Shown: positions 1 to 44,697 of the stretch, one piece after another
Position numbering within the stretch: position 1 is the first letter of the stretch
Layout: every line of letters begins with the position of its first letter
Source: Cladosporium halotolerans
Taxonomy: Eukaryota
Direction of reading: 5' to 3'
Assembly (NCBI RefSeq): GCF_011745625.1
Contig: NW_027191518.1
Coordinates: 1 to 44,697, forward strand
DNA length: 44,697 bases
Program-made: the position numbers and the translations under genes
The notes under the pieces: model-generated
The model's input: the letters and a program-made list of their open reading frames with translations, nothing else
What the model was told of the DNA's origin: nothing
Databases searched by the model: none

Positions 1-55
1 AAAGTCGATGTAAGCGGAAGTTCTGTAACCTTTTACGGTTAGCGCCGCCTTAGGG

Positions 56-2146
56 TTAGTAGGAGATCAGTGTTCTCCTCCGTTGCCTTTTGGCGAGGCC
101 CCCGGTCAAGTGCATGCAGAGCAGTAGCAGCTCGCGGAATCGATCTACCTTCCTTAGATACCTTCGTACATGCGGCATCGCCCAAGACCTCTGATTTCGC
201 ATCTTGCTACCGTCCTTGTCGGAGAGTATACGTTTCAGTGTCCACTTCCGCTTTTCCCGTAGTCCATTGTGAGTGTTGTCGATGAACGAGATACCTCTCT
301 TAGTCCATGTCACATCATCCCGTAACTCGTCGAGCGGAACGTCGAATCGATCGTCGAGCCCGGTAAATAATAGATCCTTCCAAAGCATGTCTTCCGCTTC
401 AGAGATCGCTCCTTGTACCATACTCCTGAATCGAGAAAGCGCGATCGGTTTGCCCCGATAAGACAGTACCAACCGATCTTCGGACCAAGAGACAGCACCA
501 GAGTTGCCATGATTCATCGCCAAGTGCTTGCCGTACGCGAGCATGCTCAGCATCTTGCTCATCACACTGTACGAGCCGTCGGCGAGATAGTCCCCTCGCA
601 CCTGCCTGAACCGCTTATCGTCCTCCTCGTCCTGATCATCCCTTTCTGTAGACGGCAAGATGATTTCGACGGCTAGCACGCGCACGCAGTACACGACACC
701 GGCTAGCATGTATGAGAAGTCGTTCGCTTGACGTAGCCGATTGATCTCCTCGTCGATTCCAAGCACAGCCAGAAAATGCAGAATAGCACTCTTGAACACA
801 TGTCCACGCACTCCTTGAAAAATCAGAGACTCGTAGAAATTGAGTAGAGCCTTCATCTGATCTGCTGCTTCCCAACTTTCTTGTACAGACTTTTTCAAGA
901 CTTTCGCCAGCTCCTTCTGCCTACCGTGCCACGGGAACAATCTGCGAGCATCTTTGAAGACGTCGGTGACAGTTTCAGCCTCCTGACTGTAAGTTCCGCC
1001 TTCGCTTGCTCCCTCTCCGTCATCGCTAATTGTCGCGTCACTATCCTCGTCGCTTTCCGTCTGCTCGTTCGCACTTGTTTCAGTCGTGCCGTTTTCGCTA
1101 TCATCTAGCACACGTAGACAATAACACACTAGCCGAGCAGCGTAGACCGCATATCTTTGCTGGCTATCGCTGTTCTGTAGCCTTGCCAACGGTCTCACGT
1201 CTGCCTCCGCTTGTTTTGCGCTCCGAAGCCATCGGCGAGTTTCGTGATCGAGAGTCGAAAGCCCACCAACGCATCGTTCGATGAGACTGCTATTCAGCTC
1301 TACCACTCTCTGAAGCACTTGTTCCTCCCGATCCGGCAGTCGACTCGCTCGGCTTAAGTGTTTGAGATTGCATCCGGCTAGATGTTCCGCCCATTTTGTC
1401 CTCTTGAACCAAAGCGTGTGATCAGTCTTCGCGACCTCTGCATCTGCAACCTCAAGCGTCTCTTGATGTCTATCGACAGCTGCATCCCACTCTCCATAAA
1501 CTCCAGAAAGATCAATCTCATCTAGCGCTGATTGTCGACTTTCTTCTCTTCCTGCAGCAACCAGTCCTGTGTTTGCTCCTTCCTCATCTTCGTTAGATTC
1601 GGCTTGCTCCCGACCAGTGTAGTCAACGGTGAAATATTTCTGTAGCCCAGCTGATTTGAAGAAAGTTTGAACCCAGACACAATGCCAGTGTTCCCGGTCC
1701 CCTTTTGAAGACTTCCAATCGTGTGCTCTGTTGCAGTGTTTACGCATTTCATCCCGGCTGATCGAGATGCGCTCGCATTCCGGTTCCTCACAGATGAATG
1801 CAAGTATCGGCTTTCCCAGTTCCTGAAACGGCTCTCCTAGCGGCGGGGGTAACATTACGTCTTTCGGTGTTTGTAAGTCATAGCTAGCGAATGCTGTAGC
1901 GACTTTTCTCTTCTCGACGTCTTTACCCGAATGAAAGATACGAAGATGTTGTGCAACACTCCCAATCGCATATTCGTGTTCGCGACAGACGATAATCTTG
2001 TATTCCGGAATCCATTGTAAAAATTCGCTCGCATTTTCTACCGTGAGCACGGTATTGCTTTTGACTGTTTTGCTGCGGCTGCTTTGTTTTGACGTCTTTC
2101 GCGTGTCTCCACCTAAGCGGGCGACTTCTACGCTCTCCGACGCCAT
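56..2146 (-). CDS. DUF3505-domain protein resembling the N-terminal part of fungal telomere-linked RecQ helicase (TLH) genes; 3'-truncated
   Basis: 696-aa ORF. WIPEYKIIVCREHEYAI..VAQHLRIFH and C-EEPEC..MRKHC..H..VWVQTFF..KYF are DUF3505-like. W..RT.WAEHLAG and HFLAVLGID motifs follow. The ORF runs out just after LLLCMHLTGG, with no helicase domain in the window. Confidence 0.7.
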   Translation of the reverse strand: MASESVEVARLGGDTRKTSKQSSRSKTVKSNTVLTVENASEFLQWIPEYKIIVCREHEYAIGSVAQHLRIFHSGKDVEKRKVATAFASYDLQTPKDVMLPPPLGEPFQELGKPILAFICEEPECERISISRDEMRKHCNRAHDWKSSKGDREHWHCVWVQTFFKSAGLQKYFTVDYTGREQAESNEDEEGANTGLVAAGREESRQSALDEIDLSGVYGEWDAAVDRHQETLEVADAEVAKTDHTLWFKRTKWAEHLAGCNLKHLSRASRLPDREEQVLQRVVELNSSLIERCVGGLSTLDHETRRWLRSAKQAEADVRPLARLQNSDSQQRYAVYAARLVCYCLRVLDDSENGTTETSANEQTESDEDSDATISDDGEGASEGGTYSQEAETVTDVFKDARRLFPWHGRQKELAKVLKKSVQESWEAADQMKALLNFYESLIFQGVRGHVFKSAILHFLAVLGIDEEINRLRQANDFSYMLAGVVYCVRVLAVEIILPSTERDDQDEEDDKRFRQVRGDYLADGSYSVMSKMLSMLAYGKHLAMNHGNSGAVSWSEDRLVLSYRGKPIALSRFRSMVQGAISEAEDMLWKDLLFTGLDDRFDVPLDELRDDVTWTKRGISFIDNTHNGLREKRKWTLKRILSDKDGSKMRNQRSWAMPHVRRYLRKVDRFRELLLLCMHLTGGLAKRQRRRTLISY

Positions 2147-2294
2147 CCCGCGAAAATATCACCTGGTAGTAAGAACGATGCAAATAATTGTCTTTGAGCG
2201 CGTATACTTTCTTATTCGCATAAAGTGTCTTTCGTATCAATATTCAGATGTGTTTGAGCATTATACGGATAGTGTGTCGCAGTAGCGGTGAACT

Positions 2295-2367
2295 TGGGGG
2301 CTGTTGACGTGGGGGCTGTTGATGTTCAAGCGGGCTAGCCGAAAACGGAAATGGGGGCAGTTGACGT
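2295..2367. repeat. Three copies of TGGGGGC(T/A)GTTGA in the divergent intergenic region
   Basis: Copies start at 2295, 2310 and 2352. Confidence 0.8.
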
Positions 2368-2371
2368 CGAC

Positions 2372-2447
2372 AGGCCCCTACCGGTCATATTGGTTAGGCC
2401 CCTACCGGTCATATTGGTTAGGCCCCTACCGGTCATATTGGTTAGGC
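2372..2447. repeat. Perfect 24-bp tandem repeat, about 3.2 copies (AGGCCCCTACCGGTCATATTGGTT)
   Basis: Read directly from the sequence. Each unit contains CCCCT and ATTGG. Confidence 0.95.
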
Positions 2448-2531
2448 TCAAAGGAGCTTCTCAGCTTGTGCCTCATCCTCATCTTCGATCGTAAATTATT
2501 TTCAACCAGCCCACTATCAATTCCAATCAAG

Positions 2532-2798
2532 ATGTCTGCTCCGAACGTCAACAAGCCCAACGAGGGTATCATCGGCCAGGCTGCTAATTCTGTCAAGAAC
2601 GCCGCCAACTACGTCTCCGAGTCTACACAGGGCAACACCGCTGAAGCTTCCAAAGAAGCCAATAAGCAACAAGCCAAGGGTAACGCCGGAGACACCTCTT
2701 TCACTGGTCGTGCCGAGGGTGCTCTCGACGCTGCTTCCGACAGAATTGATCAGAAGAAGCACGAAGGCTCCGCGAAGGCCAACAAGGACAACATCTAA
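2532..2798 (+). CDS. grg1: Glucose-repressible protein Grg1/ccg-1-like small hydrophilic stress protein
   Basis: 88 aa. VKNAANYVSE..QG..ASKEANKQQAK..RA..ALDAASDRIDQKKHEGSAKANK matches the Grg1 family pattern. Confidence 0.85.
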   Translation: MSAPNVNKPNEGIIGQAANSVKNAANYVSESTQGNTAEASKEANKQQAKGNAGDTSFTGRAEGALDAASDRIDQKKHEGSAKANKDNI

Positions 2799-3141
2799 GC
2801 TTGTCGATGCCAATGCTCTTCGTATGTCCCCTAGTAATTTGCCTCTAATGGATGCCTTTTATTGCCACTATAGCCACTAACGACTCACAACAGCCTCAGC
2901 GATAACGATCACATATTATCTCACGCAATTATTGTCTATGATGCGCCAGCAGAGTAGGCAAACAGAATAAAGGTAGCCATTTAGCCTTTATTTATTACCG
3001 CAATTCATTATCTTGAGATAACACTATTTAAAACATGTAAGGGCACTTAGGGCCTAAGTAGTATAGCGCAAGGAATGCGAGTCGCGTTCTTTGGCCCCTC
3101 CGCCTCGCGACATTTGCCCCTGTCGCGCCGCTTTGACAATT

Positions 3142-3185
3142 CCCGACGGTTGCGCCTGACGGTTGCGCCTGACGATTACGCCTGA
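3142..3185. repeat. 13-bp tandem repeat (CCTGACGGTTGCG), about 3.4 imperfect copies
   Basis: cccgacggttgcg cctgacggttgcg cctgacgattacg cctga. Confidence 0.85.
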
Positions 3186-3193
3186 GTAGTATC

Positions 3194-6100
3194 ATTTGAT
3201 TTGATTTGATATTCCATTATGCCGGTGTAGCTTCCTTACGGGTCCATGCGGGTTGTTACTATGTATGCTATCAAGGAGGAAAACCGTGGCCGCGGCCCGG
3301 GTGAAAACTCCTTCTCTAAATGGATGGCCATTGCCCTGCCGCCAGTGAGTCTACGATACAGTAAGACGTAGCTGCGCGCCTTCGATGCGCTTTAACAATC
3401 GCCATCATCCTCATCCACGTACGTCCCCGGCCTTCGTCCTCGTCGTCTTGGTTTTGCGTCATCCGCTGTCCTCGCCAGAGAGAACTGGGCGAGGATGTCC
3501 CGCCGCAGGAACCACTTGGTCACGCACGTAGGCCTGCCTCAGTTGACAGCAACTTTGTGTAGTCCGTCGTCTTTGCTTCTGCTAGCATCTTTGCCCGTCC
3601 TGTCGTGTGTGCAGGACAAAATAAGATGACGTGTTTTGGAGTCTGTCGCGGCCAGCCGCAGCCGCAATCTGGTTTCGAGTATCCGGGTACGCGCCTCCGA
3701 CATACGTAGTCGTTCAGACCGACGTGCTTGGTCCTGAGTAGCGTTGCCACTGTACTCTCGGCCCTGGTTAAATTCTCCTTCGTCTGTAATCCCCGAGTCC
3801 ACGTCGCACGCGCTGCAACGGATAGGCTGCTATCCTTCGCCGACGCACGTGTTTCCTGCTGGTACCTGGTCCACTTGGCTTTCCAAGCTTCTTCGAGCTC
3901 TCTTCTCGCAGCTGTCGTGTTCCCGCAACGCCTGGTCGGGCTCGATTGCTGTCGCATCGATTCGACTTTTGCTCGAAATTGGTCGGTGTGTCTTGTCGGA
4001 ATGTTGCCTTTCGTCCGGAAGCGGCGCTGAGCCCTTTCATCCGTAGCCTTGCGGGCCTCTTCCACAGCCCGGTCGCCCGGACAGTCCTCCGTTCTACGAA
4101 CATGGTTGACCGCCAGCATTTCGAGGTGGAGGTCCAAGGGTGCGAGGCTCGCCTCATGTTCCAGCACCCGGACATTTGTCGTCTTGTATGCGCCTGTGAT
4201 GGTTCTGAGGCACCTGTTCTGTACTGTCTGTAGTGGATAGATCAGTCTGTTTCGGTTGGCTCGTTCATCTCCAGTGAACACCACACCGGGCAGCCATAGG
4301 AGAGTACTGGACGGACGACAGCAGCGCAGATCTGCCTTGCCTTGGCGAACGTAGCTCCCCACGTGCTCTTGGTCAATCGGGTAATTGACGCCATGTGTGC
4401 CGCCACCTTTGCTGCCGTCAGGTTGACGTGAGGGCCCCATTTGAGCTTCGAGTCTAGGTGGATTCCGAGGATTCTCATCACTGGCACTGGCCCGTCTTGG
4501 AATTTGGGCATCCGTACGGTCGCCTGCATGTTGAACTTCTTGGGGCGGCGAGTGAAATGCATCAGCTGGTACTTCTCGGGCGCGAAGGTCGCGCCGTGTG
4601 TGCGTGCCCAGGCCATACACTTCTCGTTGGCGCTTTCCAGATCTCGACAGTTCGCTTCCATGCTTCTGCTGAACGTGAGTATGTTGGTGTAGTCCACGAA
4701 GCCGATCGCGGTCGTTGCTCTGGCGTTGAGCTGCGGGAGGAGGGTGGAAGCGAAGAAGAGAAAGAGGATCGGTGATAGTGTTGAGCCCTGGAGAATACCC
4801 GATGTTGTGGATCGGACCCTGTCTTCGTATGTGCCTAGCGTAAGGGTCGTTGTCCGACCGGTCAAGAAGGAGCGGATATAGCTGGCTACCCACTGCGGTA
4901 TCCCCGCGTCCCGGATATTGTGAACCAGCCTCTCGTGAGAAACATTCTCGAACGCTCCAGAGATGTCCAGGCTGAGCATGCTCGCCACCAAAGTGGGATC
5001 GTTCGCCCATACCGTCTGGATCTGCTCGGTGAGCATTTCTAGCGCAGTGATGGTCGATTGTCCCTGCCGTGCACCCATTTGTGTGACTGGCAGCAAGTTG
5101 TGTTCTTCCGCCAACACTGACATCCGGCGGGCAACGATCTTCTCGAGCACCTTCCCGAGCGTGTTGAGCAGAGCTATAGGTCTGTATGCTTTCGCGACAT
5201 CATATGAGGGCTTCTGTGGCTTCCTCAAGTCTACCGTTCTGGAATGGCGGAAGGGCGTTGGGTGGTAAGATCTCTGCAAGCAGTCTTGGAATAGCTCGGC
5301 TAAAGGTTCCGCGAGTATATCTCTGCACTCGCGCAGGAAGCGGTTGGGTGTACTGTCCGGCCCTGGGGCCTTGTCTGGCGCGATTGTCTTCAGCATGTCT
5401 CTGATCTCGTCCGCCGTGACCTCCTGGCTCATCGAGAGCTCGGGCGGGTAACTTTAGCCCTCGATGTCGGTGAGATCTGCCCTCACCGGTGGCGGAAAGA
5501 AGTGTTCTGCGAGCACGTTGGCTTTTGCTTCGTTTGAGCTGTGGTACGTGCCATCTTTGTCTTTTATCGGTGGGAACTGAGGTGGCGGCGGCGGCTCTTG
5601 GGCTGTTGTTCTTGCCCACTTTGTCAACCGCCACATATTTGCCGGATCACGCATGATATCGGCTACGGTTCGTCTCCAACCCAGCGTGTTGTCCCTCTTG
5701 ATCTGCTGTTTCTTCTCGTTTACCGCCTGGCGGTAGATGACGTAGGCCTCATGAGTGCCATGAGCCACCCACTTCCGTCGGGCTCGTCGAGCCCGCCTGA
5801 CGCTCTCTGTACATTCGTTGCTCCAACCAGTACGGATCCAGCGGGAAGGTCTGGCCAGGGGTATGATGTCGCGGATGGTTCCCTGGATGATCGTCTGTAG
5901 TTTGGCCACCCTCTTATCCAGGGCCTCCAGATCGTCTGTTTGTCGCTGGTCGGAGCAACTTGAGTCGCCCAGGCACTCCTGGTTTAGCTCTCCTAATCGA
6001 TGCTCTAGGCGCTTGCGCACCTACCCCCAGTCCGCCTTGCGCCACTGAGGTTGTGCTGTGGGCTCTGCTTGCTGTGCAACTGATGCCTCGATCGACGTGA

Positions 6101-6467
6101 TCATCGGTATATGGTCGGAGTCCGAGTCTAATTCCTCGCACGGTCGGCATTGTAGCACTTGCTCTATCATCCCTGGCGTCGCAAAGGACAGGTCCAGCGT
6201 GCTCATGCTGCTGCCTGATCCCCACGTCACGGTACCTTGCGGCAAGATCAGCTGTAGGTTGCTCTGGGCTGTGGTTTCAATCAGGGTGTCTGCTAGTGTG
6301 TGTTGAGTAGGTAGCATAGTTCCGCCTCATAGCGGATGATGTAGGTTGAAATCTCTGACCAGAAGGTGTTCACCTGGGCAGTCGAGCGCTAGTGGGAGCA
6401 GCTGCAGGGTGGCAAGGTTACGGCTGGTCAGGAGCTTTGGGGGACGGTTGTAGCAATTATGGATGTG
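3194..6467 (-). mobile_element. Tad1-clade LINE copy A, 5'-truncated and degenerate (partial AP endonuclease, RT, C-terminal cysteine motif, (ATCAA)n tail)
   Basis: APE fragment (DFNLHHPL, TLDLSF, DSDH) at 6021-6467. RT at 4242-5432 (KAPGPD, YRPIALL, LDISGAF, QGSTLSP, FVDY with the second Asp mutated). C-terminal CGCG..QTPKHVILFC. TTTGA repeats at 3194-3210 form the 3' tail. Confidence 0.92.
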
Positions 6468-6684
6468 ACGCCGCGCGTCAGCAGGAAATGAAAACAAGCT
6501 TCTTGTACCTCGCACGTGAGAGGGGAAGAGACGGACAGGAAAAAACTCAGTCCGGGTAGGTGCCTCAGCTTCGGCAGGCATTTCCCAGGAAGCAAGCAGG
6601 ATGGACAGAGACAGTGTACACCTTCCAGCACTGAAGATGCCTAACCTGTGACACGTAGAGAATAGAGGAACGAGGCAGAGGAAA

Positions 6685-7165
6685 GAGATGAGGCTCAGCA
6701 GTGTTGAACACCAAGACAAGCAAGTAGGGGGTGTAGGGGGGCATTGAGCCCAAAAGCCGTGGCATCCAGAGTGTTCGTCAGATAGACATTTGTCTGTCTG
6801 AATGTCTGCAGACTGCCTGCAGACAGGCTTGGCAGGGGCGTCGTGGGCGCATTATCACTATAATAACTTCCAGGACCAGAAACTCTGCAGCATTTACGGT
6901 GAGATATCATCGCAAGGCTATTCTACATATTTGCATCTCAGTTTGGAATAATTGTGGTATATGAACATGAAGAAACGCGTACACCGCGAATTTCCGTGAT
7001 GCCTAATATTCCTTCCACATCCAGTTTAGGGCTGTTTGGTAAAGCATTCAGTGAGGCATCAGTCTGTCTGGTGAACACCCTGGCGTCTTGATGAAGGCGG
7101 GATGGCGAGCAGGATTGTACGGTAAAGGATCAAGGCGAGAGCACAGGGTGAAGATCAAGAAATGC
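6685..7165 (+). mobile_element. 3' UTR fragment of LINE family C, split by a MITE-like insertion
   Basis: Similar to 17960-18150 (plus) and 43920-44110 (minus). 7105-7131 is identical over 27 bp to the reverse complement of 43994-44020. Confidence 0.75.
6767..7082. mobile_element. 316-bp non-autonomous TIR element (MITE-like, CAG termini)
   Basis: Left end CAGAGTGTTCGTCAGATAGAC; right end reverse-complemented CAGGGTGTTCACCAGACAGAC. Flanks are GCATC and GCGTC. The host 3' UTR resumes after the element. Confidence 0.75.
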
Positions 7166-7226
7166 CTGGGACTTAGCCCAGGCCTATCCTAAGCCAGATC
7201 GCTTGCATATATTACTGTATGATTTA

Positions 7227-9069
7227 ACGTGCACGATAAGCGAGCTGAACGCTAAAGCGCGACAACGCGTCTACCACAGTCGTGACGCGTTTATTCACCC
7301 AATCCTAATGGAGTCCACCAGAAATGAAGAACGCTTAATGCTTGCTGTAAAAGCTATTCAAAATGACCCAGATCTCTGCATCCGGGCAGCAGCCAAGACA
7401 TATTCAGTCCCGCATACCACATTGACTATGCGTCTCAGAGGAACATCATCACGACGCGATAGCACGCCCAAATCGCGAAAGCTGACCGATGCAGAAGAAG
7501 GGGCAATTTTGCAGCACGTCCTCGATCTGCACGCGCGGTCATTCCCACCCCGGCTCGCCAATGTGGAAGATATGGCCAACAAATTGCTTGCCGATCGCGA
7601 CTCGCCTCCGGTCGGAAAGCGGTGGGCATCCAACTTTGTGAAACGGCAACCGCGGCTCAGAACACGGTTTATTCGGAGGCACGACCATGACAGGGCCCAA
7701 TGCGAAGATCCAGAAGTTGTCCGTAGTTGGTTCGCGCTTGTACAGAATACCATTGCCAAGTACGGCATTCTAGACGCGGATATCCACAACTTTGACGAGG
7801 CTGGCTTTATGATGGGCGTCATCTCGACGGGCATGGTAGTCACAAGCGCAAACAAACGCTCGAACGCAAGAATGGTCCAGCCTAGAAATCGAGAATGGGT
7901 CACAGTGATTCAAGGGGTCAACTCGCAAGGCTGGACGATTCCGCCCTTCATCGTTGTTGCCGCTCAGTATCACCTCATGACGTGGTACAAAGATAGTCCT
8001 TTACCCGAAGACTGGGTGATTTCTACAACAGACAAAGGATGGACAACGAACGAGACAGCTCTAGAGTGGATCAGGCACTTCAACGATCATACAAGACCCA
8101 GAACTATAAGCAGGTACCGCCTCCTCATACTGGATGGACACGGAAGTCACCACTCCACATCCTTTGAGCTATACTGCAAGGAGAACGAGATCATCACGCT
8201 CTGCATGCCTCCTCACTCATCACATATCCTCCAGCCTCTGGATGTCGGGTGTTTTGGTCCGCTTAAGAAAGCGTACGGGCGACAGATAGAGGAGAAGGTC
8301 CGCGCAGGCATAACCCACGTTGCGAAAGAAGACTTCTTGTCGGCATTTTCGGCTGCGTTTCATGACTCTTTGACAGAGAAGAACATACAAGGGGGCTTCC
8401 GAGGCACCGGACTTGTTCCTTTGGATGCGATGAGGGTGGTATCTAGGCTGGACGTGGCCCCACGAACGCCGACGCCGGTTGAGGAGGACCCCAGGCGCCC
8501 TCGCCTTGGGATCCTCGAACGCCTAGGAATGCGACAGAAGCGACATCACAGTCCAAATTCATCAGAAATCGTATCACCCGCCATCAAAATAGCTCGCCGA
8601 CGTCCGCACTCGATGCAGTAGATCAAATCGTTAGGGGCACACAGGGGGTGATGCTTGAAATGGTACTTTTGAAGTCAGAAAACAAGAACCTTCGTGAGGA
8701 GATTGAAGCACTGAGCCGTCGTCGCCGGACCAAAAAAAGACGTCTCCAGAAGGGATTGAGTCTGTCTTTGGCCGCTGGGCGAGATTTGCAGGTCCGAGAC
8801 GACGATGAGGCCGAGATCAGGGAGGAAAAGCGGCGAAGCAGTGGCCGCAAGCCGAGGGTCGAGGTGCGGCGTCGGCGTTGCGGCGCATGTGGAAACCCTG
8901 GACACGACGCGCGAACCTGTCGGATGGATGCGCAAACGTCTTGAGAAGATAGCCGTGTATTGATTTTCGGCTTCCGAGCCTATTCGCAGTCGATATTCAT
9001 GCTTTGCCTCGCGGAAAAACTGGTAGGTGTTCAGCTCGCTTATCTGTTCAGCTCGCTTATCGTGCACGT
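7227..9069 (+). mobile_element. Full-length Fot1/Pot-like pogo DNA transposon (1843 bp)
   Basis: 24-bp TIR ACGTGCACGATAAGCGAGCTGAAC at both ends. TA target duplication at 7225-7226 and 9070-9071. Internal repeat is doubled in the right TIR. Confidence 0.95.
7308..8944 (+). pseudogene. Fot1-like DDE transposase with a frameshift near 8490
   Basis: HTH-psq and CENP-B HTH, NFDEAG, LILDGHGSH, LQPLDVGCF. The C-terminus with CGACGNPGHDARTC is in another frame. Confidence 0.9.
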
Positions 9070-10153
9070 TAATATGGGGAATGGAACTGTTGTAATGGTT
9101 TCTGTAAAGATTCGTCTATGTGAAGTAGATTTCCTAGATGCGACAATATAAAGGATGAAGTCGATGATAGAACTGGAGCGTGTCTCAGAGCGCTGATTCC
9201 GCCATTTAGATTAGTCGTTAGGCTCACCTGACATACAGATTAATCGTCAGGCTCCCATCCGAAGGAACATCGCCCCACGTATACCAGCAACACTCGAACA
9301 TGGCCTCTACATCGATTGCTGTCTTGATCGGAAAAAGTGTGTAGCGTCGTAAGGTAGTGCTCGTCGTATAGCGATTATTTACTACCACAGCGACAATTTA
9401 TCGTTGTTGTTGAAGAAAGTTGTGACGCATTTCCCTCGCACAGCTATTCCAACAGTTGTCGTGTATCAGAACGGACTCTCCTCGAGCTACGGCCAATCAA
9501 ATTTTGCGCTTTCGGGGTGGTGACAGCACCCTCTACGCACACAGGAGTGGCAATTTTTCTTCGATGAGTTAGCGCTTGGCAATTTGACCGTATTCGCAGT
9601 TGATTTGGTGGCAGCCACGGTGTGATTGTTGCGTGATGCAGTGTCTCGTTCGCACACCCTTGCTTGAGGCCCGATTGCACGCCCAACCTTTCGCTAGCGT
9701 TAGGGCTAGAGCGGATCACCTTATCGGGTAACGGTCCAAATTCGAGAACCACCCTGAAACGGTCATGCCTCCGGCCGTGGTACACTACGGTCGTCCCACG
9801 CTATTGGCGGGGAAACGGGGAATTCAGACAGGCCTTCCATGCGCTGAGGACGGCCCTCTTCCCCGAGATGATCTTTACGAAAGTCCGCCCGCTTCAGGAT
9901 CGCCGGAAAACAACTTCATCACTAAAGCATCACACCTCACTTGCTGGAAGCGTGCCCTTGCCGTTTGCTAATTGAAAGTCACCATTGTGGACGGGGCTAT
10001 ATAGACCTACATCCCATAGGCCAATCACAATCTCATGTACTAAAGCGTCGCCCACGTGCGCTCGTGACTTGGTCCTTGCATTTGATCTCTCCTTCTCCAC
10101 TCCCGCATGCTGCTCTAGCAGCGACCACTACGCCGCTTTGCTCAAAAGAAGAC

Positions 10154-12178
10154 ATGAATACAACCCCGCGAAAGCGAAACCTACCAATTAGACAACTTTT
10201 GGCCTGTACTTTCTGTCGAGAACGGAAAGTGAAGGTAAGGAGACCCGCATCCTCTCAAGGTGGCTACTAGTGAGTGCTGCTGATACAGTCCGCTAGTGCG
10301 ATCGAGTAAAGCCGTGTTCGGCATGTTGCGCGCGCGGTAATCCTAGCGCATGTCGTTTCGTCGTCATTGACGGTAGCGATTACAAGCCAATACAACAATC
10401 TATTGCGATTCGAGACCTTCGACGCGAAGTCAAAGAGCTCAAGGAACAGCTTCGTGACGCTCGCGAAACGCACTCGCCAAGTCCTACTGGTAATAACCAG
10501 AACATTTCAGAGGAAGGGATTCGTTCGCGTGCCGCAGGTAGCAAACGCCGCCGCTTGGTGGCAGGGCAGGCATCTGTACCTCTTTCTGGAGCTAGCACGG
10601 TCGCTGAAGTATATAACCCGCCCTCGAACAGTAAGATTCAACTGACGCTCTGCGCAGTCCGTGTCAACACCATTTTCCAGTGTGTCGCTAATAAATTATG
10701 GATTTAAAGACCTAGCGCAACTCACGGCATATCCTTTCCCTTCTTTGAATGTTGGAGACAATACCACTGCGGCGCTGACACGCTTGCTGCCAAAGGAACA
10801 AAAGATTTGCGAAAGTCTTGACCTATTTTACGACATAGCACAAAGCTTTGCGGTCTCACAGACGCCAGACAAAACGAGAAAGAAAGAGGTCAAGCGGTTC
10901 CTCTCCAACGTCGAGCATAATGCTACCAAGACACCAGACATGCTCGCACTACTTTTTGCGGTTTTGGCGCTTGTACACCACATGAGTTTGGCCGGAAGAA
11001 GACACCATCATACCAGTGATGAAATGAAAGCTTCATTTACCCTAGCTGACTGTTACAGTATGTCTTTCTTGGAATTCGCAACCTCTGTTATACTTGACTG
11101 ACGACATTAAAGTTGCGGCAAGCATGCAAGCTCTACGGAACGCCTCTTTCATGAACGAACCAACCCTTACCGGGATCAAGACGCTCCTCATCATTGGAGT
11201 GAGTCTCTCGGAGACCGGCCGGCTCCACGACGCTTGGGCATTGTTCGGTACGACAGTGCGACTAGCTTACTCCATTGAACTGCACGGCGACCCCGACATG
11301 CTCAGCCCTCAGCCTCTACAGAACGAAAAAGTAGCTCGCCGAAATGTTTGGTGGCTCATGCTGTACACGGATCAGTGCCTATCGAGCATGCTATGTAAGC
11401 CGTTAGGCATCTCCAGTATCGGCAATTGCCCCCGACCTATACTCCTCACAAGCGACTCTCTTGAGCTGAGGGCAGCTAGTACGGTACACGAATTTACACT
11501 CGTTGCCAGAGAGATATTAGGCTATGGAGGTACAATCACTTCCAGGGAGATCAACGTTTTTACGAACAAGTTGGGGGCTCTATGCAAGACGATGCCAGAG
11601 GCACTGCATTTCAACGTGAGCTGGCTACAGGCGGAGAAGTCGCTACCGGAGTGGCCACTGGACGTTATATCGGCAAGCATGTGAAATCTGCGGCATTTTG
11701 TGTCAAAATTTGATACTAACAGATTACAGGGATCTTTGCGGATATACAATTCCTCATCATTCTTCTCAACAGCCACCAACTTGCTGATCCTCCATGTTCT
11801 GGGGAGTCATCACCTACGCCCGGGGACAATGAAGCCTCCAGATACCCCACCAAAATTTCGTCTCCGCTCCCTGCTGGTCTGGTCAGCGGATCTTCCTTCG
11901 CGATCAACGGGTGCATTCACCTCTTACGGGCCTTCCTCTTTCTTTGGCGTCACAAGTCTGTCCTGCTCGTCAGTCACCCCCTTGAGTGGCAAGCCATGAC
12001 TGCTGTGATGATACTCCTCGCCGACGCCTGGAAGACCGGGAGCAAAGCGAACCTGGGCTTAATTGATAATGTAATTACTATTTTTGTTGAGATGCGACGT
12101 GACGGTGGAAGTCAAGCCGCCGATCTGGCCATCGGTCACATCTCCCACGCACGGACGCAGCTCAACAAACGTAGTTAA
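10154..12178 (+). CDS. Zn2Cys6 transcription factor with fungal-specific TF (middle homology) domain, multi-exon
   Basis: ACTFCRERKVK, intron 10235-10296, then CDRVKPCSACCARGNPSAC. WALFGTTVRLAYSIELH..RRNVWWLMLYTDQ..KP follows. Further introns near 10610-10657, 11058-11112 and 11675-11721 have approximate boundaries. Confidence 0.85.
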
Positions 12179-12767
12179 AACCTCCGGATTACGTGTTGCA
12201 ACGCCAGTCGGTGCTTTGGTTCAAGCGCTCGACTATGCTCGCGTTGATATCGTCTAGCAACTGCTTTGCGTTTCCACCCTGGACGCCTATGCTTACTTCG
12301 CTTTCAAAATCCATAGGATGCGTCCACCCCAACGGGCAGGAAAGCCCTCCTCCTCGGCTTGACCCAACCACTTGCTGAAGTGTGCGGGCTCTTCCGGGAC
12401 CGAGATCTTAGCCGGCACGTTGGGAGGTTGCATTTGCGACCTATCGCCCGAGTTGCAATCGTGTATATCATGCTATGCTCTTCCTGGCTTCACAGCATCT
12501 GCCTGCCAGACTAGCGGTCCAGCCTCAATTATCGTGGCAATGCATTATCCTACGCTACGCATTCGCTCCTGTTCGTTACCGTTTTCCTATATGCTGGATT
12601 CGCTATGTATTTAGACCGCGAAGATATATTTTTCGCCTCTAGAAAGATGTTATATGGGTCACGAAAAGCTTTCAAATCTAAGTATAACACTCCCCAGCAT
12701 TGCCGAGGGCTTCATCCTTGTCAGTGCCGCCCTGTAATCACCATGATGATATTCATAATGCCTGCGG

Positions 12768-15700
12768 CGCCGGCGGAAAGCCAGCGGAGGGGGTCCGCCG
12801 GCCCCCCGCCGCGACGCGTCCGCCGCGCACCCCCGGCTCTCACAACACTGTGAACATAGTCCCAGACACCCAACAGCTCATTGACACAGCAGCAGCAGCA
12901 ATCCTTGAAACCTTAGACACGCCCAACGGCTCGTCGTCGTCCATCCGGACATCCCTACTTCGCGCCTTCCTCCGCGAAGCCAAAGAAACGCTCACCACCC
13001 TACAACAGGAACCATTACCACACCCCACCACGAACGCAATCCTCCGAGAGGTCCATGCAGTGCACGAAGCCGTCAAAGGCCTAGCTACACTGCCAGCCTC
13101 GCCGCCCACGTCCCCTCGCCCAACATGGGCTCAAATCGCGACCGCGCTTGCGCCGACACCGTCGAGATCCCCTACCCCCCTAACTCAGGGCCCCGAACTC
13201 ACCATCCGCATTCCTGACCCTGAGTAAAGAAAGAACGCACAAAGCCTGCCAAAAGAGGGTATTATAAAGAAGGTACAACAAGAACGGCCCGATGGGAAAG
13301 AGGTGGTAGCTGTTAGGAAACTTCCGAGTGGAGACGTCCGCCTGTTCCTGGCCGGCGAGCGGACCAAAACAGCCCTACTGCAGGATAAATCTTGGACCAC
13401 CTACCTCGGAAAATCATGCAGCATAGCAGAGAGCGTCTACAAGGTTCTGGTGCATAGTGTTCGGGTGGACTCGATTGACCCGAAACGAGCAGAAGACGTC
13501 GCGAAGCTGCAAGAGGAGAACCAAGCGCTCCACAATGGCCTCCGGATTACGAGGCTCTCCTGGCTCAGTCGCGGACATGCCCCGAGTAAAACGCGTTCTT
13601 CCCTCATAGTGGGTGTTGCGACGGAGCAAATGGCCAACTGGATTATCCAACGCGGACTCGTCAGCAACTTTGCCCTTCACCTCGCTGAGTACTACAGCCC
13701 GGAGTCGAGACTGGTACGACGCTTCAAATGTCAAGCCTACGGGCACGTCGCGCCAGTCTGTCGCGGGACAGAAGCCTGCGGGCATTGTGCGGGAAAGCAT
13801 AACACGCAAGACTGCACTACAAAGACCCAGCTCAAGTGCGCCAACTGTGGAAAGAAACACGCCGCGTGGAATCACGAATGTAGCATTCGAAGAGCAGCCA
13901 AGCCAAAAGTATGCAAGCCAGATACACGGCGCCGGCCCGCCTTCCCCAACGGTCAGACGCGATTGTCAACGTTGAGGAGGAGAGTGGTTGGACCTTGATC
14001 GAGTCAAAGAAACGCAAGCTGTCACCAGCTGCGACTGATCGGAAACGAGCCGGACCAGGCCGTCCTCCAGCAGTCCAGACACCCAACGCTCGATCTCGAC
14101 GTACCCTATCGTTTGCGAATGTTTTCCAGCCTCAAACTAGGACATTCCAGCCTCAAACTAGGACATTCAGTAGCACTTCACAGGATGCAAGATCAGGTGC
14201 CCTTGTAGACAAACCAGCAGACACAGATATGGAGGACGATGCTTGATACAACGCGAACGCTCAACATCATACAGTACAACGTGAACAAAAGCAGAAACCG
14301 CGTGATGACGTCCATGTTCAAGCCTCTGAGTCCTGAGAAGCATCACATCCTGGCCGTGTAAGAGCCATGGCGCAACCCGCAGATGCCGACGACGAGTCGG
14401 GCCCCGAACTACCATTTGATCTACCCTTTGAGCAAAGAGACGCGAGTGCGCTTCTATGTCAGCAAAGCGGTCGACCATAACAAGTGGGAGACTACAGAAC
14501 ACTCGCCGGACCTTGTGACACTCACGATCCACATAGGCGGCAGAATGCTACACATCCACAATTGCTATAATCCCCCTCCAAAGCTCCTTACCAGCCGTAA
14601 TCTTGCCACCTTACAGCTACTCCCGCAAGCGCTTGAGCGACCAGGTGAACATCTACTGGTCGGAGACTTCAATTTACGTCACCCGTCATGGGGCAGGACG
14701 TTGCTGCCAACGCAACACACTTTGGCGGACGACCTGATTGAGGCTGTGGTACAAAGCAATATGGAGCTCATCCTGCCGCAAGGTACGGTCACGTGGAGAT
14801 CGAACAATAGCATGAGCACACTAGACCTATCCTTCGCTTCCCCAGGGATAGCAGAGCAGGTGTTGCAATGCCAGCCGTGTGAGGAACTAGATTCTGACTC
14901 CGACCATATACCGATCATCACATCGATCGAGACACCAATTCCACAGCAAGCGGAGCGTCCAGCGCAACCCCAATGGCGTAAGGCGGGCTGGGAGAAGGTG
15001 CGTGGGCACTTAAAGCACCGGCTAGGAAGGCTTAACCAGGACGACTTGCTCGATCCAGGCGAACGCGACAGACGACAAGCAAACGAACATGGAAGCCCTT
15101 GACAAGAAGGTGGTCCTACTGCAGACGATTTTCCAAGACACTATCCGCGACACGATCCCCCTAGTGAAACCTTCCCGCTGGATTCGTACAGGCTGGAGCG
15201 ACGAATGTACAGAAAGCGTCAAGCGGGCCCGACGAGCCCGGCGGACGTGGATGGCTCATGGCAGTCAGGAGGCCTAGGTCAGCTATCGCCAAGCGGTAAA
15301 CGAGAAGAAACGACAGATCAAACGAGAAAGCACGCTGGGCTGGCGCGAGACCGTCCCGGATATCATTCGTGACCCAGCGGAAATGTGGCGGCTGACGAAG
15401 TGGGCACGAACAACAGCCCAAGAGCCGCCGCCGCCACCTCAGTTCCCGGCGATGAAAGACAGAGACGGCAGGCTTCATGGCTCGAGTGAGGAGAAGGCGG
15501 ACGTCCTTGCGGACCACTTCTTCCCACCACCAGTGAACGCAGACCTAGCCGACCTTGCGGGTCACGTATACCCGCCCGAGCTCTCGATGAGCCAGGAAGT
15601 CACTGCAAACGAGATCCTAAGCATCATGAAGACCATCGCGCCAGACAAAGCTCCAAGGCCGGACAAAATACCCAATCGCTTCCTTCACGAGTGCAGAGAC

Positions 15701-17455
15701 GTCCTCGCCGAGCCTCTGTCCAAGCTGTTCCAAAGCTGCCTGTAAAAATCCTATCACCCAATGCCATTCCGCCACTCTAAAACAGTGGTACTGAGAAAAC
15801 CACAAAAGGCGGCATACGATGTAGCAAAAGCATACAGGCCTATAGCACTGCTCAACACGCTCGGGAAGGTGCTCGAGAAGATCGTTGCCCGGCGTATGTC
15901 AGCGTTGGCCGAGGAACACAACCTTCTGCCTACCACGCAGATGGGCGCACGGCCAGGACGCTCGACCGGAACAGCGCTGGAAATGTCACGGAGCAGATCC
16001 CGACGGTCTGGGCAAACGACCGCACATTGGTGACGAGTATGCTGAGTCTGGACATCTCCGGCGCGTTCGACAATGTCTCGCAGACAGACTGATCAACAAC
16101 ATCCGAGACGCGAGGCTGCCGCAGTGGGTGGCAGACTACATCCGGTCCTTTTTGACCGATCAAACGACGACTCTCATGCTGGGCACCTACGAGGACAGGG
16201 TCCGTCCGACCACGTCGGGCATCCCCCAGGGCTCGACCCTGTCACCGATACTCTTCCTCTTCTTCGCCTCTACTCTCTTCCCACAACTAAACGCCGGGGC
16301 AACGACCGCGATCGGTTTCGTGGATGACACCAACATTCTCACGTTCAGCAGATCCACTGAAGCGAACTGTCGAGTTTTGGAAAGAGCAAACGAAAAGTGT
16401 ATGGCCTGGGCACGCACACACGGTGCGACATTCGCGCCGGAGAAGTACCAGCTGATGCACTTCACCCGCCGCTCGACAAAGTTCAACATGCAGGCGACCG
16501 TACGGATACCCAAGTTCCAAGACGGTCCAGTGCCAGTGATGAGAATCCTCGGCATCCACCTAGACTCGAAGCTCAAATGGGGCCCCCACGTAAACCTGAC
16601 TGCAGCAAAGTCCGCATCGCACATGGCATCAATCACCCGGATGACCAAGAGCACGTTGGGAGCCACATTCACCAAGGCCAGACAGGTCTACGCTGCCGTG
16701 GTCCGTCCAGTACTTTCTTACGGATGCCCTGTATGGTATTCCCTTGGTGACGAACGAGCCAACCTTAACCGACTGATCTATCCATTGCAGACAGTGCAGA
16801 ACAAGTGCCTCAGAACCATTACAGGCGCATACAAAACGACGAATGTCCAAGTGCTAGAACACGAAGCCAGCATTCCACCTCTGGATTTCCACCTCGAAAT
16901 GCTGGCGATCAACCATGTCCAAAGAGCAGAAGATTCCACAGGCAATCGGGCTGTGGAAGAAGCCTGTAAGGCTATCGACCGACGGGCCCAGCGCCGCTTT
17001 CGAACCAAAGGCAACATCCTAGAAGACACATGGACCGATTTCGAACAAGGACTAAATTGATACAACGGCGATCATGCCTGGCGGGGCGTGATGGGGGCAA
17101 AACAGCTACGAAGACAGAGCTCGAGGAGACTTGGAGAGCCAGGTGGACCGAGTACCAGCAGCAAACGTGTGCGGTGGTGAATGACAGCAAACTTTTGGTT
17201 GCAGCGTGTGCGACATGGACTCGAGGATTGCGGACGAAGGAGAACCTCACAAGGCCGAAAGTACAGTTGCAACACTGCTACGAACCGAACACATGCAGGA
17301 ACGATTACCTGTTTCAACGGCGCGTGCCCGGATACTCAAAGCCAGACTGCGACTGCGGCTGGCCGCGACAGACACCGAAACTCATCATTCTGTTCTGTCC
17401 TGCACACACGACAGGTCTGGCATAGATGCTAAGGGAGGCGAAGACGACCGACTAG
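12768..17455 (+). mobile_element. Tad1-clade LINE copy B (ORF1 with zinc knuckles; ORF2 APE-RT-cysteine motif), degenerate, same family as copy A
   Basis: ORF1 VRKLPSGDV, CQAYGHVAPVC, CGHCAGKH, CANCGKKH. ORF2 IIQYNV, GDFNLRH, RT with FVDD. Many stops and frameshifts. Protein closely similar to copy A. Confidence 0.93.
14123..14168 (+). repeat. 21-bp in-frame tandem duplication (FQPQTRT twice) in LINE ORF1
   Basis: TTCCAGCCTCAAACTAGGACA occurs twice in tandem. Confidence 0.9.
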
Positions 17456-17459
17456 ACAT

Positions 17460-18177
17460 TAACCCAAAGACTTGCGATCGGCGTCATTATCGTATGTGAG
17501 GTAAGCAGTGAAGGAGAGGTGACGAGCCGCAAGAGCAACCAATAAGCACATCGAAAGCGCAAAGAAATCGACTGCTGCGCAATACCTACAGCTAAAGTCG
17601 AGCCACGCAGTCACGGGCGTCCATCTACTGAGGATCGGTAAGACCCCAGAGGCACACTTCCTGGCGGTGCGGCCGCAGCAGGCAGACGGTCGCCCATCTC
17701 ATGCTGAGGGTGTCGGAAGTGGCGAGGAGAACGAGACACAATGCTGCAGAGCCTGAGGGCAAAAAAGATCAAACTCGGTGGGATGCAAGACCAGACAGAC
17801 CCGGAGATCCTGTTCGAGCAAGCTGCCACTATAGAGGCACTCCAGTTCGTTGAGAGCACGCAGCCGGGCAAAAAGCCGACAGACGACACGAACAAGTATG
17901 ACTTTAAGGATTTTGAGCGGCTCGACCGAGATGATGGCGGAGGAACAATGGGGAATAAAGTGGGTGAGGTGGGACAAGAGGCGTAACGACGAGAAGAACG
18001 TAGGAGGGCTCGGTGTTCGAAAGCTGTGGCGGTTTGTTGAAGTCGGGACAGCGAGCAAGATTATGGGACCAAAAGACGAAAGCAAGAGCACAAAACAAAG
18101 CCAGAGAAGCCGTCTAGAAGTCGGTTAGTATTTCATAAGCTCAACAGCTTTAATAAATTATTATTCAAATACAAAAA
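17460..18177 (+). mobile_element. 3' end of a different LINE (family C): C-terminal cysteine/histidine region, 3' UTR and AT-rich tail
   Basis: Translates as AAQYLQLKSSHAVTGVHLLRIG..RCGRSRQTVAHLML..CRKW..LF..ALQFVESTQPG. Ends in taataaattattattcaaatacaaaa. Confidence 0.8.
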
Positions 18178-18624
18178 TGCCAGCATACAATGTGCCCAGA
18201 AGCTCACCCTCGGCTTAGCTAATGGCCAGCATGGACAGCTCCACCTGCCTCGTTCTAGGCGGGCCATCGCATCTAGCGACCTGCAGCACCCGTGTTTGCG
18301 GGGTCATGCTTGGCAATTCTTCACCCCTTGCGACGAAGCTCAGGAGCCTTCTCGGACATATGACACTCAAAATAAAGGAGCCTTTAGACTGGAGGCAGCC
18401 TGTCTCGGTCTTGTGGGCATCGCGAGCTTAATTGCATTATCCAAAATCAACGATTCCGGCTCACGCTGTTACAGGTGGGGCCCAGTCAAAACACAGAAGG
18501 TACGCGAGGCCTGAGCGAAAAGAACCTGTCTCTTCACCACCTGTGCGAAACCTATAGCAGTTGGGTTCAATGTGCTGATAGAAGAATAGGAAATTACAGC
18601 CAGTATCTCGTGAGTCCGGCCGAG

Positions 18625-19344
18625 ATGTCCGCAGCACGCGTTTGCGCGACTTGCAGCGCTGCAAATGTGCCGCTGCAGCAGTGTGCCCGTTGCAAGTCTG
18701 CTTCGTACTGCAACAAATCGTGCCAAAAAGCAAATTGGAAGGCTCATAAGCAGGCCTGTGCTCGCCACGCGCAAGACGGCCGTCAGCCGTCCATTGAAGC
18801 CAAGGCTCAGCAGCCATTCACGGCGGGCGAACAAGACAAGAAGCCGTTCACAGCCATTGACCGAAACGTCTTCCTGCACGACCGCACCGAGGAGAAGACT
18901 TACCAGCTCCTCATCGATACTCTACGCATGCGTCAGGAAGACGAGTACGCTCTCAATGGCGAGCTCATGAGCGGCACCATCTACAACCAAGAGCCGAGCT
19001 CCGAGAACGCGTTCCGAACCTTGATTCGCAAAGCGAAAGCCGTGCCTGGCCTCTTGCCACCGTGGTGGGATGAGAGGTCCACTGGCAAATGCCTGGATTA
19101 TGCCCGAGACTCCGCACAATTCTCGCTCGCTCACGCTCAAGAGAAGCACGACATCCAAGAAACGTGGGGCGACACCAAGATGCCTATGAAGCTACGCATG
19201 CTAGCGGAGCGGGTATACGGGAACACGCCTGGCGGTCACAGAAGTGATGCGATGCTGGGCATGATGATGGGGATTGAAGGTGACGATTCTGGCATGTCTT
19301 CCACTACCATCGACCTCGCTGCGCTTATGAGGAGCGCCTCTTGA
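18625..19344 (+). CDS. MYND zinc-finger domain protein
   Basis: CATC..CARCKSASYCNKSCQKANWKAHKQAC is a MYND finger. Intact intronless 239-aa ORF. Confidence 0.88.
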   Translation: MSAARVCATCSAANVPLQQCARCKSASYCNKSCQKANWKAHKQACARHAQDGRQPSIEAKAQQPFTAGEQDKKPFTAIDRNVFLHDRTEEKTYQLLIDTLRMRQEDEYALNGELMSGTIYNQEPSSENAFRTLIRKAKAVPGLLPPWWDERSTGKCLDYARDSAQFSLAHAQEKHDIQETWGDTKMPMKLRMLAERVYGNTPGGHRSDAMLGMMMGIEGDDSGMSSTTIDLAALMRSAS

Positions 19345-20257
19345 AGAGGTAGAGTTCACCATGTGACTGCTTAATGTTAAAGGAAGTGGCAACGTCATTC
19401 CCGGAGTAGAACCGACGTGACAGCCTTTGAAACGCGACACAAATTCTTAGCCTTGAGAATCATCTTCATTTTTATCATGGGATTTCATCAGTTCTGATTC
19501 TTGCGTCACCAATCATGAAATAGCACAGCACAGTTCAAGGTAGCGACGCGTCTTTTGAATCTAAGATACAAAATGCCGTATCGGCGTACAAATCAGGCAG
19601 ATATCCGGTCTGTCCCGCCTACTTCCGTCTGTCCCCGAGCTACACTATCTCACCGCGTTGCTGCGCGTGCACCATGATCGGAAGCCCACGAATTTGAGCA
19701 GATTCCCTCACACGCAGAAGAAGAGATTCAAGTACGATGGCTCTCGTGCCAGACCAGGACAGGATTTCCCGCTTCGCCTACTTTGACGGGTGATATGGCA
19801 GAAGAAATCCGGGAAGGCCGCTTTCATCTCTCGAGGTAGCGATCGTAAATTGGTGATAGGCCGTAGGGTCAGGTCTGGAATTCTGTCCCCAAGGACAGGA
19901 ATTTGCGCTGTCCCCAGGGACAAGACTTCCGCTCCTCCGACCTCCGGAGCTTAGGGTCTGTACGTTCCTTGGCCGGGGCTGAAGCTTACGCCAAGCCTCG
20001 ACTAACGTTACTCGCCTCTTCGCGACTCCAAGCAGAGACTGACAGGATCTCGTATTGGACGTAAGCTTTGCAGTTAAAGGGTTGGAAGCGATAGCAGGAA
20101 TTAATGTGGAGCTGGGTTGTTGGATGTACACGTATTGTACCGCGCAAAAAGAAAAATTTACTCGGTGCATCTGGGGCACAAGAGGTTATAAAGGTAGCCG
20201 GTCCTTCTCTGCTCGCGATCCAGTATCAGGCCAATCTGGCAAGGAAGAGAAACAAAG

Positions 20258-20800
20258 ATGTTCCCGCAGATTCTCTCTTCGAGCCTTGCGCTTCTCACAA
20301 GCCTCTCACTCATCTCTTCCGCTCAAGCCTGCACTGGCCATAAGTTCAGCCGCGACGCTTCAATGTCGACCAACGACTCATCCAGCAGTGCCTTCAACCT
20401 AGGAAACGACGATCCAGCCCCGCTTGCCACGCACGGGTTCACTCTTAACCATTTTGGCTTACTGGTTAACGGTATGGAAGCGATGAAATATTTTTATGGC
20501 GAGGTGCTTGGCATGCGTCTAATATTTTCTTATTAAGCATCGCCCGAATACGAAAATTGTTTACATGGGCTACAGCCATGGGGGCAAAAATGGGACTGGA
20601 TACCAGACAGGCTCAGAGCTCTTTGCCCAGAAGACAAACATTGAGGGTCTCCTCGAAATGACGCACTTCAAACGCAGTGAGGGAAACAGCTCTGCTGACG
20701 AAGTGGAGCCGAGCACCAAAATGGCGAATACGTTCTCTCACATCGGGCTTGTCGTGTATGTCATCTCCCTGCGTGACTCGCCTAACCCGGACTACATATG
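20258..20800 (+). pseudogene. Secreted VOC/glyoxalase (lactoylglutathione lyase-like) gene, disrupted and 3'-truncated
   Basis: Hydrophobic N-terminus, LNHFGLLV..MKYFYGEVLGMRL, TAA stop at 20534, frameshift, YMGYSHGGKNGTGYQT..EGLLE..FSHIGLVV. The second half of the gene is missing. Confidence 0.8.
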
Positions 20801-20809
20801 AGACTTGCC

Positions 20810-21746
20810 TTGTGTTGCATCCGTCTATTGTGGCTCTTGCGGCGCTGTAACACCATGTCTGCGACCATATACCTGTCCCCTAGTGCTCAGCCCGTCTCTT
20901 CTGCCGTGTCCCTCTACTCTCTGGGCGTATGGCAGTGCTTTAAAGTGATCCCACGTGTTGTTCTTGTCTCCCACTAGGATCTTTGACGTGGCAATGTGTT
21001 TGCGAGCGTCTTTCGTCGTTCACGGCAGCTTCGATGTCTCCATCGGCGTTCAGCGGTATGAGAACGATGCTCCACTCCTGCTGGGCTTCGAATTACTAGC
21101 ATGAGAGCTCTAGCGCGAATCTCCTCGGGCTTTGTCATGTGGTGAAGGGTGACTAATCCTTCACCAATGGTTCTGGGGGCGACAGTGGGCGAGGCTGTCT
21201 GTGTATCTGTAGTATTGTGTGGCACCGATGAGTAGCGTGCCGATGCCCGGTGTTCGATTCGCGTAGAGATGATCCCGTTCTGTTCGAAGGCCTGCCGGCG
21301 TGGGACGCCGCAGACGTTGGCAGGTGCTTTGATGGACCTGCTCCCGGTCCATCCGTGGCTGTGTATTGTGACTGTTGCTGAAAAGTGTCTGTGCTCAGTC
21401 GCCGCACCCGTACTGCTGGACTCTGACCGAGGCACTGTACTGCTGCTAAAGCCGAAAGACGTGTTGTTTCGTGGCTTGCTCTTGATGTTCTGCATGTGTT
21501 GTCCACTGCGTCGACGAGAGGTCCTCTGCAGATCCCGTGTCCACGGGGAGAGTCGCGCGGTGACCTGCACAGGGCATCAGGGTCTTATGTGGACGTGATT
21601 GCGGCCGCGTTACTTGGTGTTTCCTTGCTCTTTCGCACCCGCTGCGTGCTCCTTATCCAAGTTGTTGAGGTCTCCTGGCTCTGTCAACTGTTGCCAGTGA
21701 CAGGTTCGTAGCCGGCACCACGTACAGGTGGACCTCATCGCCGGCC
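20810..21746 (-). mobile_element. 5' fragment of a ribozyme-headed LINE-like element (family X, copy 1)
   Basis: Starts with an HDV-like fold. Patchy similarity to 29770-30340 over about 550 bp (GAGCAAGCCACGAA, CAACGTCTGCG, AACAGAACGG, CAGACAGCCTCG). No RT remains, so LINE identity is inferred. Confidence 0.6.
21667..21746 (-). ncRNA. HDV-like self-cleaving ribozyme (class I, copy 1)
   Basis: P1 GGCCGGC/GCCGGCU; P2 GAGGUC-C/G-A-GACCUC; P3 ACC/GGU; L3 UGUACGU; P1.1 GU/AC; P4 CUGUCA-CUG GCAA CAG-U-UGACAG; J4/2 GCCAG. Confidence 0.85.
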
Positions 21747-21785
21747 GTCACCAGTCGTACTACAGCCCTTAGATAGGTCATTACC

Positions 21786-24700
21786 GGGAAAACTTTCTTT
21801 TCGGCTTTGTCACAGACAAGGTCATTATTTATACCAATCCAGAGCACAGACTAAGCGCATTGCGTATATAATAACGTGATTTCCAACGCCTCGGCTGGCG
21901 GGAATGTTATCCCCCAGTAGAGGCGGCGGAGGGACCCCTTTGAACGACATTTCAGGGTCCGAAGCGTGCCGGGGAGCCTCCGGGCGGGTCAGAAGCCTCG
22001 CAGATTTCGGATTCTGCGAAACGGACTTCAGAGAACTGACCATGAACATTGAAATCTCTGAACTCGACTGTGTGATGGTGGAGGATGAAGAGGGCGTTGG
22101 GGGAAACCGGAGCGCGAAGTCTGGGGAAGCTGACGACCTCGCCGACGCTGCTGCGGGGTTGCCTACACCGGAGACGAGGCAGGGGACGGTGGCGGAAGAG
22201 GTACCAGGTAGTGACGAGGGCTGAGGGTAAGCCGAAGCAAGCAGCTAAGGCTGCTGTGACGGCGCTCAAGCCTGGTGTCGTCCAACCGAGCCAACAGGCC
22301 GAGGCGTCGAAGAAACGTAGGGCAGAGGACCCTTTGACGAGGTCCAGCGATGGAAGCTCCCTGGCGGACCAGATTGAAGGTGTCAAATCCCTGGTCCTCC
22401 GTTTACTCGAACAAGGGAAGAACGAGATCTGGAGGAGGAAGAGAGACTGGAGATCTGCGATCTGAGGAAGGAAGTCAAAGACCTCAAAAAAGAAGTGAGG
22501 GAGCTCAAGAAGCTGCTTCAGGCGAACAACGTCCAAGCACAAGGTCCCACTTATGCGGCGGTCGCTAGGGCGAACATGCCGATGTTAACGGTCAGGACCA
22601 CGTTTCCGCGCGATAAAACGGGTGACGTGCAACCGCAACAGAGGCTGCGTGTTGAGGATGATAAATGCTCCATCACGGTCAACACCTCCAGGGTCAAAGA
22701 CGAGAAGCCGGACTTTGTGGCAGTAAAGGCCAAGCTCTAACAGGCAATCGATGGTAGCGGCGCTGTGGGAAACGCAAAGATCACTTGCCTTCGCCAGCTT
22801 CCAGGCGAAAGAATAAACGTGGTCTTCGCTTCTGCGGCAGATGCTAAACGGGCTCGGAACCACATTGGGTGGCTTGGGACTGCGATGGCCAACGCGAGAG
22901 TGCTCAGCGAGCCATGGTACCATATCAAGTGTGACATGGTTGCTAAGAGGGCCATGTTGGACGACCAAGCACCAGATGCGAGTTTGCCATAAACAATGCC
23001 AAGGAGGGGTTGGATTTCACGGCAATGAAGGCTAGCTGGCTCAGTAAGCTAGACCCGCGTAAAGCGAATGGATCTATGGTACTCTGGCTGAAGAGCAAGG
23101 CGGCCGCCGACTGGCTCTTGCAGACGGGCCAGGCTTCGTTTGGGGGAGGTGCTTATGGTGCCTGCTGTTCGAAATATCTCCAGGACAACTCGTCTAAGGT
23201 CTGCTACAATTGTAATGCTTATGGACACACGCAGACCAACTGCGGACGCGCCACTCGTTGTGGCAACTGTTCCGGTAGCCACCAAACACGAGACTGCACT
23301 GGTACTGCTTCGCTGAAGTGTCCTGCGTGTACGGGAGCTCACACAATCAAAGATTGGTGCTGTAAACACCATCCGGCCCACAGGAAATATCTCGCTCAGC
23401 TATCGAAATAACCAGAGGCCTCACAGTCGATGAAGTCTGCTGCAGGAGTGCCATGCGACAAAGATGCGGAAATGGACCGTCCCCAGCGGTGCAAATGATC
23501 AACGAACTCAAAATACTGCAGTACAACATCGGCAGGCGCAAGCAAGTTCAGTGGAGCACGTTCAATGATCCAAATTTGCAGAGTTTCGCGGTTTTGGCTA
23601 TCCTAGAGCCACACCTCTGGGAAGACCCCGGGATAGGAGAAGCGAGGACGCACCAGCATGATCGGTAGTACGCAATGACGCCATCGAAACACAGAACAGG
23701 AGTTCGTACATGGCATTCGTTTCGAGCTATGCTGTATTTCAGCATCAGCACGCATGCCAGACAGATTCCGGTTGACAGCTTCGACATTGTCGCAGCGACT
23801 ATAAGGCTCAGAGAAAAGACTATCCTAATCATCGCGATCTATGACCCAGGAGTGGAGCGAGACGCGACTGATCGGGATGCGGCTCTTCAGGTGAAGCGGA
23901 TCAAGTCCGGGATCTGGTAGACACAACCAAAGGCGAAATAGGTGACAGCCTACACATCATCCTGTTGAAGGGTCTCAACCGTCATGATATCCTATGGGGC
24001 GGCATTGCAGTGGCAGCTCACTGTAAACGTGACGAAGGCATTCGGATAGTGAATTTTGCACAGGAATACGGTCTACAGTCGCTCCTCACACCGGGTACTA
24101 TAACGTGGGAACACCCAGCCAGCATCGCTCGTTCCACAGTCGATGTGATCATGGCATCAGAAGGCATGGTAGAGTCTCAGACGTGCTGTAAGGTGTATGA
24201 CACAGACCATGGCTCAGACCACAGGCCGATAGAGATGAGATTCGACCTTCCGGTGGATCAACCCAAGGACCGCAGACGGAGACTACAGTTCCAGAAGGCT
24301 GATGGAAGGTCATTGGGCGCGCAGTTGAGGCACGCTTACCACTCTCAGATATCCCGAGTGAAGTCACGCAAGATGAACTCGAGGAGTATGCGACGCATTC
24401 CATGCGAGTGGTCACGGAAGATATGCATGCAAGAGTTCTCAGGTCCAGACCTTCGCCCTACGTGAAAAGATGGTGGACACCAGAATTGACACAAACTACG
24501 GAGCAATATGACTGCTGCCAGAAACGCCATCACAGCTTTACGGCGCAGGGGTGAATCACCTGATGAAGCTCAACAACAGTTTTGGCTGGCGAAACGTCGC
24601 TTCTGTCGCGAGATGGAGGCTCAGAAAAAGAACCACTGGCATGCCTTCCTTGACGACCAGAACAATATCTGGAAGGCAAACTCGATCTCGAAGTTGATGT

Positions 24701-26177
24701 CCCACAGTACCAGGATCCCGGTACTCCACACTGAGAACCGCGTGGCCGAATCCGACGAGTCAAAGGCCGATGTGTTGATGGAAAGCTTCTTCCCCACTCC
24801 GCCACCACCAGAAGAAGCCTCAACAGTTCCTCAAACCGACGGAGGGGGCGAAAGTCTTTTGGATATGCTGCCGGCAGTGACGTACCAAGAGGTCGAAAGA
24901 GCGGTGATGCATCCGAATCCCAACAAAGCTCCTGGCCCGGATGAGATCCCGTTTGCCGCGTGGAGGCAATTACTACCCTTCGTCAAGGAATCGATCAGGT
25001 GGCTGTATCAAGCATCGTTGTCGCTAGGCCACGTCCCTCGGCTTTGGCGCGAGGCGAGCATAGTGGTGTTGCGTAAACCTGGAAAGAAGGACTATGGCGT
25101 TACCAGGGCATACAGACCCATCTCCTTACTATCTGCAATAAGTAAGGGGCTTGAGTCTAGCTCCAGGCTACGCTACACGCTGCAGCCGTGGAAGACGCTT
25201 CCTCAAATAGCGATTCCGCGTTCGGCTGAGGAAGCCATCAAGCGTTACAAACTTGCCATTCAGACTCAGGAAAGGCTGGTGTTCTACCCCGATGCTTCGG
25301 TACGGAATAACGTCGCTAGTGTAGCAGTGACAGTTCTGGGTTTTGAGAAGCTAGGTCGCATACCAAAACTGATATACCAGGCCACCGTAGGGTGGGAGCA
25401 CACGTGCTCCGCCACTGCCGCCGAAGTCAAGGGAATTGAGCTTGCCGTGCTTCACGCCAGAAGTGCGGGAAGACACTTCTCCACAGTAACGGACAGCCAA
25501 GAGTCGATCACGCTGGTCAACAAGAGGGGCCGCTCAGCCAAGGCAAGAGACACGGCCGGTGCGGTACTGAGAGCAATTGGTTCGTGTCTAGAGGAAGCAT
25601 TGGACTTTGACATACTCTGGGTACCCGCCCACAAAGGTATAGCTGGCAATGAAGCAGCAGATCGTGCAGCTAGACAACTGACGGAAGTGCATGGACGGCC
25701 GACAAGAGTCCCGGCATTTCGAGTGAGTGAACGACCAAAGGTCATGAGAACTGTGGAGGAGACAGTCAGGCGAGAGAGCACGGTCTCACCGTCGCACTGG
25801 GGAAGGCACACCTACAGTCTCAACGCTGCTCTGCCTGGTAAACACGTCTTGAAGTTGTATGGCATGCTTTCACGGGAAGAGGCCAGCATCCTGCGCAGGC
25901 CCGAACCGGGCATGCGCGTCTGAACTCGTACCTTCCAAGGATAAGTCGTGGAGGACGGCAAGAGCAGCTGCTGTGATGGCGGTGAGACGGTCAGCCACGC
26001 CCTATTGTGGTGTAAGCGATGGAGCCACCTACGTGAAAGGCTCATAGAAAAAGCTGGTCAGAGATGGGGAGACATTTCGTACCTCCTAGGAGGACGAAGC
26101 TCGAAAAGAGTTCCAATTAACGGCCGACTGATTGATGTTCCGGGAAAATGGAAACTAGATTGCAAGATGGTGTGGGA
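21786..26177 (+). mobile_element. LINE copy D with RNase H (Tad1/I-like), degenerate, RT core deleted
   Basis: ORF1 21904-23411 with CYNCNAYGHTQTNC, CGNCSGSH, CPACTGAH. APE ILQYNI..LNRH..VDV..GSDH. RT start KAPGPD..YRPISLL joined to RNase H FYPDAS..E..DS..WVPAHKGIAGNEAAD. C-terminal CCDG.ETVSHALLWC. Confidence 0.9.
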
Positions 26178-26289
26178 AACGCCGCTTCACATGCCGTCTG
26201 GTACCTAGCACACTCCATTATCTTCGCGTTTCGGCAGAATAATGGAGTAGGGTAACAATCTCCGACGTACAATGTACCTATCACCACAA

Positions 26290-29200
26290 TCACTTGTTCC
26301 CAACCGTGCTGATGATCTGCTGTATCTTTTCCACGATCTTCTCAATTCTATACGGCTTGCTGATCACGTCATCCTGATGATCATTAGCTACAGTCGATCT
26401 CTTGTGGCAGTGAAATCGCTCTTACCATTCCTGCCGACTTCCTGTCAAAAACACAAGATAGAAAGGTCAGTGTCTGCTGGTCTGAAATCTCAAAAACAAA
26501 GCGAGCACTTACATCTCTGCTTGTTGCTCGCTTCTGACGTTAGCAGTGACCCCGAGGATAGGAATATGCTCTATCTGTCCCTGCCTTTCCAGCTCGCGTA
26601 TAGTTTTCGTAGCGGTATTCCCATCCATTATTGGCATTTCCATATCCATAAGGCAGATGTCAAAAGCATGTTTGTCACTGGAGAGCTTCGAAGCATTCAT
26701 CACAGTCGTGACAGCCTCTTTGCCATTGTTCGCCACCGTTACGTCGTAGCCTTTGTTCTCTAGCTTCCGACACACCAGTTTTTGGTTGATCACATTATCC
26801 TCAACGAGGAGAACATGAGCCCGCACCCTTGGCTTGGCTGGTAGAGTCTTCAGCGTCGTCCCCTGATAGGAGGAGCCTTCACCGTTTTCTGCTGAGGACA
26901 ATGACGCCATATCGACTCTCAGGTCCTGGCTACTCTTCCGTTCGTTCTGGGATGCGATAGAACCTTTCGTATCCTGGTTCATGCTCTCTTCTCGAACCTT
27001 TGAAGCGATCTGAGCGGTGCGCTTATACCTGTCATCTTCCTGATGATTGGTATTACGAATCATGTCCTCCGTTTTCGCTACTGGTGGATTGTCCAAGCTC
27101 CCCGGGAAGATGCTGTTGTCTATGTTTTTCGGCGCGAAATTGCCAAGCTCATTGATCTGGCCTCTTAAAGGGGCGTTGTCCAGTTCCTGCTCCTCTACCC
27201 GGCTTTCATAGCTCTGTGGCTGCCCGGTACGCTTCACTTTGAAGAAGAAGCCAAATGTACTGCCACAGCCAGCTTTAGAGCTGACACCGACCTCGCCGCC
27301 ATGGACATGACATAGCTTCCGACTGATGTTAAGGCCCAAGCCCGAGCCCCCATAAATCTCGACAGTCTTCGGCGTAGCCTGCCTACGTATGTGCTTAGGA
27401 CAAAATATACGTATCAGCACCAGGCTTCATATCCGACTTACTGCATCGTTTAGGTCAGTCCCAAGCAACACACAGGAATTAAGGAGCACCTCGCAAAACC
27501 TACCCTAAATCGCTCGAACAGCCGCTGCTGGCCTTCATCACTGATTCCGATGCCCGTGTCTTTCACTGCAACCATAATGTAAGCCGCCGCACCAGTGCCC
27601 CAGTCTCGCGTGTTGGTAGCATCCACGCGATAAGCATGATCTTCAGGACTAAAAAATACGACGTTGGGCGGGTAGCTTGTTGGACGTTGCACACTGGCAC
27701 CCACCGAAACTACCACCTTCTTCTGACCTTGGGCTCTCGCGGTGAACTTAATCGCGTTCGAGACCAGGTTTATTAATACCTGCGAAATACGGACCATATC
27801 TGCCTTGAGGGGAAGGGTAAAAATTAGCAAATTCTCGAGGCAAGGTATGATAGCAGGCATCAATAGCCATTCTCCCGTTTTGGAACTGCTGCGCATTCAG
27901 TTGGCAATAAGCAGGCCACTGTTGTGGCCCACTCATGTCTGCCAATCTATACCTCATATGTCTCGGCTCGGAAAAGACAACGAAGGAACACAGGAAATAT
28001 AAAAAGTGAAAAAGGATGTGGAGACGAGCAGGCTTACCAGGACCCAAGATACATCCAAATCGAGGTAGGATTGATCTATTCTGTAGCCAAACTCGACTTC
28101 TTGCCGACGAAACTCAGGTTGAAAGAGTTTGAGAGAGTTTGCGATTTGACGATCCGGCAAGCAGGCCTTCGGGCTCAAAGACAGCATTGAAGCGTCCAGT
28201 TTTGAGAATGACAGCACGTCATCAACAATATTTCGCTGGTGCTTTGCAATTAAATAGCACATCAGCCTCGATATCAGGTCCACGCGGTACCTGCCGACCT
28301 TACCTGGATGCAGACGTTGATAGTCTCGACAGACTCTTTGATGCTGGCAATGTCGACATTGCTCAGATCACTGATGGCATCCTCGATATCTTCGGAGCAG
28401 TGCAGCAGAGCCGATAATGGATTGCGGATTTCGTGTGATATCATATCAATGAACCTCTCCTGCTGCTCTTTGCGTTCACGAGCGTCTTTGGCGGCCTTTC
28501 GCTCCGCAAGCTCCGCACTCTTCTCGGAAGTAATGTCGACAACGCTACAGATGAAGCCTCCATATTCGCGCAAGCTCACATGCTGAAGATTGTCATCGCC
28601 AAGTGGTGTTAGGAAAAGCAATCGCCATGGATGTTGATCACCGAGCGCCCTGAACTCTGTCCGAAGCTGTTTTTGCGAGAAAAAGGCATCATGGTATATA
28701 TCCATGACTCGATTGTAGTCATCAGGATGGATACTCTGTGGCCACGATTTGAACTCCTGGTTCTCGCCGCGATGGGTAGTCAACTGGTAAAATTGCTGGT
28801 TGACAAAGACTGCTTGCGCTTTATGATCGAGAATTGCCAGGCCCGTCGGTAGCATTTCAGCAAAACGGTGAAAGAATGGATGCTCGTCGAATGAGACACC
28901 GTTGAGTGCCCGTCCCAGCTGGCTCATGTCACATTCGGTCTCTGGGTTCTTCTCTGGCATTTTCATTTCCCAAAGATCTGGTCGTGAAGGATGCTTTTCG
29001 TTTCCGCCCCGGCCATAGAGGTCGGGCTCTGGTATCATCTGTACGAGTGAGCCATCCGCACCGTGCTCTCTCGGATCTGTGTCGTCGAACAGGGGGCTGA
29101 TGAGTGTTGTATAGCGGCCTACTTCATAGCCGGAGTGATCCCGAAGAAAAGCGCGACTGTTGACCCTTTTGGGAACGCCGCCATGTAAAGAGGCAGACAA

Positions 29201-29575
29201 TGCGTTAAAGCCGTCCGCGGACAGCTTGCCACGTTGCTCTTGACCTTGGTCGTGAATTCCACTGGCCTTTCTCCATTCGCGATTCTGCAGAAGAATCATC
29301 TCCTCACCCCAAAAGACGCAGGCAGGATAAGCAAAAGACGCAACGGCTTTGGTATAGGCCTTTAGCGCCTCCGGCCACGTCCCCGGCTTCTCAAAGGGGG
29401 AATGCTCCCACGCCCGCTCATTCCCGGGTAGCAAACCCTTCAATTCACTTTCAGCACGCTCATGCAGTGATTGCTCAGCTTTAGGGTTCATGATTGGTGG
29501 TCGTTGATGACTTCTTCTTGCTTGATTGGTTTGCACTGACCTTGCGCCCGTCCGTCGAAATACTCGAGGACTCAC
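26290..29575 (-). CDS. Hybrid sensor histidine kinase (PAS-HisKA-HATPase_c-REC), multi-exon; start uncertain (in-frame ATG at 29491 or an upstream exon)
   Basis: PAS IHPDD; H-box MISHEIRNPLS; N-box NLVSNAIKFT; G1 DTGIGI; YGGSGLGLNIS; receiver VLLVEDN..DICLMDMEMPIMDG..TAN..DDVISKPY. Five GT-AG introns. Confidence 0.9.
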
Positions 29576-29769
29576 ATGACGGGGTTAGCTGACATTTTGA
29601 CAAAGTGGTGTTGGGAAAGCAATCCGCCGGATTGATGCTATGAATCGTCATCTTCCCGGCCCGGGCCGTATCACATGACCCGGGCATTCTCTATCCGACA
29701 ACAAAGTGACCCTGGCGAACATATTCCAACCACTGTCGAGAAATGAAGAAGCTTCTGAGGACAAGGCTC

Positions 29770-29850
29770 GGCCGGCGACGAGGCCCACGTGTACGTGGTG
29801 CTGACTACGAACCTGTCACTGCTCAGCAGCTGGGGGAGCCAAGAGGCCTC
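29770..29850 (+). ncRNA. HDV-like ribozyme (class I, copy 2; partly decayed)
   Basis: P1 GGCCGGC/GCUGACU; P2 GAGGCC-C/G-A-GGCCUC; P3 ACG/GGU; L3 UGUACGU; P1.1 GU/AC; J4/2 GCCAA. Confidence 0.8.
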
Positions 29851-30340
29851 AAGAGAAAAGCAGGAAGACAAGGCGAGCACAAAAGAGCAAGGAAAGCGCA
29901 AACATACCACCACCAGAACCATCCGCTTGGAATCTGCAACAGACTCTGTAGGCCATTACGTCTTCCTCCGCGTCGAACGAATTGTAGAGCCACTGTTGCA
30001 GTCACGGCGGATACAGATTGCATAATTCCACGAGCAAGCCACGAACACGATGCGCAGATCCAAGTCGACGATAACGGCCGCAGCCTGGTCTCGATATAGC
30101 AACCCGGACACGATTACCGAGCCCAGGCAACCCAAAATACCACAGTCAACGTCCAGAATAAAGTCCTCGATGGATCAACCGCCCGCCCATCACACGTACC
30201 CGACAACGTCTGCGACGTCCCGCCTCAACAAGACCTCAAACAGAACGGCATCATCTCCTGCACGAATTGGACACCAGACACACAACACTAGAGTCACCAG
30301 ACAGCCTCGTCCACTGTCGGCTCCCTCCAAGCCCCACAGG
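29770..30340 (+). mobile_element. 5' fragment of family X, copy 2
   Basis: Homologous to 21170-21746 (minus), including an aligned ATG-GAY start and QRLRRP codons with a synonymous change. Confidence 0.6.
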
Positions 30341-30692
30341 GCGTTCGTGCTGGATGTCTTGTCCGGTGTGACTCTTTTCATCTCATGAGCCTATGTATTG
30401 GTCTTCCTGCGAGAGCCGGTGGGCTCGTCGCGTTCTTGTGCATTTCCTGCGCCTTCTTCCGACTCTTGCTCATTTGGGATGTCGAGTCGACCTTGTCGAT
30501 GCTGGTGGCGGGGGTTCGTGTTGCCTGCAGGCGCGGTGCGCGCGCAGGCCTTGTCGTGTCGTGCAGAGTTTCCTGGCGGCTGGACGGCGAAGTGGGCGGC
30601 CATGTCGACCATGTCGGGCGTTCTCGATGGGTTGGGGTCATCGAGTGATGACTGGGTTGCGAGACTGCCACGTGGACTCATCGCTCTTCTGT

Positions 30693-30765
30693 AGCGCACT
30701 TCATTTCACTGCAAAGCAGCTACTCACACCAGACACCACGTGAAGGTGTGCGCTCTGCCTCCGGC
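30693..30765 (-). ncRNA. HDV-like ribozyme (class II, E-loop P4) with the catalytic C replaced by U
   Basis: P1 GCCGGA/UCUGGU; P2 AGCGCAC/GUGCGCU; P3 ACC/GGU; L3 UUCACGU; P4 AGUA-G-CUGC UUU GCAG-U-GAA; J4/2 A-U-GAA. Confidence 0.8.
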
Positions 30766-31270
30766 GCTGTTGGTGTTACAGCCCTGGTGTGCAAAGTGGT
30801 TCTCTCCAATTGGGTTGCCGCGGCGAATTGAGCACTTTTGGAAATGGCCTTATGAAAATATCACTACGTGAGAAAGTATCTTTGCACAGATGGCAGGAGT
30901 ACGGTCGGTCGCCAGTGTCTGCTCTTAGCCATCATACTACATGGGAAAATTCCCTCCCAAAGTCATCCACTGGCTCACGTTTCAACAGATGGCGCTTCAT
31001 ATGCTTCGCGTGGAGGTATGCCTTGTTGCATTGCGAACAAGGGTACTTCCCGTCGGCATGCTTTCAAAGAATCACGTTTTCGCTGATTTGTCCATAGCCA
31101 GAGACAGGCGTGTTAGGTCGGCCTGGCACGCTTGGAAGAAGACTACGACGGTCATGCGAACCGACCACGCGTGTAGGTGCCTCCTTGTTCTGCATGAAAG
31201 GTGACCGGTGGACCTTTCGAGGGTTGTCAGGCTGAACAAGCTGCCCATAGATCCGCCAACTCCGCAAGAG
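30766..31270 (-). pseudogene. Fragment of a C2H2 zinc-finger transcription factor gene (RfeC-like), frameshifted, intron retained
   Basis: RVVGSHDRRSLLPSVPGRP..DGKYPCSQCNKAYLHAKHMKRHLLK, an intron, then HTGDRPYSCHLCKDTFSRSDI, a frameshift, and HFQKCSIRRGNP. Confidence 0.8.
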
Positions 31271-31286
31271 GCATTGAGCGGATTGT

Positions 31287-32720
31287 CAGAGATGTCAATA
31301 TGTGAATCGTTATTCAGTAATTCGATTCAGTAATTCAGTTCAGTCACTACTGTATCATTCCTTCTTGGATCATGCCATAGATTCAGTTTAGATTCAGTAG
31401 ATTCAGTAAACTCGACCCACCCCAGGCGTATATTGGAGCACAACACAGCATGGCTCAGAACGTAGAGCTAGATGCGACTCCGCATTGCGGGCCTTGCGGG
31501 CAAGCCTTCAAATTCGGTAGTGCTCACACACCATCGCCGTGGTCCAAGGCACTACCCCACGGTTTCGCTGGCATGAGCCCTGATACAGACCGCGAAACCT
31601 CTAGCGAGGCTTCCCATACGGAATTTGATCTTCTTGATGTGCACTCCAACCACAACGGGATACCTCTTTCTAGCGAGTCCGGCTCTCAGCCTGATGATGA
31701 CCTGATACATCCAGCTAAGAGACCGAGGAAAGGGCGGGCTCCGCGAGCGGTCGCCCTGTGGTCGCACGCACGCAGCCCTCTGCCGCATGAGCCGTCGCGT
31801 GCACCTTCGGGTCATCGATGGTTTTACTGCAGTCGTTGCGATTGGGAAAGCATCACATCCAACGCGCGGAGGCATGTGGCGAGTTATGGCATACACATCG
31901 GACAAGACGATTCTCTTCAGAAGCAGGCTGCAGCCAGATCCATCAAGGCGTCCTTCAGTGCCCAAGAGCTTGCGGCGCAGGCGAGGAGCGACGAGAAGAC
32001 GAGGAACACTCTCCGCAACGCTTGCAACAAGGGCAGTTTCCGCAATGCGGTCGCACGCTTTGTCACCAGCCAGAGCCTAGCTCACAATGTTGTCGAGTCA
32101 AGGGAGTTTCATGCTATGTGCTTAACCCTCAATTGTGAGGCTGGACACGCTCTGGTTCGGTCCCACTCGTCTATACCTCGTCGCATCGCATCTAATTTCA
32201 AATACCAACGCTCCTTGGTAAAGGACGCTTTGCATGAAGCTCAAAGCGCGATTCAGCTCTGCACAGACAGCTGGACGTCCGGCCTCACCAATCAGCGTGA
32301 GTTTCAGGCAATCAACGCACAGTGGGGAGACGCGAATGGCCAGATACAACGCGCGCTGTTAGCCTTGCCAGAGCTTACGCAAGGTCACGCTGGAGAGGAC
32401 GTAGCACCTCATATCATTGACGTGTTACAAAGGGTCAACATCAAGCACAAACTTGGTTTCATCACTGCCGACAATGCTACAGCCAATGACACACTTTGCC
32501 GGGCAATAGAGCAGCATCTGGCCTCGGATGGAATTACTTGGGATGCGGCAACCCAGAGGTTGCGATGCCTCGGTCACACCCTCAACATAGCTACGCAAGC
32601 TCTCATGTTTGCGAAATATAGCGAAGCTGTTGATGTAGCCGCACAACGTACGGCCAACACTCGGTCTGTAGAAGAGTCCATTGCTTCACTATCGCAGACC
32701 CAGAAGGAAGGCTGGCGACG
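31287..32720 (+). mobile_element. hAT (Restless-like) transposon 1, left end plus 5' half of the transposase
   Basis: CAGAGATG start followed by ATTCAG subterminal repeats. BED finger FYCSRC..RRH; LCTDSWTS; TADNATAND; LRCLGHTLN. Truncated after EGWRR. Confidence 0.85.
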
Positions 32721-32759
32721 CGCGCCCATGGTGGCCGCAAGTAAGTCTCAACAAGCAAA

Positions 32760-33263
32760 AAGGGACTTCTTTTCGCTTTTGTCACAGACAGGGTCATCTT
32801 TCATATCAATCGGAAGCACAGCTCAAACACAGTGCGGCCACACCAACGTGATCTCCAACGCCTCGCTGGCGGGAATGTCATCCCCCAGTAAAGGCGGCGG
32901 AGGTACGCCCTCGAGCGACTTTTCACGGTCTGAAGCGCCCGGGGAGAGCTTCCAGCCAATCGGGAGCCTCGCTAATCGAAAGCTGTTCACGCCGGGTTTC
33001 AGACGTGAACCCCCAGAGAGCCAGGAATACCAGCACGTCGCCAGAACGTGCCCGGCAAGCCCGAAAAAGCGGAAAGCAGAGTCAAACATCGCTGTGAGCA
33101 TTGAAGAGGATGCACTATGGCAGGCGATCGAGAAAGCCGTGGCGAGGGCGTTGCAGGCCTTGGTAGGGCCCGACCTCGCCTCTGGCTCATTAGGGAATGT
33201 AAGATCTCTGCGAAGCGGGATCAAAGATATCAAAAACAGTATTGACAAGACGCAAATGTAAGT
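32760..33263 (+). mobile_element. 5' end and ORF1 start of a LINE related to copy D, in frame with the hAT1 ORF
   Basis: 32765-32945 is similar to 21792-21975 (TTTGTCACAGACA.GGTCAT; MSSPSKGGGGTP versus MLSPSRGGGGTP). Confidence 0.8.
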
Positions 33264-33294
33264 CATGGAGATTGTGAATTTCACAATCTCCATG
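33264..33294. repeat. Perfect palindrome with 15-bp arms and a 1-nt spacer
   Basis: CATGGAGATTGTGAA-T-TTCACAATCTCCATG. Confidence 0.95.
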
Positions 33295-36049
33295 GTATGG
33301 ACACTATTGGACAGGGTGTCCAATAAGAAGATATCGCTAATGGACAAGCACAGGGTGGGCCAAAGGCTTATTGGACACTATACAACAAAACCATATGCTC
33401 GTTGAAAATCAGCTCTCAAAGGCTACTACTTCCGGGGTATTATTTGGGGCAATCGCTCCAAATTATGGAGATGGCTGCGTTTCGGGTGAGAAGAGTGCCT
33501 GAGGCCCCCTCCACAGCTTCGTGACTTCTGATTGGCTCGATCTCCACGTGCGACTCGAAGTCTGATCGTCGCGCATGGCGTTCAAGTCGCGTCTGGCTTC
33601 GCGTGTCTGGGGGGCATACTCAATCACAACGTGCCAGCGCCAAGGTTACCGTGATGCCCGATTACGAAGTGCTGAGCGACGGAGCAAGTGGTGTGAGCGA
33701 TGACGACGGGAGTGAAATGGGCCAAACAATGGCTACGGCTTGCAAACCTCCTCTGTTGATCACGAGCGCCTCGTACGCGCCCGTCGAAGTCGAGTGCGAC
33801 GACAACAACACAGTGTCAGGTAAGAGGCAAGAAGCGGCGTCGTCGAACGAGGGCGGAGACGATCTGGCCTCACTCACGGAAACACCTACCGGGCGTGGAG
33901 CCCGAGAGGTGTGAAGTTGGGCGCAGATTGTGGTACTGCAAAATCTGTCCTAGGTACAGTGTGTCAAGCACAAGTGGTGCCAGGGCTCATATGGCTTCCG
34001 TCCATTCTGTTGCTGTTGCCGACGAAACACTGGGTGGTGTCAAGAAAGCCAAGTACCACGACGTTCGTCAGCTTTTGTGTCAACAAACGCAACATGAAGC
34101 TGTGGCAAGCGAGAAGCTCACTCTCCGAGCGGCGGCTGACCCGGCTTTGGTGAAAGCAGCATGGATTCGGCTACTCATACGACACGACTTGCCTCATAAC
34201 TCAGTTTGTTGGCCAGAGTTGCACACCTTTGTGCATACCCTTAACTATATGACTTCCGACACCTTACTCACCTCAAGCGCCACGGTGCGGAGCTCTATCA
34301 CGGCGACGTTCAAGCAAAAGCAGGAGCACCTCAAGAACATGTTACAAAGTGCGAAGTCGCGCATTCACATCACGACTGACACCTGGCACTCGCCGTCGTC
34401 GACGGAGCTTCAAGCAATAAACGCCCATTTCGTCGATGAGCATGGTCAGCTACGGAAGGCACTGCTGAATCTAGCCGAACTCGAGGATGGCCATAGTGGA
34501 AGAGCCGTCGCAAAGCATGTTCTCCAGGCTCTCGCCTTTTATGGGGTCAAAGGAAAAACTAGGTTTCTTGACTGCTGGCAATCACGGAGCCAACGACACA
34601 CTCTGTCGAGCTGTTGCTGAGGAACTAGACAGCTGGAACCCCGTGGACAACCGTCTCCGTTGTCTTGGTCGTATCATCAATCTCGCCGTGCAGGCATTCT
34701 TGTTTGCGAGGAACGAGGAGGCAGTCGCAGAAGCGGAGCGTCAGCCACAGCGGTGCAAAACCGACATCGATCTCGAAATAGCAGCCGGCTCAATCAAAGA
34801 AGACGGTCGAGGTTGGTCGACTATTCTGCCTCTACAGAAACTACATACTCTCACTTCGAGGTTGGACAGGAGCGACAAGCTCAAACTGCAGTTCGGGAAA
34901 TTGGCCAAGGGCCGCACCATTCACGCGGACAACGAAACTCGATGGAACAGTTGGTACTTTACTATCGATAGCGCATTGAAGCTTCAGTTCGAGATAGGTC
35001 AGTTCGTGCACGACAACTACAAGGAGCTCGGCGACCTCGATGTTACCCATTCAGAGTGGCAGATTCTTCGGGATACACTGTCATTTCTCCAGCCGTTCAA
35101 AGAAGCGACCAAGCGCTGTGAAGGCGACAGCACAACGCTGGATGCTCTGCACGAGACGATGGATTTCCTGATAAATCATTTCGACGAGCAGATGGATCTT
35201 CACCGCTCAAACAAGCCCTTTGTCGAGTGTATCATGGTTGGCCGGTACACCTTGGACAAGTACTACAGAGACGGGAGCATACGCGGCCGCGATACTACTA
35301 CATCCCAACAAAAGAAAAGCATATCTGCAAGCTGTATGGAAGCGTGGTTGGGTCAAGCCGGGCCTGCGCCGTGCTGAAGACCTATGGTCGAGGCAATACG
35401 GACATGCGAAGGTTGATCAGGCCGCATCTCCGCCTTGCGGTGTTGAGAGGGACGGTGACGCTAGCGAGTTGACCTCATACGAAAAGTGGCAACAACGGCG
35501 TTGGCGAAAATCGCTGAGACTAGCAACCATAGCTCCGAGTTCACGCGCTTCGTCGAAGCGCCAGCAGAAACGCTCCGCTTCCACGACGGCTTTACTGTCT
35601 TACACTGGTGGCAAGAACCAAGCCAGCAACGCACCTATCCACGACTCAGCCGCATGGCTCTTGACATCCTGTCTGCACCCGCAATGAGTGCTGAAGCTGA
35701 GCGAGTTTTCAGTCTTGCAAGGAGACAGATACCGTTCGATCGAGAACGTCTGAAAGCCGACATCATTAGCCAGACGGAATGTTTCAAGAGCTGGCACATT
35801 CAGCATCTAATAGACGAGACAATGATAATTGAGTAGCCTTCAGACCAGGTCGAAGCGTCATTTTGTAGCTGTATCCGAATCGTATGCCAGACTCTGTGGC
35901 CCACTATCTCTTTGGTGCACACAACTATCTCTTAGCGGTGCCAAGACTTTTTGCTGCATACCGCTTAAGAGACTTTTCCTTATTGGACATACATGTTCTT
36001 AATAGACAAGCACAGGGTAGACCCTCGTTATTGGACAAGGACACCATTG
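33291..36049 (+). mobile_element. hAT transposon 2, near full length, transposase frameshifted (about 33654-35836)
   Basis: BED finger WYCKIC..AHM..H; TTDTWHS; RLRCLGRIINL; NETRWNS; dimerisation domain WW..YPRLSRMALDILSAPAMSAEAERVFS. TTATTGGACA and GACAAGCACAGGGT repeats at both ends. Exact termini uncertain. Confidence 0.88.
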
Positions 36050-36365
36050 AGAAGCTTGCGGTCAAGGTTGACAACGCATGCAGGACAGCGGTGCTGGACG
36101 AGAATGGTGAACTGCGAGCTGGTACGACGGAGATGATGGAGAAAAAGAACGAAGTGAAGATTGGCATACTGTCAGAATCTAGTCAAAAGAACTCTCCAAA
36201 GGCGTACGGATCGATGGTCGTATATGTGACGAAGCGGCCCGACGCAGCGAGGCTCTTGGAAGGCAAGTACTTCGACGTGGACGAAGAATCTGCTTTCGCC
36301 CGAGTGCTTGAGCCTAGACGTGCCTAAGAAGTGTTTCAGGTGTCTGGAGCTCGGTCATATGGCCC
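36050..36365 (+). mobile_element. LINE ORF1 internal fragment, probable continuation of 32760-33263
   Basis: VKVDNACRTAVLDENG..KAYGSMVVYVT..AARLL..CFRCLELGH, comparable to the ORF1 of copy D (KANGSMVLWL). Confidence 0.75.
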
Positions 36366-38148
36366 TGGGTTTCTTTCACTCTTGTCTTTGCAGCCCTCTT
36401 TTCTTCTGCCGCCTTCTTCCGGGCCGCGGATGCCCTCGCTCTTTCTGCACGCTTTTCCCGAACCTCCTCTTCCTTCCGAGCTTTCGCGCGGGCTCTCCCA
36501 CGAGCTCTGGGCTCTCTTTCTCGCGATGGCTGCTCCTTCTCGCGTGCTCTACCCTCCTGGATGTCTCGAGCCTTCTGGACTCAGTCGGGCTCAGGATGAG
36601 CGCGCCTGAGCCTTCGGAGGCGTCTCAGATCTTTGACAACCTTCTTCTGTCTTTTCCTCCTCTTCTTTTCATGCCTAAGGGCGGCATCAAGCTGCTTGGT
36701 ACGCAGTTCAGAGAGCGTCAGTCTAGCAGAAAGACCGAGGGCGGTGTCGCCGAGCTTTCGAAGCGTATTTTGCGTTTTCTTGTCACTTCTGGCCGCGGTA
36801 GCGTTCAGAACAGTCCTGAGCTTCTTCGGCTTCGAAGGGGAGCTGAAAACGCTACCTGCACTATCGCTAGATGGCCCCTCAGCTCGTTGAGACGGTCGCG
36901 ATTCGTCTCCTGCTTTAGAGAACACGTCGAGAAGGGATTGAAGGGCATGAGACCCGTCTTTTACCACGCGGAGAAGATGTCCTTCTTCGTGAAAGCGCTC
37001 TCGAAGGCTGGCCAAAAGAGCGAAAAGAAATCTCGCTTGCTGATCGATGTGCGCCCCTCCGACTGTCTAACGAGGTCGTCGAGTGCTTGGCTGTAATAAT
37101 GAGCCAAGGGTGCAAACACGCTCACATCCAGAGGCTGCAATCTATGCGTTGAGTGAGGTGGAAATACGACAACCAAAATTCTGTGGTTCTCACACCAGTT
37201 CAGAAACTTCATGTTGAGATGGGAGCCGTGACCGCCAACAACAAGGAGCCGCCAGGACCTCTTCGCTTTGGCAGCAGTCTCCTTCTCGAATAGTCCAGTC
37301 AACCAGTTGTAACCAAGCTCGTCGCTTGTCCATCCGTTCTGTGATGATGTAAAGTAGCAAGCTTGCACGGAAAGCTCGAATCCATCGAGCCAAGTGTCTT
37401 GCACACTGCCGGAAACGGCTTTGTAGATCAGAGTTGGCGGTAATCTTGTGCCATCTGCACATATAGTCGCAACGAGCGTGATCCACTCACGGCCCCCATC
37501 TTGGCCAGCCCCTACCAGTTTGCCATGCTTTTACGAGTCTTTCGCGAAGACCCTCTGGGTCTTTTGAAGCCTACCGAGGAGAAAGCCTTTCTCGTCCATG
37601 TTGTACATATTCTCGGCAGTATGTAGCATTCATCTACTTTCTCGCCTAGACTTACGAAGTATTGCTTATAGCTAGCCCATGAATCAGCCTTATGACGTGA
37701 CAGGTCGATGGCGCTGAGGAATCTGGCGTCAAGCTGGTCCTTGTGCCTGGCGACGAAACGAGACGACCAGTTCTTTGAAGGCTTCCTGCCACATAGTTCC
37801 GAGGCAATATTCGCGACAATTCTGGGGGTTGGTGGGAAGCATCGCTCGCAGAGCTTCTTGATGTGCTTTACGAGCTCTTTCTCTTGTGCGTTGTTCAGTA
37901 ACCTTTTAGATTCGTGATGTTGGGCCAAATCTGTGGTCATCAGGCGGAAGCGCCTGCTGAGCGTTGATCTGTTTACACCTTAAATTCTTGCTACCATAGA
38001 TATATTTGGCGATTCGCATAAACTCAGTTCCGCAAGCGCCGCGTCCATGGCAGCAAAGTTCGTGGAGATATCGCATGGTAAAGAGAGCGTGTCATGACCG
38101 CGTCGCGCGTGCATGCAGTGTGTCTGTGCACGCAGTGGGGAAAGCTTC
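36366..38148 (-). mobile_element. pogo/Fot1-like transposon 2, degenerate and 3'-truncated
   Basis: Terminus TA-GAAGCTTTCCCCAC at 38150-38135, ATG at 38048. LLNNAQEKELVKHI..KNWSSRFV; YNMDEKGF; NGWTSDE..LLVVGGHGSH..LQPLDV. Confidence 0.88.
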
Positions 38149-38354
38149 TACACCATGGGGCTTGTCCGCGGGTCCCAAGGTCGCATGTGAGCGAGGGTTA
38201 CACAAATTGCTTGCTGCGTTCGAAAACATTTGGGATTCGCGAAGCAAGAGAGCGCCGTGGTGGAAAGATCACGCCGTTCGAGCAATATATACGCTGACAC
38301 TCGTCGCTTTTACAGCCGTTGCTTCACGCCATCGTCTTCCTAGTCCAGCTCATC

Positions 38355-39233
38355 ATGGTCTCCTTACTTGTGCGCAAATTCAACGCCCACTATGCCGCCC
38401 GACCACTCCTCACTACCATGATTACGAACGCCGTATGATACATCGCGATAAGCGTTAAGAGTGTCTCGACATCCGCTAACACATGCGTAAGGTCCTCGGT
38501 GGCATCGCAGACACGGTCGCACAGACCCTCACAGCTACTCGCATGAAGCAAGCCCGCCGCGACTCGGTCGGCTGTCAACATCACGAAGGCGGCAAGGACG
38601 ACTTCTTCAACGTCGAGATCCATGATTTAGAAGGCAAGGGGCCGTGGCCGGAACCGGATTACCTGTCACACAAGGCACAGAAGCTGCTGCCTCCGCCGTT
38701 CGACTTTGAGAGGATGGTCAGGTTTATGGCATTCCCGTGTATTATGGCACCCTTGCAGCTCAGGTGGTTTGCGTTCCTAAACAATGCGTTCCCCGTCGGC
38801 GTGGCGGGCGCGAGCAGTACTGCTGCGGCTATGAAGCGCGTGGCCTTTGATCAGCTGATCTTTGCGCCTGGTGGTACGTGCCAAATCCGATGATTCTGTT
38901 GCGTGAGCAAAGTATTAACAAGTGCACAGGTCTCGCATGCTTCTTCACATTCATGACAGTCTGCGAAGGCGGTGGCAAGCGCGCCGTCACCCGCAAGTTC
39001 CAGGACGTATACGTACCAACGCTCAAGGCGAACTTCCTTATCTGGCCCGCGGTCCAAATGCTGAACTTCCGCGTTATGCCGATCCAATTCCAGATTGTAC
39101 GTACTCGAAGGTGATATCAAAAGCGAAGCCGACAAGCTAACATACGCACCAGCCCTTCGTATCAGCCATCGGTATCGCCTGGACAGCCTACCTCTCCCTC
39201 ACCAACTCGGCCGAGGAAGTCGCAACGCCTTAG
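38355..39233 (+). CDS. Mpv17/PMP22 (Sym1-like) membrane protein, 4 exons
   Basis: KFNAHYAARPLLTTMITNA, VLGGIADTVAQ..FDFERMVRFM..KRVAFDQLIFAP, TLKANFLIWPAVQMLNFRVMPIQFQI, PFVSAIGIAWTAYLSLTNS. Three GT-AG introns. Confidence 0.92.
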
Positions 39234-39934
39234 GAAGACTTGTCGCACGACTGCCTTGCTTTCTACGAACCTTGACTTTGACTTTGACTACACCAGCACC
39301 TTCGTCTTGCATAACTTATACTTGGTGCTCCTACTTGAAAATGCAAGCTAGGAACGCAGGCACCACCTTTGTTGGTTTTGGTTTTGTTGTTTTATTGCAC
39401 AGCGTTGGAGGAGTCTTTTGTTGCATGTGACACTGCCTGAGCTGGACGAAGCGACAAGCAGTGAGCTGCGATTTGCAGCGGATTGTACTTAAAAGAACCG
39501 ACTAGATGTTATACCCTGTGATTTCTTATGGATACCTTTGGTCCTACAGTATCCTGCTTTGTCTCTAACTAATTTCCTCAACATCGCGCCGACATCTCCC
39601 TGCTAGAAGGTAGTAGTTCAAAAGGGATCTGGCATCTTTTTGCTTAATCGCACTCCTCAGCTCCCATTCCACCCCCGCCTCTGTTCTCCCCGGCATTACC
39701 AAGGGCAAGCCTGATCATTTCTTGTTGGAAATATGCCTCAGCTGTACACACTATACTGTATGTTGCAGCCTACGGCTGCCTACGAAGAATTCCTGCCGCC
39801 TAATAAGAATTACGGCAGCCTGGTGATCATCCTATATATAGTTGGCAGTCACTTCCTATAGAAAGAATAACAATGAACATCCGATCTTTAACATTTCTCG
39901 TCTCTCTTGCGCACCATTATGGTAATAGTATCGT

Positions 39935-40220
39935 GTCTGTGCACCCAATGCACGGATTCACCCGATGCGCCCCGGGTATAAACCACCCTAAACTTCAACA
40001 CCCCATAACCCCGCCAACATGAGCTCGATGGAAGATGCGCTTGCAGAGTTAGAATCGCTAGAACCTGGGAAATCATTCCGATATTCTGAAACAGCTAAGA
40101 GCCTGGTGTTGACCGCTCTACGCGAAGGCACCGAGCCGTCACAACGTCGCGCGCAGCCGATGCCTCAACGCGTCAAAAGCTCAACCCACGACAAGAGCTA
40201 GAGCTTGTACGAGACCTAGT
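39935..40220 (+). mobile_element. 5' fragment of a pogo-like transposon (HTH region)
   Basis: MEDALAELESLEPGKSFRYSETAK..GVDRST..RRH..RQKLNPRQELELVR across frameshifts. Confidence 0.7.
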
Positions 40221-40619
40221 ACACGCGTCCACGCCGCCGCAGGTGGAAACAGCTCGCAAGAGCTGGCTAAGTGTAGGGGCGATGAGGGTGGCCGCCGTCG
40301 CCGCGACCAGTTGCGGAAGTCTAGGGACAGGAGCGTCATACTCCGCCTCGCAACTGCTCCATCACCTACTCCCTTCGTCAGGAGGTGGAACCACCCATCA
40401 AGAATGAATTCAGAGGATACTGGGATACGAAAACAACCCGACATGCTCCTAACTTTACCCTGCAGTCGCGCGCAGAGCCCGCACTGTAGCGTTCTACTCG
40501 CTGCAGGAATGTGGAAGCCCTAGGAACGTGACAGGGCAGCTCCGGGCCTGAACTACTCTGGAAACACGTCGGATCGGTGAGAAAGACGTGTCGAGGGGAA
40601 CTGCAGATCAATTTCTAGG

Positions 40620-40730
40620 GACCTTGTTAAGGCTAACTGCGCGTAGGGATACAGACCTTGTTAAGCCTCCCAACGCGCCACTCAGCCTCAAAGGACTGTT
40701 AAGCCCTTGCTTCGCGCCTCTGTTAAGGCC
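40620..40730. repeat. Four dispersed copies of TGTTAAG(G/C)C, probably TE subterminal repeats
   Basis: accttgttaaggct, gaccttgttaagcc, gactgttaagccc, ctctgttaaggcc. Confidence 0.55.
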
Positions 40731-41396
40731 TCCGCTATACGACTACCATGCCCTGGGGCGATTACCACGTACGGACGAGAAAGGGGAGGGGTCACAGTCC
40801 ACTATGGGGGAGAATGTCGCGGAGGTGCACACAGGCCCAGCTGTATACCGGGCGCAGGGAGTGTCACAGGCCAGCAATAGAAAGAGGTGGATACAGGCTT
40901 GGTTAGTAGAGGAAGGGTTCGTAGGCTGTCCCGCGCGGAGTCTACAGGATCACCTCTGCAAGACACGGTCGGCCTACCGTGGGGAGACCCTCGTAGGCAA
41001 CGCGAAACGGATGTCGTAAGGCATCCGCGGGGCGTAGTGCGTAATAGCCACTGCTGGCTCCGAGGACCTCACCCCTTCAATGGGCTCTGACCCTCGGTGT
41101 ACCTGGAAGCAGGCGGGATCAAATCTCGGCCGGAGAGACTACTACGTGGCTCGAGAGAATGGGTGCGCGTGTCGGTACATAAACAGACAGGACTGTTCGC
41201 TAGGACGGAATGCTGATGATATGTGCTTAAGGAGCAAACAACAAGTTTTATCTTGACTATGAGAGGTTTTGCCGGGCCTCAACTAGGAGAAGCTGGCCTT
41301 GAATATAGCCGAAAACCAGGGTGGGGCCCAGTAGACAACGGGGCACGTCGCACCTGCTTAGATATACAAGAATCTAGTAACTGTTGCTGCAACAGC

Positions 41397-43916
41397 ATGG
41401 CGGCAACGACGACGGCAGCCTTAGAAGCAGCCATCGAACGACGAGCTGAAGTAGTGCTCTTGCAAGGACCTTATGCTGGAAAGAAGCACACGATCAGCCA
41501 CCCGGGCTACCAGTTACGCTGGCCGGAGTGCGAGAAGCAAGACATACGGGTGGCTCTAACCATTCGCGTTGACATGCTCGATATGTATGTCTTTGAATAA
41601 AGGACTGACCTGATAGACCACCCCTGCGTGCAGTGTATGGACGTCTGGGAAACTCAGGGAAGGCGGAAGGTGCGCAAGACGAGGGTCACCAACATCTCCA
41701 ACAGAGCAAGAGTGGAGGGGGGCGGGCACACAATCAACGGCATCGACTTTAGGGAGTTGATCCAAGGAAGGACGATTCTGGCGGGCGACTTCAACGCTAG
41801 GAGTCCTGTGCGTAACGCACGGATGGAAGGCCGCTACGACGCTGCGTCACCGAAGGGCTCATCGAAGACCATGCGCTGATTGCGGACAATGACTTTCAAC
41901 CGACAAGATGTGCGAAAGAGCAGATCGGTCATCGACCTGACGCTGAGCACCCCGAGTGTCGGAACGCTGCGAACGTGGAAGATCGATGAAGACCTCGCCA
42001 CACCATCGGATCACACGGTGATGGCCTTCTCGCGGGATCGGCTGTACTCTCATTCAGGCGCACGTGAGGCGAGATAGATGTTAAGCTGGGATATCGATAA
42101 GCTCCCCGCAGATGAAGAGCGACTGAAGCAAGCGCAAGACCATTGGAAGGAGCTCTCTGGTAGGAGACAATCCATCTCGACTGAGCCATGTAAAGTGGAC
42201 CTCAAAGAAGAGGCAAAGTGGATACAGTACAACCTCACGTCGGTTCTCGACAGACACGCGACTCTGAAACCAATACATCCCCGATCGAAGCGGTGGTGGA
42301 CCGACGAGATCAAGCAGGAAAGGAAGAGACAGTGTGCATCTAAGCGGGCCCTCCGGTCGAAGGAACTGCCCTTCGAAGAATACCGTCAAATCAGAAATGG
42401 ATATTATTGCTGCATTCGGCGCGCAAAGAGAGAGGCGGGGATACGCTTCCTCGAAGGAGTGCTACCGACCAAAGAAGAAGCGCAAACTACAGCTGTCAGC
42501 GATCGATGCTGGAATGCCCTCCGATACACCAAGCCCCGGACAACTTCGTACACTCCCGCAATCAAGATTATCGGGGATGATGGGCAGCCAGAAGGGCTTG
42601 CGGCGTCAGCGGAGGAGAAGAAGACGTCTTCGTGAATCAAGCGTTTCCGCGCCAAGAGGAAACTGACGACGACATCTCCATTCCGGACACGAGAGCTCAA
42701 GTCGGAGCAAGAGAAGTGCAAGAAGCGCTCTTCGCACAGTCGGTCAAGAAGGCACCAGGCATTGACAAGCTCGGCTGTCGTGCGCTGAGACTGCTGTGGC
42801 TGTGGGACGACACTAGAGTGGTGGTGCTTGTCAGAGGGTGCATCACATCAGGATACCACCCACTCTGCTGGAAGGCTGCCAAGGGCATACTGCTGCGCAA
42901 GCACTACAAGCCGACATACACCGTCGCCAAAGCCTACCGCATCATCAGCCTGTTGAGTTGCTTAGGTAAGGTCGTCGAGAAAGTGGCAGCCACATGGATC
43001 GCATGCTATTGCGAAACGAGCAGGGTGACCCACCAGGGTCGGTTTGGCTGTCGTCACAGCAGGAGCACGTCTGAGGCGGTCGCAAAACTAGTGTCTCCCG
43101 TGGAAGGCGCTTGGGAGCGGAAGCCGATGGTTCTTACGCTGCTGCTGAATGTCAAGGGGGCCTTCGATCGCGTGAACAAGCAACGGCTGCTCAAGCGTAT
43201 GATTGAGGTTGGCATCGCGGGCAACATTGTCCGCTGGGTCGGCTCGTTCCTGTCTGACAGGCGGGCGAAGCTAGTCATCGACTGCAGGGCCGGGGGAACG
43301 CACGACATACAGGCGGGTCTGCCGCAAGGTTCGCCCCCGTCACCGGTGCTGCTCATCCTGTCAGTAAGCGCCATGTTTCCGTACCTCGAAGAAAGGCATC
43401 CTGATAATGAATCGTTATCTTTCGTGGACGACATGGGCTTGGTGTTAAGGTGCGGCGACTTGAACGAAGGTGCGTGAGAGCTCGAAAACGTCGCTCGACA
43501 TGCAGTCGAATGGGGAGACAACAATCAAGTCGAATTTGAGATCAGCAAGACGGAAGTCTTGGTTTTCAGCAAGCAGCGCAAAGTGCTACAAGCAAGCAGG
43601 CAGGCGACGGTCCAGATTGGAGAACAGGAGTTTTCTTTCAAACATGGAGCAACAAAGTGGCTAGGCTCCTGGCTAGACTCGAAACTGTCCTTCAAGACAC
43701 ACTTCGAGAAAAGACTAGCTAGCGCCAAAGGAGCTCTACAGAGAGCCAAGGGTCTCGGCGGCAGTCGCGGTGGCTTGCCTATGCGTCTGATGCGACGGGT
43801 CGTTGTAGCGGCCGTGAACTCGGTCGCGCTTTATGAAGCTGAGGTGTGGTGGAGAGGACAGCAAGATCGCGCCAAGCGTCTGCAGCAACTGCTGCTGAAC
43901 AGTCAAGCGAGGATCG
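41397..43916 (+). mobile_element. LINE copy E, ORF2 (APE plus RT), degenerate and 3'-truncated; decayed ORF1-like sequence probably lies upstream from about 40220
   Basis: VVLLQGP, AGDFNA, SVIDLTL, SDH; RT KKAPGID, AYRIISLL, NVKGAFD, GLPQGSP, SFVDD, KWLG.WLDSKL. Confidence 0.9.
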
Positions 43917-44152
43917 TCAAGCTGTTCAGCTTATGACATGCTTAGCCTTTTTCTAAGACGACTTCTCTTGCTTCCATCTATGTTCTCGCGTTGGATCCTT
44001 TACCGTACAATCCTGCTCGCTGCCCCGAATTCGACAAGCCGCCACAGCTTTTGGGCTCTCGGCCCTCCTACGTTTCTGTCATCACTGCGCCTCATCCCTC
44101 ACCTCATTCATGGTCATACTCCAGTGGCATCTCATTGTCACCCCAATCAAGT
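43917..44152 (-). mobile_element. Inverted 3' UTR of LINE family C
   Basis: Reverse complement aligns with 17930-18150, ending in CATAAGCT(G/C)AACAGCTT. Confidence 0.8.
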
Positions 44153-44431
44153 CAGGCTGTTCATCGGACAGACAGACAGGGTTTCAGAGAATGTCTGGTC
44201 TGCTTACCTAAGAACCGGCGTCTTGTCTGTCTGTCTGAGAAATGGCGATGATTTGTCTGTCTGTCTGCGTAGTATGCCAAGACATCTTTCCGAATATGTC
44301 CCGTAAGTGCAATCAACCCTCCACGCAGAGAGGCGAAGAACTTGTGTGGTCGTCAGCAAATCCTGATTCCCGCCAGGGTCGTTTCCCCCATTGGGTGGTC
44401 AGTCTGTCGTGCATCTGCAAGCCTGAACAGC
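44153..44431. mobile_element. MITE-like element related to 6767-7082
   Basis: Starts CAGGCTGTTCATCGGACAGAC, has GTCT/AGAC repeats, and a partial right end TGAACAGC. Confidence 0.55.
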
Positions 44432-44437
44432 GGGCGT

Positions 44438-44509
44438 GCCGGACGAGAGCGCACACCTTCACGTGATGTCTGGTGTGAGTAGCTGCTATGCAGTGAAACC
44501 AAGTGCGCT
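44438..44509 (+). ncRNA. HDV-like ribozyme (class II, E-loop P4) with the catalytic C retained
   Basis: P1 GCCGGAC/GUCUGGU; P2 AGCGCAC/GUGCGCU; P3 ACC/GAU (one mismatch); L3 UUCACGU; P4 AGUA-G-CUGC UAU GCAG-U-GAA; J4/2 A-C-CAA. Confidence 0.85.
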
Positions 44510-44510
44510 A

Positions 44511-44697
44511 GAAGCTTTCCCCACCTCAAGCACGTCCACACCTCAGGCACGCTTGACGCGGCACCAACGCGTCCTCTTCTCTACGTGATTTCTCAACAAC
44601 CGCAACTCAATGGACATAGCGCTTGCAGAATTAGGGTCTTCTGATGGTCTGAAGATATCTGACGTCGCAAGAAAACACGGGCTTACCAGATCCGCGC
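44511..44697 (+). mobile_element. Left end of a pogo-like transposon related to 36366-38148, running off the window
   Basis: TA-GAAGCTTTCCCCAC is identical to the pogo 2 terminus. ATG at 44610, MDIALAEL..DVARKHGLTRS. Confidence 0.8.

Follow-up and report, generated by a model that had tools for sequence, protein, structure and literature searches.

Two related classes of HDV-like ribozyme folds that probably head short non-coding retroposons in the dothideomycete Cladosporium halotolerans

The stretch of Cladosporium halotolerans DNA analysed here (contig NW_027191518.1, positions 1 to 44,697, hereafter the window) raises the question of whether the hepatitis delta virus (HDV)-like folds that it carries are ribozymes and, if so, to what kind of element they belong. 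A first-pass annotation had proposed that four such folds, of two classes, lie between positions 20810 and 44509, with no coordinates given for the individual folds. All four were located in this analysis and their coordinates worked out (Table 1); each can be drawn as a nested double pseudoknot, all lie within 20810-44509, and they fall into two related classes, class I (copies A and B) and class II (copies C and D). As judged by sequence comparison, the folds at the four sites are likely to be self-cleaving ribozymes of HDV-like type, in two related classes, each copy situated at base 1 of a short non-coding non-LTR retroposon of a dothideomycete.

Table 1. Coordinates of the putative ribozymes, the associated elements and related pieces in the window.
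Feature	Position	Strand	Remarks
Putative ribozyme A (class I)	21666..21746	minus	G1 = 21746, P2' end 21666; all helices intact; pair table, relaxed descriptor match, RF00094 match
Class I element A	20810..21746	minus	~937 bp, ribozyme A at head
Putative ribozyme B (class I)	29770..~29850	plus	G1 = 29770; decayed; pair table
Class I element B	29770..30325	plus	5' part only; homologous to A from 21746 to 21181; self-BLAST, MAFFT
Putative ribozyme C (class II)	30693..30765	minus	G1 = 30765, P2' end 30693; decayed; pair table, RF02682 match from 30765
Class II retroposon Z, 5' part (positions 1 to ~435)	30340..30765	minus	window BLAST with six full metagenome copies
Putative ribozyme D (class II)	44438..44509	plus	G1 = 44438, P2' end 44509; pair table, RF02682 match from 44438
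Pogo-like element at TA behind ribozyme D	44509..44697	plus	runs off the window; tblastx
Z, 5'-truncated 3' part	6477..7194	plus	~310 additional bases at 6764-7073
Z 3' module, AT-rich end	18000..18177	plus	behind one LINE copy
Z 3' module	43917..44071	minus	opposite orientation to ribozyme D

In the HDV architecture P1 encloses P3 and is crossed by P2, whilst P1.1 forms between L3 and the junction behind P1, and P4 is a hairpin. The core formed by P3, L3 and P3' is common to both classes. A motif describing this core, ACCTKYACGTGGT, occurs with no more than one mismatch at exactly the four fold sites in the window, with one unrelated site matching with two mismatches. When the helices were set out in a pair table, the class II consensus and copy A showed pairing at every position of the nested double pseudoknot, the architecture in both comprising a 7-bp P1 with G1.U at its base, a P2 of 6-7 bp, a 3-bp P3, an L3 of 7 nt, a 2-bp P1.1, a P4 hairpin and a J4/2 in which CC is followed by A. 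The G1.U pair that closes P1 is found in A, B, C and D as well as in the class II consensus, and the CC then A of J4/2 in the class II consensus, A, B and D, being absent only from C. The columns of P4 could not be aligned between the two classes. Core damage is evident in three of the four window copies (B, C and D), copy A being intact; the window copies are mostly dead, and only A (21746) retains all helices together with the J4/2 cytosines.

Within copy A, P1 is formed by GGCCGGC and GCCGGCT, with the G1.U pair at the base, whilst P2 comprises 7 bp and is followed by an additional C and then P3 (ACC/GGT); L3 reads TGTACGT, P1.1 has 2 bp, P4 has 9 bp with a GCAA loop, and J4/2 is AGCCAGGA. 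Copy B carries a C-A mismatch and an additional wobble in P1, a G-G mismatch in P3 and a P4 whose base has been lost, together with a 6-bp P2 in which a compensatory C-G stands against T-A in A, and a J4/2 that includes CCAA. Downstream of the fold the two copies were claimed to be similar over about 550 bp, and a similarity of ~570 bp was indeed recovered by self-BLAST and MAFFT (Table 1). Contigs from four sequencing runs, which cannot show RNA ends, were compared with the window. An X9 contig matches element A from 20808, with dissimilar sequence before that point, and other copies in X1 diverge beyond 21743, marking the 3' and 5' boundaries, respectively; element A appears to be complete. 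The element B region is covered by X7 and X8 contigs from 29745/29747 to 30687/30688. An ORF of 200 aa in element A (20974-21576) is without a match in a Pfam scan, and neither an A-rich tail nor a target-site duplication was seen for class I in the two window copies and the contig hints. On its 3' side element A ends at position 20810, where a search by hand for a plus-strand fold found none. A Helitron or LTR identity for elements A and B was rejected by eye, the ends being unfitting.

Of the class II copies in the window, C has a G-G apposition at P1 position 7, its remaining helices being intact, and its J4/2, GAAATGAA, has lost both cytosines of the CCAA of the family. Copy D pairs at 7/7 positions of P1, two of them wobbles, with a C-A mismatch in P3 and a one-base deletion in J1/2, and its J4/2, GAAACCAA, is intact. 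An X9 contig (30549-30920) crosses the predicted cleavage site of C, the kind of run being only guessed. The D element is broken directly 3' of P2', where TA and a pogo-like element follow at once, in line with the earlier assertion that the fourth fold is cut off by a pogo element. A tblastx comparison pairs 44510-44693 with 38149-37965, where the upstream part of a pogo-like copy with HTH_Tnp_Tc5 and DDE_1 domains is situated, and an identical 16-mer is present at 44509 and at 38150, the start of another pogo copy.

The retention of 5' ends without 3' ends had been described as the opposite of normal LINE 5' truncation. Ordinary causes account for the missing 3' ends: D was split by the pogo-like element at TA, whilst B and C run towards each other and adjoin, tail to tail, at ~30325-30340, element C being without its 3' part. 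The window further contains, besides the apparently complete element A, three 3' pieces of the class II element with ordinary 5' truncation. At the first of these, positions 492-876 of the copy Z_L008 match 6477-6763 and 7074-7194. The second, at 18000-18177, lies ~540 bp past 17458, beyond which the two copies of the first LINE family no longer match, and the other copy of the same LINE has a different 3' flank; the piece represents a truncated insertion of Z or, alternatively, the terminal part of the 3' UTR of that LINE. The third is opposite in orientation to D and so is not part of the element that D heads.

The nature of the class II element, termed Z, was examined with a set of 17 distinct copies, comprising 15 metagenome loci and the two window copies. 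Similarity among all 17 begins exactly at G1 of P1, pairwise likeness being 27% in the 20 nt upstream of G1 versus 86% in the first 20 nt of the element, and base +1 is G in 16 of the copies. Z is non-coding, with full copies of ~0.87-1.2 kb, and no conserved ORF was common to the two of the seven full copies in which this was examined. A-rich tails are present in six of the seven full copies. Exact target-site duplications abutting G1, and situated between tail and flank, were identified in two of the seven (12 nt in L013 and 8 nt in L008), with a near-exact duplication in a third (L016) and none in the other four (L015, L017, L019 and L021). The presence of an A-rich tail and target duplications at the far end of the unit fixes its strand and polarity. 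Full copies of a common short length, with tail and duplication, were what the first-pass annotation had suggested looking for, and its proposal that the folds head short, ribozyme-led, non-autonomous elements stands for class II, which fits a ribozyme-headed short non-autonomous retroposon as far as these sequence features go. No autonomous element with either ribozyme head was found in the window or in the loci. In HDV-like ribozymes a catalytic cytosine is expected in J4/2, directly ahead of the 3' strand of P2. At the level of the fold, single cytosines of J4/2 are missing in two copies (the first in L004, the second in L013), and C18, the counterpart of C17 in class I, can pair with G67. 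The class II P4 has 5 bp with AGUA on its 5' side and GAA on its 3' side, flanks that may represent a module of the loop-E type. In L003 and L005 the sequence that follows the class II head differs from ~440 nt onwards.

The assignment of these folds to the HDV family was then assessed against Rfam models. Whole-window scans, conducted at the gathering threshold and at E<=10, returned no ribozyme family, a null result that reflects a limit of the method, since scans of 131-nt sequences later gave sub-threshold HDV matches. In these shorter scans the top match for locus L009 was to RF02682 from the predicted G1 (26.9 bits, E 0.0014), whilst A matched RF00094 (HDV_ribozyme) over the full model length from 21748 to 21667 (22.0 bits, E 0.16). 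Copies D (18.5 bits, E 0.12) and C (11.5 bits, E 5.1) matched RF02682 from their respective G1 positions, and B had no Rfam HDV match at E<=10. For A, C and D, too, the HDV-family model was the top match and in register. Across 16 loci (34.9 kb), RF02682 was the top match, at G1, in 11, with four unrelated matches and no HDV match elsewhere. Nearly every base of the class II P3-L3-P3' core can be aligned with the consensus of RF02682 (HDV-F-prausnitzii), and the P1 of class I matches the consensus P1 of RF00094. However, scores of 11-28 bits never reached the gathering cut-offs, the best being 28 bits for RF02682 (gathering 44) and 22 bits for RF00094 (gathering 50), and P4 and J4/2 align poorly.

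Descriptor searches gave results that depend on the definition employed. A first HDV descriptor performed at shuffle level (1 strict match versus 1.67, and 17 relaxed versus 17.0, in 12 shuffles), with none at the four sites; it was unable to match the folds, its definition restricting the spacer between P1.1 and P4 to 2 nt and J4/2 to no more than 5 nt starting with C. Its one strict match, at 21290-21410, lies on the opposite strand inside element A and was dismissed as chance. A strict descriptor that stipulates all helices and C-N-R-A before P2', and which was widened after the fold had been seen, matches intact family copies at element base 1; its chance rate is 1.23 matches per 89 kb (30 shuffles), or 0.067 where G.U is required at the foot of P1, and none of the four window copies passes it. 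With a relaxed descriptor only A passes in the proposed register, against a background of ~10 matches per window, and D passes when shifted by one base (start 44439, P3 CAC/GTG).

Paired cells amount to 95.5% across 16 class II copies versus 17-50% in slid registers, and between the classes 3 of 7 P1 pairs and 5 of 6 P2 pairs have changed on both sides yet still pair, in a comparison that comprises two lineages only and our own structural alignment. Within class II none of 24 pairs has changed on both sides among 14 distinct rows, shuffles faring equally well, which is attributable to the family being young. Folding energies are ordinary (z = 0.60, -2.07, 0.68, -0.25 and 1.00), these being for nested structures only, since minimum-free-energy folding is uninformative for pseudoknots.

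It is very improbable that the folds are chance products of repeated DNA, such that the 74-nt repeat would be a DNA transposon terminus, or a LINE 3' end, that has been read on the wrong strand. The mutual inversion of C and D, the performance of the first descriptor and the empty whole-window Rfam scans could be taken in favour of this, but 17 distinct copies show a sharp end of the repeat at G1, the tail and target duplications at the far end fix the polarity, no matching inverted end is present, and that descriptor could not have matched the real fold. Identification of the 74-nt repeat as a terminal inverted repeat of hAT or pogo type was rejected, there being no second inverted end and no duplication of the 8-bp or TA type. 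The chances also appear slim that the fold is HDV-like without cleaving, and serves instead as an internal promoter, an IRES-like element or a binding site for reverse transcriptase, with transcription starting at G1. Precedent for other roles exists, in that the 77-nt 5' element of L1Tc is both promoter and ribozyme (PMC3185411), and the class II family is so young that selection on pairing would not yet be visible. Against this, the features relevant to catalysis (G1.U, P1.1, and CC-A in J4/2 just 5' of P2') have been kept, HDV ribozyme models match in register, and in vitro cleavage has been demonstrated for fungal variants that share the unusual features of the fold (PMC5640933).

For class I, the possibility has to be considered that A and B are what remains of the 5' end of an autonomous LINE family after deletion of its body in these copies, as opposed to a dedicated short element. 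The absence of a tail and a duplication, the existence of only two copies in the window, and the modular appearance of heads and 3' parts (class II, L003 and L005) are compatible with such an origin. It nevertheless seems unlikely, given that both ends of the 937-bp unit are marked by other copies (X9 at 20808, X1 at 21743) and that the unit neither resembles the LINE ORFs of the window nor contains a Pfam domain.

Under the favoured interpretation, of ribozymes that head short retroposons, the element would be transcribed, probably within a longer read-through RNA. By analogy with the ribozyme family, the predicted ribozyme would fold into the nested double pseudoknot and cut directly 5' of G1, such that upstream host RNA would be cut away and the ribozyme would remain on the element RNA. 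A LINE reverse transcriptase acting in trans may then prime on the A-rich 3' end and copy to the RNA 5' end. Since copying would extend to the cleaved 5' end, new copies would start exactly at G1 and be flanked by target-site duplications; copies with this start and such flanks are seen for class II.

The kind of system is already known, ribozyme-headed non-LTR elements and fungal HDV variants each having been described, and no paper was found that joins ribozyme-headed non-LTR elements with HDV variants in fungi. In fungi, self-cleavage in vitro has been demonstrated for HDV variants that have an additional nucleotide, usually C, between P2 and P3 and a P4 partly replaced by an E-loop; HDV ribozymes are cleaved at the foot of P1 on its 5' side, where the closing pair is purine-pyrimidine and typically G.U (PMC5640933). 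The folds described here resemble those variants in having a fungal host and the HDV nested double pseudoknot, in the C between P2 and P3, which is clear in class I (C17) and possible in class II, and in escaping earlier HDV search criteria and Rfam thresholds. As to P4, that of class II is flanked by AGUA and GAA and that of class I is plain, with 9 bp and a GCAA loop. The folds differ from the variants in that G.U occupies the cleavage site in the four copies and the class II consensus, whereas the variants have C-G; and in that the host is a dothideomycete, Eurotiomycetes being among the first species listed for the variants. Furthermore, the variants are reported to have 'widely variable gene associations' (PMC5640933, Li and Breaker 2017, BMC Genomics 18:785), the string 'transpos' being absent from the main text of that paper, whereas the present ribozyme folds start at base 1 of a retroposon.

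Among ribozyme-headed elements, L1Tc and NARTc of Trypanosoma cruzi are similar in that an HDV-like ribozyme of ~77 nt comes first in a non-LTR element and in its non-autonomous partner, cleavage setting the RNA 5' end; they differ in the kinetoplastid host, a single-pair P1.1 and a known autonomous partner with the same head (PMC3185411). HDV-like ribozymes also head R2, L1Tc, RTE and baggins elements, and in R2, RTE and baggins the 5' ribozyme releases the element RNA from a co-transcript (PMC6765202). These, with the R2-derived non-autonomous elements, share with the present families conserved downstream sequence, variable upstream sequence and many copies, but are metazoan and mostly autonomous, R2 being site-specific, in contrast to the dispersed, non-coding units of ~1 kb described here (PMC6765202).

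Two facts are brought together by this locus, namely that ribozymes process the 5' ends of non-LTR elements in animals and trypanosomes, and that HDV variants are common and active in fungi, where their biological context was left open by the describing paper (PMC5640933). In this dothideomycete, and in related contigs from metagenomes, the ribozyme fold is base 1 of a tailed retroposon with flanking target duplications, and a likely job for fungal HDV-like ribozymes, and one that is testable, is the trimming of element RNA to an exact 5' end. The elements constitute a repeat family, of ~1 kb, non-coding and ribozyme-headed, which probably escapes annotation because it has no ORF and scores below the Rfam gathering cut-offs; ribozymes of this sort are missed by whole-window Rfam scans and classic descriptors. 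A broader and more doubtful proposition is that fungal HDV-variant ribozymes in general are the 5' heads of modular parasitic retroposons, a head of ~75 nt having been recombined with different bodies and 3' tails. This is suggested by the relatedness of the class I and class II heads, by the joining of the class II head to unrelated sequence after ~440 nt, and by a 3' module that was possibly borrowed from a LINE. If it were true, a single head could, through such recombination, make use of several LINE families, and ribozyme-led, SINE-like elements would be a widespread and unannotated part of fungal genomes.

The proposal of the first-pass annotation that the window holds four HDV-like folds of two classes was borne out, with the core motif occurring at exactly four fold sites at 0–1 mismatch (and at one unrelated site at 2 mismatches), and with Rfam HDV models providing the best matches for copies A, C and D. 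The observation of four folds is real and its core interpretation sound, ribozyme activity being predicted. Rfam searches of the whole window, at the gathering threshold and at E ≤ 10, returned no ribozyme family, and an initial HDV descriptor matched once under strict and 17 times under relaxed settings, versus 1.67 and 17.0 in 12 shuffles. When regions of ~131 nt were scanned, HDV models were the best match, starting at the predicted G1 (the first base of helix P1), for the class II metagenome locus L009 (RF02682, 26.9 bits, E 0.0014), copy A (RF00094, 22.0 bits, E 0.16), copy D (RF02682, 18.5 bits, E 0.12) and copy C (RF02682, 11.5 bits, E 5.1), with no HDV match in the region of copy B; every HDV score is below the gathering scores of 44–50. 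Across 34.9 kb from 16 metagenome loci, RF02682 matched at G1 in 11 of the 16, with 22–28 bits, and HDV matches occurred nowhere else, alongside four unrelated Rfam matches.

Coordinates of predicted ribozyme copies, repeats and neighbouring features in the window
Feature	Coordinates	Strand	Details
Copy A, class I	21746–21666	−	G1 at 21746; fold intact
Copy B, class I	29770 to ~29850	+	G1 at 29770; P1 C-A mismatch, P3 G-G mismatch, foot of P4 lost
Copy C, class II	30765–30693	−	G-G mismatch at P1 top; J4/2 GAAATGAA, both cytosines gone
Copy D, class II	44438–44509	+	P3 C-A mismatch; one-base deletion in J1/2
74-nt repeat	30692–30765; 44510–44438	+; −	self-BLAST
~570-bp repeat	21181–21760; 30300–29760	+; −	self-BLAST
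5'-truncated 3' pieces of Z	6477–7194; 18000–18177; 44071–43917	+; +; −	three in window
Pogo-like element	7224–9072		perfect 27-nt inverted ends 7224–7250 and 9046–9072; ORF with HTH_psq, HTH_Tnp_Tc5, DDE_1
Histidine kinase gene	26509–29584	−	best named relatives, ~65% identity: Hortaea, Teratosphaeria, other dothideomycetes
Two ORFs, hAT-like by eye	31381–33261; 33760–35687		mutually related by tblastx; no match in Pfam scan of both

The class II fold, over its first 73 nt, comprises P1 GCCGGAC, J1/2 AGAG, P2 AGCGCAC and P3 ACC/GGT with L3 TTCACGT, followed by P1' GTCCGGT (G1 pairing with U), GT forming P1.1 with AC of L3, and GAGTA, and then by P4 GCTGC/TAT/GCAGT, J4/2 GAAACCAA and P2' GTGCGCT. 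A wider descriptor (7-bp P1, P2 of at least 5 bp, 3-bp P3, 2-bp P1.1, P4 of at least 4 bp, C-N-R-A before P2') matched intact copies from the metagenome, at base 1 of the element, and elsewhere only once in the window (34768) and once in the loci; its background in 30 window shuffles was 1.23 per 89 kb, or 0.067 with G.U required, figures that are somewhat flattering since the descriptor was widened after the fold was seen. Nested-only folding energies were ordinary (z = 0.60, −2.07, 0.68, −0.25, 1.00). The class II family is young; within it, none of 24 pairs has changed on both sides, and 95.5% of cells are paired. Between the classes, in our own structural alignment of just two lineages, both sides differ with pairing kept in 3 of 7 P1 and 5 of 6 P2 pairs. 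Within class I, a P2 pair that is T-A in copy A reads C-G in copy B.

The class II folds head a non-coding retroposon, Z. Scanning metagenomes with 20 nt of the 74-nt repeat retrieved 22 loci, of which 16 are distinct. With these oriented as 30692 (+), the repeat has conserved sequence on its upstream side and similarity ends sharply just past it; T-rich runs, or A-rich tails on the other strand, precede the far end of the unit. This makes Z a retroposon that carries a tail and runs on the opposite strand, the 74-nt repeat being its 5' end. In the 17 distinct copies with a 5' end, 15 from the loci and two from the window, pairwise likeness is 27% in the 20 nt upstream versus 86% in the first 20 nt, and base +1 is G in 16. 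A-rich tails are present in six of seven distinct full copies (L021 being the exception), and two have exact target duplications that immediately follow the tail and immediately precede G1 (12 nt in L013, 8 nt in L008); L016 has a near-exact duplication in repetitive flank, and none was found in L015, L017, L019 or L021. The suggestion of a short, non-autonomous, ribozyme-led element fits class II, with full units of 0.87–1.2 kb. Two of the seven full copies, when examined, had no common ORF. An internal ~140-nt unit (30491–30630) is repeated one to three times across class II copies, and several contig joints fall around it, within 30445–30659. From ~440–500 nt after the head, L003 and L005 are unlike other copies, which suggests recombination between heads and 3' parts. 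The 3' module of Z that follows one LINE copy could represent a truncated insertion of Z or else belong to the 3' UTR of the LINE. An earlier reading of the 74-nt and ~570-bp repeats as transposon ends was wrong.

When the ~570-bp repeat is taken on its other strand, its start contains the class I core, ACC-TGTACGT-GGT. In copy A, P1 is GGCCGGC/GCCGGCT (G1.U), P2 is 7 bp long with an additional C after it, P3 is present, P1.1 has 2 bp, P4 has 9 bp and a GCAA loop, and J4/2 is AGCCAGGA. The class I unit headed by copy A looks complete, its 3' end being the 20810 at which the annotated system started, and the 550-bp "downstream similarity" annotated for the class I copies is that of A with B; no tail or target duplication is visible in the window's class I elements. 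In sequencing run X9, a 945-nt contig of ~88% identity spans the element body (20808–21529) at depth 90, and histidine kinase contigs have depth 5–10; should that run be RNA, which is a guess, relatives of class I would be strongly transcribed there.

The claim that 5' ends are kept without 3' ends applies to B, C and D, but not to A, and 5'-truncated Z pieces also occur in the window. B and C are convergent, meeting at ~30325–30340, both lacking a 3' part; their junction is present at ~98% identity in contigs of two other organisms. As annotated, the fourth copy, D, is cut off by a pogo-like element, inserted at the TA after P2'; the last base of P2' (44509) is where the annotated system ended. 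Another pogo copy, at 38150, starts with the 16-mer found at this junction, and 44510–44693 is homologous to its upstream part. Inverted (AGAC)n and (TGTC)n runs at 44166–44270, upstream of D, could form a long hairpin.

This stretch of fungal genome is rich in transposons, with three LINE copies (CCHC, endonuclease, RT and RNase H domains) and three pogo-like elements recognised in Pfam scans; a truncated Z copy directly abuts the pogo-like element at 7224–9072 with its 3' end. In the LINE copy at 22947–25923, the RT core has apparently been deleted: the long ORF joins the beginning of the RT region directly to RNase H. A 31-nt near-perfect palindrome (33264–33294) lies between the hAT-like ORFs, and a repeat family, ~80% identical and multi-copy in contigs of run X1, occurs at 21785–22123, adjoining element A, and at 32757–33094, inside the first hAT-like ORF region. 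Contigs from three other runs replace 26375–26511 with 14 letters, and those of two runs skip 27382–27503, a stretch resembling an intron in the histidine kinase gene.

HDV-like ribozymes are described at the head of R2, L1Tc/NARTc, RTE and baggins elements (PMC6765202; PMC3185411), and the system in the window is probably a further instance of this ribozyme-headed non-LTR kind. Li and Breaker 2017 (PMC5640933) described 230 HDV variants from 26 fungal species, with cleavage demonstrated for two, and a 2026 preprint confirms cleavage for four A. nidulans variants. In the 2017 variants, P2 and P3 are separated by an additional C, P4 has an E-loop and the cleavage-site pair is C-G; class I shares the extra C and class II has something like the E-loop, whereas the C-G pair is not seen here. 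The main text of PMC5640933 states "widely variable gene associations" and does not contain "transpos". A full-text search of openly accessible literature yielded no paper linking fungal HDV ribozymes with retroposons, and the link may already have been published elsewhere. The 5' end of a retroposon provides useful biological context for the fungal HDV variants.

What the first reader, a model, noticed from the sequence alone, without database searches (positions are those of the whole stretch)
29770..29850. Second class I ribozyme copy with a compensatory P2 change, upstream of the histidine kinase gene
Seen: paralogue of 21667-21746. P2 changes from GAGGUC/GACCUC to GAGGCC/GGCCUC (U-A to C-G, compensatory). 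The distal P4 changes sequence but still pairs (CUGC/GCAG). L3, P1.1 and J4/2 (G-C-CAA, C at 29839) are conserved, while flanking sequence is much more diverged. Single mismatches in P1, P3 and P4 suggest later decay. It lies about 200-280 bp upstream of the kinase ORF, pointing away from it, so the insertion may have altered that gene's promoter or first exon.
Basis: partly seen in the sequence, partly recalled or inferred. Interest (0 to 1): 0.8.

Follow-up and report, generated by a model that had tools for sequence, protein, structure and literature searches.

The report
Decayed HDV-type ribozyme heading a fungal retroelement
This 81-base stretch is a worn copy of a hepatitis-delta-type self-cutting RNA that forms the first bases of a fungal jumping-gene family, a kind of element already known, so it is real but fairly ordinary.

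Summary
29770-29850 (+) is an inverted paralogue of 21667-21746 (-). It has the stated U-A to C-G swap in P2, a re-paired P4 tip, and single mismatches in P1, P3 and P4.

The helices are those of an HDV-like nested double pseudoknot.

A metagenome scan gave 16 more loci. In all 12 copies that have a 5' flank, similarity starts exactly at the predicted cleavage base G1, and the upstream DNA is unrelated.

The window holds a second type (44438-44509 +, 30693-30765 -) with the same spacing but different P1 and P2 sequences. Aligned with type 1, it gives 9 pairs changed on both sides, 96.8% of cells paired, and 0 of 500 shuffles as good.

The best Rfam hits are HDV families, below threshold.

The module heads a ~1.2 kb non-coding element with a (CAAT)n tail, and in one locus it precedes a reverse-transcriptase fragment. 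I read it as the 5'-processing ribozyme of non-LTR-type retroelements.

Fungal HDV variants were published and cleavage-tested in 2017. This is therefore a new member of a known kind.

Copy 2 is probably inactive. An effect on the kinase gene is untested.

The parts
29770..29850 (+). Copy 2 of the type-1 HDV-like ribozyme module (the finding). Layout: P1 5' 29770-29776; J1/2 29777-29779; P2 5' 29780-29785; extra C 29786; P3 5' 29787-29789; L3 29790-29796; P3 3' 29797-29799; P1 3' 29800-29806; P1.1 29807-29808; P4 29813-29836; J4/2 29837-29844 (CCAAG from 29839); P2 3' 29845-29850.
   Evidence: Sequence; alignments. CM R1 scores 87.7 bits and R2 80.5 bits. Pair counts.
29851..30330 (+). Body of the decayed element headed by copy 2. 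It is related to family A and is cut off at about element position 560-575.
   Evidence: Similarity to copy 1 and to L016/L003/L004 runs as far as 30325. No continuation was found beyond that.
21667..21746 (-). Copy 1 of the type-1 ribozyme. All helices are intact, but J4/2 reads CCAGG.
   Evidence: R1 scores 114.1 bits. The best Rfam match is RF00094 at 22 bits, full length.
20755..21666 (-). Family-A element body behind copy 1. Similarity to the metagenome copies ends at element position ~991, whereas full copies run to ~1195.
   Evidence: 85-87% identity over ~1000 nt to L016, L004 and L003. The (CAAT)3 and (CAAAT)n tails are seen in L016 and L003.
30693..30765 (-). Type-2 HDV-like ribozyme copy, converging on the copy-2 element. 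J4/2 reads AUGAAG instead of ACCAAG, so both C's are lost.
   Evidence: pair I8 (94%). R2 scores 49.5 bits.
44438..44509 (+). Type-2 HDV-like ribozyme copy. Spacing of positions 1-39 is the same as type 1. P1 is GCCGGAC/GUCUGGU and P2 is AGCGCA/UGCGCU. AGUA/GAA sits at the base of P4, and CCAAG is in J4/2.
   Evidence: Found by the descriptor scan.. R2 scores 55.3 bits. The best Rfam match is RF02682 at 18.5 bits.
26509..29575 (-). Hybrid histidine kinase gene (PAS, HisKA, HATPase_c, response-regulator receiver). It is spliced, and its 5' end faces copy 2.
   Evidence: Pfam. A GT..AG joint on the minus strand at 28241-28304 appears in runs X3 and X5.
21795..26200 (+). Degenerate LINE (CCHC gag-like ORF, APE-type endonuclease, RNase H), head-to-head with copy 1 and 48 nt away. 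It has no ribozyme of its own by the models used.
   Evidence: Pfam. The 5' boundary is shared with 32767. CM search.

Best explanation
29770-29850 is a worn copy of an ~80-nt self-cleaving ribozyme of the hepatitis-delta (HDV-like) fold. The module forms the first bases of a family of fungal non-LTR-type retroelements.

How it most likely works:
1. Such an element has no need of its own precise start site. It is transcribed from whatever promoter lies upstream.
2. The nascent RNA folds into the nested double pseudoknot. P1, P1.1 and P4 stack on one side, and P2 and P3 on the other.
3. The first C of the conserved CCAAG in J4/2 acts as the catalytic cytosine.
4. The chain is cut immediately 5' of G1. 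This removes the host leader and sets the element's 5' end.

Shown here: every copy begins at G1, and the helices are kept through sequence change. Inferred from the HDV family and from the published fungal variants: the catalysis itself.

History of copy 2:
- It derives from a diverged sub-lineage, with the compensatory U-A to C-G change in P2 and a 4-bp/triloop P4 tip.
- After insertion it picked up mismatches in P1, P3 and P4 that gut the fold, so it is probably no longer active.
- Its element is truncated at about +560.
- It sits in the divergent intergenic region upstream of a hybrid histidine kinase gene, next to a second-type ribozyme element in the opposite orientation.
For: (1) Many copies. 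A metagenome scan found 16 loci. CM R1 scores all 18 copies (16 loci plus 2 in the window) at 70-117 bits. The 53 chance pattern matches fetched from prokaryote and viral collections score at most 11.3 bits.

(2) The 5' boundary. In all 12 copies whose upstream flank is held, similarity starts at G1 (plus or minus 1-3 nt in BLAST) and the flanks are unrelated. Two of these flanks, L006 and L011, may be related to each other, which would make 11 independent flanks. My loose HDV descriptor hits about 2.8e-5 of positions by chance (2.5 per shuffled window). A descriptor G1 falling exactly on an independently defined repeat boundary is therefore not chance (inference).

(3) Covariation. With the two type-2 copies aligned by MAFFT without reference to structure, 9 of 28 pairs change on both sides (3 in P1, 5 in P2, 1 in P1.1). 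96.8% of 315 cells pair. 0 of 500 shuffles reach this, and slid controls give at most 3 pairs.

(4) Strand. 24 G.U cells would be A.C mismatches on the other strand.

(5) P4 tolerates a 1-nt indel in 3 of 13 copies. This also rules out a coding reading.

(6) Among 4227 Rfam families, the best hit for copy 1 is RF00094 HDV_ribozyme (22 bits, E 0.12, end to end, helices in register). For type 2 the best hit is RF02682 (18.5 bits, E 0.09).

(7) Retroelement context. Family A is ~1195 nt and ends in (CAAT)3 or (CAAAT)n. L015 has (CAAT)4 six bases before G1. In L013 the ribozyme is followed about 390 nt later, on the same strand, by a fragment matching the reverse-transcriptase region of a window LINE (tblastx; RVT_1). 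That LINE ends in (CAAAT)3 at 3194-3208.

(8) Published precedent. 230 variant HDV ribozymes in 26 fungal species, with cleavage shown for two, carry an extra nucleotide (mostly C) between P2 and P3 (PMC5640933, section 7). All 14 sequences here have that C.

(9) Decay of copy 2. P1 energy goes from -12.2 to -2.8 kcal/mol, and P1+P3+P4 from -26.2 to -10, against an alternative minimum-free-energy fold of -28.3.
Against: - No Rfam family reaches its gathering score.
- My descriptor alone is not significant: 4 sites in the window against a mean of 2.5 in 40 shuffles.
- Within type 1 there is only one two-sided change, and 41 of 500 shuffles do as well. The metagenome pattern also forced L3/P3 and the 5' side of P4 to be invariant.
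- The strong covariation rests on two near-identical type-2 sequences from this same window. In effect it is one lineage contrast.
- P3 never covaries, and two registers fit equally well.
- No cleavage data exist for these sequences.
- No full-length LINE with this ribozyme at its 5' end was seen.
- Family A has no conserved ORF.
- L013's ORF has no Pfam hit of its own.
- The 3' link between family A and a LINE is only a shared microsatellite tail.
- Target-site duplications could not be examined.
- Two of the three published variant features are not clearly met by type 1: it has G.U, not C-G, at the cleavage site, and no evident loop E.
- Some copies share only the ribozyme with no common downstream sequence (L001, and the type-2 pair). 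That is unusual for LINE-like elements, which normally lose their 5' ends rather than their 3' parts.
Confidence: 0.8

Rival explanations
1. The ~80-nt module is a structured but non-catalytic 5' element of the retroelements. It could be an internal promoter, a reverse-transcriptase recognition site or a translation-start structure. On this reading its likeness to the HDV fold is only partial.
For: Rfam scores are far below gathering. There is no cleavage assay. In L1Tc the first 77 nt are both a promoter and a ribozyme (PMC3185411, passages), so 5' modules can carry other roles. Type 1 lacks two of the three published fungal-variant features.
Against: All five HDV helices are present with HDV spacing: positions 1-39 align to RF00094 without shift. 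P1 and P2 covary. A G.U pair sits at the cut site in 10 of 11 copies. CCAAG lies where HDV has its catalytic C and the two A's. Fungal relatives with the same extra C have been shown to cleave.
Confidence: 0.08
2. Copy 2 still cleaves, or has been taken over by the host. On this reading it trims a transcript that starts in the shared promoter region with the histidine kinase gene, and it influences that gene's expression.
For: It lies 195 bp upstream of the kinase ORF in divergent orientation. P2, P1.1, L3 and CCAAG are intact. Contigs of three runs that also hold spliced joints cover the element body between 29770 and 30343.
Against: There is a C.A mismatch in P1, a G.G in P3 and a G.G in P4. 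The ribozyme fold is about 16 kcal/mol weaker than in copy 1 and well above the alternative fold. The element is truncated and lies within a cluster of transposon remains. No data link it to kinase expression.
Confidence: 0.1
3. The two window copies are conserved 5' UTRs of paralogous host genes, not mobile-element ends.
For: Similarity runs ~560 nt downstream of both copies, and short ORFs overlap it.
Against: There are 12 flanks, unrelated to one another except possibly L006 and L011, in metagenome contigs and the window. No ORF is conserved across copies, and several frames are open at once. None of the ORFs tested in these elements has a Pfam hit. Family A has simple-repeat 3' tails. At least four different downstream sequences sit behind the same module.
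Confidence: 0.02

Closest known systems
Variant HDV self-cleaving ribozymes of fungi (Li and Breaker, BMC Genomics 2017, PMC5640933). I read the abstract, section 7 in full, search passages and one supplement table row.
   Same: Fungal and intergenic, with a nested double pseudoknot. An extra nucleotide, mostly C, sits between P2 and P3, and C17 is present in all 14 sequences here. Type 2 has AGUA/GAA at the base of P4, which fits their loop E. The paper notes "widely variable gene associations".
   Different: Their typical C-G pair at the cleavage site is G.U here. Type 1 shows no evident loop E. The paper's main text holds neither 'transpos' nor 'retro' (0 occurrences), so it does not tie the ribozymes to retroelement 5' ends. 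Their alignment files could not be read, so I cannot say whether these very sequences are among their 230.
L1Tc / NARTc 5' ribozyme (Pr77) of Trypanosoma cruzi (PMC3185411, passages).
   Same: An HDV-like ribozyme occupies the first ~77 nt of a LINE. It is shared nearly unchanged with a non-autonomous partner whose downstream sequence differs, and it cleaves at +1 to release the element from longer transcripts.
   Different: A different host kingdom and no sequence similarity. L1Tc has a single-pair P1.1. Promoter activity is shown for Pr77 and is not examined here.
HDV-like ribozymes of R2, RTE and Baggins non-LTR retrotransposons. Known to me from review PMC6765202 (passages). The primary papers, Webb 2009 and Ruminski 2011, are not held.
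   Same: The ribozyme sits at the 5' end of elements without their own promoter. The review describes the pattern seen here: conserved downstream sequence with varying upstream sequence.
   Different: Those are animal elements. R2 is specific to rDNA. Here the flanks are varied and several carry promoter-type motifs.
Rfam RF00094 (HDV ribozyme) and RF02682 (F. prausnitzii HDV-like ribozyme).
   Same: These are the best Rfam matches, aligned end to end with P1, P3 and P4 in register. The P1 strands of type 1 read the same as the RF00094 consensus.
   Different: 22 and 18.5 bits against gathering scores of 50 and 44. P2, L3 and P4 have different sequences.

Membership tests
HDV-like self-cleaving ribozymes (fold class) | P1 of about 7 bp starting at the cleavage site, with a G.U (purine-pyrimidine) pair at its base | tested here: met
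   7 pairs. G1.U37 is present in 10 of 11 type-1 copies with letters at both positions, and in both type-2 copies. Copy 2 itself has 6 of 7 pairs (C.A at 3/35).
HDV-like self-cleaving ribozymes (fold class) | P2 pseudoknot joining the 3' end to the strand between P1 and P3 | tested here: met
   6 pairs with 100% of cells paired. 5 of the 6 pairs change on both sides between types, and one changes within type 1.
HDV-like self-cleaving ribozymes (fold class) | 3-bp P3 closed by L3 of about 7 nt, and P1.1 between L3 and the two bases after P1 | tested here: inconclusive
   Both can be drawn in every copy. P3 never covaries, and two registers fit. P1.1 is invariant in type 1. In type 2 one pair changes compensatorily and the other is lost.
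HDV-like self-cleaving ribozymes (fold class) | Variable P4 hairpin | tested here: met
   97% of cells paired. The tip is a GCAA tetraloop or a 4-bp/triloop form (3 of 13 copies). P4 is shorter in type 2.
HDV-like self-cleaving ribozymes (fold class) | Catalytic cytosine in J4/2 followed by N-A-A | tested here: met
   CCAAG is present in 10 of 12 type-1 copies that reach this part (copy 2 included) and in 1 of 2 type-2 copies. The mapping onto the HDV catalytic C is by position in the Rfam alignment and from recall of the family.
HDV-like self-cleaving ribozymes (fold class) | Site-specific self-cleavage | not testable with these tools
   The available runs are contigs only. They cannot show RNA ends.
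Rfam RF00094 / RF02682 | Score at or above the curated gathering threshold | tested here: not met
   22 bits against 50, and 18.5 bits against 44. Nothing was found at gathering over the whole window.
Fungal HDV ribozyme variants (PMC5640933) | Extra nucleotide, mostly C, between P2 and P3 | tested here: met
   C17 is invariant in all 12 rows of A6 when P3 is drawn in the HDV register.
Fungal HDV ribozyme variants (PMC5640933) | Loop E partly replacing P4 | tested here: inconclusive
   Type 2 has AGUA opposite GAA at the base of P4. Type 1 has GAAC opposite AGAG, which is not a textbook loop E. The loop E motif is recalled; their figure was not seen.
Fungal HDV ribozyme variants (PMC5640933) | C-G pair at the cleavage site (described as typical, not universal) | tested here: not met
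   G.U in both types.
5'-terminal ribozymes of non-LTR retrotransposons | The cleavage site coincides with the element's 5' boundary, and upstream flanks are unrelated | tested here: met
   12 flanks, of which L006 and L011 may be related.
5'-terminal ribozymes of non-LTR retrotransposons | The element behind it is a LINE or a non-autonomous derivative, with an RT/endonuclease or a LINE-type 3' tail and target-site duplications | tested here: inconclusive
   An RT fragment lies behind the ribozyme in L013. Family A has (CAAT)n/(CAAAT)n tails, and a window LINE has a (CAAAT)3 tail. No full-length autonomous copy was seen, and no duplications could be examined.

The most novel reading that the evidence does not exclude
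These fungal ribozyme-headed retroelements may be aimed at promoters.

The data:
- In 4 of the 11 flanks tested (L011 left out), the hexamer ACGTGA, an E-box half-site, lies on the same strand 55-58 nt upstream of G1. The four flanks are otherwise unrelated.
- Both type-2 copies have a CCAAT-box-like CCC(C/A)ATTGG about 48 nt upstream.

The reading: integration would be tethered at a fixed distance from a DNA-bound transcription factor. A host promoter would then drive the element, and the ribozyme would trim off the host leader. This pairing of targeting and processing has not been described for non-LTR elements in the papers I could search.
Probability: 0.25. Interest if true: 0.6.

Novelty: new member of a known kind. 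Interest (0 to 1): 0.35.

Why it matters
The result gives a plausible biological role to the fungal HDV-type ribozymes. The 2017 paper that reported and cleavage-tested them describes only "widely variable gene associations". Here the module sits at the exact 5' end of mobile retroelements, as in R2, RTE, Baggins and L1Tc of animals and trypanosomes.

The window also offers a compact natural test set: two ribozyme types, and both intact and decayed copies. That set could serve for structure-function work.

For genome annotation, such ~80-nt modules mark the starts of otherwise hard-to-recognise non-coding retroelements in fungal promoter regions.

The copy in question is most likely a dead remnant.

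Tried and rejected
- Whole-genome search: no genome is held for this window.
- Earlier scan notes: none by place or by sequence.
- Rfam at gathering, and at E up to 10 on 601-base stretches: nothing relevant. Only 101- and 96-base searches brought up the HDV families.
- Sequencing runs: no RNA holder is listed. All four runs laid were contigs.
- Contigs near G1: X3 record 22 (29747-30148) and X5 record 31 (29760-30277) reach only 23 and 10 letters upstream of G1. That is fewer than the 31 the tool requires for bridging, so there is no verdict on cleavage of copy 2.
- The stretch 29591-29746 has no cover in X3. I draw nothing from that.
- A high-depth X1 contig over 21000-21529 is a paralogue with 47 differences. 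It stops ~210 nt inside the element and says nothing about G1.
- An X3 loose end at 21707 shows another copy with an altered P4 that I could not fold convincingly.
- An X11 loose end at 21701 shows a copy with a different 8-bp P4 hairpin followed by AGCCAAG. Only 30 letters are given, and its 3' end does not obviously pair with the usual P2.
- Prokaryote and viral scans with an 18-base pattern: 50 and 3 hits. By my arithmetic about 69 are expected by chance in the prokaryote collection. All score at most 11.3 bits with the model, and I used them as controls.
- tRNA origin or tRNA-linked targeting: no tRNA genes in the window or in 10 loci.
- Coding reading of the module: rejected because of the 1-nt indels in P4.
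- Continuation of the copy-2 element beyond the type-2 insertion: none found.
- Ribozymes at the 5' ends of the window's own LINEs: none by model R2 with filters off.
- Pfam on ORFs flanking metagenome copies gave no consistent neighbour.
- Plain minimum-free-energy folding cannot represent pseudoknots. z-scores were -2.24 for copy 1 and +0.47 for copy 2.

Full report
**The observation**

The stretch 29770-29850 (+) and the stretch 21667-21746 (-) are inverted paralogues (pair I9). Two 17-19-base patterns from the core each occur exactly twice in the window, at these places, against 0.13 and 0.02 expected.

Identity between the two copies is as follows:
- Ribozyme: 67 of 80 aligned bases.
- 70 bases upstream: 38.5%, which is chance level.
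- Most 100-base bins downstream: 46-68%.
- One block at 30251-30330: 83.6%.
- Beyond about 30430: chance level.

- P2 goes from GAGGUC/GACCUC to GAGGCC/GGCCUC.
- The P4 tip changes from CUG-GCAA-CAG to CUGC-UCA-GCAG.
- J4/2 reads AGCCAAGA, with the C at 29839.
- There is one mismatch each in P1 (C.A), P3 (G.G, if P3 is drawn ACC/GGU) and P4 (G.G).

The "kinase ORF" is 28274-29575 (-), with PAS and HisKA domains. HATPase_c and receiver domains lie further down the minus strand, so the gene is a hybrid histidine kinase. The element lies 195-275 bp upstream of that ORF and points away from it.

**What fold it is**

"Class I" is not a family name. The helix names are those of HDV-like ribozymes.

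Numbered from G1, copy 1 reads as follows:
- P1: 1-7 with 31-37. This is GGCCGGC/GCCGGCU, with G1.U37.
- J1/2: 8-10.
- P2: 11-16 with 75-80.
- An extra C at 17.
- P3: 18-20 with 28-30.
- L3: 21-27.
- P1.1: G22-C39 and U23-A38.
- P4: 44-66, with a GCAA loop.
- J4/2: 67-74.

Rfam gives nothing at gathering or on 601-base stretches. On a 101-base search, the best of 4227 families is RF00094 HDV_ribozyme (22 bits, E 0.12, gathering 50). It aligns end to end with P1, P3 and P4 in register. RF02682 is also listed.

A loose descriptor of my own for the fold matches 4 sites in the window, against a mean of 2.5 in 40 shuffles. A fold match alone proves nothing.

**More copies, and the boundary**

No genome is held for this window. 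It is evidently fungal: spliced genes, a Fungal_trans domain, and fungal-type transposons.

A scan of metagenome contigs with a 22-base gapped pattern gave 16 loci. A covariance model built on the distinct sequences scores all 18 copies at 70-117 bits. The 53 chance matches to a shorter pattern in prokaryote and viral collections score at most 11.3 bits.

Twelve copies have a 5' flank held: L001, L002, L003, L006, L007, L008, L010, L011, L014, L015 and the two window copies. L004, L005, L009 and L012 repeat flanks already listed. L013 and L016 start at a contig end.

In all twelve, similarity begins at G1 and the flanks are unrelated. L006 and L011 may share a flank.

The descriptor hits about 2.8e-5 of positions by chance. 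Its G1 falling on an independently defined repeat boundary is therefore the first strong point (inference).

**Covariation**

Within type 1, 97.9% of 332 cells pair. The search pattern had also fixed part of the sequence.

The descriptor scan turned up a second type at 44438-44509 (+). It has a 94% identical copy at 30693-30765 (-) (pair I8).

Type 2 compares with type 1 as follows:
- Spacing is the same through position 39.
- The bases that form P3 in either register are the same, apart from one change in one type-2 copy.
- The C at 17 is the same.
- CCAAG is present in J4/2 of the copy at 44438.
- It has a CUGC-NNN-GCAG P4 tip.
- P1 is different (GCCGGAC/GUCUGGU), and so is P2 (AGCGCA/UGCGCU).

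Aligned by MAFFT without regard to structure, the 12 sequences give these figures:
- 9 of 28 pairs change on both sides: 3 in P1, 5 in P2 and 1 in P1.1.
- 96.8% of 315 cells pair.
- 0 of 500 shuffles reach this.
- Slid controls give at most 3 pairs.

The other P3 register gives the same totals. This is in effect one lineage contrast, but across nine pairs.

Twenty-four G.U cells fix the strand. A 1-nt indel in P4 in 3 of 13 copies excludes a coding reading. With filters off, a model of both types finds exactly these four copies in the window. The next best hit scores 9.6 bits.

**What it heads**

Behind the same module lie at least four different sequences.

Family A comprises copy 1, L002, L003/L004, L008/L009, L014 and L016. 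It is about 1195 nt long and has no ORF conserved across copies. It ends in (CAAT)3 or (CAAAT)n. L015 has (CAAT)4 six bases before its G1.

In L013 the ribozyme is followed about 390 nt later, on the same strand, by a fragment that matches the reverse-transcriptase region of a window LINE (tblastx; RVT_1). The minus copy of that LINE ends in (CAAAT)3 at 3194-3208.

Copy 2 heads a diverged relative of family A. It stops at about +560 (30325-30330) and meets the type-2 element coming the other way.

I saw no full-length autonomous element with the ribozyme, and I could not examine target-site duplications.

**State of copy 2**

Nested P1+P3+P4 is worth -26.2 kcal/mol in copy 1 and -10 in copy 2. 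P1 alone falls from -12.2 to -2.8. An alternative fold of copy 2 reaches -28.3. I infer that copy 2 is inactive.

The type-2 copy at 30765 has lost both C's of CCAAG, and L011 has lost the first.

Runs X1, X3 and X5 hold GT..AG joints in the neighbouring minus-strand gene, so they contain spliced RNA. Their contigs cover the element body between 29770 and 30343.

**Comparison with what is known**

HDV-like ribozymes at the 5' ends of R2, RTE, Baggins and L1Tc are established. So is the pattern of a conserved downstream sequence with varying upstream sequence (PMC6765202 passages; PMC3185411 passages).

L1Tc and NARTc share their first 77 nt but not the rest. That is much like the families here.

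Li and Breaker reported 230 variant HDV ribozymes in 26 fungal species and showed cleavage for two. They describe an extra nucleotide between P2 and P3, a loop E in P4, and usually a C-G pair at the cut site (PMC5640933, section 7). Set against those three features:
- The extra C is met here.
- Loop E is evident only in type 2.
- The cut-site pair here is G.U.

Their main text holds neither 'transpos' nor 'retro'. Five full-text searches found no paper tying fungal HDV-type ribozymes to non-LTR elements.

Their alignment files, the primary papers of Webb 2009 and Ruminski 2011, and bioRxiv supplements could not be read. Priority therefore remains open.

**Verdict**

This is a real HDV-type ribozyme module of a fungal retroelement family. 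The copy in question is a decayed remnant, and the compensatory change is genuine. It is a new member of a known kind. An effect on the kinase gene remains untested speculation.

Noticed in passing
window 44438-44509 (+) and 30693-30765 (-): A second type of HDV-like ribozyme. It has the same spacing and J4/2 motif as type 1, but different P1 and P2 sequences and AGUA/GAA at the base of P4. The two copies share only the ribozyme (94%), not their downstream sequence. The 30765 copy has lost the CC of CCAAG.
   Followed up: yes
L001, L002, L008, L014: 55-58 nt upstream of G1: ACGTGA lies on the element's strand at a fixed distance in 4 of the 11 flanks tested (L011 left out), and these flanks are otherwise unrelated (z at most 2.5). 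An unbiased scan of all hexamers and positions picks this one. In 500 shuffles no hexamer was shared by more than 3 flanks. This may reflect promoter-directed insertion.
   Followed up: partly
window about 44389-44397 (+) and 30806-30814 (-): Both type-2 copies have a CCAAT-box-like CCC(C/A)ATTGG about 48 nt upstream of G1, in flanks that are otherwise poorly alignable.
   Followed up: no
window 21747-21794: Copy 1 sits head-to-head with the 5' end of a degenerate LINE (21795-26200 +), only 48 nt away. In L011 a fragment of the same LINE type also lies inverted just upstream of the ribozyme. This could be coincidence in a transposon cluster or a joint-insertion product.
   Followed up: partly
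window 32767-33010 (+): A second ~240-nt copy of that LINE's 5' end (77% identity) lies inside the long ORF 31450-33261, so the C-terminal part of that ORF is probably spurious.
   Followed up: partly
window 3194-6467 (-) and 14551-17458 (+): A large inverted pair of another LINE, with an APE endonuclease and RVT_1 (74-84% identity). The minus copy ends in (CAAAT)3 at 3194-3208. The pair flanks a Tc5/pogo-type DNA transposon at 7224-9072 that has 36-nt inverted ends and a DDE_1 transposase.
   Followed up: partly
window 25750-25816, 25967-26033, 26200-26267 (minus strand): Spliced joints with GT..AG ends on the minus strand in run X1, plus 26000-26082 in X3, lie downstream of the kinase's receiver domain and overlap the tail of the plus-strand LINE. 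They are further exons of the kinase gene or a separate gene.
   Followed up: no
window 21701 (loose end of a contig of run X11): Another genomic copy of the ribozyme carries a quite different 8-bp P4 hairpin (CUGAGAUG-UCUU-CAUCUCAG) followed by AGCCAAG. Only 30 letters are shown, so the rest could not be checked.
   Followed up: no
window 21000-21529: A 945-nt contig of run X1 with depth 90 matches the family-A body with 47 differences. A paralogous family-A copy may be highly represented in that run.
   Followed up: no
window 2372-2447: Three exact copies of a 28-nt unit at 24-nt spacing (family D3).
   Followed up: no
window 42632-43477 (+): A third reverse-transcriptase ORF (RVT_1) lies upstream of the type-2 ribozyme at 44438. 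The ribozyme is downstream of this LINE, not at its 5' end.
   Followed up: no

Follow-up and report, generated by a model that had tools for sequence, protein, structure and literature searches.

We suggest that positions 30693–30765 of the analysed DNA (the window, 44,697 nucleotides of Cladosporium halotolerans) are a decayed HDV-type ribozyme that heads a dispersed non-coding repeat, and that the 5′ end of this repeat was set by self-cleavage of its RNA before reverse transcription in trans; we give this reading a probability of roughly 60%. The family would best be read as a non-autonomous, ribozyme-headed retroelement, as R2, L1Tc/NARTc and RTE-type elements are. According to the predicted folds, the ~1-kb stretch 29769–30765 has an inward-reading HDV-like ribozyme at either end, on opposite strands, and this paired layout is unusual. 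The window is transposon-rich, filamentous-ascomycete DNA with several LINE-type elements (endonuclease, reverse transcriptase and RNase H domains), pogo/Fot1-type DDE_1 transposases and hAT-like open reading frames, and a hybrid histidine-kinase gene lies at 26.5–29.6 kb on the minus strand.

The ribozyme at 30693..30765 (copy A of what we call class II) is read on the minus strand from G 30765 to T 30693 and is degenerate; it is supported by pair counts, a descriptor and our own model R1. Copy B is located at 44438..44509 on the plus strand, with 7/7 P1 pairs, CC in J4/2 and one C.A mismatch in P3. The initial annotation had described the A site as an inverted near-copy of 44438–44509 with an HDV-type fold and an intact P3, and our comparison confirmed both points. 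The inverted repeats 30692–30756 and 44446–44510 are 94% complementary, identity over the aligned 73-column block is 96%, copy A keeps an intact P3 (ACC/GGT), and standard pairs fill 44 of the 46 pair cells of the two copies, compared with 20–50% when the partners are slid by 1–3 columns.

The class II fold has a 7-bp P1 starting with G.U, a J1/2 segment, a 6–7-bp P2 that closes the 3′ end, a 3-bp P3 with a 7-nt L3, a single P1.1 pair and a 5-bp P4 hairpin. In copy A, on the minus strand throughout, P1 is formed by 30759–30765 and 30728–30734, followed by J1/2 at 30755–30758, P2 at 30748–30754 and 30693–30699, and P3 at 30745–30747 and 30735–30737, with L3 at 30738–30744. The position equivalent to G38 is 30727, the P4 strands are 30716–30720 and 30708–30712, flanked by AGUA (30721–30724) and GAA (30705–30707), and the catalytic-C position is 30703 (U), with 30702 (G) as its neighbour. 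The seventh P1 pair of copy A is G.G and its J1/2 has one added base. A C is found between P2 and P3 in 4/4 copies of both ribozyme classes described here; in class II this C could alternatively form a seventh P2 pair.

Copy B, the two class I copies (see below) and most other genomic copies carry the J4/2 catalytic cytosine, which is missing in copy A. We compared contigs of the same organism (X1) and of three relatives (X6–X8) over 29000–32000. The other genomic copies in X1 have CC on the ribozyme strand at 30703/30702 (3 contigs, ~294–299 of a depth of 397), and CC was likewise seen in contigs of the relatives X6–X8. The T at 30703 on the minus strand, opposed to C in copy B, had been noted before and was found again, and the statement that C75U abolishes cleavage is correct for the HDV ribozyme itself, where C75U is reported to block cleavage (PMC4227795). 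The proposal that copy A was later inactivated by a C-to-T change holds in one part, as the catalytic C is gone, and fails in another, as this was no lone change: CC has become UG, the seventh P1 pair is lost and J1/2 has gained a base. Judged from these letters, copy A is probably inactive, since CC-to-UG is combined with a weakened P1 and C75U blocks HDV. RIP was rejected as the source of CC-to-UG, because the change includes a transversion and would therefore not be a RIP signature. With its natural CC-to-UG change, copy A offers a negative control that need not be constructed.

By structure alone, the class II fold is no better than chance. When the window was dinucleotide-shuffled, a structure-only HDV descriptor still detected ~11.8 sites per shuffle on average, with at least one site in 60/60 shuffles, and the nested minimum free energy z-scores of the two class II copies are ordinary (−0.25 and +1.0). 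When the AGUA...GAA feature of P4 was added, the descriptor, which was composed after the sequences had been seen, matched copies A and B only and none of 300 shuffles. We take these AGUA/GAA flanks of the class II P4 to be loop-E-like, on the loop-E consensus. No Rfam family reached its gathering score, the covariance models HDV_ribozyme, CPEB3, HDV-F-prausnitzii and drz-Agam included. The HDV-type models had no match to copy A even at E≤10, copy B gave a weak match to HDV-F-prausnitzii (18.5 bits, E 0.57, gathering score 44), and class I had no Rfam match at E≤10. A 22-nt ribozyme core searched in metagenomes gave 0 matches. The above-chance standing of the fold comes from the AGUA/GAA feature of P4, from the covariation with class I and from the position of the block as the conserved tip of a repeat.

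The second ribozyme class (class I) was detected at the far end of the unit. A degenerate class I HDV-like candidate lies at 29770..29850 on the plus strand, opposite to copy A, and reads inward from the far unit end; an intact-looking candidate lies at 21667..21746 on the minus strand, with P1 7/7, P2 6/6, P3 3/3, P1.1 2/2 and P4 6/6 paired. Across the two copies 45/48 pair cells are paired. P1 is GGCCGGC/GCCGGCU, P1.1 consists of U-A and G-C, compared with the C-G pair of class II, and the loop-E-like motif is absent. Both copies start 1 nt inside the repeat boundary (29769 and 21747, respectively). The earlier reading missed this inward-facing ribozyme on the opposite strand, which a simple retroelement with a 5′ ribozyme would not predict.

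The two classes recognised one another. With a model built on class II only, the best other match in 88.5 kb was the class I site 21746→21668 (minus strand, 15.1 bits, E 0.12); with the class I model, the best other matches were both class II copies, at E 0.082 and E 0.24, their first G being aligned. Comparing the class I copy at 21 kb with copy B, we found pairs changed on both sides in 3/7 of P1 and 5/6 of P2; over these 13 pairs the two-sided changes number 8 and the one-sided changes 0. The two class I copies show one further compensatory change in P2, from U-A to C-G. The P3 pairs of the classes are identical except for the C.A mismatch of copy B. The unpaired core is common to both as well: L3 reads U..ACGU in classes I and II, and CCA(A/G)G stands before the 3′ strand of P2 in copy B and in the class I copies. 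The covariation is drawn from the comparison of class I with class II, as each class has two sequences (4 in all).

At 21 kb only the class I half is present, with its end at ~21155–21178, equivalent to ~30327–30340 at the A locus. The 21-kb copy could be a 5′-truncated one that keeps the common end 29769/21747, this same end being the start of the class I ribozyme.

The ribozyme block of class II and ~420 nt behind it are multi-copy in X1, and the upstream flanks differ from the first G (G1, 30765) outward. The depth in X1 rises from 67.5 in single-copy DNA to 273–573 over 30313–30817 and to ~1000 within the ribozyme, and the relatives show a similar rise. The body copies are ~84–90% identical in X1 and the relatives, with several indels. 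On the upstream side, 2 X1 contigs have loose ends at 30765 and 3 have them at 30756, their letters differing past these points, and an X1 joint coincides exactly with 30765; at 30756 there is also a single loose end in X7 and another in X8. In X8 the letters past 30756 supply the rest of P1, after which they diverge from both A and B and from one another. The flanks of copies A and B, upstream and downstream, align no better than shuffles (112/300, 106/300 and 243/300 shuffles score at least as high as the real sequences). An apparent A/B homology reaching 20 nt upstream of G1 (to 30786, relaxed blastn) consisted of one 6-mer and a gap, was insignificant against shuffles and was rejected. The element 5′ end is placed at the predicted cleavage site because a multi-copy block with differing upstream flanks starts at G1.

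The DNA upstream of copy A gave the same boundary within one base. An RfeC-like C2H2 zinc-finger pseudogene fragment lies at 30766..31237 on the minus strand, covering about residues 170–300 of proteins of 420–527 residues. A single intron interrupts the fragment, along with an in-frame stop and a frameshift of 1 nt near 30849–30852, where the paralogues have no extra base. Reading from 31237 to 30766, it aligns with proteins named RfeC (P0084, P0102) and with other C2H2 factors. Protein P0020 aligns to 30822→30766 with a stretch that closes in RRNTNS, and the last codon ends one base before G1 at 30765, while the RfeC-like relatives continue with NRLS.SQQDGPIGLAGL, a conserved stretch that is missing from the window. 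The breakpoint falls at G1 within one codon, since homology runs through ...NTNS and the last codon ends at 30766. This junction was also found in a relative, where piece 30 of X8 spans 30487–30915 with 2 differences.

These results bear out most of what the initial annotation had proposed for the boundary. It stated that the RfeC-like frame runs up to the first G, and the protein homology does extend to 30766, one base before 30765; it stated that the A/B similarity stops there, in agreement with our shuffled comparisons. The proposed coincidence of the insertion boundary with the predicted cleavage site is upheld by the repeat boundary and the host-gene breakpoint, both at G1. Of the checks it suggested, the alignment of paralogues put the breakpoint at G1 within one codon, and the 5′ boundaries of genomic copies do pile up at G1, with loose ends at 30765 and 30756 (the latter completing P1 in X8) and the joint at 30765.

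Beyond either candidate 3′ end of the element we found no remainder of the RfeC-like gene, and no target-site duplication of at least 8 nt was found; in view of these two results a clean insertion is only presumed. Two candidates for further RfeC-like sequence in the window were rejected. A remnant upstream of copy B (CxxCxDxF, by eye) is a 9-residue match at E 5.9, with DNA no better than shuffles, and the Zn2Cys6 gene at ~10.3–12.2 kb, considered as the intact paralogue, belongs to another family. As a separate observation, the second zinc-finger exon (30812–30910) is multi-copy in X6, with a depth of ~229 against 17.5 for single-copy DNA and 4 contigs with loose ends at 30812. This part of the RfeC-like family may have undergone amplification in X6, or a repeat may carry it there.

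Copy B is followed directly by a pogo/Fot1-type transposon, inserted at TA 44509–44510 immediately after P2 of the ribozyme. Its left end occupies 44511..44697 on the plus strand (HTH_psq/DDE_1 families), with a homologous end inverted at 38150→37961, and the window stops 188 nt into it. The body of B is thus hidden by the transposon directly behind it.

At the A locus the unit continues behind the ribozyme with a multi-copy non-coding body at 30340..30692 (minus strand; multi-copy according to the contigs, no Pfam match for its open reading frames) and with a remainder at 29769..30339 (minus strand), which is ~62% alike to 21175–21747. The homology between 21175–21747 and 30324–29769 stops abruptly in both members at one shared point, 29769/21747. 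If the unit is 29769–30765, GCT stands outside both of its ends (29766–29768 and 30766–30768), which may be a 3-nt duplication or chance (~1 in 64). Contigs of the three relatives X6–X8 break off at 29741–29747 and start again at 29550 or lower, whereas the contig of the organism itself is continuous; the gap 29551–29744 in X6–X8 points to a structural difference that would adjoin the class I end of the unit.

No link of the element to a reverse-transcriptase gene was found. The element body has no open reading frame with a Pfam match, window-wide DNA comparisons revealed no resemblance between it and the LINE 3′ ends of the window, and neither inferred 3′ end bears an A-rich or repeat tail. 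The neighbouring LINE has its ORF1 start at 22042, and we considered whether the body might be its 5′ UTR. Relatives of this ORF1 came from metagenomes (10 loci, of which 7 are distinct). One search for a ribozyme upstream of ORF1 gave 0 matches in the 10 loci, another gave 1 poor match in the 15,397 nt of upstream DNA available from 6 loci, and scans of 7/10 loci with the class I and class II models gave nothing better than E 0.48. A blastn match to locus L007 (E 0.15) had no HDV-type fold and was rejected. The 5′ UTR idea was dropped because no ribozyme lies upstream of ORF1 in the metagenome relatives and because the class I ribozyme reads away from the LINE.

Other features of the LINEs were recorded in passing. 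Two inverted LINE copies, 3556–6467 and 14551–17458, are 79% identical across 2.9 kb. ORF1 genes are found at 22042–23495 (+) and 12919–13860 (+); the former is split into several frames and is 69–79% identical, piecewise, to the 493-aa protein P0121, and the latter is a distant relative (~24% identity). A 208-nt direct repeat, 78% alike, is present at 21795–22001, where it ends ~40 nt before LINE ORF1 begins, and at 32767–32972, within the 3′ part of a long hAT-like open reading frame.

We propose the following course of events for the ribozyme-headed retroelement. The element would have no promoter of its own at the tip and would be transcribed from upstream DNA, here possibly from the RfeC-like pseudogene, which has the same orientation. 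The ribozyme would cut just 5′ of its first G and so fix the RNA's 5′ end, and a reverse transcriptase acting in trans would copy the RNA to new sites; the window has several LINEs with endonuclease, reverse transcriptase and RNase H domains. Full-length copies would hence all start at that G, beside unrelated DNA. Copy A would then have lost the catalytic C (CC to UG) and one P1 pair and should have stopped cutting. The mechanism offered in the initial annotation, in which the 5′ end was created by self-cleavage before reverse transcription, is plausible and would fit a known paradigm. The opposite-strand ribozyme at the far end would be accounted for either by two ribozyme-headed elements lying tail to tail or by one unit processed on both strands.

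The stronger of these two versions, still unlikely in our estimation, is a single double-ended element 29769–30765, of which both strands would be transcribed, each transcript having a ribozyme at its 5′ end by which it would be trimmed (class II for the minus strand, class I for the plus strand). Both ends of the unit fall within 0–1 nt of the first G of an inward HDV-like fold, the termini pair as a panhandle in the minimum free energy fold, and other class II copies seem to run into sequence resembling the class I tail (X1 at 30359, X7 at 30361, X8 at 30339; a weak likeness seen by eye). In its most novel form the unit would be a DNA copy of a unit-length monomer of a small rolling-circle RNA (viroid-, delta- or retrozyme-like), in whose circle the two cleavage sites would face each other head to head at a distance of 1 nt. 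Ribozyme pairs of opposite polarity are carried by HDV and by viroid-like circular RNAs. The whole-unit fold, however, is neither rod-like nor unusually stable (z −1.2; 3/20 shuffles as good), no tandem or permuted junction was seen among the joints listed, and the upstream flank of B differs from the class I end. The halves are also unlike, with 6–15 copies at 84–90% identity for one and 2 copies at ~62% for the other. Should the paired opposite-strand layout recur, it would point to both-strand processing.

The unlikeness of the halves is what the other version would explain. Here a younger class II retroelement (~425 nt, 30765→~30340) and an older class I retroelement (~580 nt, 29770→~30340) would lie tail to tail, with 21155–21746 as a lone class I element; we consider this less probable than the double-ended element. 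Neither age nor copy number is the same in the two halves, and the 21-kb class I half ends at the equivalent of ~30327–30340, near the drop in multi-copy depth at 30339–30359. Yet the juxtaposition seems, from the contig loose ends, to recur in other copies, which would need a site preference; the internal junction has no common 3′ tail or palindrome, only inverted repeats of 11–17 nt; and an A-rich or repeat tail is lacking at both inferred 3′ ends.

More doubtful than either version is the proposal that the ~1-kb unit, both ends of which would be set by the cleavage sites of its inward-reading ribozymes, is a genomic copy of a unit-length RNA that was processed, and perhaps circularised and copied, in both polarities, which would make it a fungal, delta-type counterpart of retrozymes or viroid-like RNAs in place of an ordinary retroelement with a 5′ ribozyme. 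It is very improbable that the HDV-like fold is fortuitous and that the 73-nt blocks represent either the terminal inverted repeats, now diverged, of a non-autonomous DNA transposon or just the conserved end of a repeat: the unit ends are inverted and ~58% alike over ~48 nt (aligned by eye), both are flanked by the GCT described above, neither class is recognised by Rfam and structure-only matches are common, but decaying inverted repeats are disfavoured by 8 double and 0 single changes in P1 and P2 that are compensatory within each end's own helices, the conserved part is the unpaired core, the loop-E-like feature of P4 and the extra C match a published, cleaving fungal class (PMC5640933), and the host gene does not resume beyond the other end. 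The non-autonomous retroelement headed by a ribozyme is the reading that we carry into the comparison with known systems.

Li and Breaker (2017, PMC5640933) reported 230 fungal HDV variants from 26 species, two of which cleaved in vitro; in these variants an E-loop partly replaces P4 and an extra nucleotide, usually C, stands between P2 and P3. Class II belongs to this fungal variant with a loop-E-like P4 or is close to it. The likeness extends to the filamentous ascomycete host, the HDV double pseudoknot, the loop-E-like P4 of class II, the C between P2 and P3 and the flanking genes that vary by copy. The cleavage-site pair may differ: C-G is described as typical there, the first P1 pair here is G.U in 4/4 copies and C-G is the P1.1 pair of class II; class I, having no loop-E-like motif, is unlike the published variants (PMC5640933). 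The context given for the variants is 'widely variable gene associations', and the string 'transpos' occurs 0 times in the paper's text (PMC5640933). Our literature search, made mostly outside subscription journals, found no link between fungal HDV ribozymes and transposons.

Resemblance to HDV and viroid-like circular RNAs lies in the one self-cleaving ribozyme, here predicted, on each strand of a short non-coding unit (PMC6765202). Unlike those RNAs, the unit here is chromosomal DNA in several copies, and we found neither a rod-like fold nor, among the joints listed, a tandem form. In Trypanosoma cruzi, L1TcRz is reported to lie in the first 77 nt of L1Tc/NARTc (PMC3185411, PMC3383444). As in L1Tc/NARTc, a short 5′-terminal HDV-like ribozyme is carried by many copies, including non-autonomous ones, and is more conserved than the body (PMC3185411, PMC3383444). 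The present family differs in kingdom and in ribozyme sequence, and no autonomous partner was found here.

The arrangement is also that reported for R2 (PMC3774820): the element opens with the ribozyme, cleavage (predicted here) falls at the exact 5′ host junction, and processing takes place from a co-transcript with the upstream host gene, as we infer for the RfeC-like fragment. R2 codes for its own protein and occupies a single 28S rDNA site (PMC3774820), unlike the element described here, which is dispersed and non-coding over at least 1 kb. Taken together, the family is a new fungal example of a known pattern, and the double-ended ribozyme layout is its unusual part. It puts one family of fungal HDV-type ribozymes precisely at the 5′ terminus of a repeat that is dispersed in the genome and thereby offers a testable role for fungal HDV ribozymes, because the same arrangement explains the HDV-like ribozymes of animal and trypanosome retrotransposons.

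Follow-up and report, generated by a model that had tools for sequence, protein, structure and literature searches.

A relic loop-E HDV-like ribozyme at the head of an apparently non-coding retroposon in a filamentous fungus

HDV-like ribozymes with an altered P4 have already been described in fungi. Li and Breaker (BMC Genomics 2017, PMC5640933) reported 230 HDV ribozyme variants from 26 fungal species, in which a loop E replaces part of P4 and an extra nucleotide, mostly C, is present between P2 and P3. The base pair at the cleavage site of these variants is typically C-G, and is given as R-Y in the text and as Y-R in Table S1 (PMC5640933). Bimolecular constructs of the P. chrysogenum and A. 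niger variants cleave at the base of P1, yielding products of the expected masses through 2'-O attack (PMC5640933), and four predicted variants from A. nidulans are stated to cleave in a 2026 preprint. The fungal loop-E HDV variant is already known, as is the fact that HDV-like ribozymes free non-LTR elements from co-transcripts. The abstract, section 7 and Table S1 of the 2017 paper contain no description of the fungal ribozymes as the heads of retroposons.

Here we describe a 72-nt ribozyme of this type, referred to as copy A (44438-44509, plus strand), and its surroundings. The window, i.e. the whole stretch of DNA that was analysed, comprises 44,697 nucleotides, and its Fungal_trans and OrsD domains, together with a 74-nt intron, are fungal marks. 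With a probability of about 0.8, we regard these 72 nt as a decayed self-cleaving module from the 5' terminus of a filamentous-fungus retroposon that depends on a LINE and is apparently non-coding. The sequence-only reading of the window had labelled copy A "class II"; it is no new class, given the published loop-E fungal variant with its 230 members and its two cleavage assays. The reading's own caution that the class may be partly known was well placed, such variants being in print (PMC5640933).

Copy A was recognised by direct reading, by a search with model R2 (see below), and by the covarying helices of its relatives. The letters and coordinates given for it in the sequence-only reading are exact, and the individual elements proposed there were recovered as well. 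P1 is a helix of 7 bp with a wobble (44438-44444/44468-44474), whose first pair is G44438·U44474, and P2 is a perfect helix of 7 bp (44448-44454/44503-44509). At the base of P4 lies the loop E, formed by AGUA (44478-44481) opposite GAA (44495-44497), and the C at the catalytic position is C44499 in J4/2, 3 nt ahead of the 3' strand of P2, from which it is separated by CAA. By direct reading, J1/2 corresponds to 44445-44447, P3 to 44455-44457/44465-44467, the L3 heptamer to 44458-44464, and P4 to 44482-44494, where the loop E adjoins a G·U pair and a 4-bp stem. The strands follow one another in the order P1-P2-P3-P3'-P1'-P4-P4'-P2', which is that of a nested double pseudoknot. C44454, located between P2 and P3, can pair with G44503; in one sub-type of the relatives, the equivalent of this pair is a C-G followed by a one-base bulge. 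The single helix defect of copy A is A44466, which stands opposite C44456, as had also been noticed from the letters alone.

Compared to its close kin, copy A shows three changes. Its J1/2 is shorter by one base, a 3-base J1/2 being also found among the relatives; a C-to-U change in P1, common to the sister copy, keeps the pairing (G44441·U44471); and at 44466 a G has become A, which disrupts P3 at its middle pair. The sister copy exists as had been claimed, on the minus strand (30765-30693), with P3 intact and a G at the position of A44466, and is supported by a match to a short core pattern, by a 65-nt arm at 94% identity and by model R2 at 48.2 bits. The loop E is present likewise in the sister copy, which carries a U at 30703 instead of the catalytic C and a G-G mismatch as the last pair of P1. 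Since the two window copies are 92% identical, no covariation can be seen between those two.

Relatives were collected from metagenomes using a pattern in which L3, the letters of the loop E and two pairs of P3 were fixed and P1, P2, J4/2, the stem of P4 and the first pair of P3 could vary. The scan returned 97 loci, 77 of them unique, and 70 of these with enough flank on both sides. The best P1 contains 7 of 7 pairs in 59 of the 70 relatives, 6 in 8, and 3 to 5 in the other 3. The 59 perfect helices represent 36 distinct P1 sequences, and when upstream flanks are combined with the P1 strand of a different hit, 500 permutations yield a mean of only 4.24 perfect helices and never more than 10. 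In 56 of the 70, P2 is perfect over 5 bp or more, against 4.44 after permutation (maximum 10). The letter behind UGAAA, which was not forced by the pattern and corresponds to C44499, is a C in 68 of the 70, and J4/2 mostly reads C-N-R-A. Two of the relatives, L015 and L047, sit within tRNA/tmRNA arrays.

The pairs were followed individually in an alignment (A2) of 57 rows, consisting of the two window copies and 55 unique matches, out of 76, with at least 6 pairs in P1 and a perfect P2; matches cut by contig ends and non-folding ones, such as the L005 and L070 groups, were left out. In this alignment, 92.6% of the paired cells hold a pair, compared to 60.8% after shuffling, where none of 500 shuffles reaches the observed value, and to 34-44% after displacing the partner by 1-3 columns. 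P1 is paired in 99.2% of its cells, with two-sided changes at 7 of 7 pairs, and P4 in 96.7%, with two-sided changes at 4 of 5. P2 also changes on both sides at 7 of 7 pairs and is paired in 80.5% of its cells, a value lowered by the misalignment, by MAFFT, of the sub-type with the one-base bulge. Two-sided changes occur in 1 of the 3 pairs of P3, the other two being fixed by the search; the first, unforced pair is AU in 28 rows and GC in 24. The closing pair of P1, with a purine at +1 in copy A, is GU in 43 of the 57 rows, GC in 13 and CG in 1. The proposed P1.1 of copy A would consist of the single pair C44460-G44475, a second pair being impossible (U opposite U). The first of these positions is C in 57 of 57 rows, with C or U allowed by the search, and the second was fixed by it; since both are invariant, covariation cannot show in this pair.

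These figures call for two qualifications. The cell counts of A2 overstate the number of independent events, since its rows are mutually related and pre-selected, and the unfiltered counts over the 70 relatives are the fairer figures. Moreover, because the pattern was taken from a window copy, it is circular to find L3, the loop E and two P3 pairs conserved; independence from the search pattern is limited to P1, P2, the C, the first pair of P3 and the greater part of P4. The sequence-only reading had stated that homologues failing to conserve the helices would refute it. They do keep them, all four helices covary, and the HDV-like fold of 44438-44509 is real.

Copy A stands out from chance. 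A 29-nt core pattern matches the window twice, against 0 matches in 100 shuffles. The pattern of the metagenome search finds nothing in a viral collection, and only four matches in a collection of prokaryote genomes (596 billion bases, as stated for the collection). Three of these four lack both P1 and P2 and illustrate what chance matches look like, and the sole one that folds, L099, is located on a 1.4-kb MAG contig. A model (R2) for which 46 relatives were used, the window copies and their close kin being excluded, matches copy A at 44438-44510 with 55.9 bits (E about 1e-12) and the sister copy at 30692-30765. Besides these two copies, models R1 and R2, with filters off, find no further loop-E match in the window. 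The nested minimum-free-energy fold of the 72 nt reaches -18.4 kcal/mol (z +1.0), which 171 of 200 shuffles equal or better; this energy is uninformative, given that a double pseudoknot lies beyond that method.

The Rfam HDV-family models, to which the sequence-only reading had looked for recognition of the ribozyme, give 0 matches in the window at gathering score. The only related match in E-value mode is a weak one to RF02682 (HDV-F-prausnitzii), which begins at exactly 44438 and scores 18.5 bits (E 0.38), the gathering score being 44. The Rfam CPEB3 model does not match the window at E up to 10, and four intact close relatives (L007, L029, L053 and L063) remain unmatched by the HDV-family models up to an E of 0.1. 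Rfam 15 contains no model that finds the published loop-E variant, so genome annotations will miss this type of ribozyme.

The ribozyme forms the first 72-73 nt of a multi-copy, A-tailed, apparently non-coding retroposon of 0.75-1.2 kb. The window copies have near-identical counterparts at about 20 metagenome loci. Counting 13 distinct upstream flanks from the metagenomes and 2 from the window, homology begins in all 15 at G+1, the G of the predicted cleavage site, and the base ahead of G+1 is T in 8, C in 4, A in 3 and never G. Downstream, homology between copies extends for 260-1190 nt, and copies remain alike for 750-1200 nt up to an A-rich tail, which is present in 4 of 4 complete copies. 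In two of these, L053 (12 nt) and L029 (11 nt, with one mismatch), upstream flank letters recur behind the tail as target-site duplications, and none were seen in the other two, L025 and L063, the latter having an internal duplication of ~130 nt. The 3' end of copy A itself falls outside the window. The four complete copies have no conserved long ORF in common.

The same boundaries can be observed around the window copies. By blastn, the sister retroposon copy (30339-30765, minus strand) comprises the first ~430 nt of the element, ribozyme and body, is truncated at about 30339, and shows 78-90% identity to the metagenome copies between position 1 and 260-440. In run X1, which covers the stretch best (share 0.80), the element body follows behind 44510 at seven contig ends, and seven contig ends before 44445 have dissimilar upstream letters. 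The window also contains a 5'-truncated copy (6477-7226, plus strand) that retains only the 3' part in two blocks, 6477-6763 and 7074-7209, with 79-85% identity to element positions of about 490-880. Sequence alignment further revealed a fragment of the retroposon/LINE 3' end (43917-44071, minus strand), 370 nt upstream of copy A and in the opposite orientation; the surroundings of copy A are made up of transposon fragments. Conserved sequence downstream and varied sequence upstream of a boundary at the cleavage site, the A-rich tail, the duplications and the 5' truncation together mark a non-LTR retroposon with a ribozyme-generated 5' end, as known from R2 and its SIDEs and from L1Tc and NARTc. 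Carriage at the front of a retroposon would account for the "widely variable gene associations" of the fungal variants.

A candidate partner for this retroposon is encoded in the same window, where Pfam domains outline a LINE with an endonuclease (14383-15102), a reverse transcriptase (RT; 15885-17060) and an end near 18180. Its 3' end (17985-18185, plus strand) was defined by the Pfam domains upstream, by blastn at 67-73% identity and by an alignment (A4). The last ~190 nt of the ribozyme-headed elements align end-to-end with this 3' end, the terminal hairpin and the A-rich tail being common to both. It is from this shared 3' end alone that we infer the dependence on a LINE. No RT-coding element that begins with the ribozyme was found in the window or in the metagenome loci, and none of the 20 ORFs beside ribozymes in 16 metagenome loci contains an RT domain. 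On the 5' side of the window LINE, there is no HDV-family match in 11600-13400, and models R1 and R2 find no ribozyme at the 5' side of the window LINEs.

The sequence-only reading had also placed the start of a pogo element at the TA on the last base of the ribozyme, which is correct: the boundary is T44509/A44510, and similarity to a second copy begins exactly there. T44509, part of the pogo target TA (44509-44510), is at the same time the position where the 3' strand of P2 ends. This target is defined by the second pogo copy and by the contigs of runs X1, X9 and X13, which depart from the window just behind 44510 and continue as retroposon body. What follows in the window (44511-44697, plus strand, up to the window edge) is the 5' end of a pogo/Tc5-type DNA transposon, 68% identical over 123 nt to 38150-38028; its ORF starts at 44610, ~100 nt past the end of the ribozyme, and 29 codons of it are visible. 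The second copy of this family (36961-38150, minus strand) is degenerate, with HTH_Tnp_Tc5 and DDE_1 ORFs. From 38150 it has the same terminal 16 letters and ~120 nt of similarity behind them, nothing alike in front and no ribozyme ahead, and its far end was not found within 3 mismatches. A different pogo element (7227-9069), TA-flanked and with 24-nt terminal inverted repeats, cuts the 3' tip of the truncated retroposon copy at 6477-7226. The idea of an orphan ribozyme tied to a transposase gene does not hold, as the other ribozyme copies run into their own retroposon body and the pogo is a later, accidental insertion. Since the locus of the relatives lacks the pogo, this insertion is late, an accident at the level of the strain or species, without a functional tie to the transposase gene.

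The locus of copy A, without the pogo, is also represented in contigs from runs of relatives. A contig of 1251 nt from run X9 contains 44121-44302, skips the 74-nt GT..AG intron that lies just upstream of copy A (44303-44376, plus strand, GTAAGT...CAG), and resumes with 44377-44510 and the element body. A contig from run X13 begins with 21 letters, presumably the end of a template-switch adaptor, followed by 44346-44510 and the element body. The spliced structure of the former and the adaptor-like start of the latter suggest that these contigs are RNA-derived, in which case an RNA spanning 44437/44438 exists at this locus. Both contigs have A at 44466 and lack the pogo, and each has a further helix change, a C>T at 44439 in the case of X9 and a C>T at 44457 in that of X13. 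Repeat-induced point mutation is a conceivable source of the G-to-A and C-to-T changes. The evidence comprises 23 listed runs, all in the form of contigs, from which the cleaved fraction is not readable; their "RNA?" labels are guesses, and parts of the window without contigs of X9, X10 and X13 carry no meaning.

Copy A is a relic, with a mismatch in P3 and a body severed by the pogo. Disruptions of P3 strongly lower the activity of HDV ribozymes. The sister copy and all close kin have a G at the position of A44466, and the contigs of the two relatives, which bridge the cleavage site, suggest that copy A cuts poorly or not at all. We consider that poor or absent cleavage is probably the present state of this copy.

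The following mechanism would account for these features. Intact copies would be transcribed within a read-through RNA started from whatever is upstream, in which the first 73 nt may fold into P1, P2, P3, a single-pair P1.1 and a short P4 on the loop E. The invariant C of J4/2, C44499 in copy A, would then serve a cut just 5' of G+1. These folding and cutting steps are modelled on the HDV family and on the published assays of the fungal variants. With a cut at this point, the freed RNA starts at G+1. The RT of the LINE would recognise the common 3' end and copy the freed RNA by target-primed reverse transcription, giving rise to new copies that start at G+1, carry an A-rich tail and are flanked by target-site duplications. 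Intact copies of the sub-family would, on these grounds, cleave co-transcriptionally and have their freed RNA copied by the LINE RT. In copy A itself, a G-to-A change has broken the middle pair of P3, and a pogo landing on the TA has separated the ribozyme from its body.

Other explanations for copy A have to be weighed against this one, starting with the possibility that there is no ribozyme to explain. A chance look-alike, or a repeat of a young transposon without selected RNA structure, would fit a nested fold no better than that of shuffles, a lack of Rfam matches at gathering score, and two window copies too similar to covary. However, pairing is preserved in distant relatives across 36 P1 sequences and numerous different P2 and P4 sequences, chance matches in prokaryotes lack P1 and P2 in three of four cases, and published members of the class cleave (PMC5640933); as far as computation can do so, these observations refute the look-alike reading, to which we attach practically no likelihood. 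Hardly any more credit can be given to a cooperation between the ribozyme and the pogo behind it, by which, for example, the 5' end of the transposase mRNA would be trimmed. Their adjacency, with the pogo beginning at the last base of the ribozyme, is all that speaks for it, but what precedes the second pogo copy is unrelated, ribozyme copies elsewhere are followed by retroposon body, and the locus of the relatives does without the pogo.

The splicing of the locus raises a further alternative, namely that the host has co-opted the ribozyme within a spliced transcript, as with CPEB3 in mammals, and has kept it for a function of its own. The presence of 44121-44510, with its intron at 44303-44376, in the runs of other organisms, and the removal of this intron in X9, are in line with such a role, which we nevertheless judge very unlikely: the element is multi-copy with varied flanks, the conserved locus has the P3 mismatch and the additional C>T changes at 44439 (X9) and 44457 (X13), the pogo splits it in the window genome, and transposon fragments lie all around. 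That copy A is still active, with the C·A of P3 tolerated (e.g. as a protonated wobble) and the RNA cut at 44437/44438 upon transcription, is less remote than these readings but in our view still rather improbable. Its remaining features correspond to the consensus (7 bp in P1 and in P2, L3, the loop E and C44499), a 3-nt J1/2 is frequent in the relatives, and the locus is transcribed in relatives. On the other hand, the mismatch is found in the middle of a 3-bp helix beside the active site, it departs from the G of the sister copy and of all close kin, and the same A is present in the contigs of two runs that bridge the cleavage site. A decayed head of a LINE-dependent retroposon therefore remains the reading that we prefer for copy A.

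For the biology of ribozymes as such, this represents little gain, and the retroposon link would be a modest addition if it is unpublished. In the openly accessible full-text literature that was searched, which does not extend to subscription journals or to Repbase/Dfam, no paper came up that connects the loop-E variants of fungi with a retroposon. As one window copy has a broken P3 and the other lacks the catalytic C, counts from motif searches overstate the number of active ribozymes, and many genomic ribozyme copies are mutated relics. Somewhat short of even odds, we put forward a more general proposal: the fungal loop-E variants would not be scattered regulatory RNAs but the heads of an undescribed SINE-like retroposon family that borrows the 3' end of a fungal LINE, the G+1 boundaries would be evidence of the cleavage site in vivo, and the loop-E type would extend beyond fungi, to AT-rich eukaryote-like metagenome contigs and to tRNA/tmRNA arrays beside telA.

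Among the systems described so far, the theta ribozymes, neighbours of phage tRNAs (Nat Commun 2024, PMC10879173), resemble L015 and L047 in the location of these within tRNA/tmRNA arrays. They have been described as minimal, whereas the relatives at these two loci have a P4 on the loop E, a comparison that concerns those loci and not copy A. The HDV-F-prausnitzii model (RF02682) aligns with P1, P3 and L3 of copy A from 44438 onwards; however, it is bacterial, and the part with P4 and J4/2 is left without alignment, which is reflected in the 18.5 bits against 44. The CPEB3 ribozyme of mammals is a compact HDV-like ribozyme with a weakened P1.1 of one pair and the same L3 heptamer as copy A. 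Contrary to copy A, it is a single-copy intronic element of the host and has no loop E.

The fungal loop-E variants are the closest match, and copy A is the same kind of ribozyme (PMC5640933). They have in common the fungal host, the nested pseudoknot of HDV, a P4 seated on a loop E, the many copies and the "widely variable gene associations". C44454 of copy A may correspond to the extra C that the variants have between P2 and P3, although it is pairable with G44503. Copy A may also differ from the variants as described in its first P1 pair, a G·U with a C-G as the second. As for the element behind the ribozyme, its closest parallels, on the basis of their available descriptions, are L1Tc/NARTc of Trypanosoma cruzi and R2/SIDE. 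There, an HDV-like ribozyme likewise makes up the first ~70-80 nt and frees the element from co-transcripts, short non-coding derivatives use the RT of the full element, and target-site duplications are present. These systems belong to another host kingdom, their descriptions include no loop E, and R2 is site-specific, which the fungal element is not. For the fungal ribozyme, the analysis found no full-length coding element with this head, only a LINE with a shared 3' end.

The window is packed with nested transposon remnants. At 7227-9069 on the plus strand lies a pogo/Tc5 element that looks complete and belongs to a different family from the pogo that splits copy A (the main loop-E HDV-like ribozyme, 44438-44509, plus strand). 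It has 24-nt terminal inverted repeats flanked on both sides by TA and encodes HTH_psq, HTH_Tnp_Tc5 and DDE_1 domains; its insertion site is the 3' tip of the truncated copy of the retroposon. Similarity and Pfam searches also delimit two LINE copies of one family in inverted orientation, at 3556-6467 (minus) and 14551-17458 (plus), which are 74-84% alike across about 2.9 kb. The plus strand carries, in addition, a third RT fragment (42078-43477) and, at 24508-25923, an ORF for RNase H.

A plus-strand transcript probably passes through old transposon sequence into copy A. Upstream of the ribozyme, a canonical 74-nt intron (44303-44376, plus strand) is spliced in a contig from X9, a sequencing run of a relative. 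In X13, a second such run, an adaptor-like loose end at 44346, within the same intron, may mark where a transcript begins. At 26509-29575 (minus), PAS, HisKA, HATPase_c and Response_reg domains occur in ORFs that are likely exons of a single hybrid histidine kinase gene, located about 1.1 kb downstream of the element headed by the sister ribozyme and on the same strand.

The window also holds two copies, at 21667-21748 (minus) and 29769-29821 (plus), of a second HDV-like candidate that differs from the loop-E type, probably the 'class I' of the sequence-only reading. It has a 7-bp P1, a 3-bp P3, a 7-nt L3 and an ordinary P4 hairpin, loop E being absent, and scores 19.6-20.2 bits with R1 and R2, the covariance models of the loop-E type, and 22 bits (E 0.3) with the Rfam HDV_ribozyme model. 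The copies share 91% likeness over 53 nt and, because about 550 nt 3' of both are likewise similar to each other, the candidate looks from its sequence like the head of a repeat, as are the loop-E copies. The element of the plus-strand copy extends to about 30319, the place at which the sister loop-E element, on the minus strand, is cut short (30339).

Among the metagenome loci matching the pattern of L3, two P3 pairs and loop E, an AT-rich group (such as L002, L009, L014, L021, L031, L037, L038, L045, L062, L072 and L079, together with L004, L012, L020 and L044) forms loop-E HDV-like folds whose P1, P2 and P4 sequences differ considerably. Its contigs, with 27-42% G+C and low ORF cover, differ in appearance from contigs of the window's fungus, so the loop-E type may, judging by these sequences, extend past the fungi in which it was described. 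The few ORFs tested beside these folds contained no RT domain. In the prokaryote genome collection the pattern matched four times, and L099 alone of these has P1 and P2; it may be eukaryotic contamination, since it comes from a contig of just 1.4 kb in a binned genome, a MAG labelled 'bacterium'.

Two further loop-E folds, L015 (2484-2566, plus) and L047 (2503-2576, minus), have a perfect 7-bp P1 and a P2 of 5-7 bp, and are embedded in long arrays of tRNA genes on contigs of 53-480 kb; a tmRNA gene of the same strand precedes them by some 230-430 nt, and telA lies 1.2-1.5 kb downstream. Their upstream flank is common to L016, L058, L061 and L078, where a scripted helix search found no P2. The loop-E pattern had no matches in the viral collection. 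In their tRNA-array setting both folds recall the theta ribozymes of phages, which are described as minimal, but they differ in carrying P4 on a loop E.
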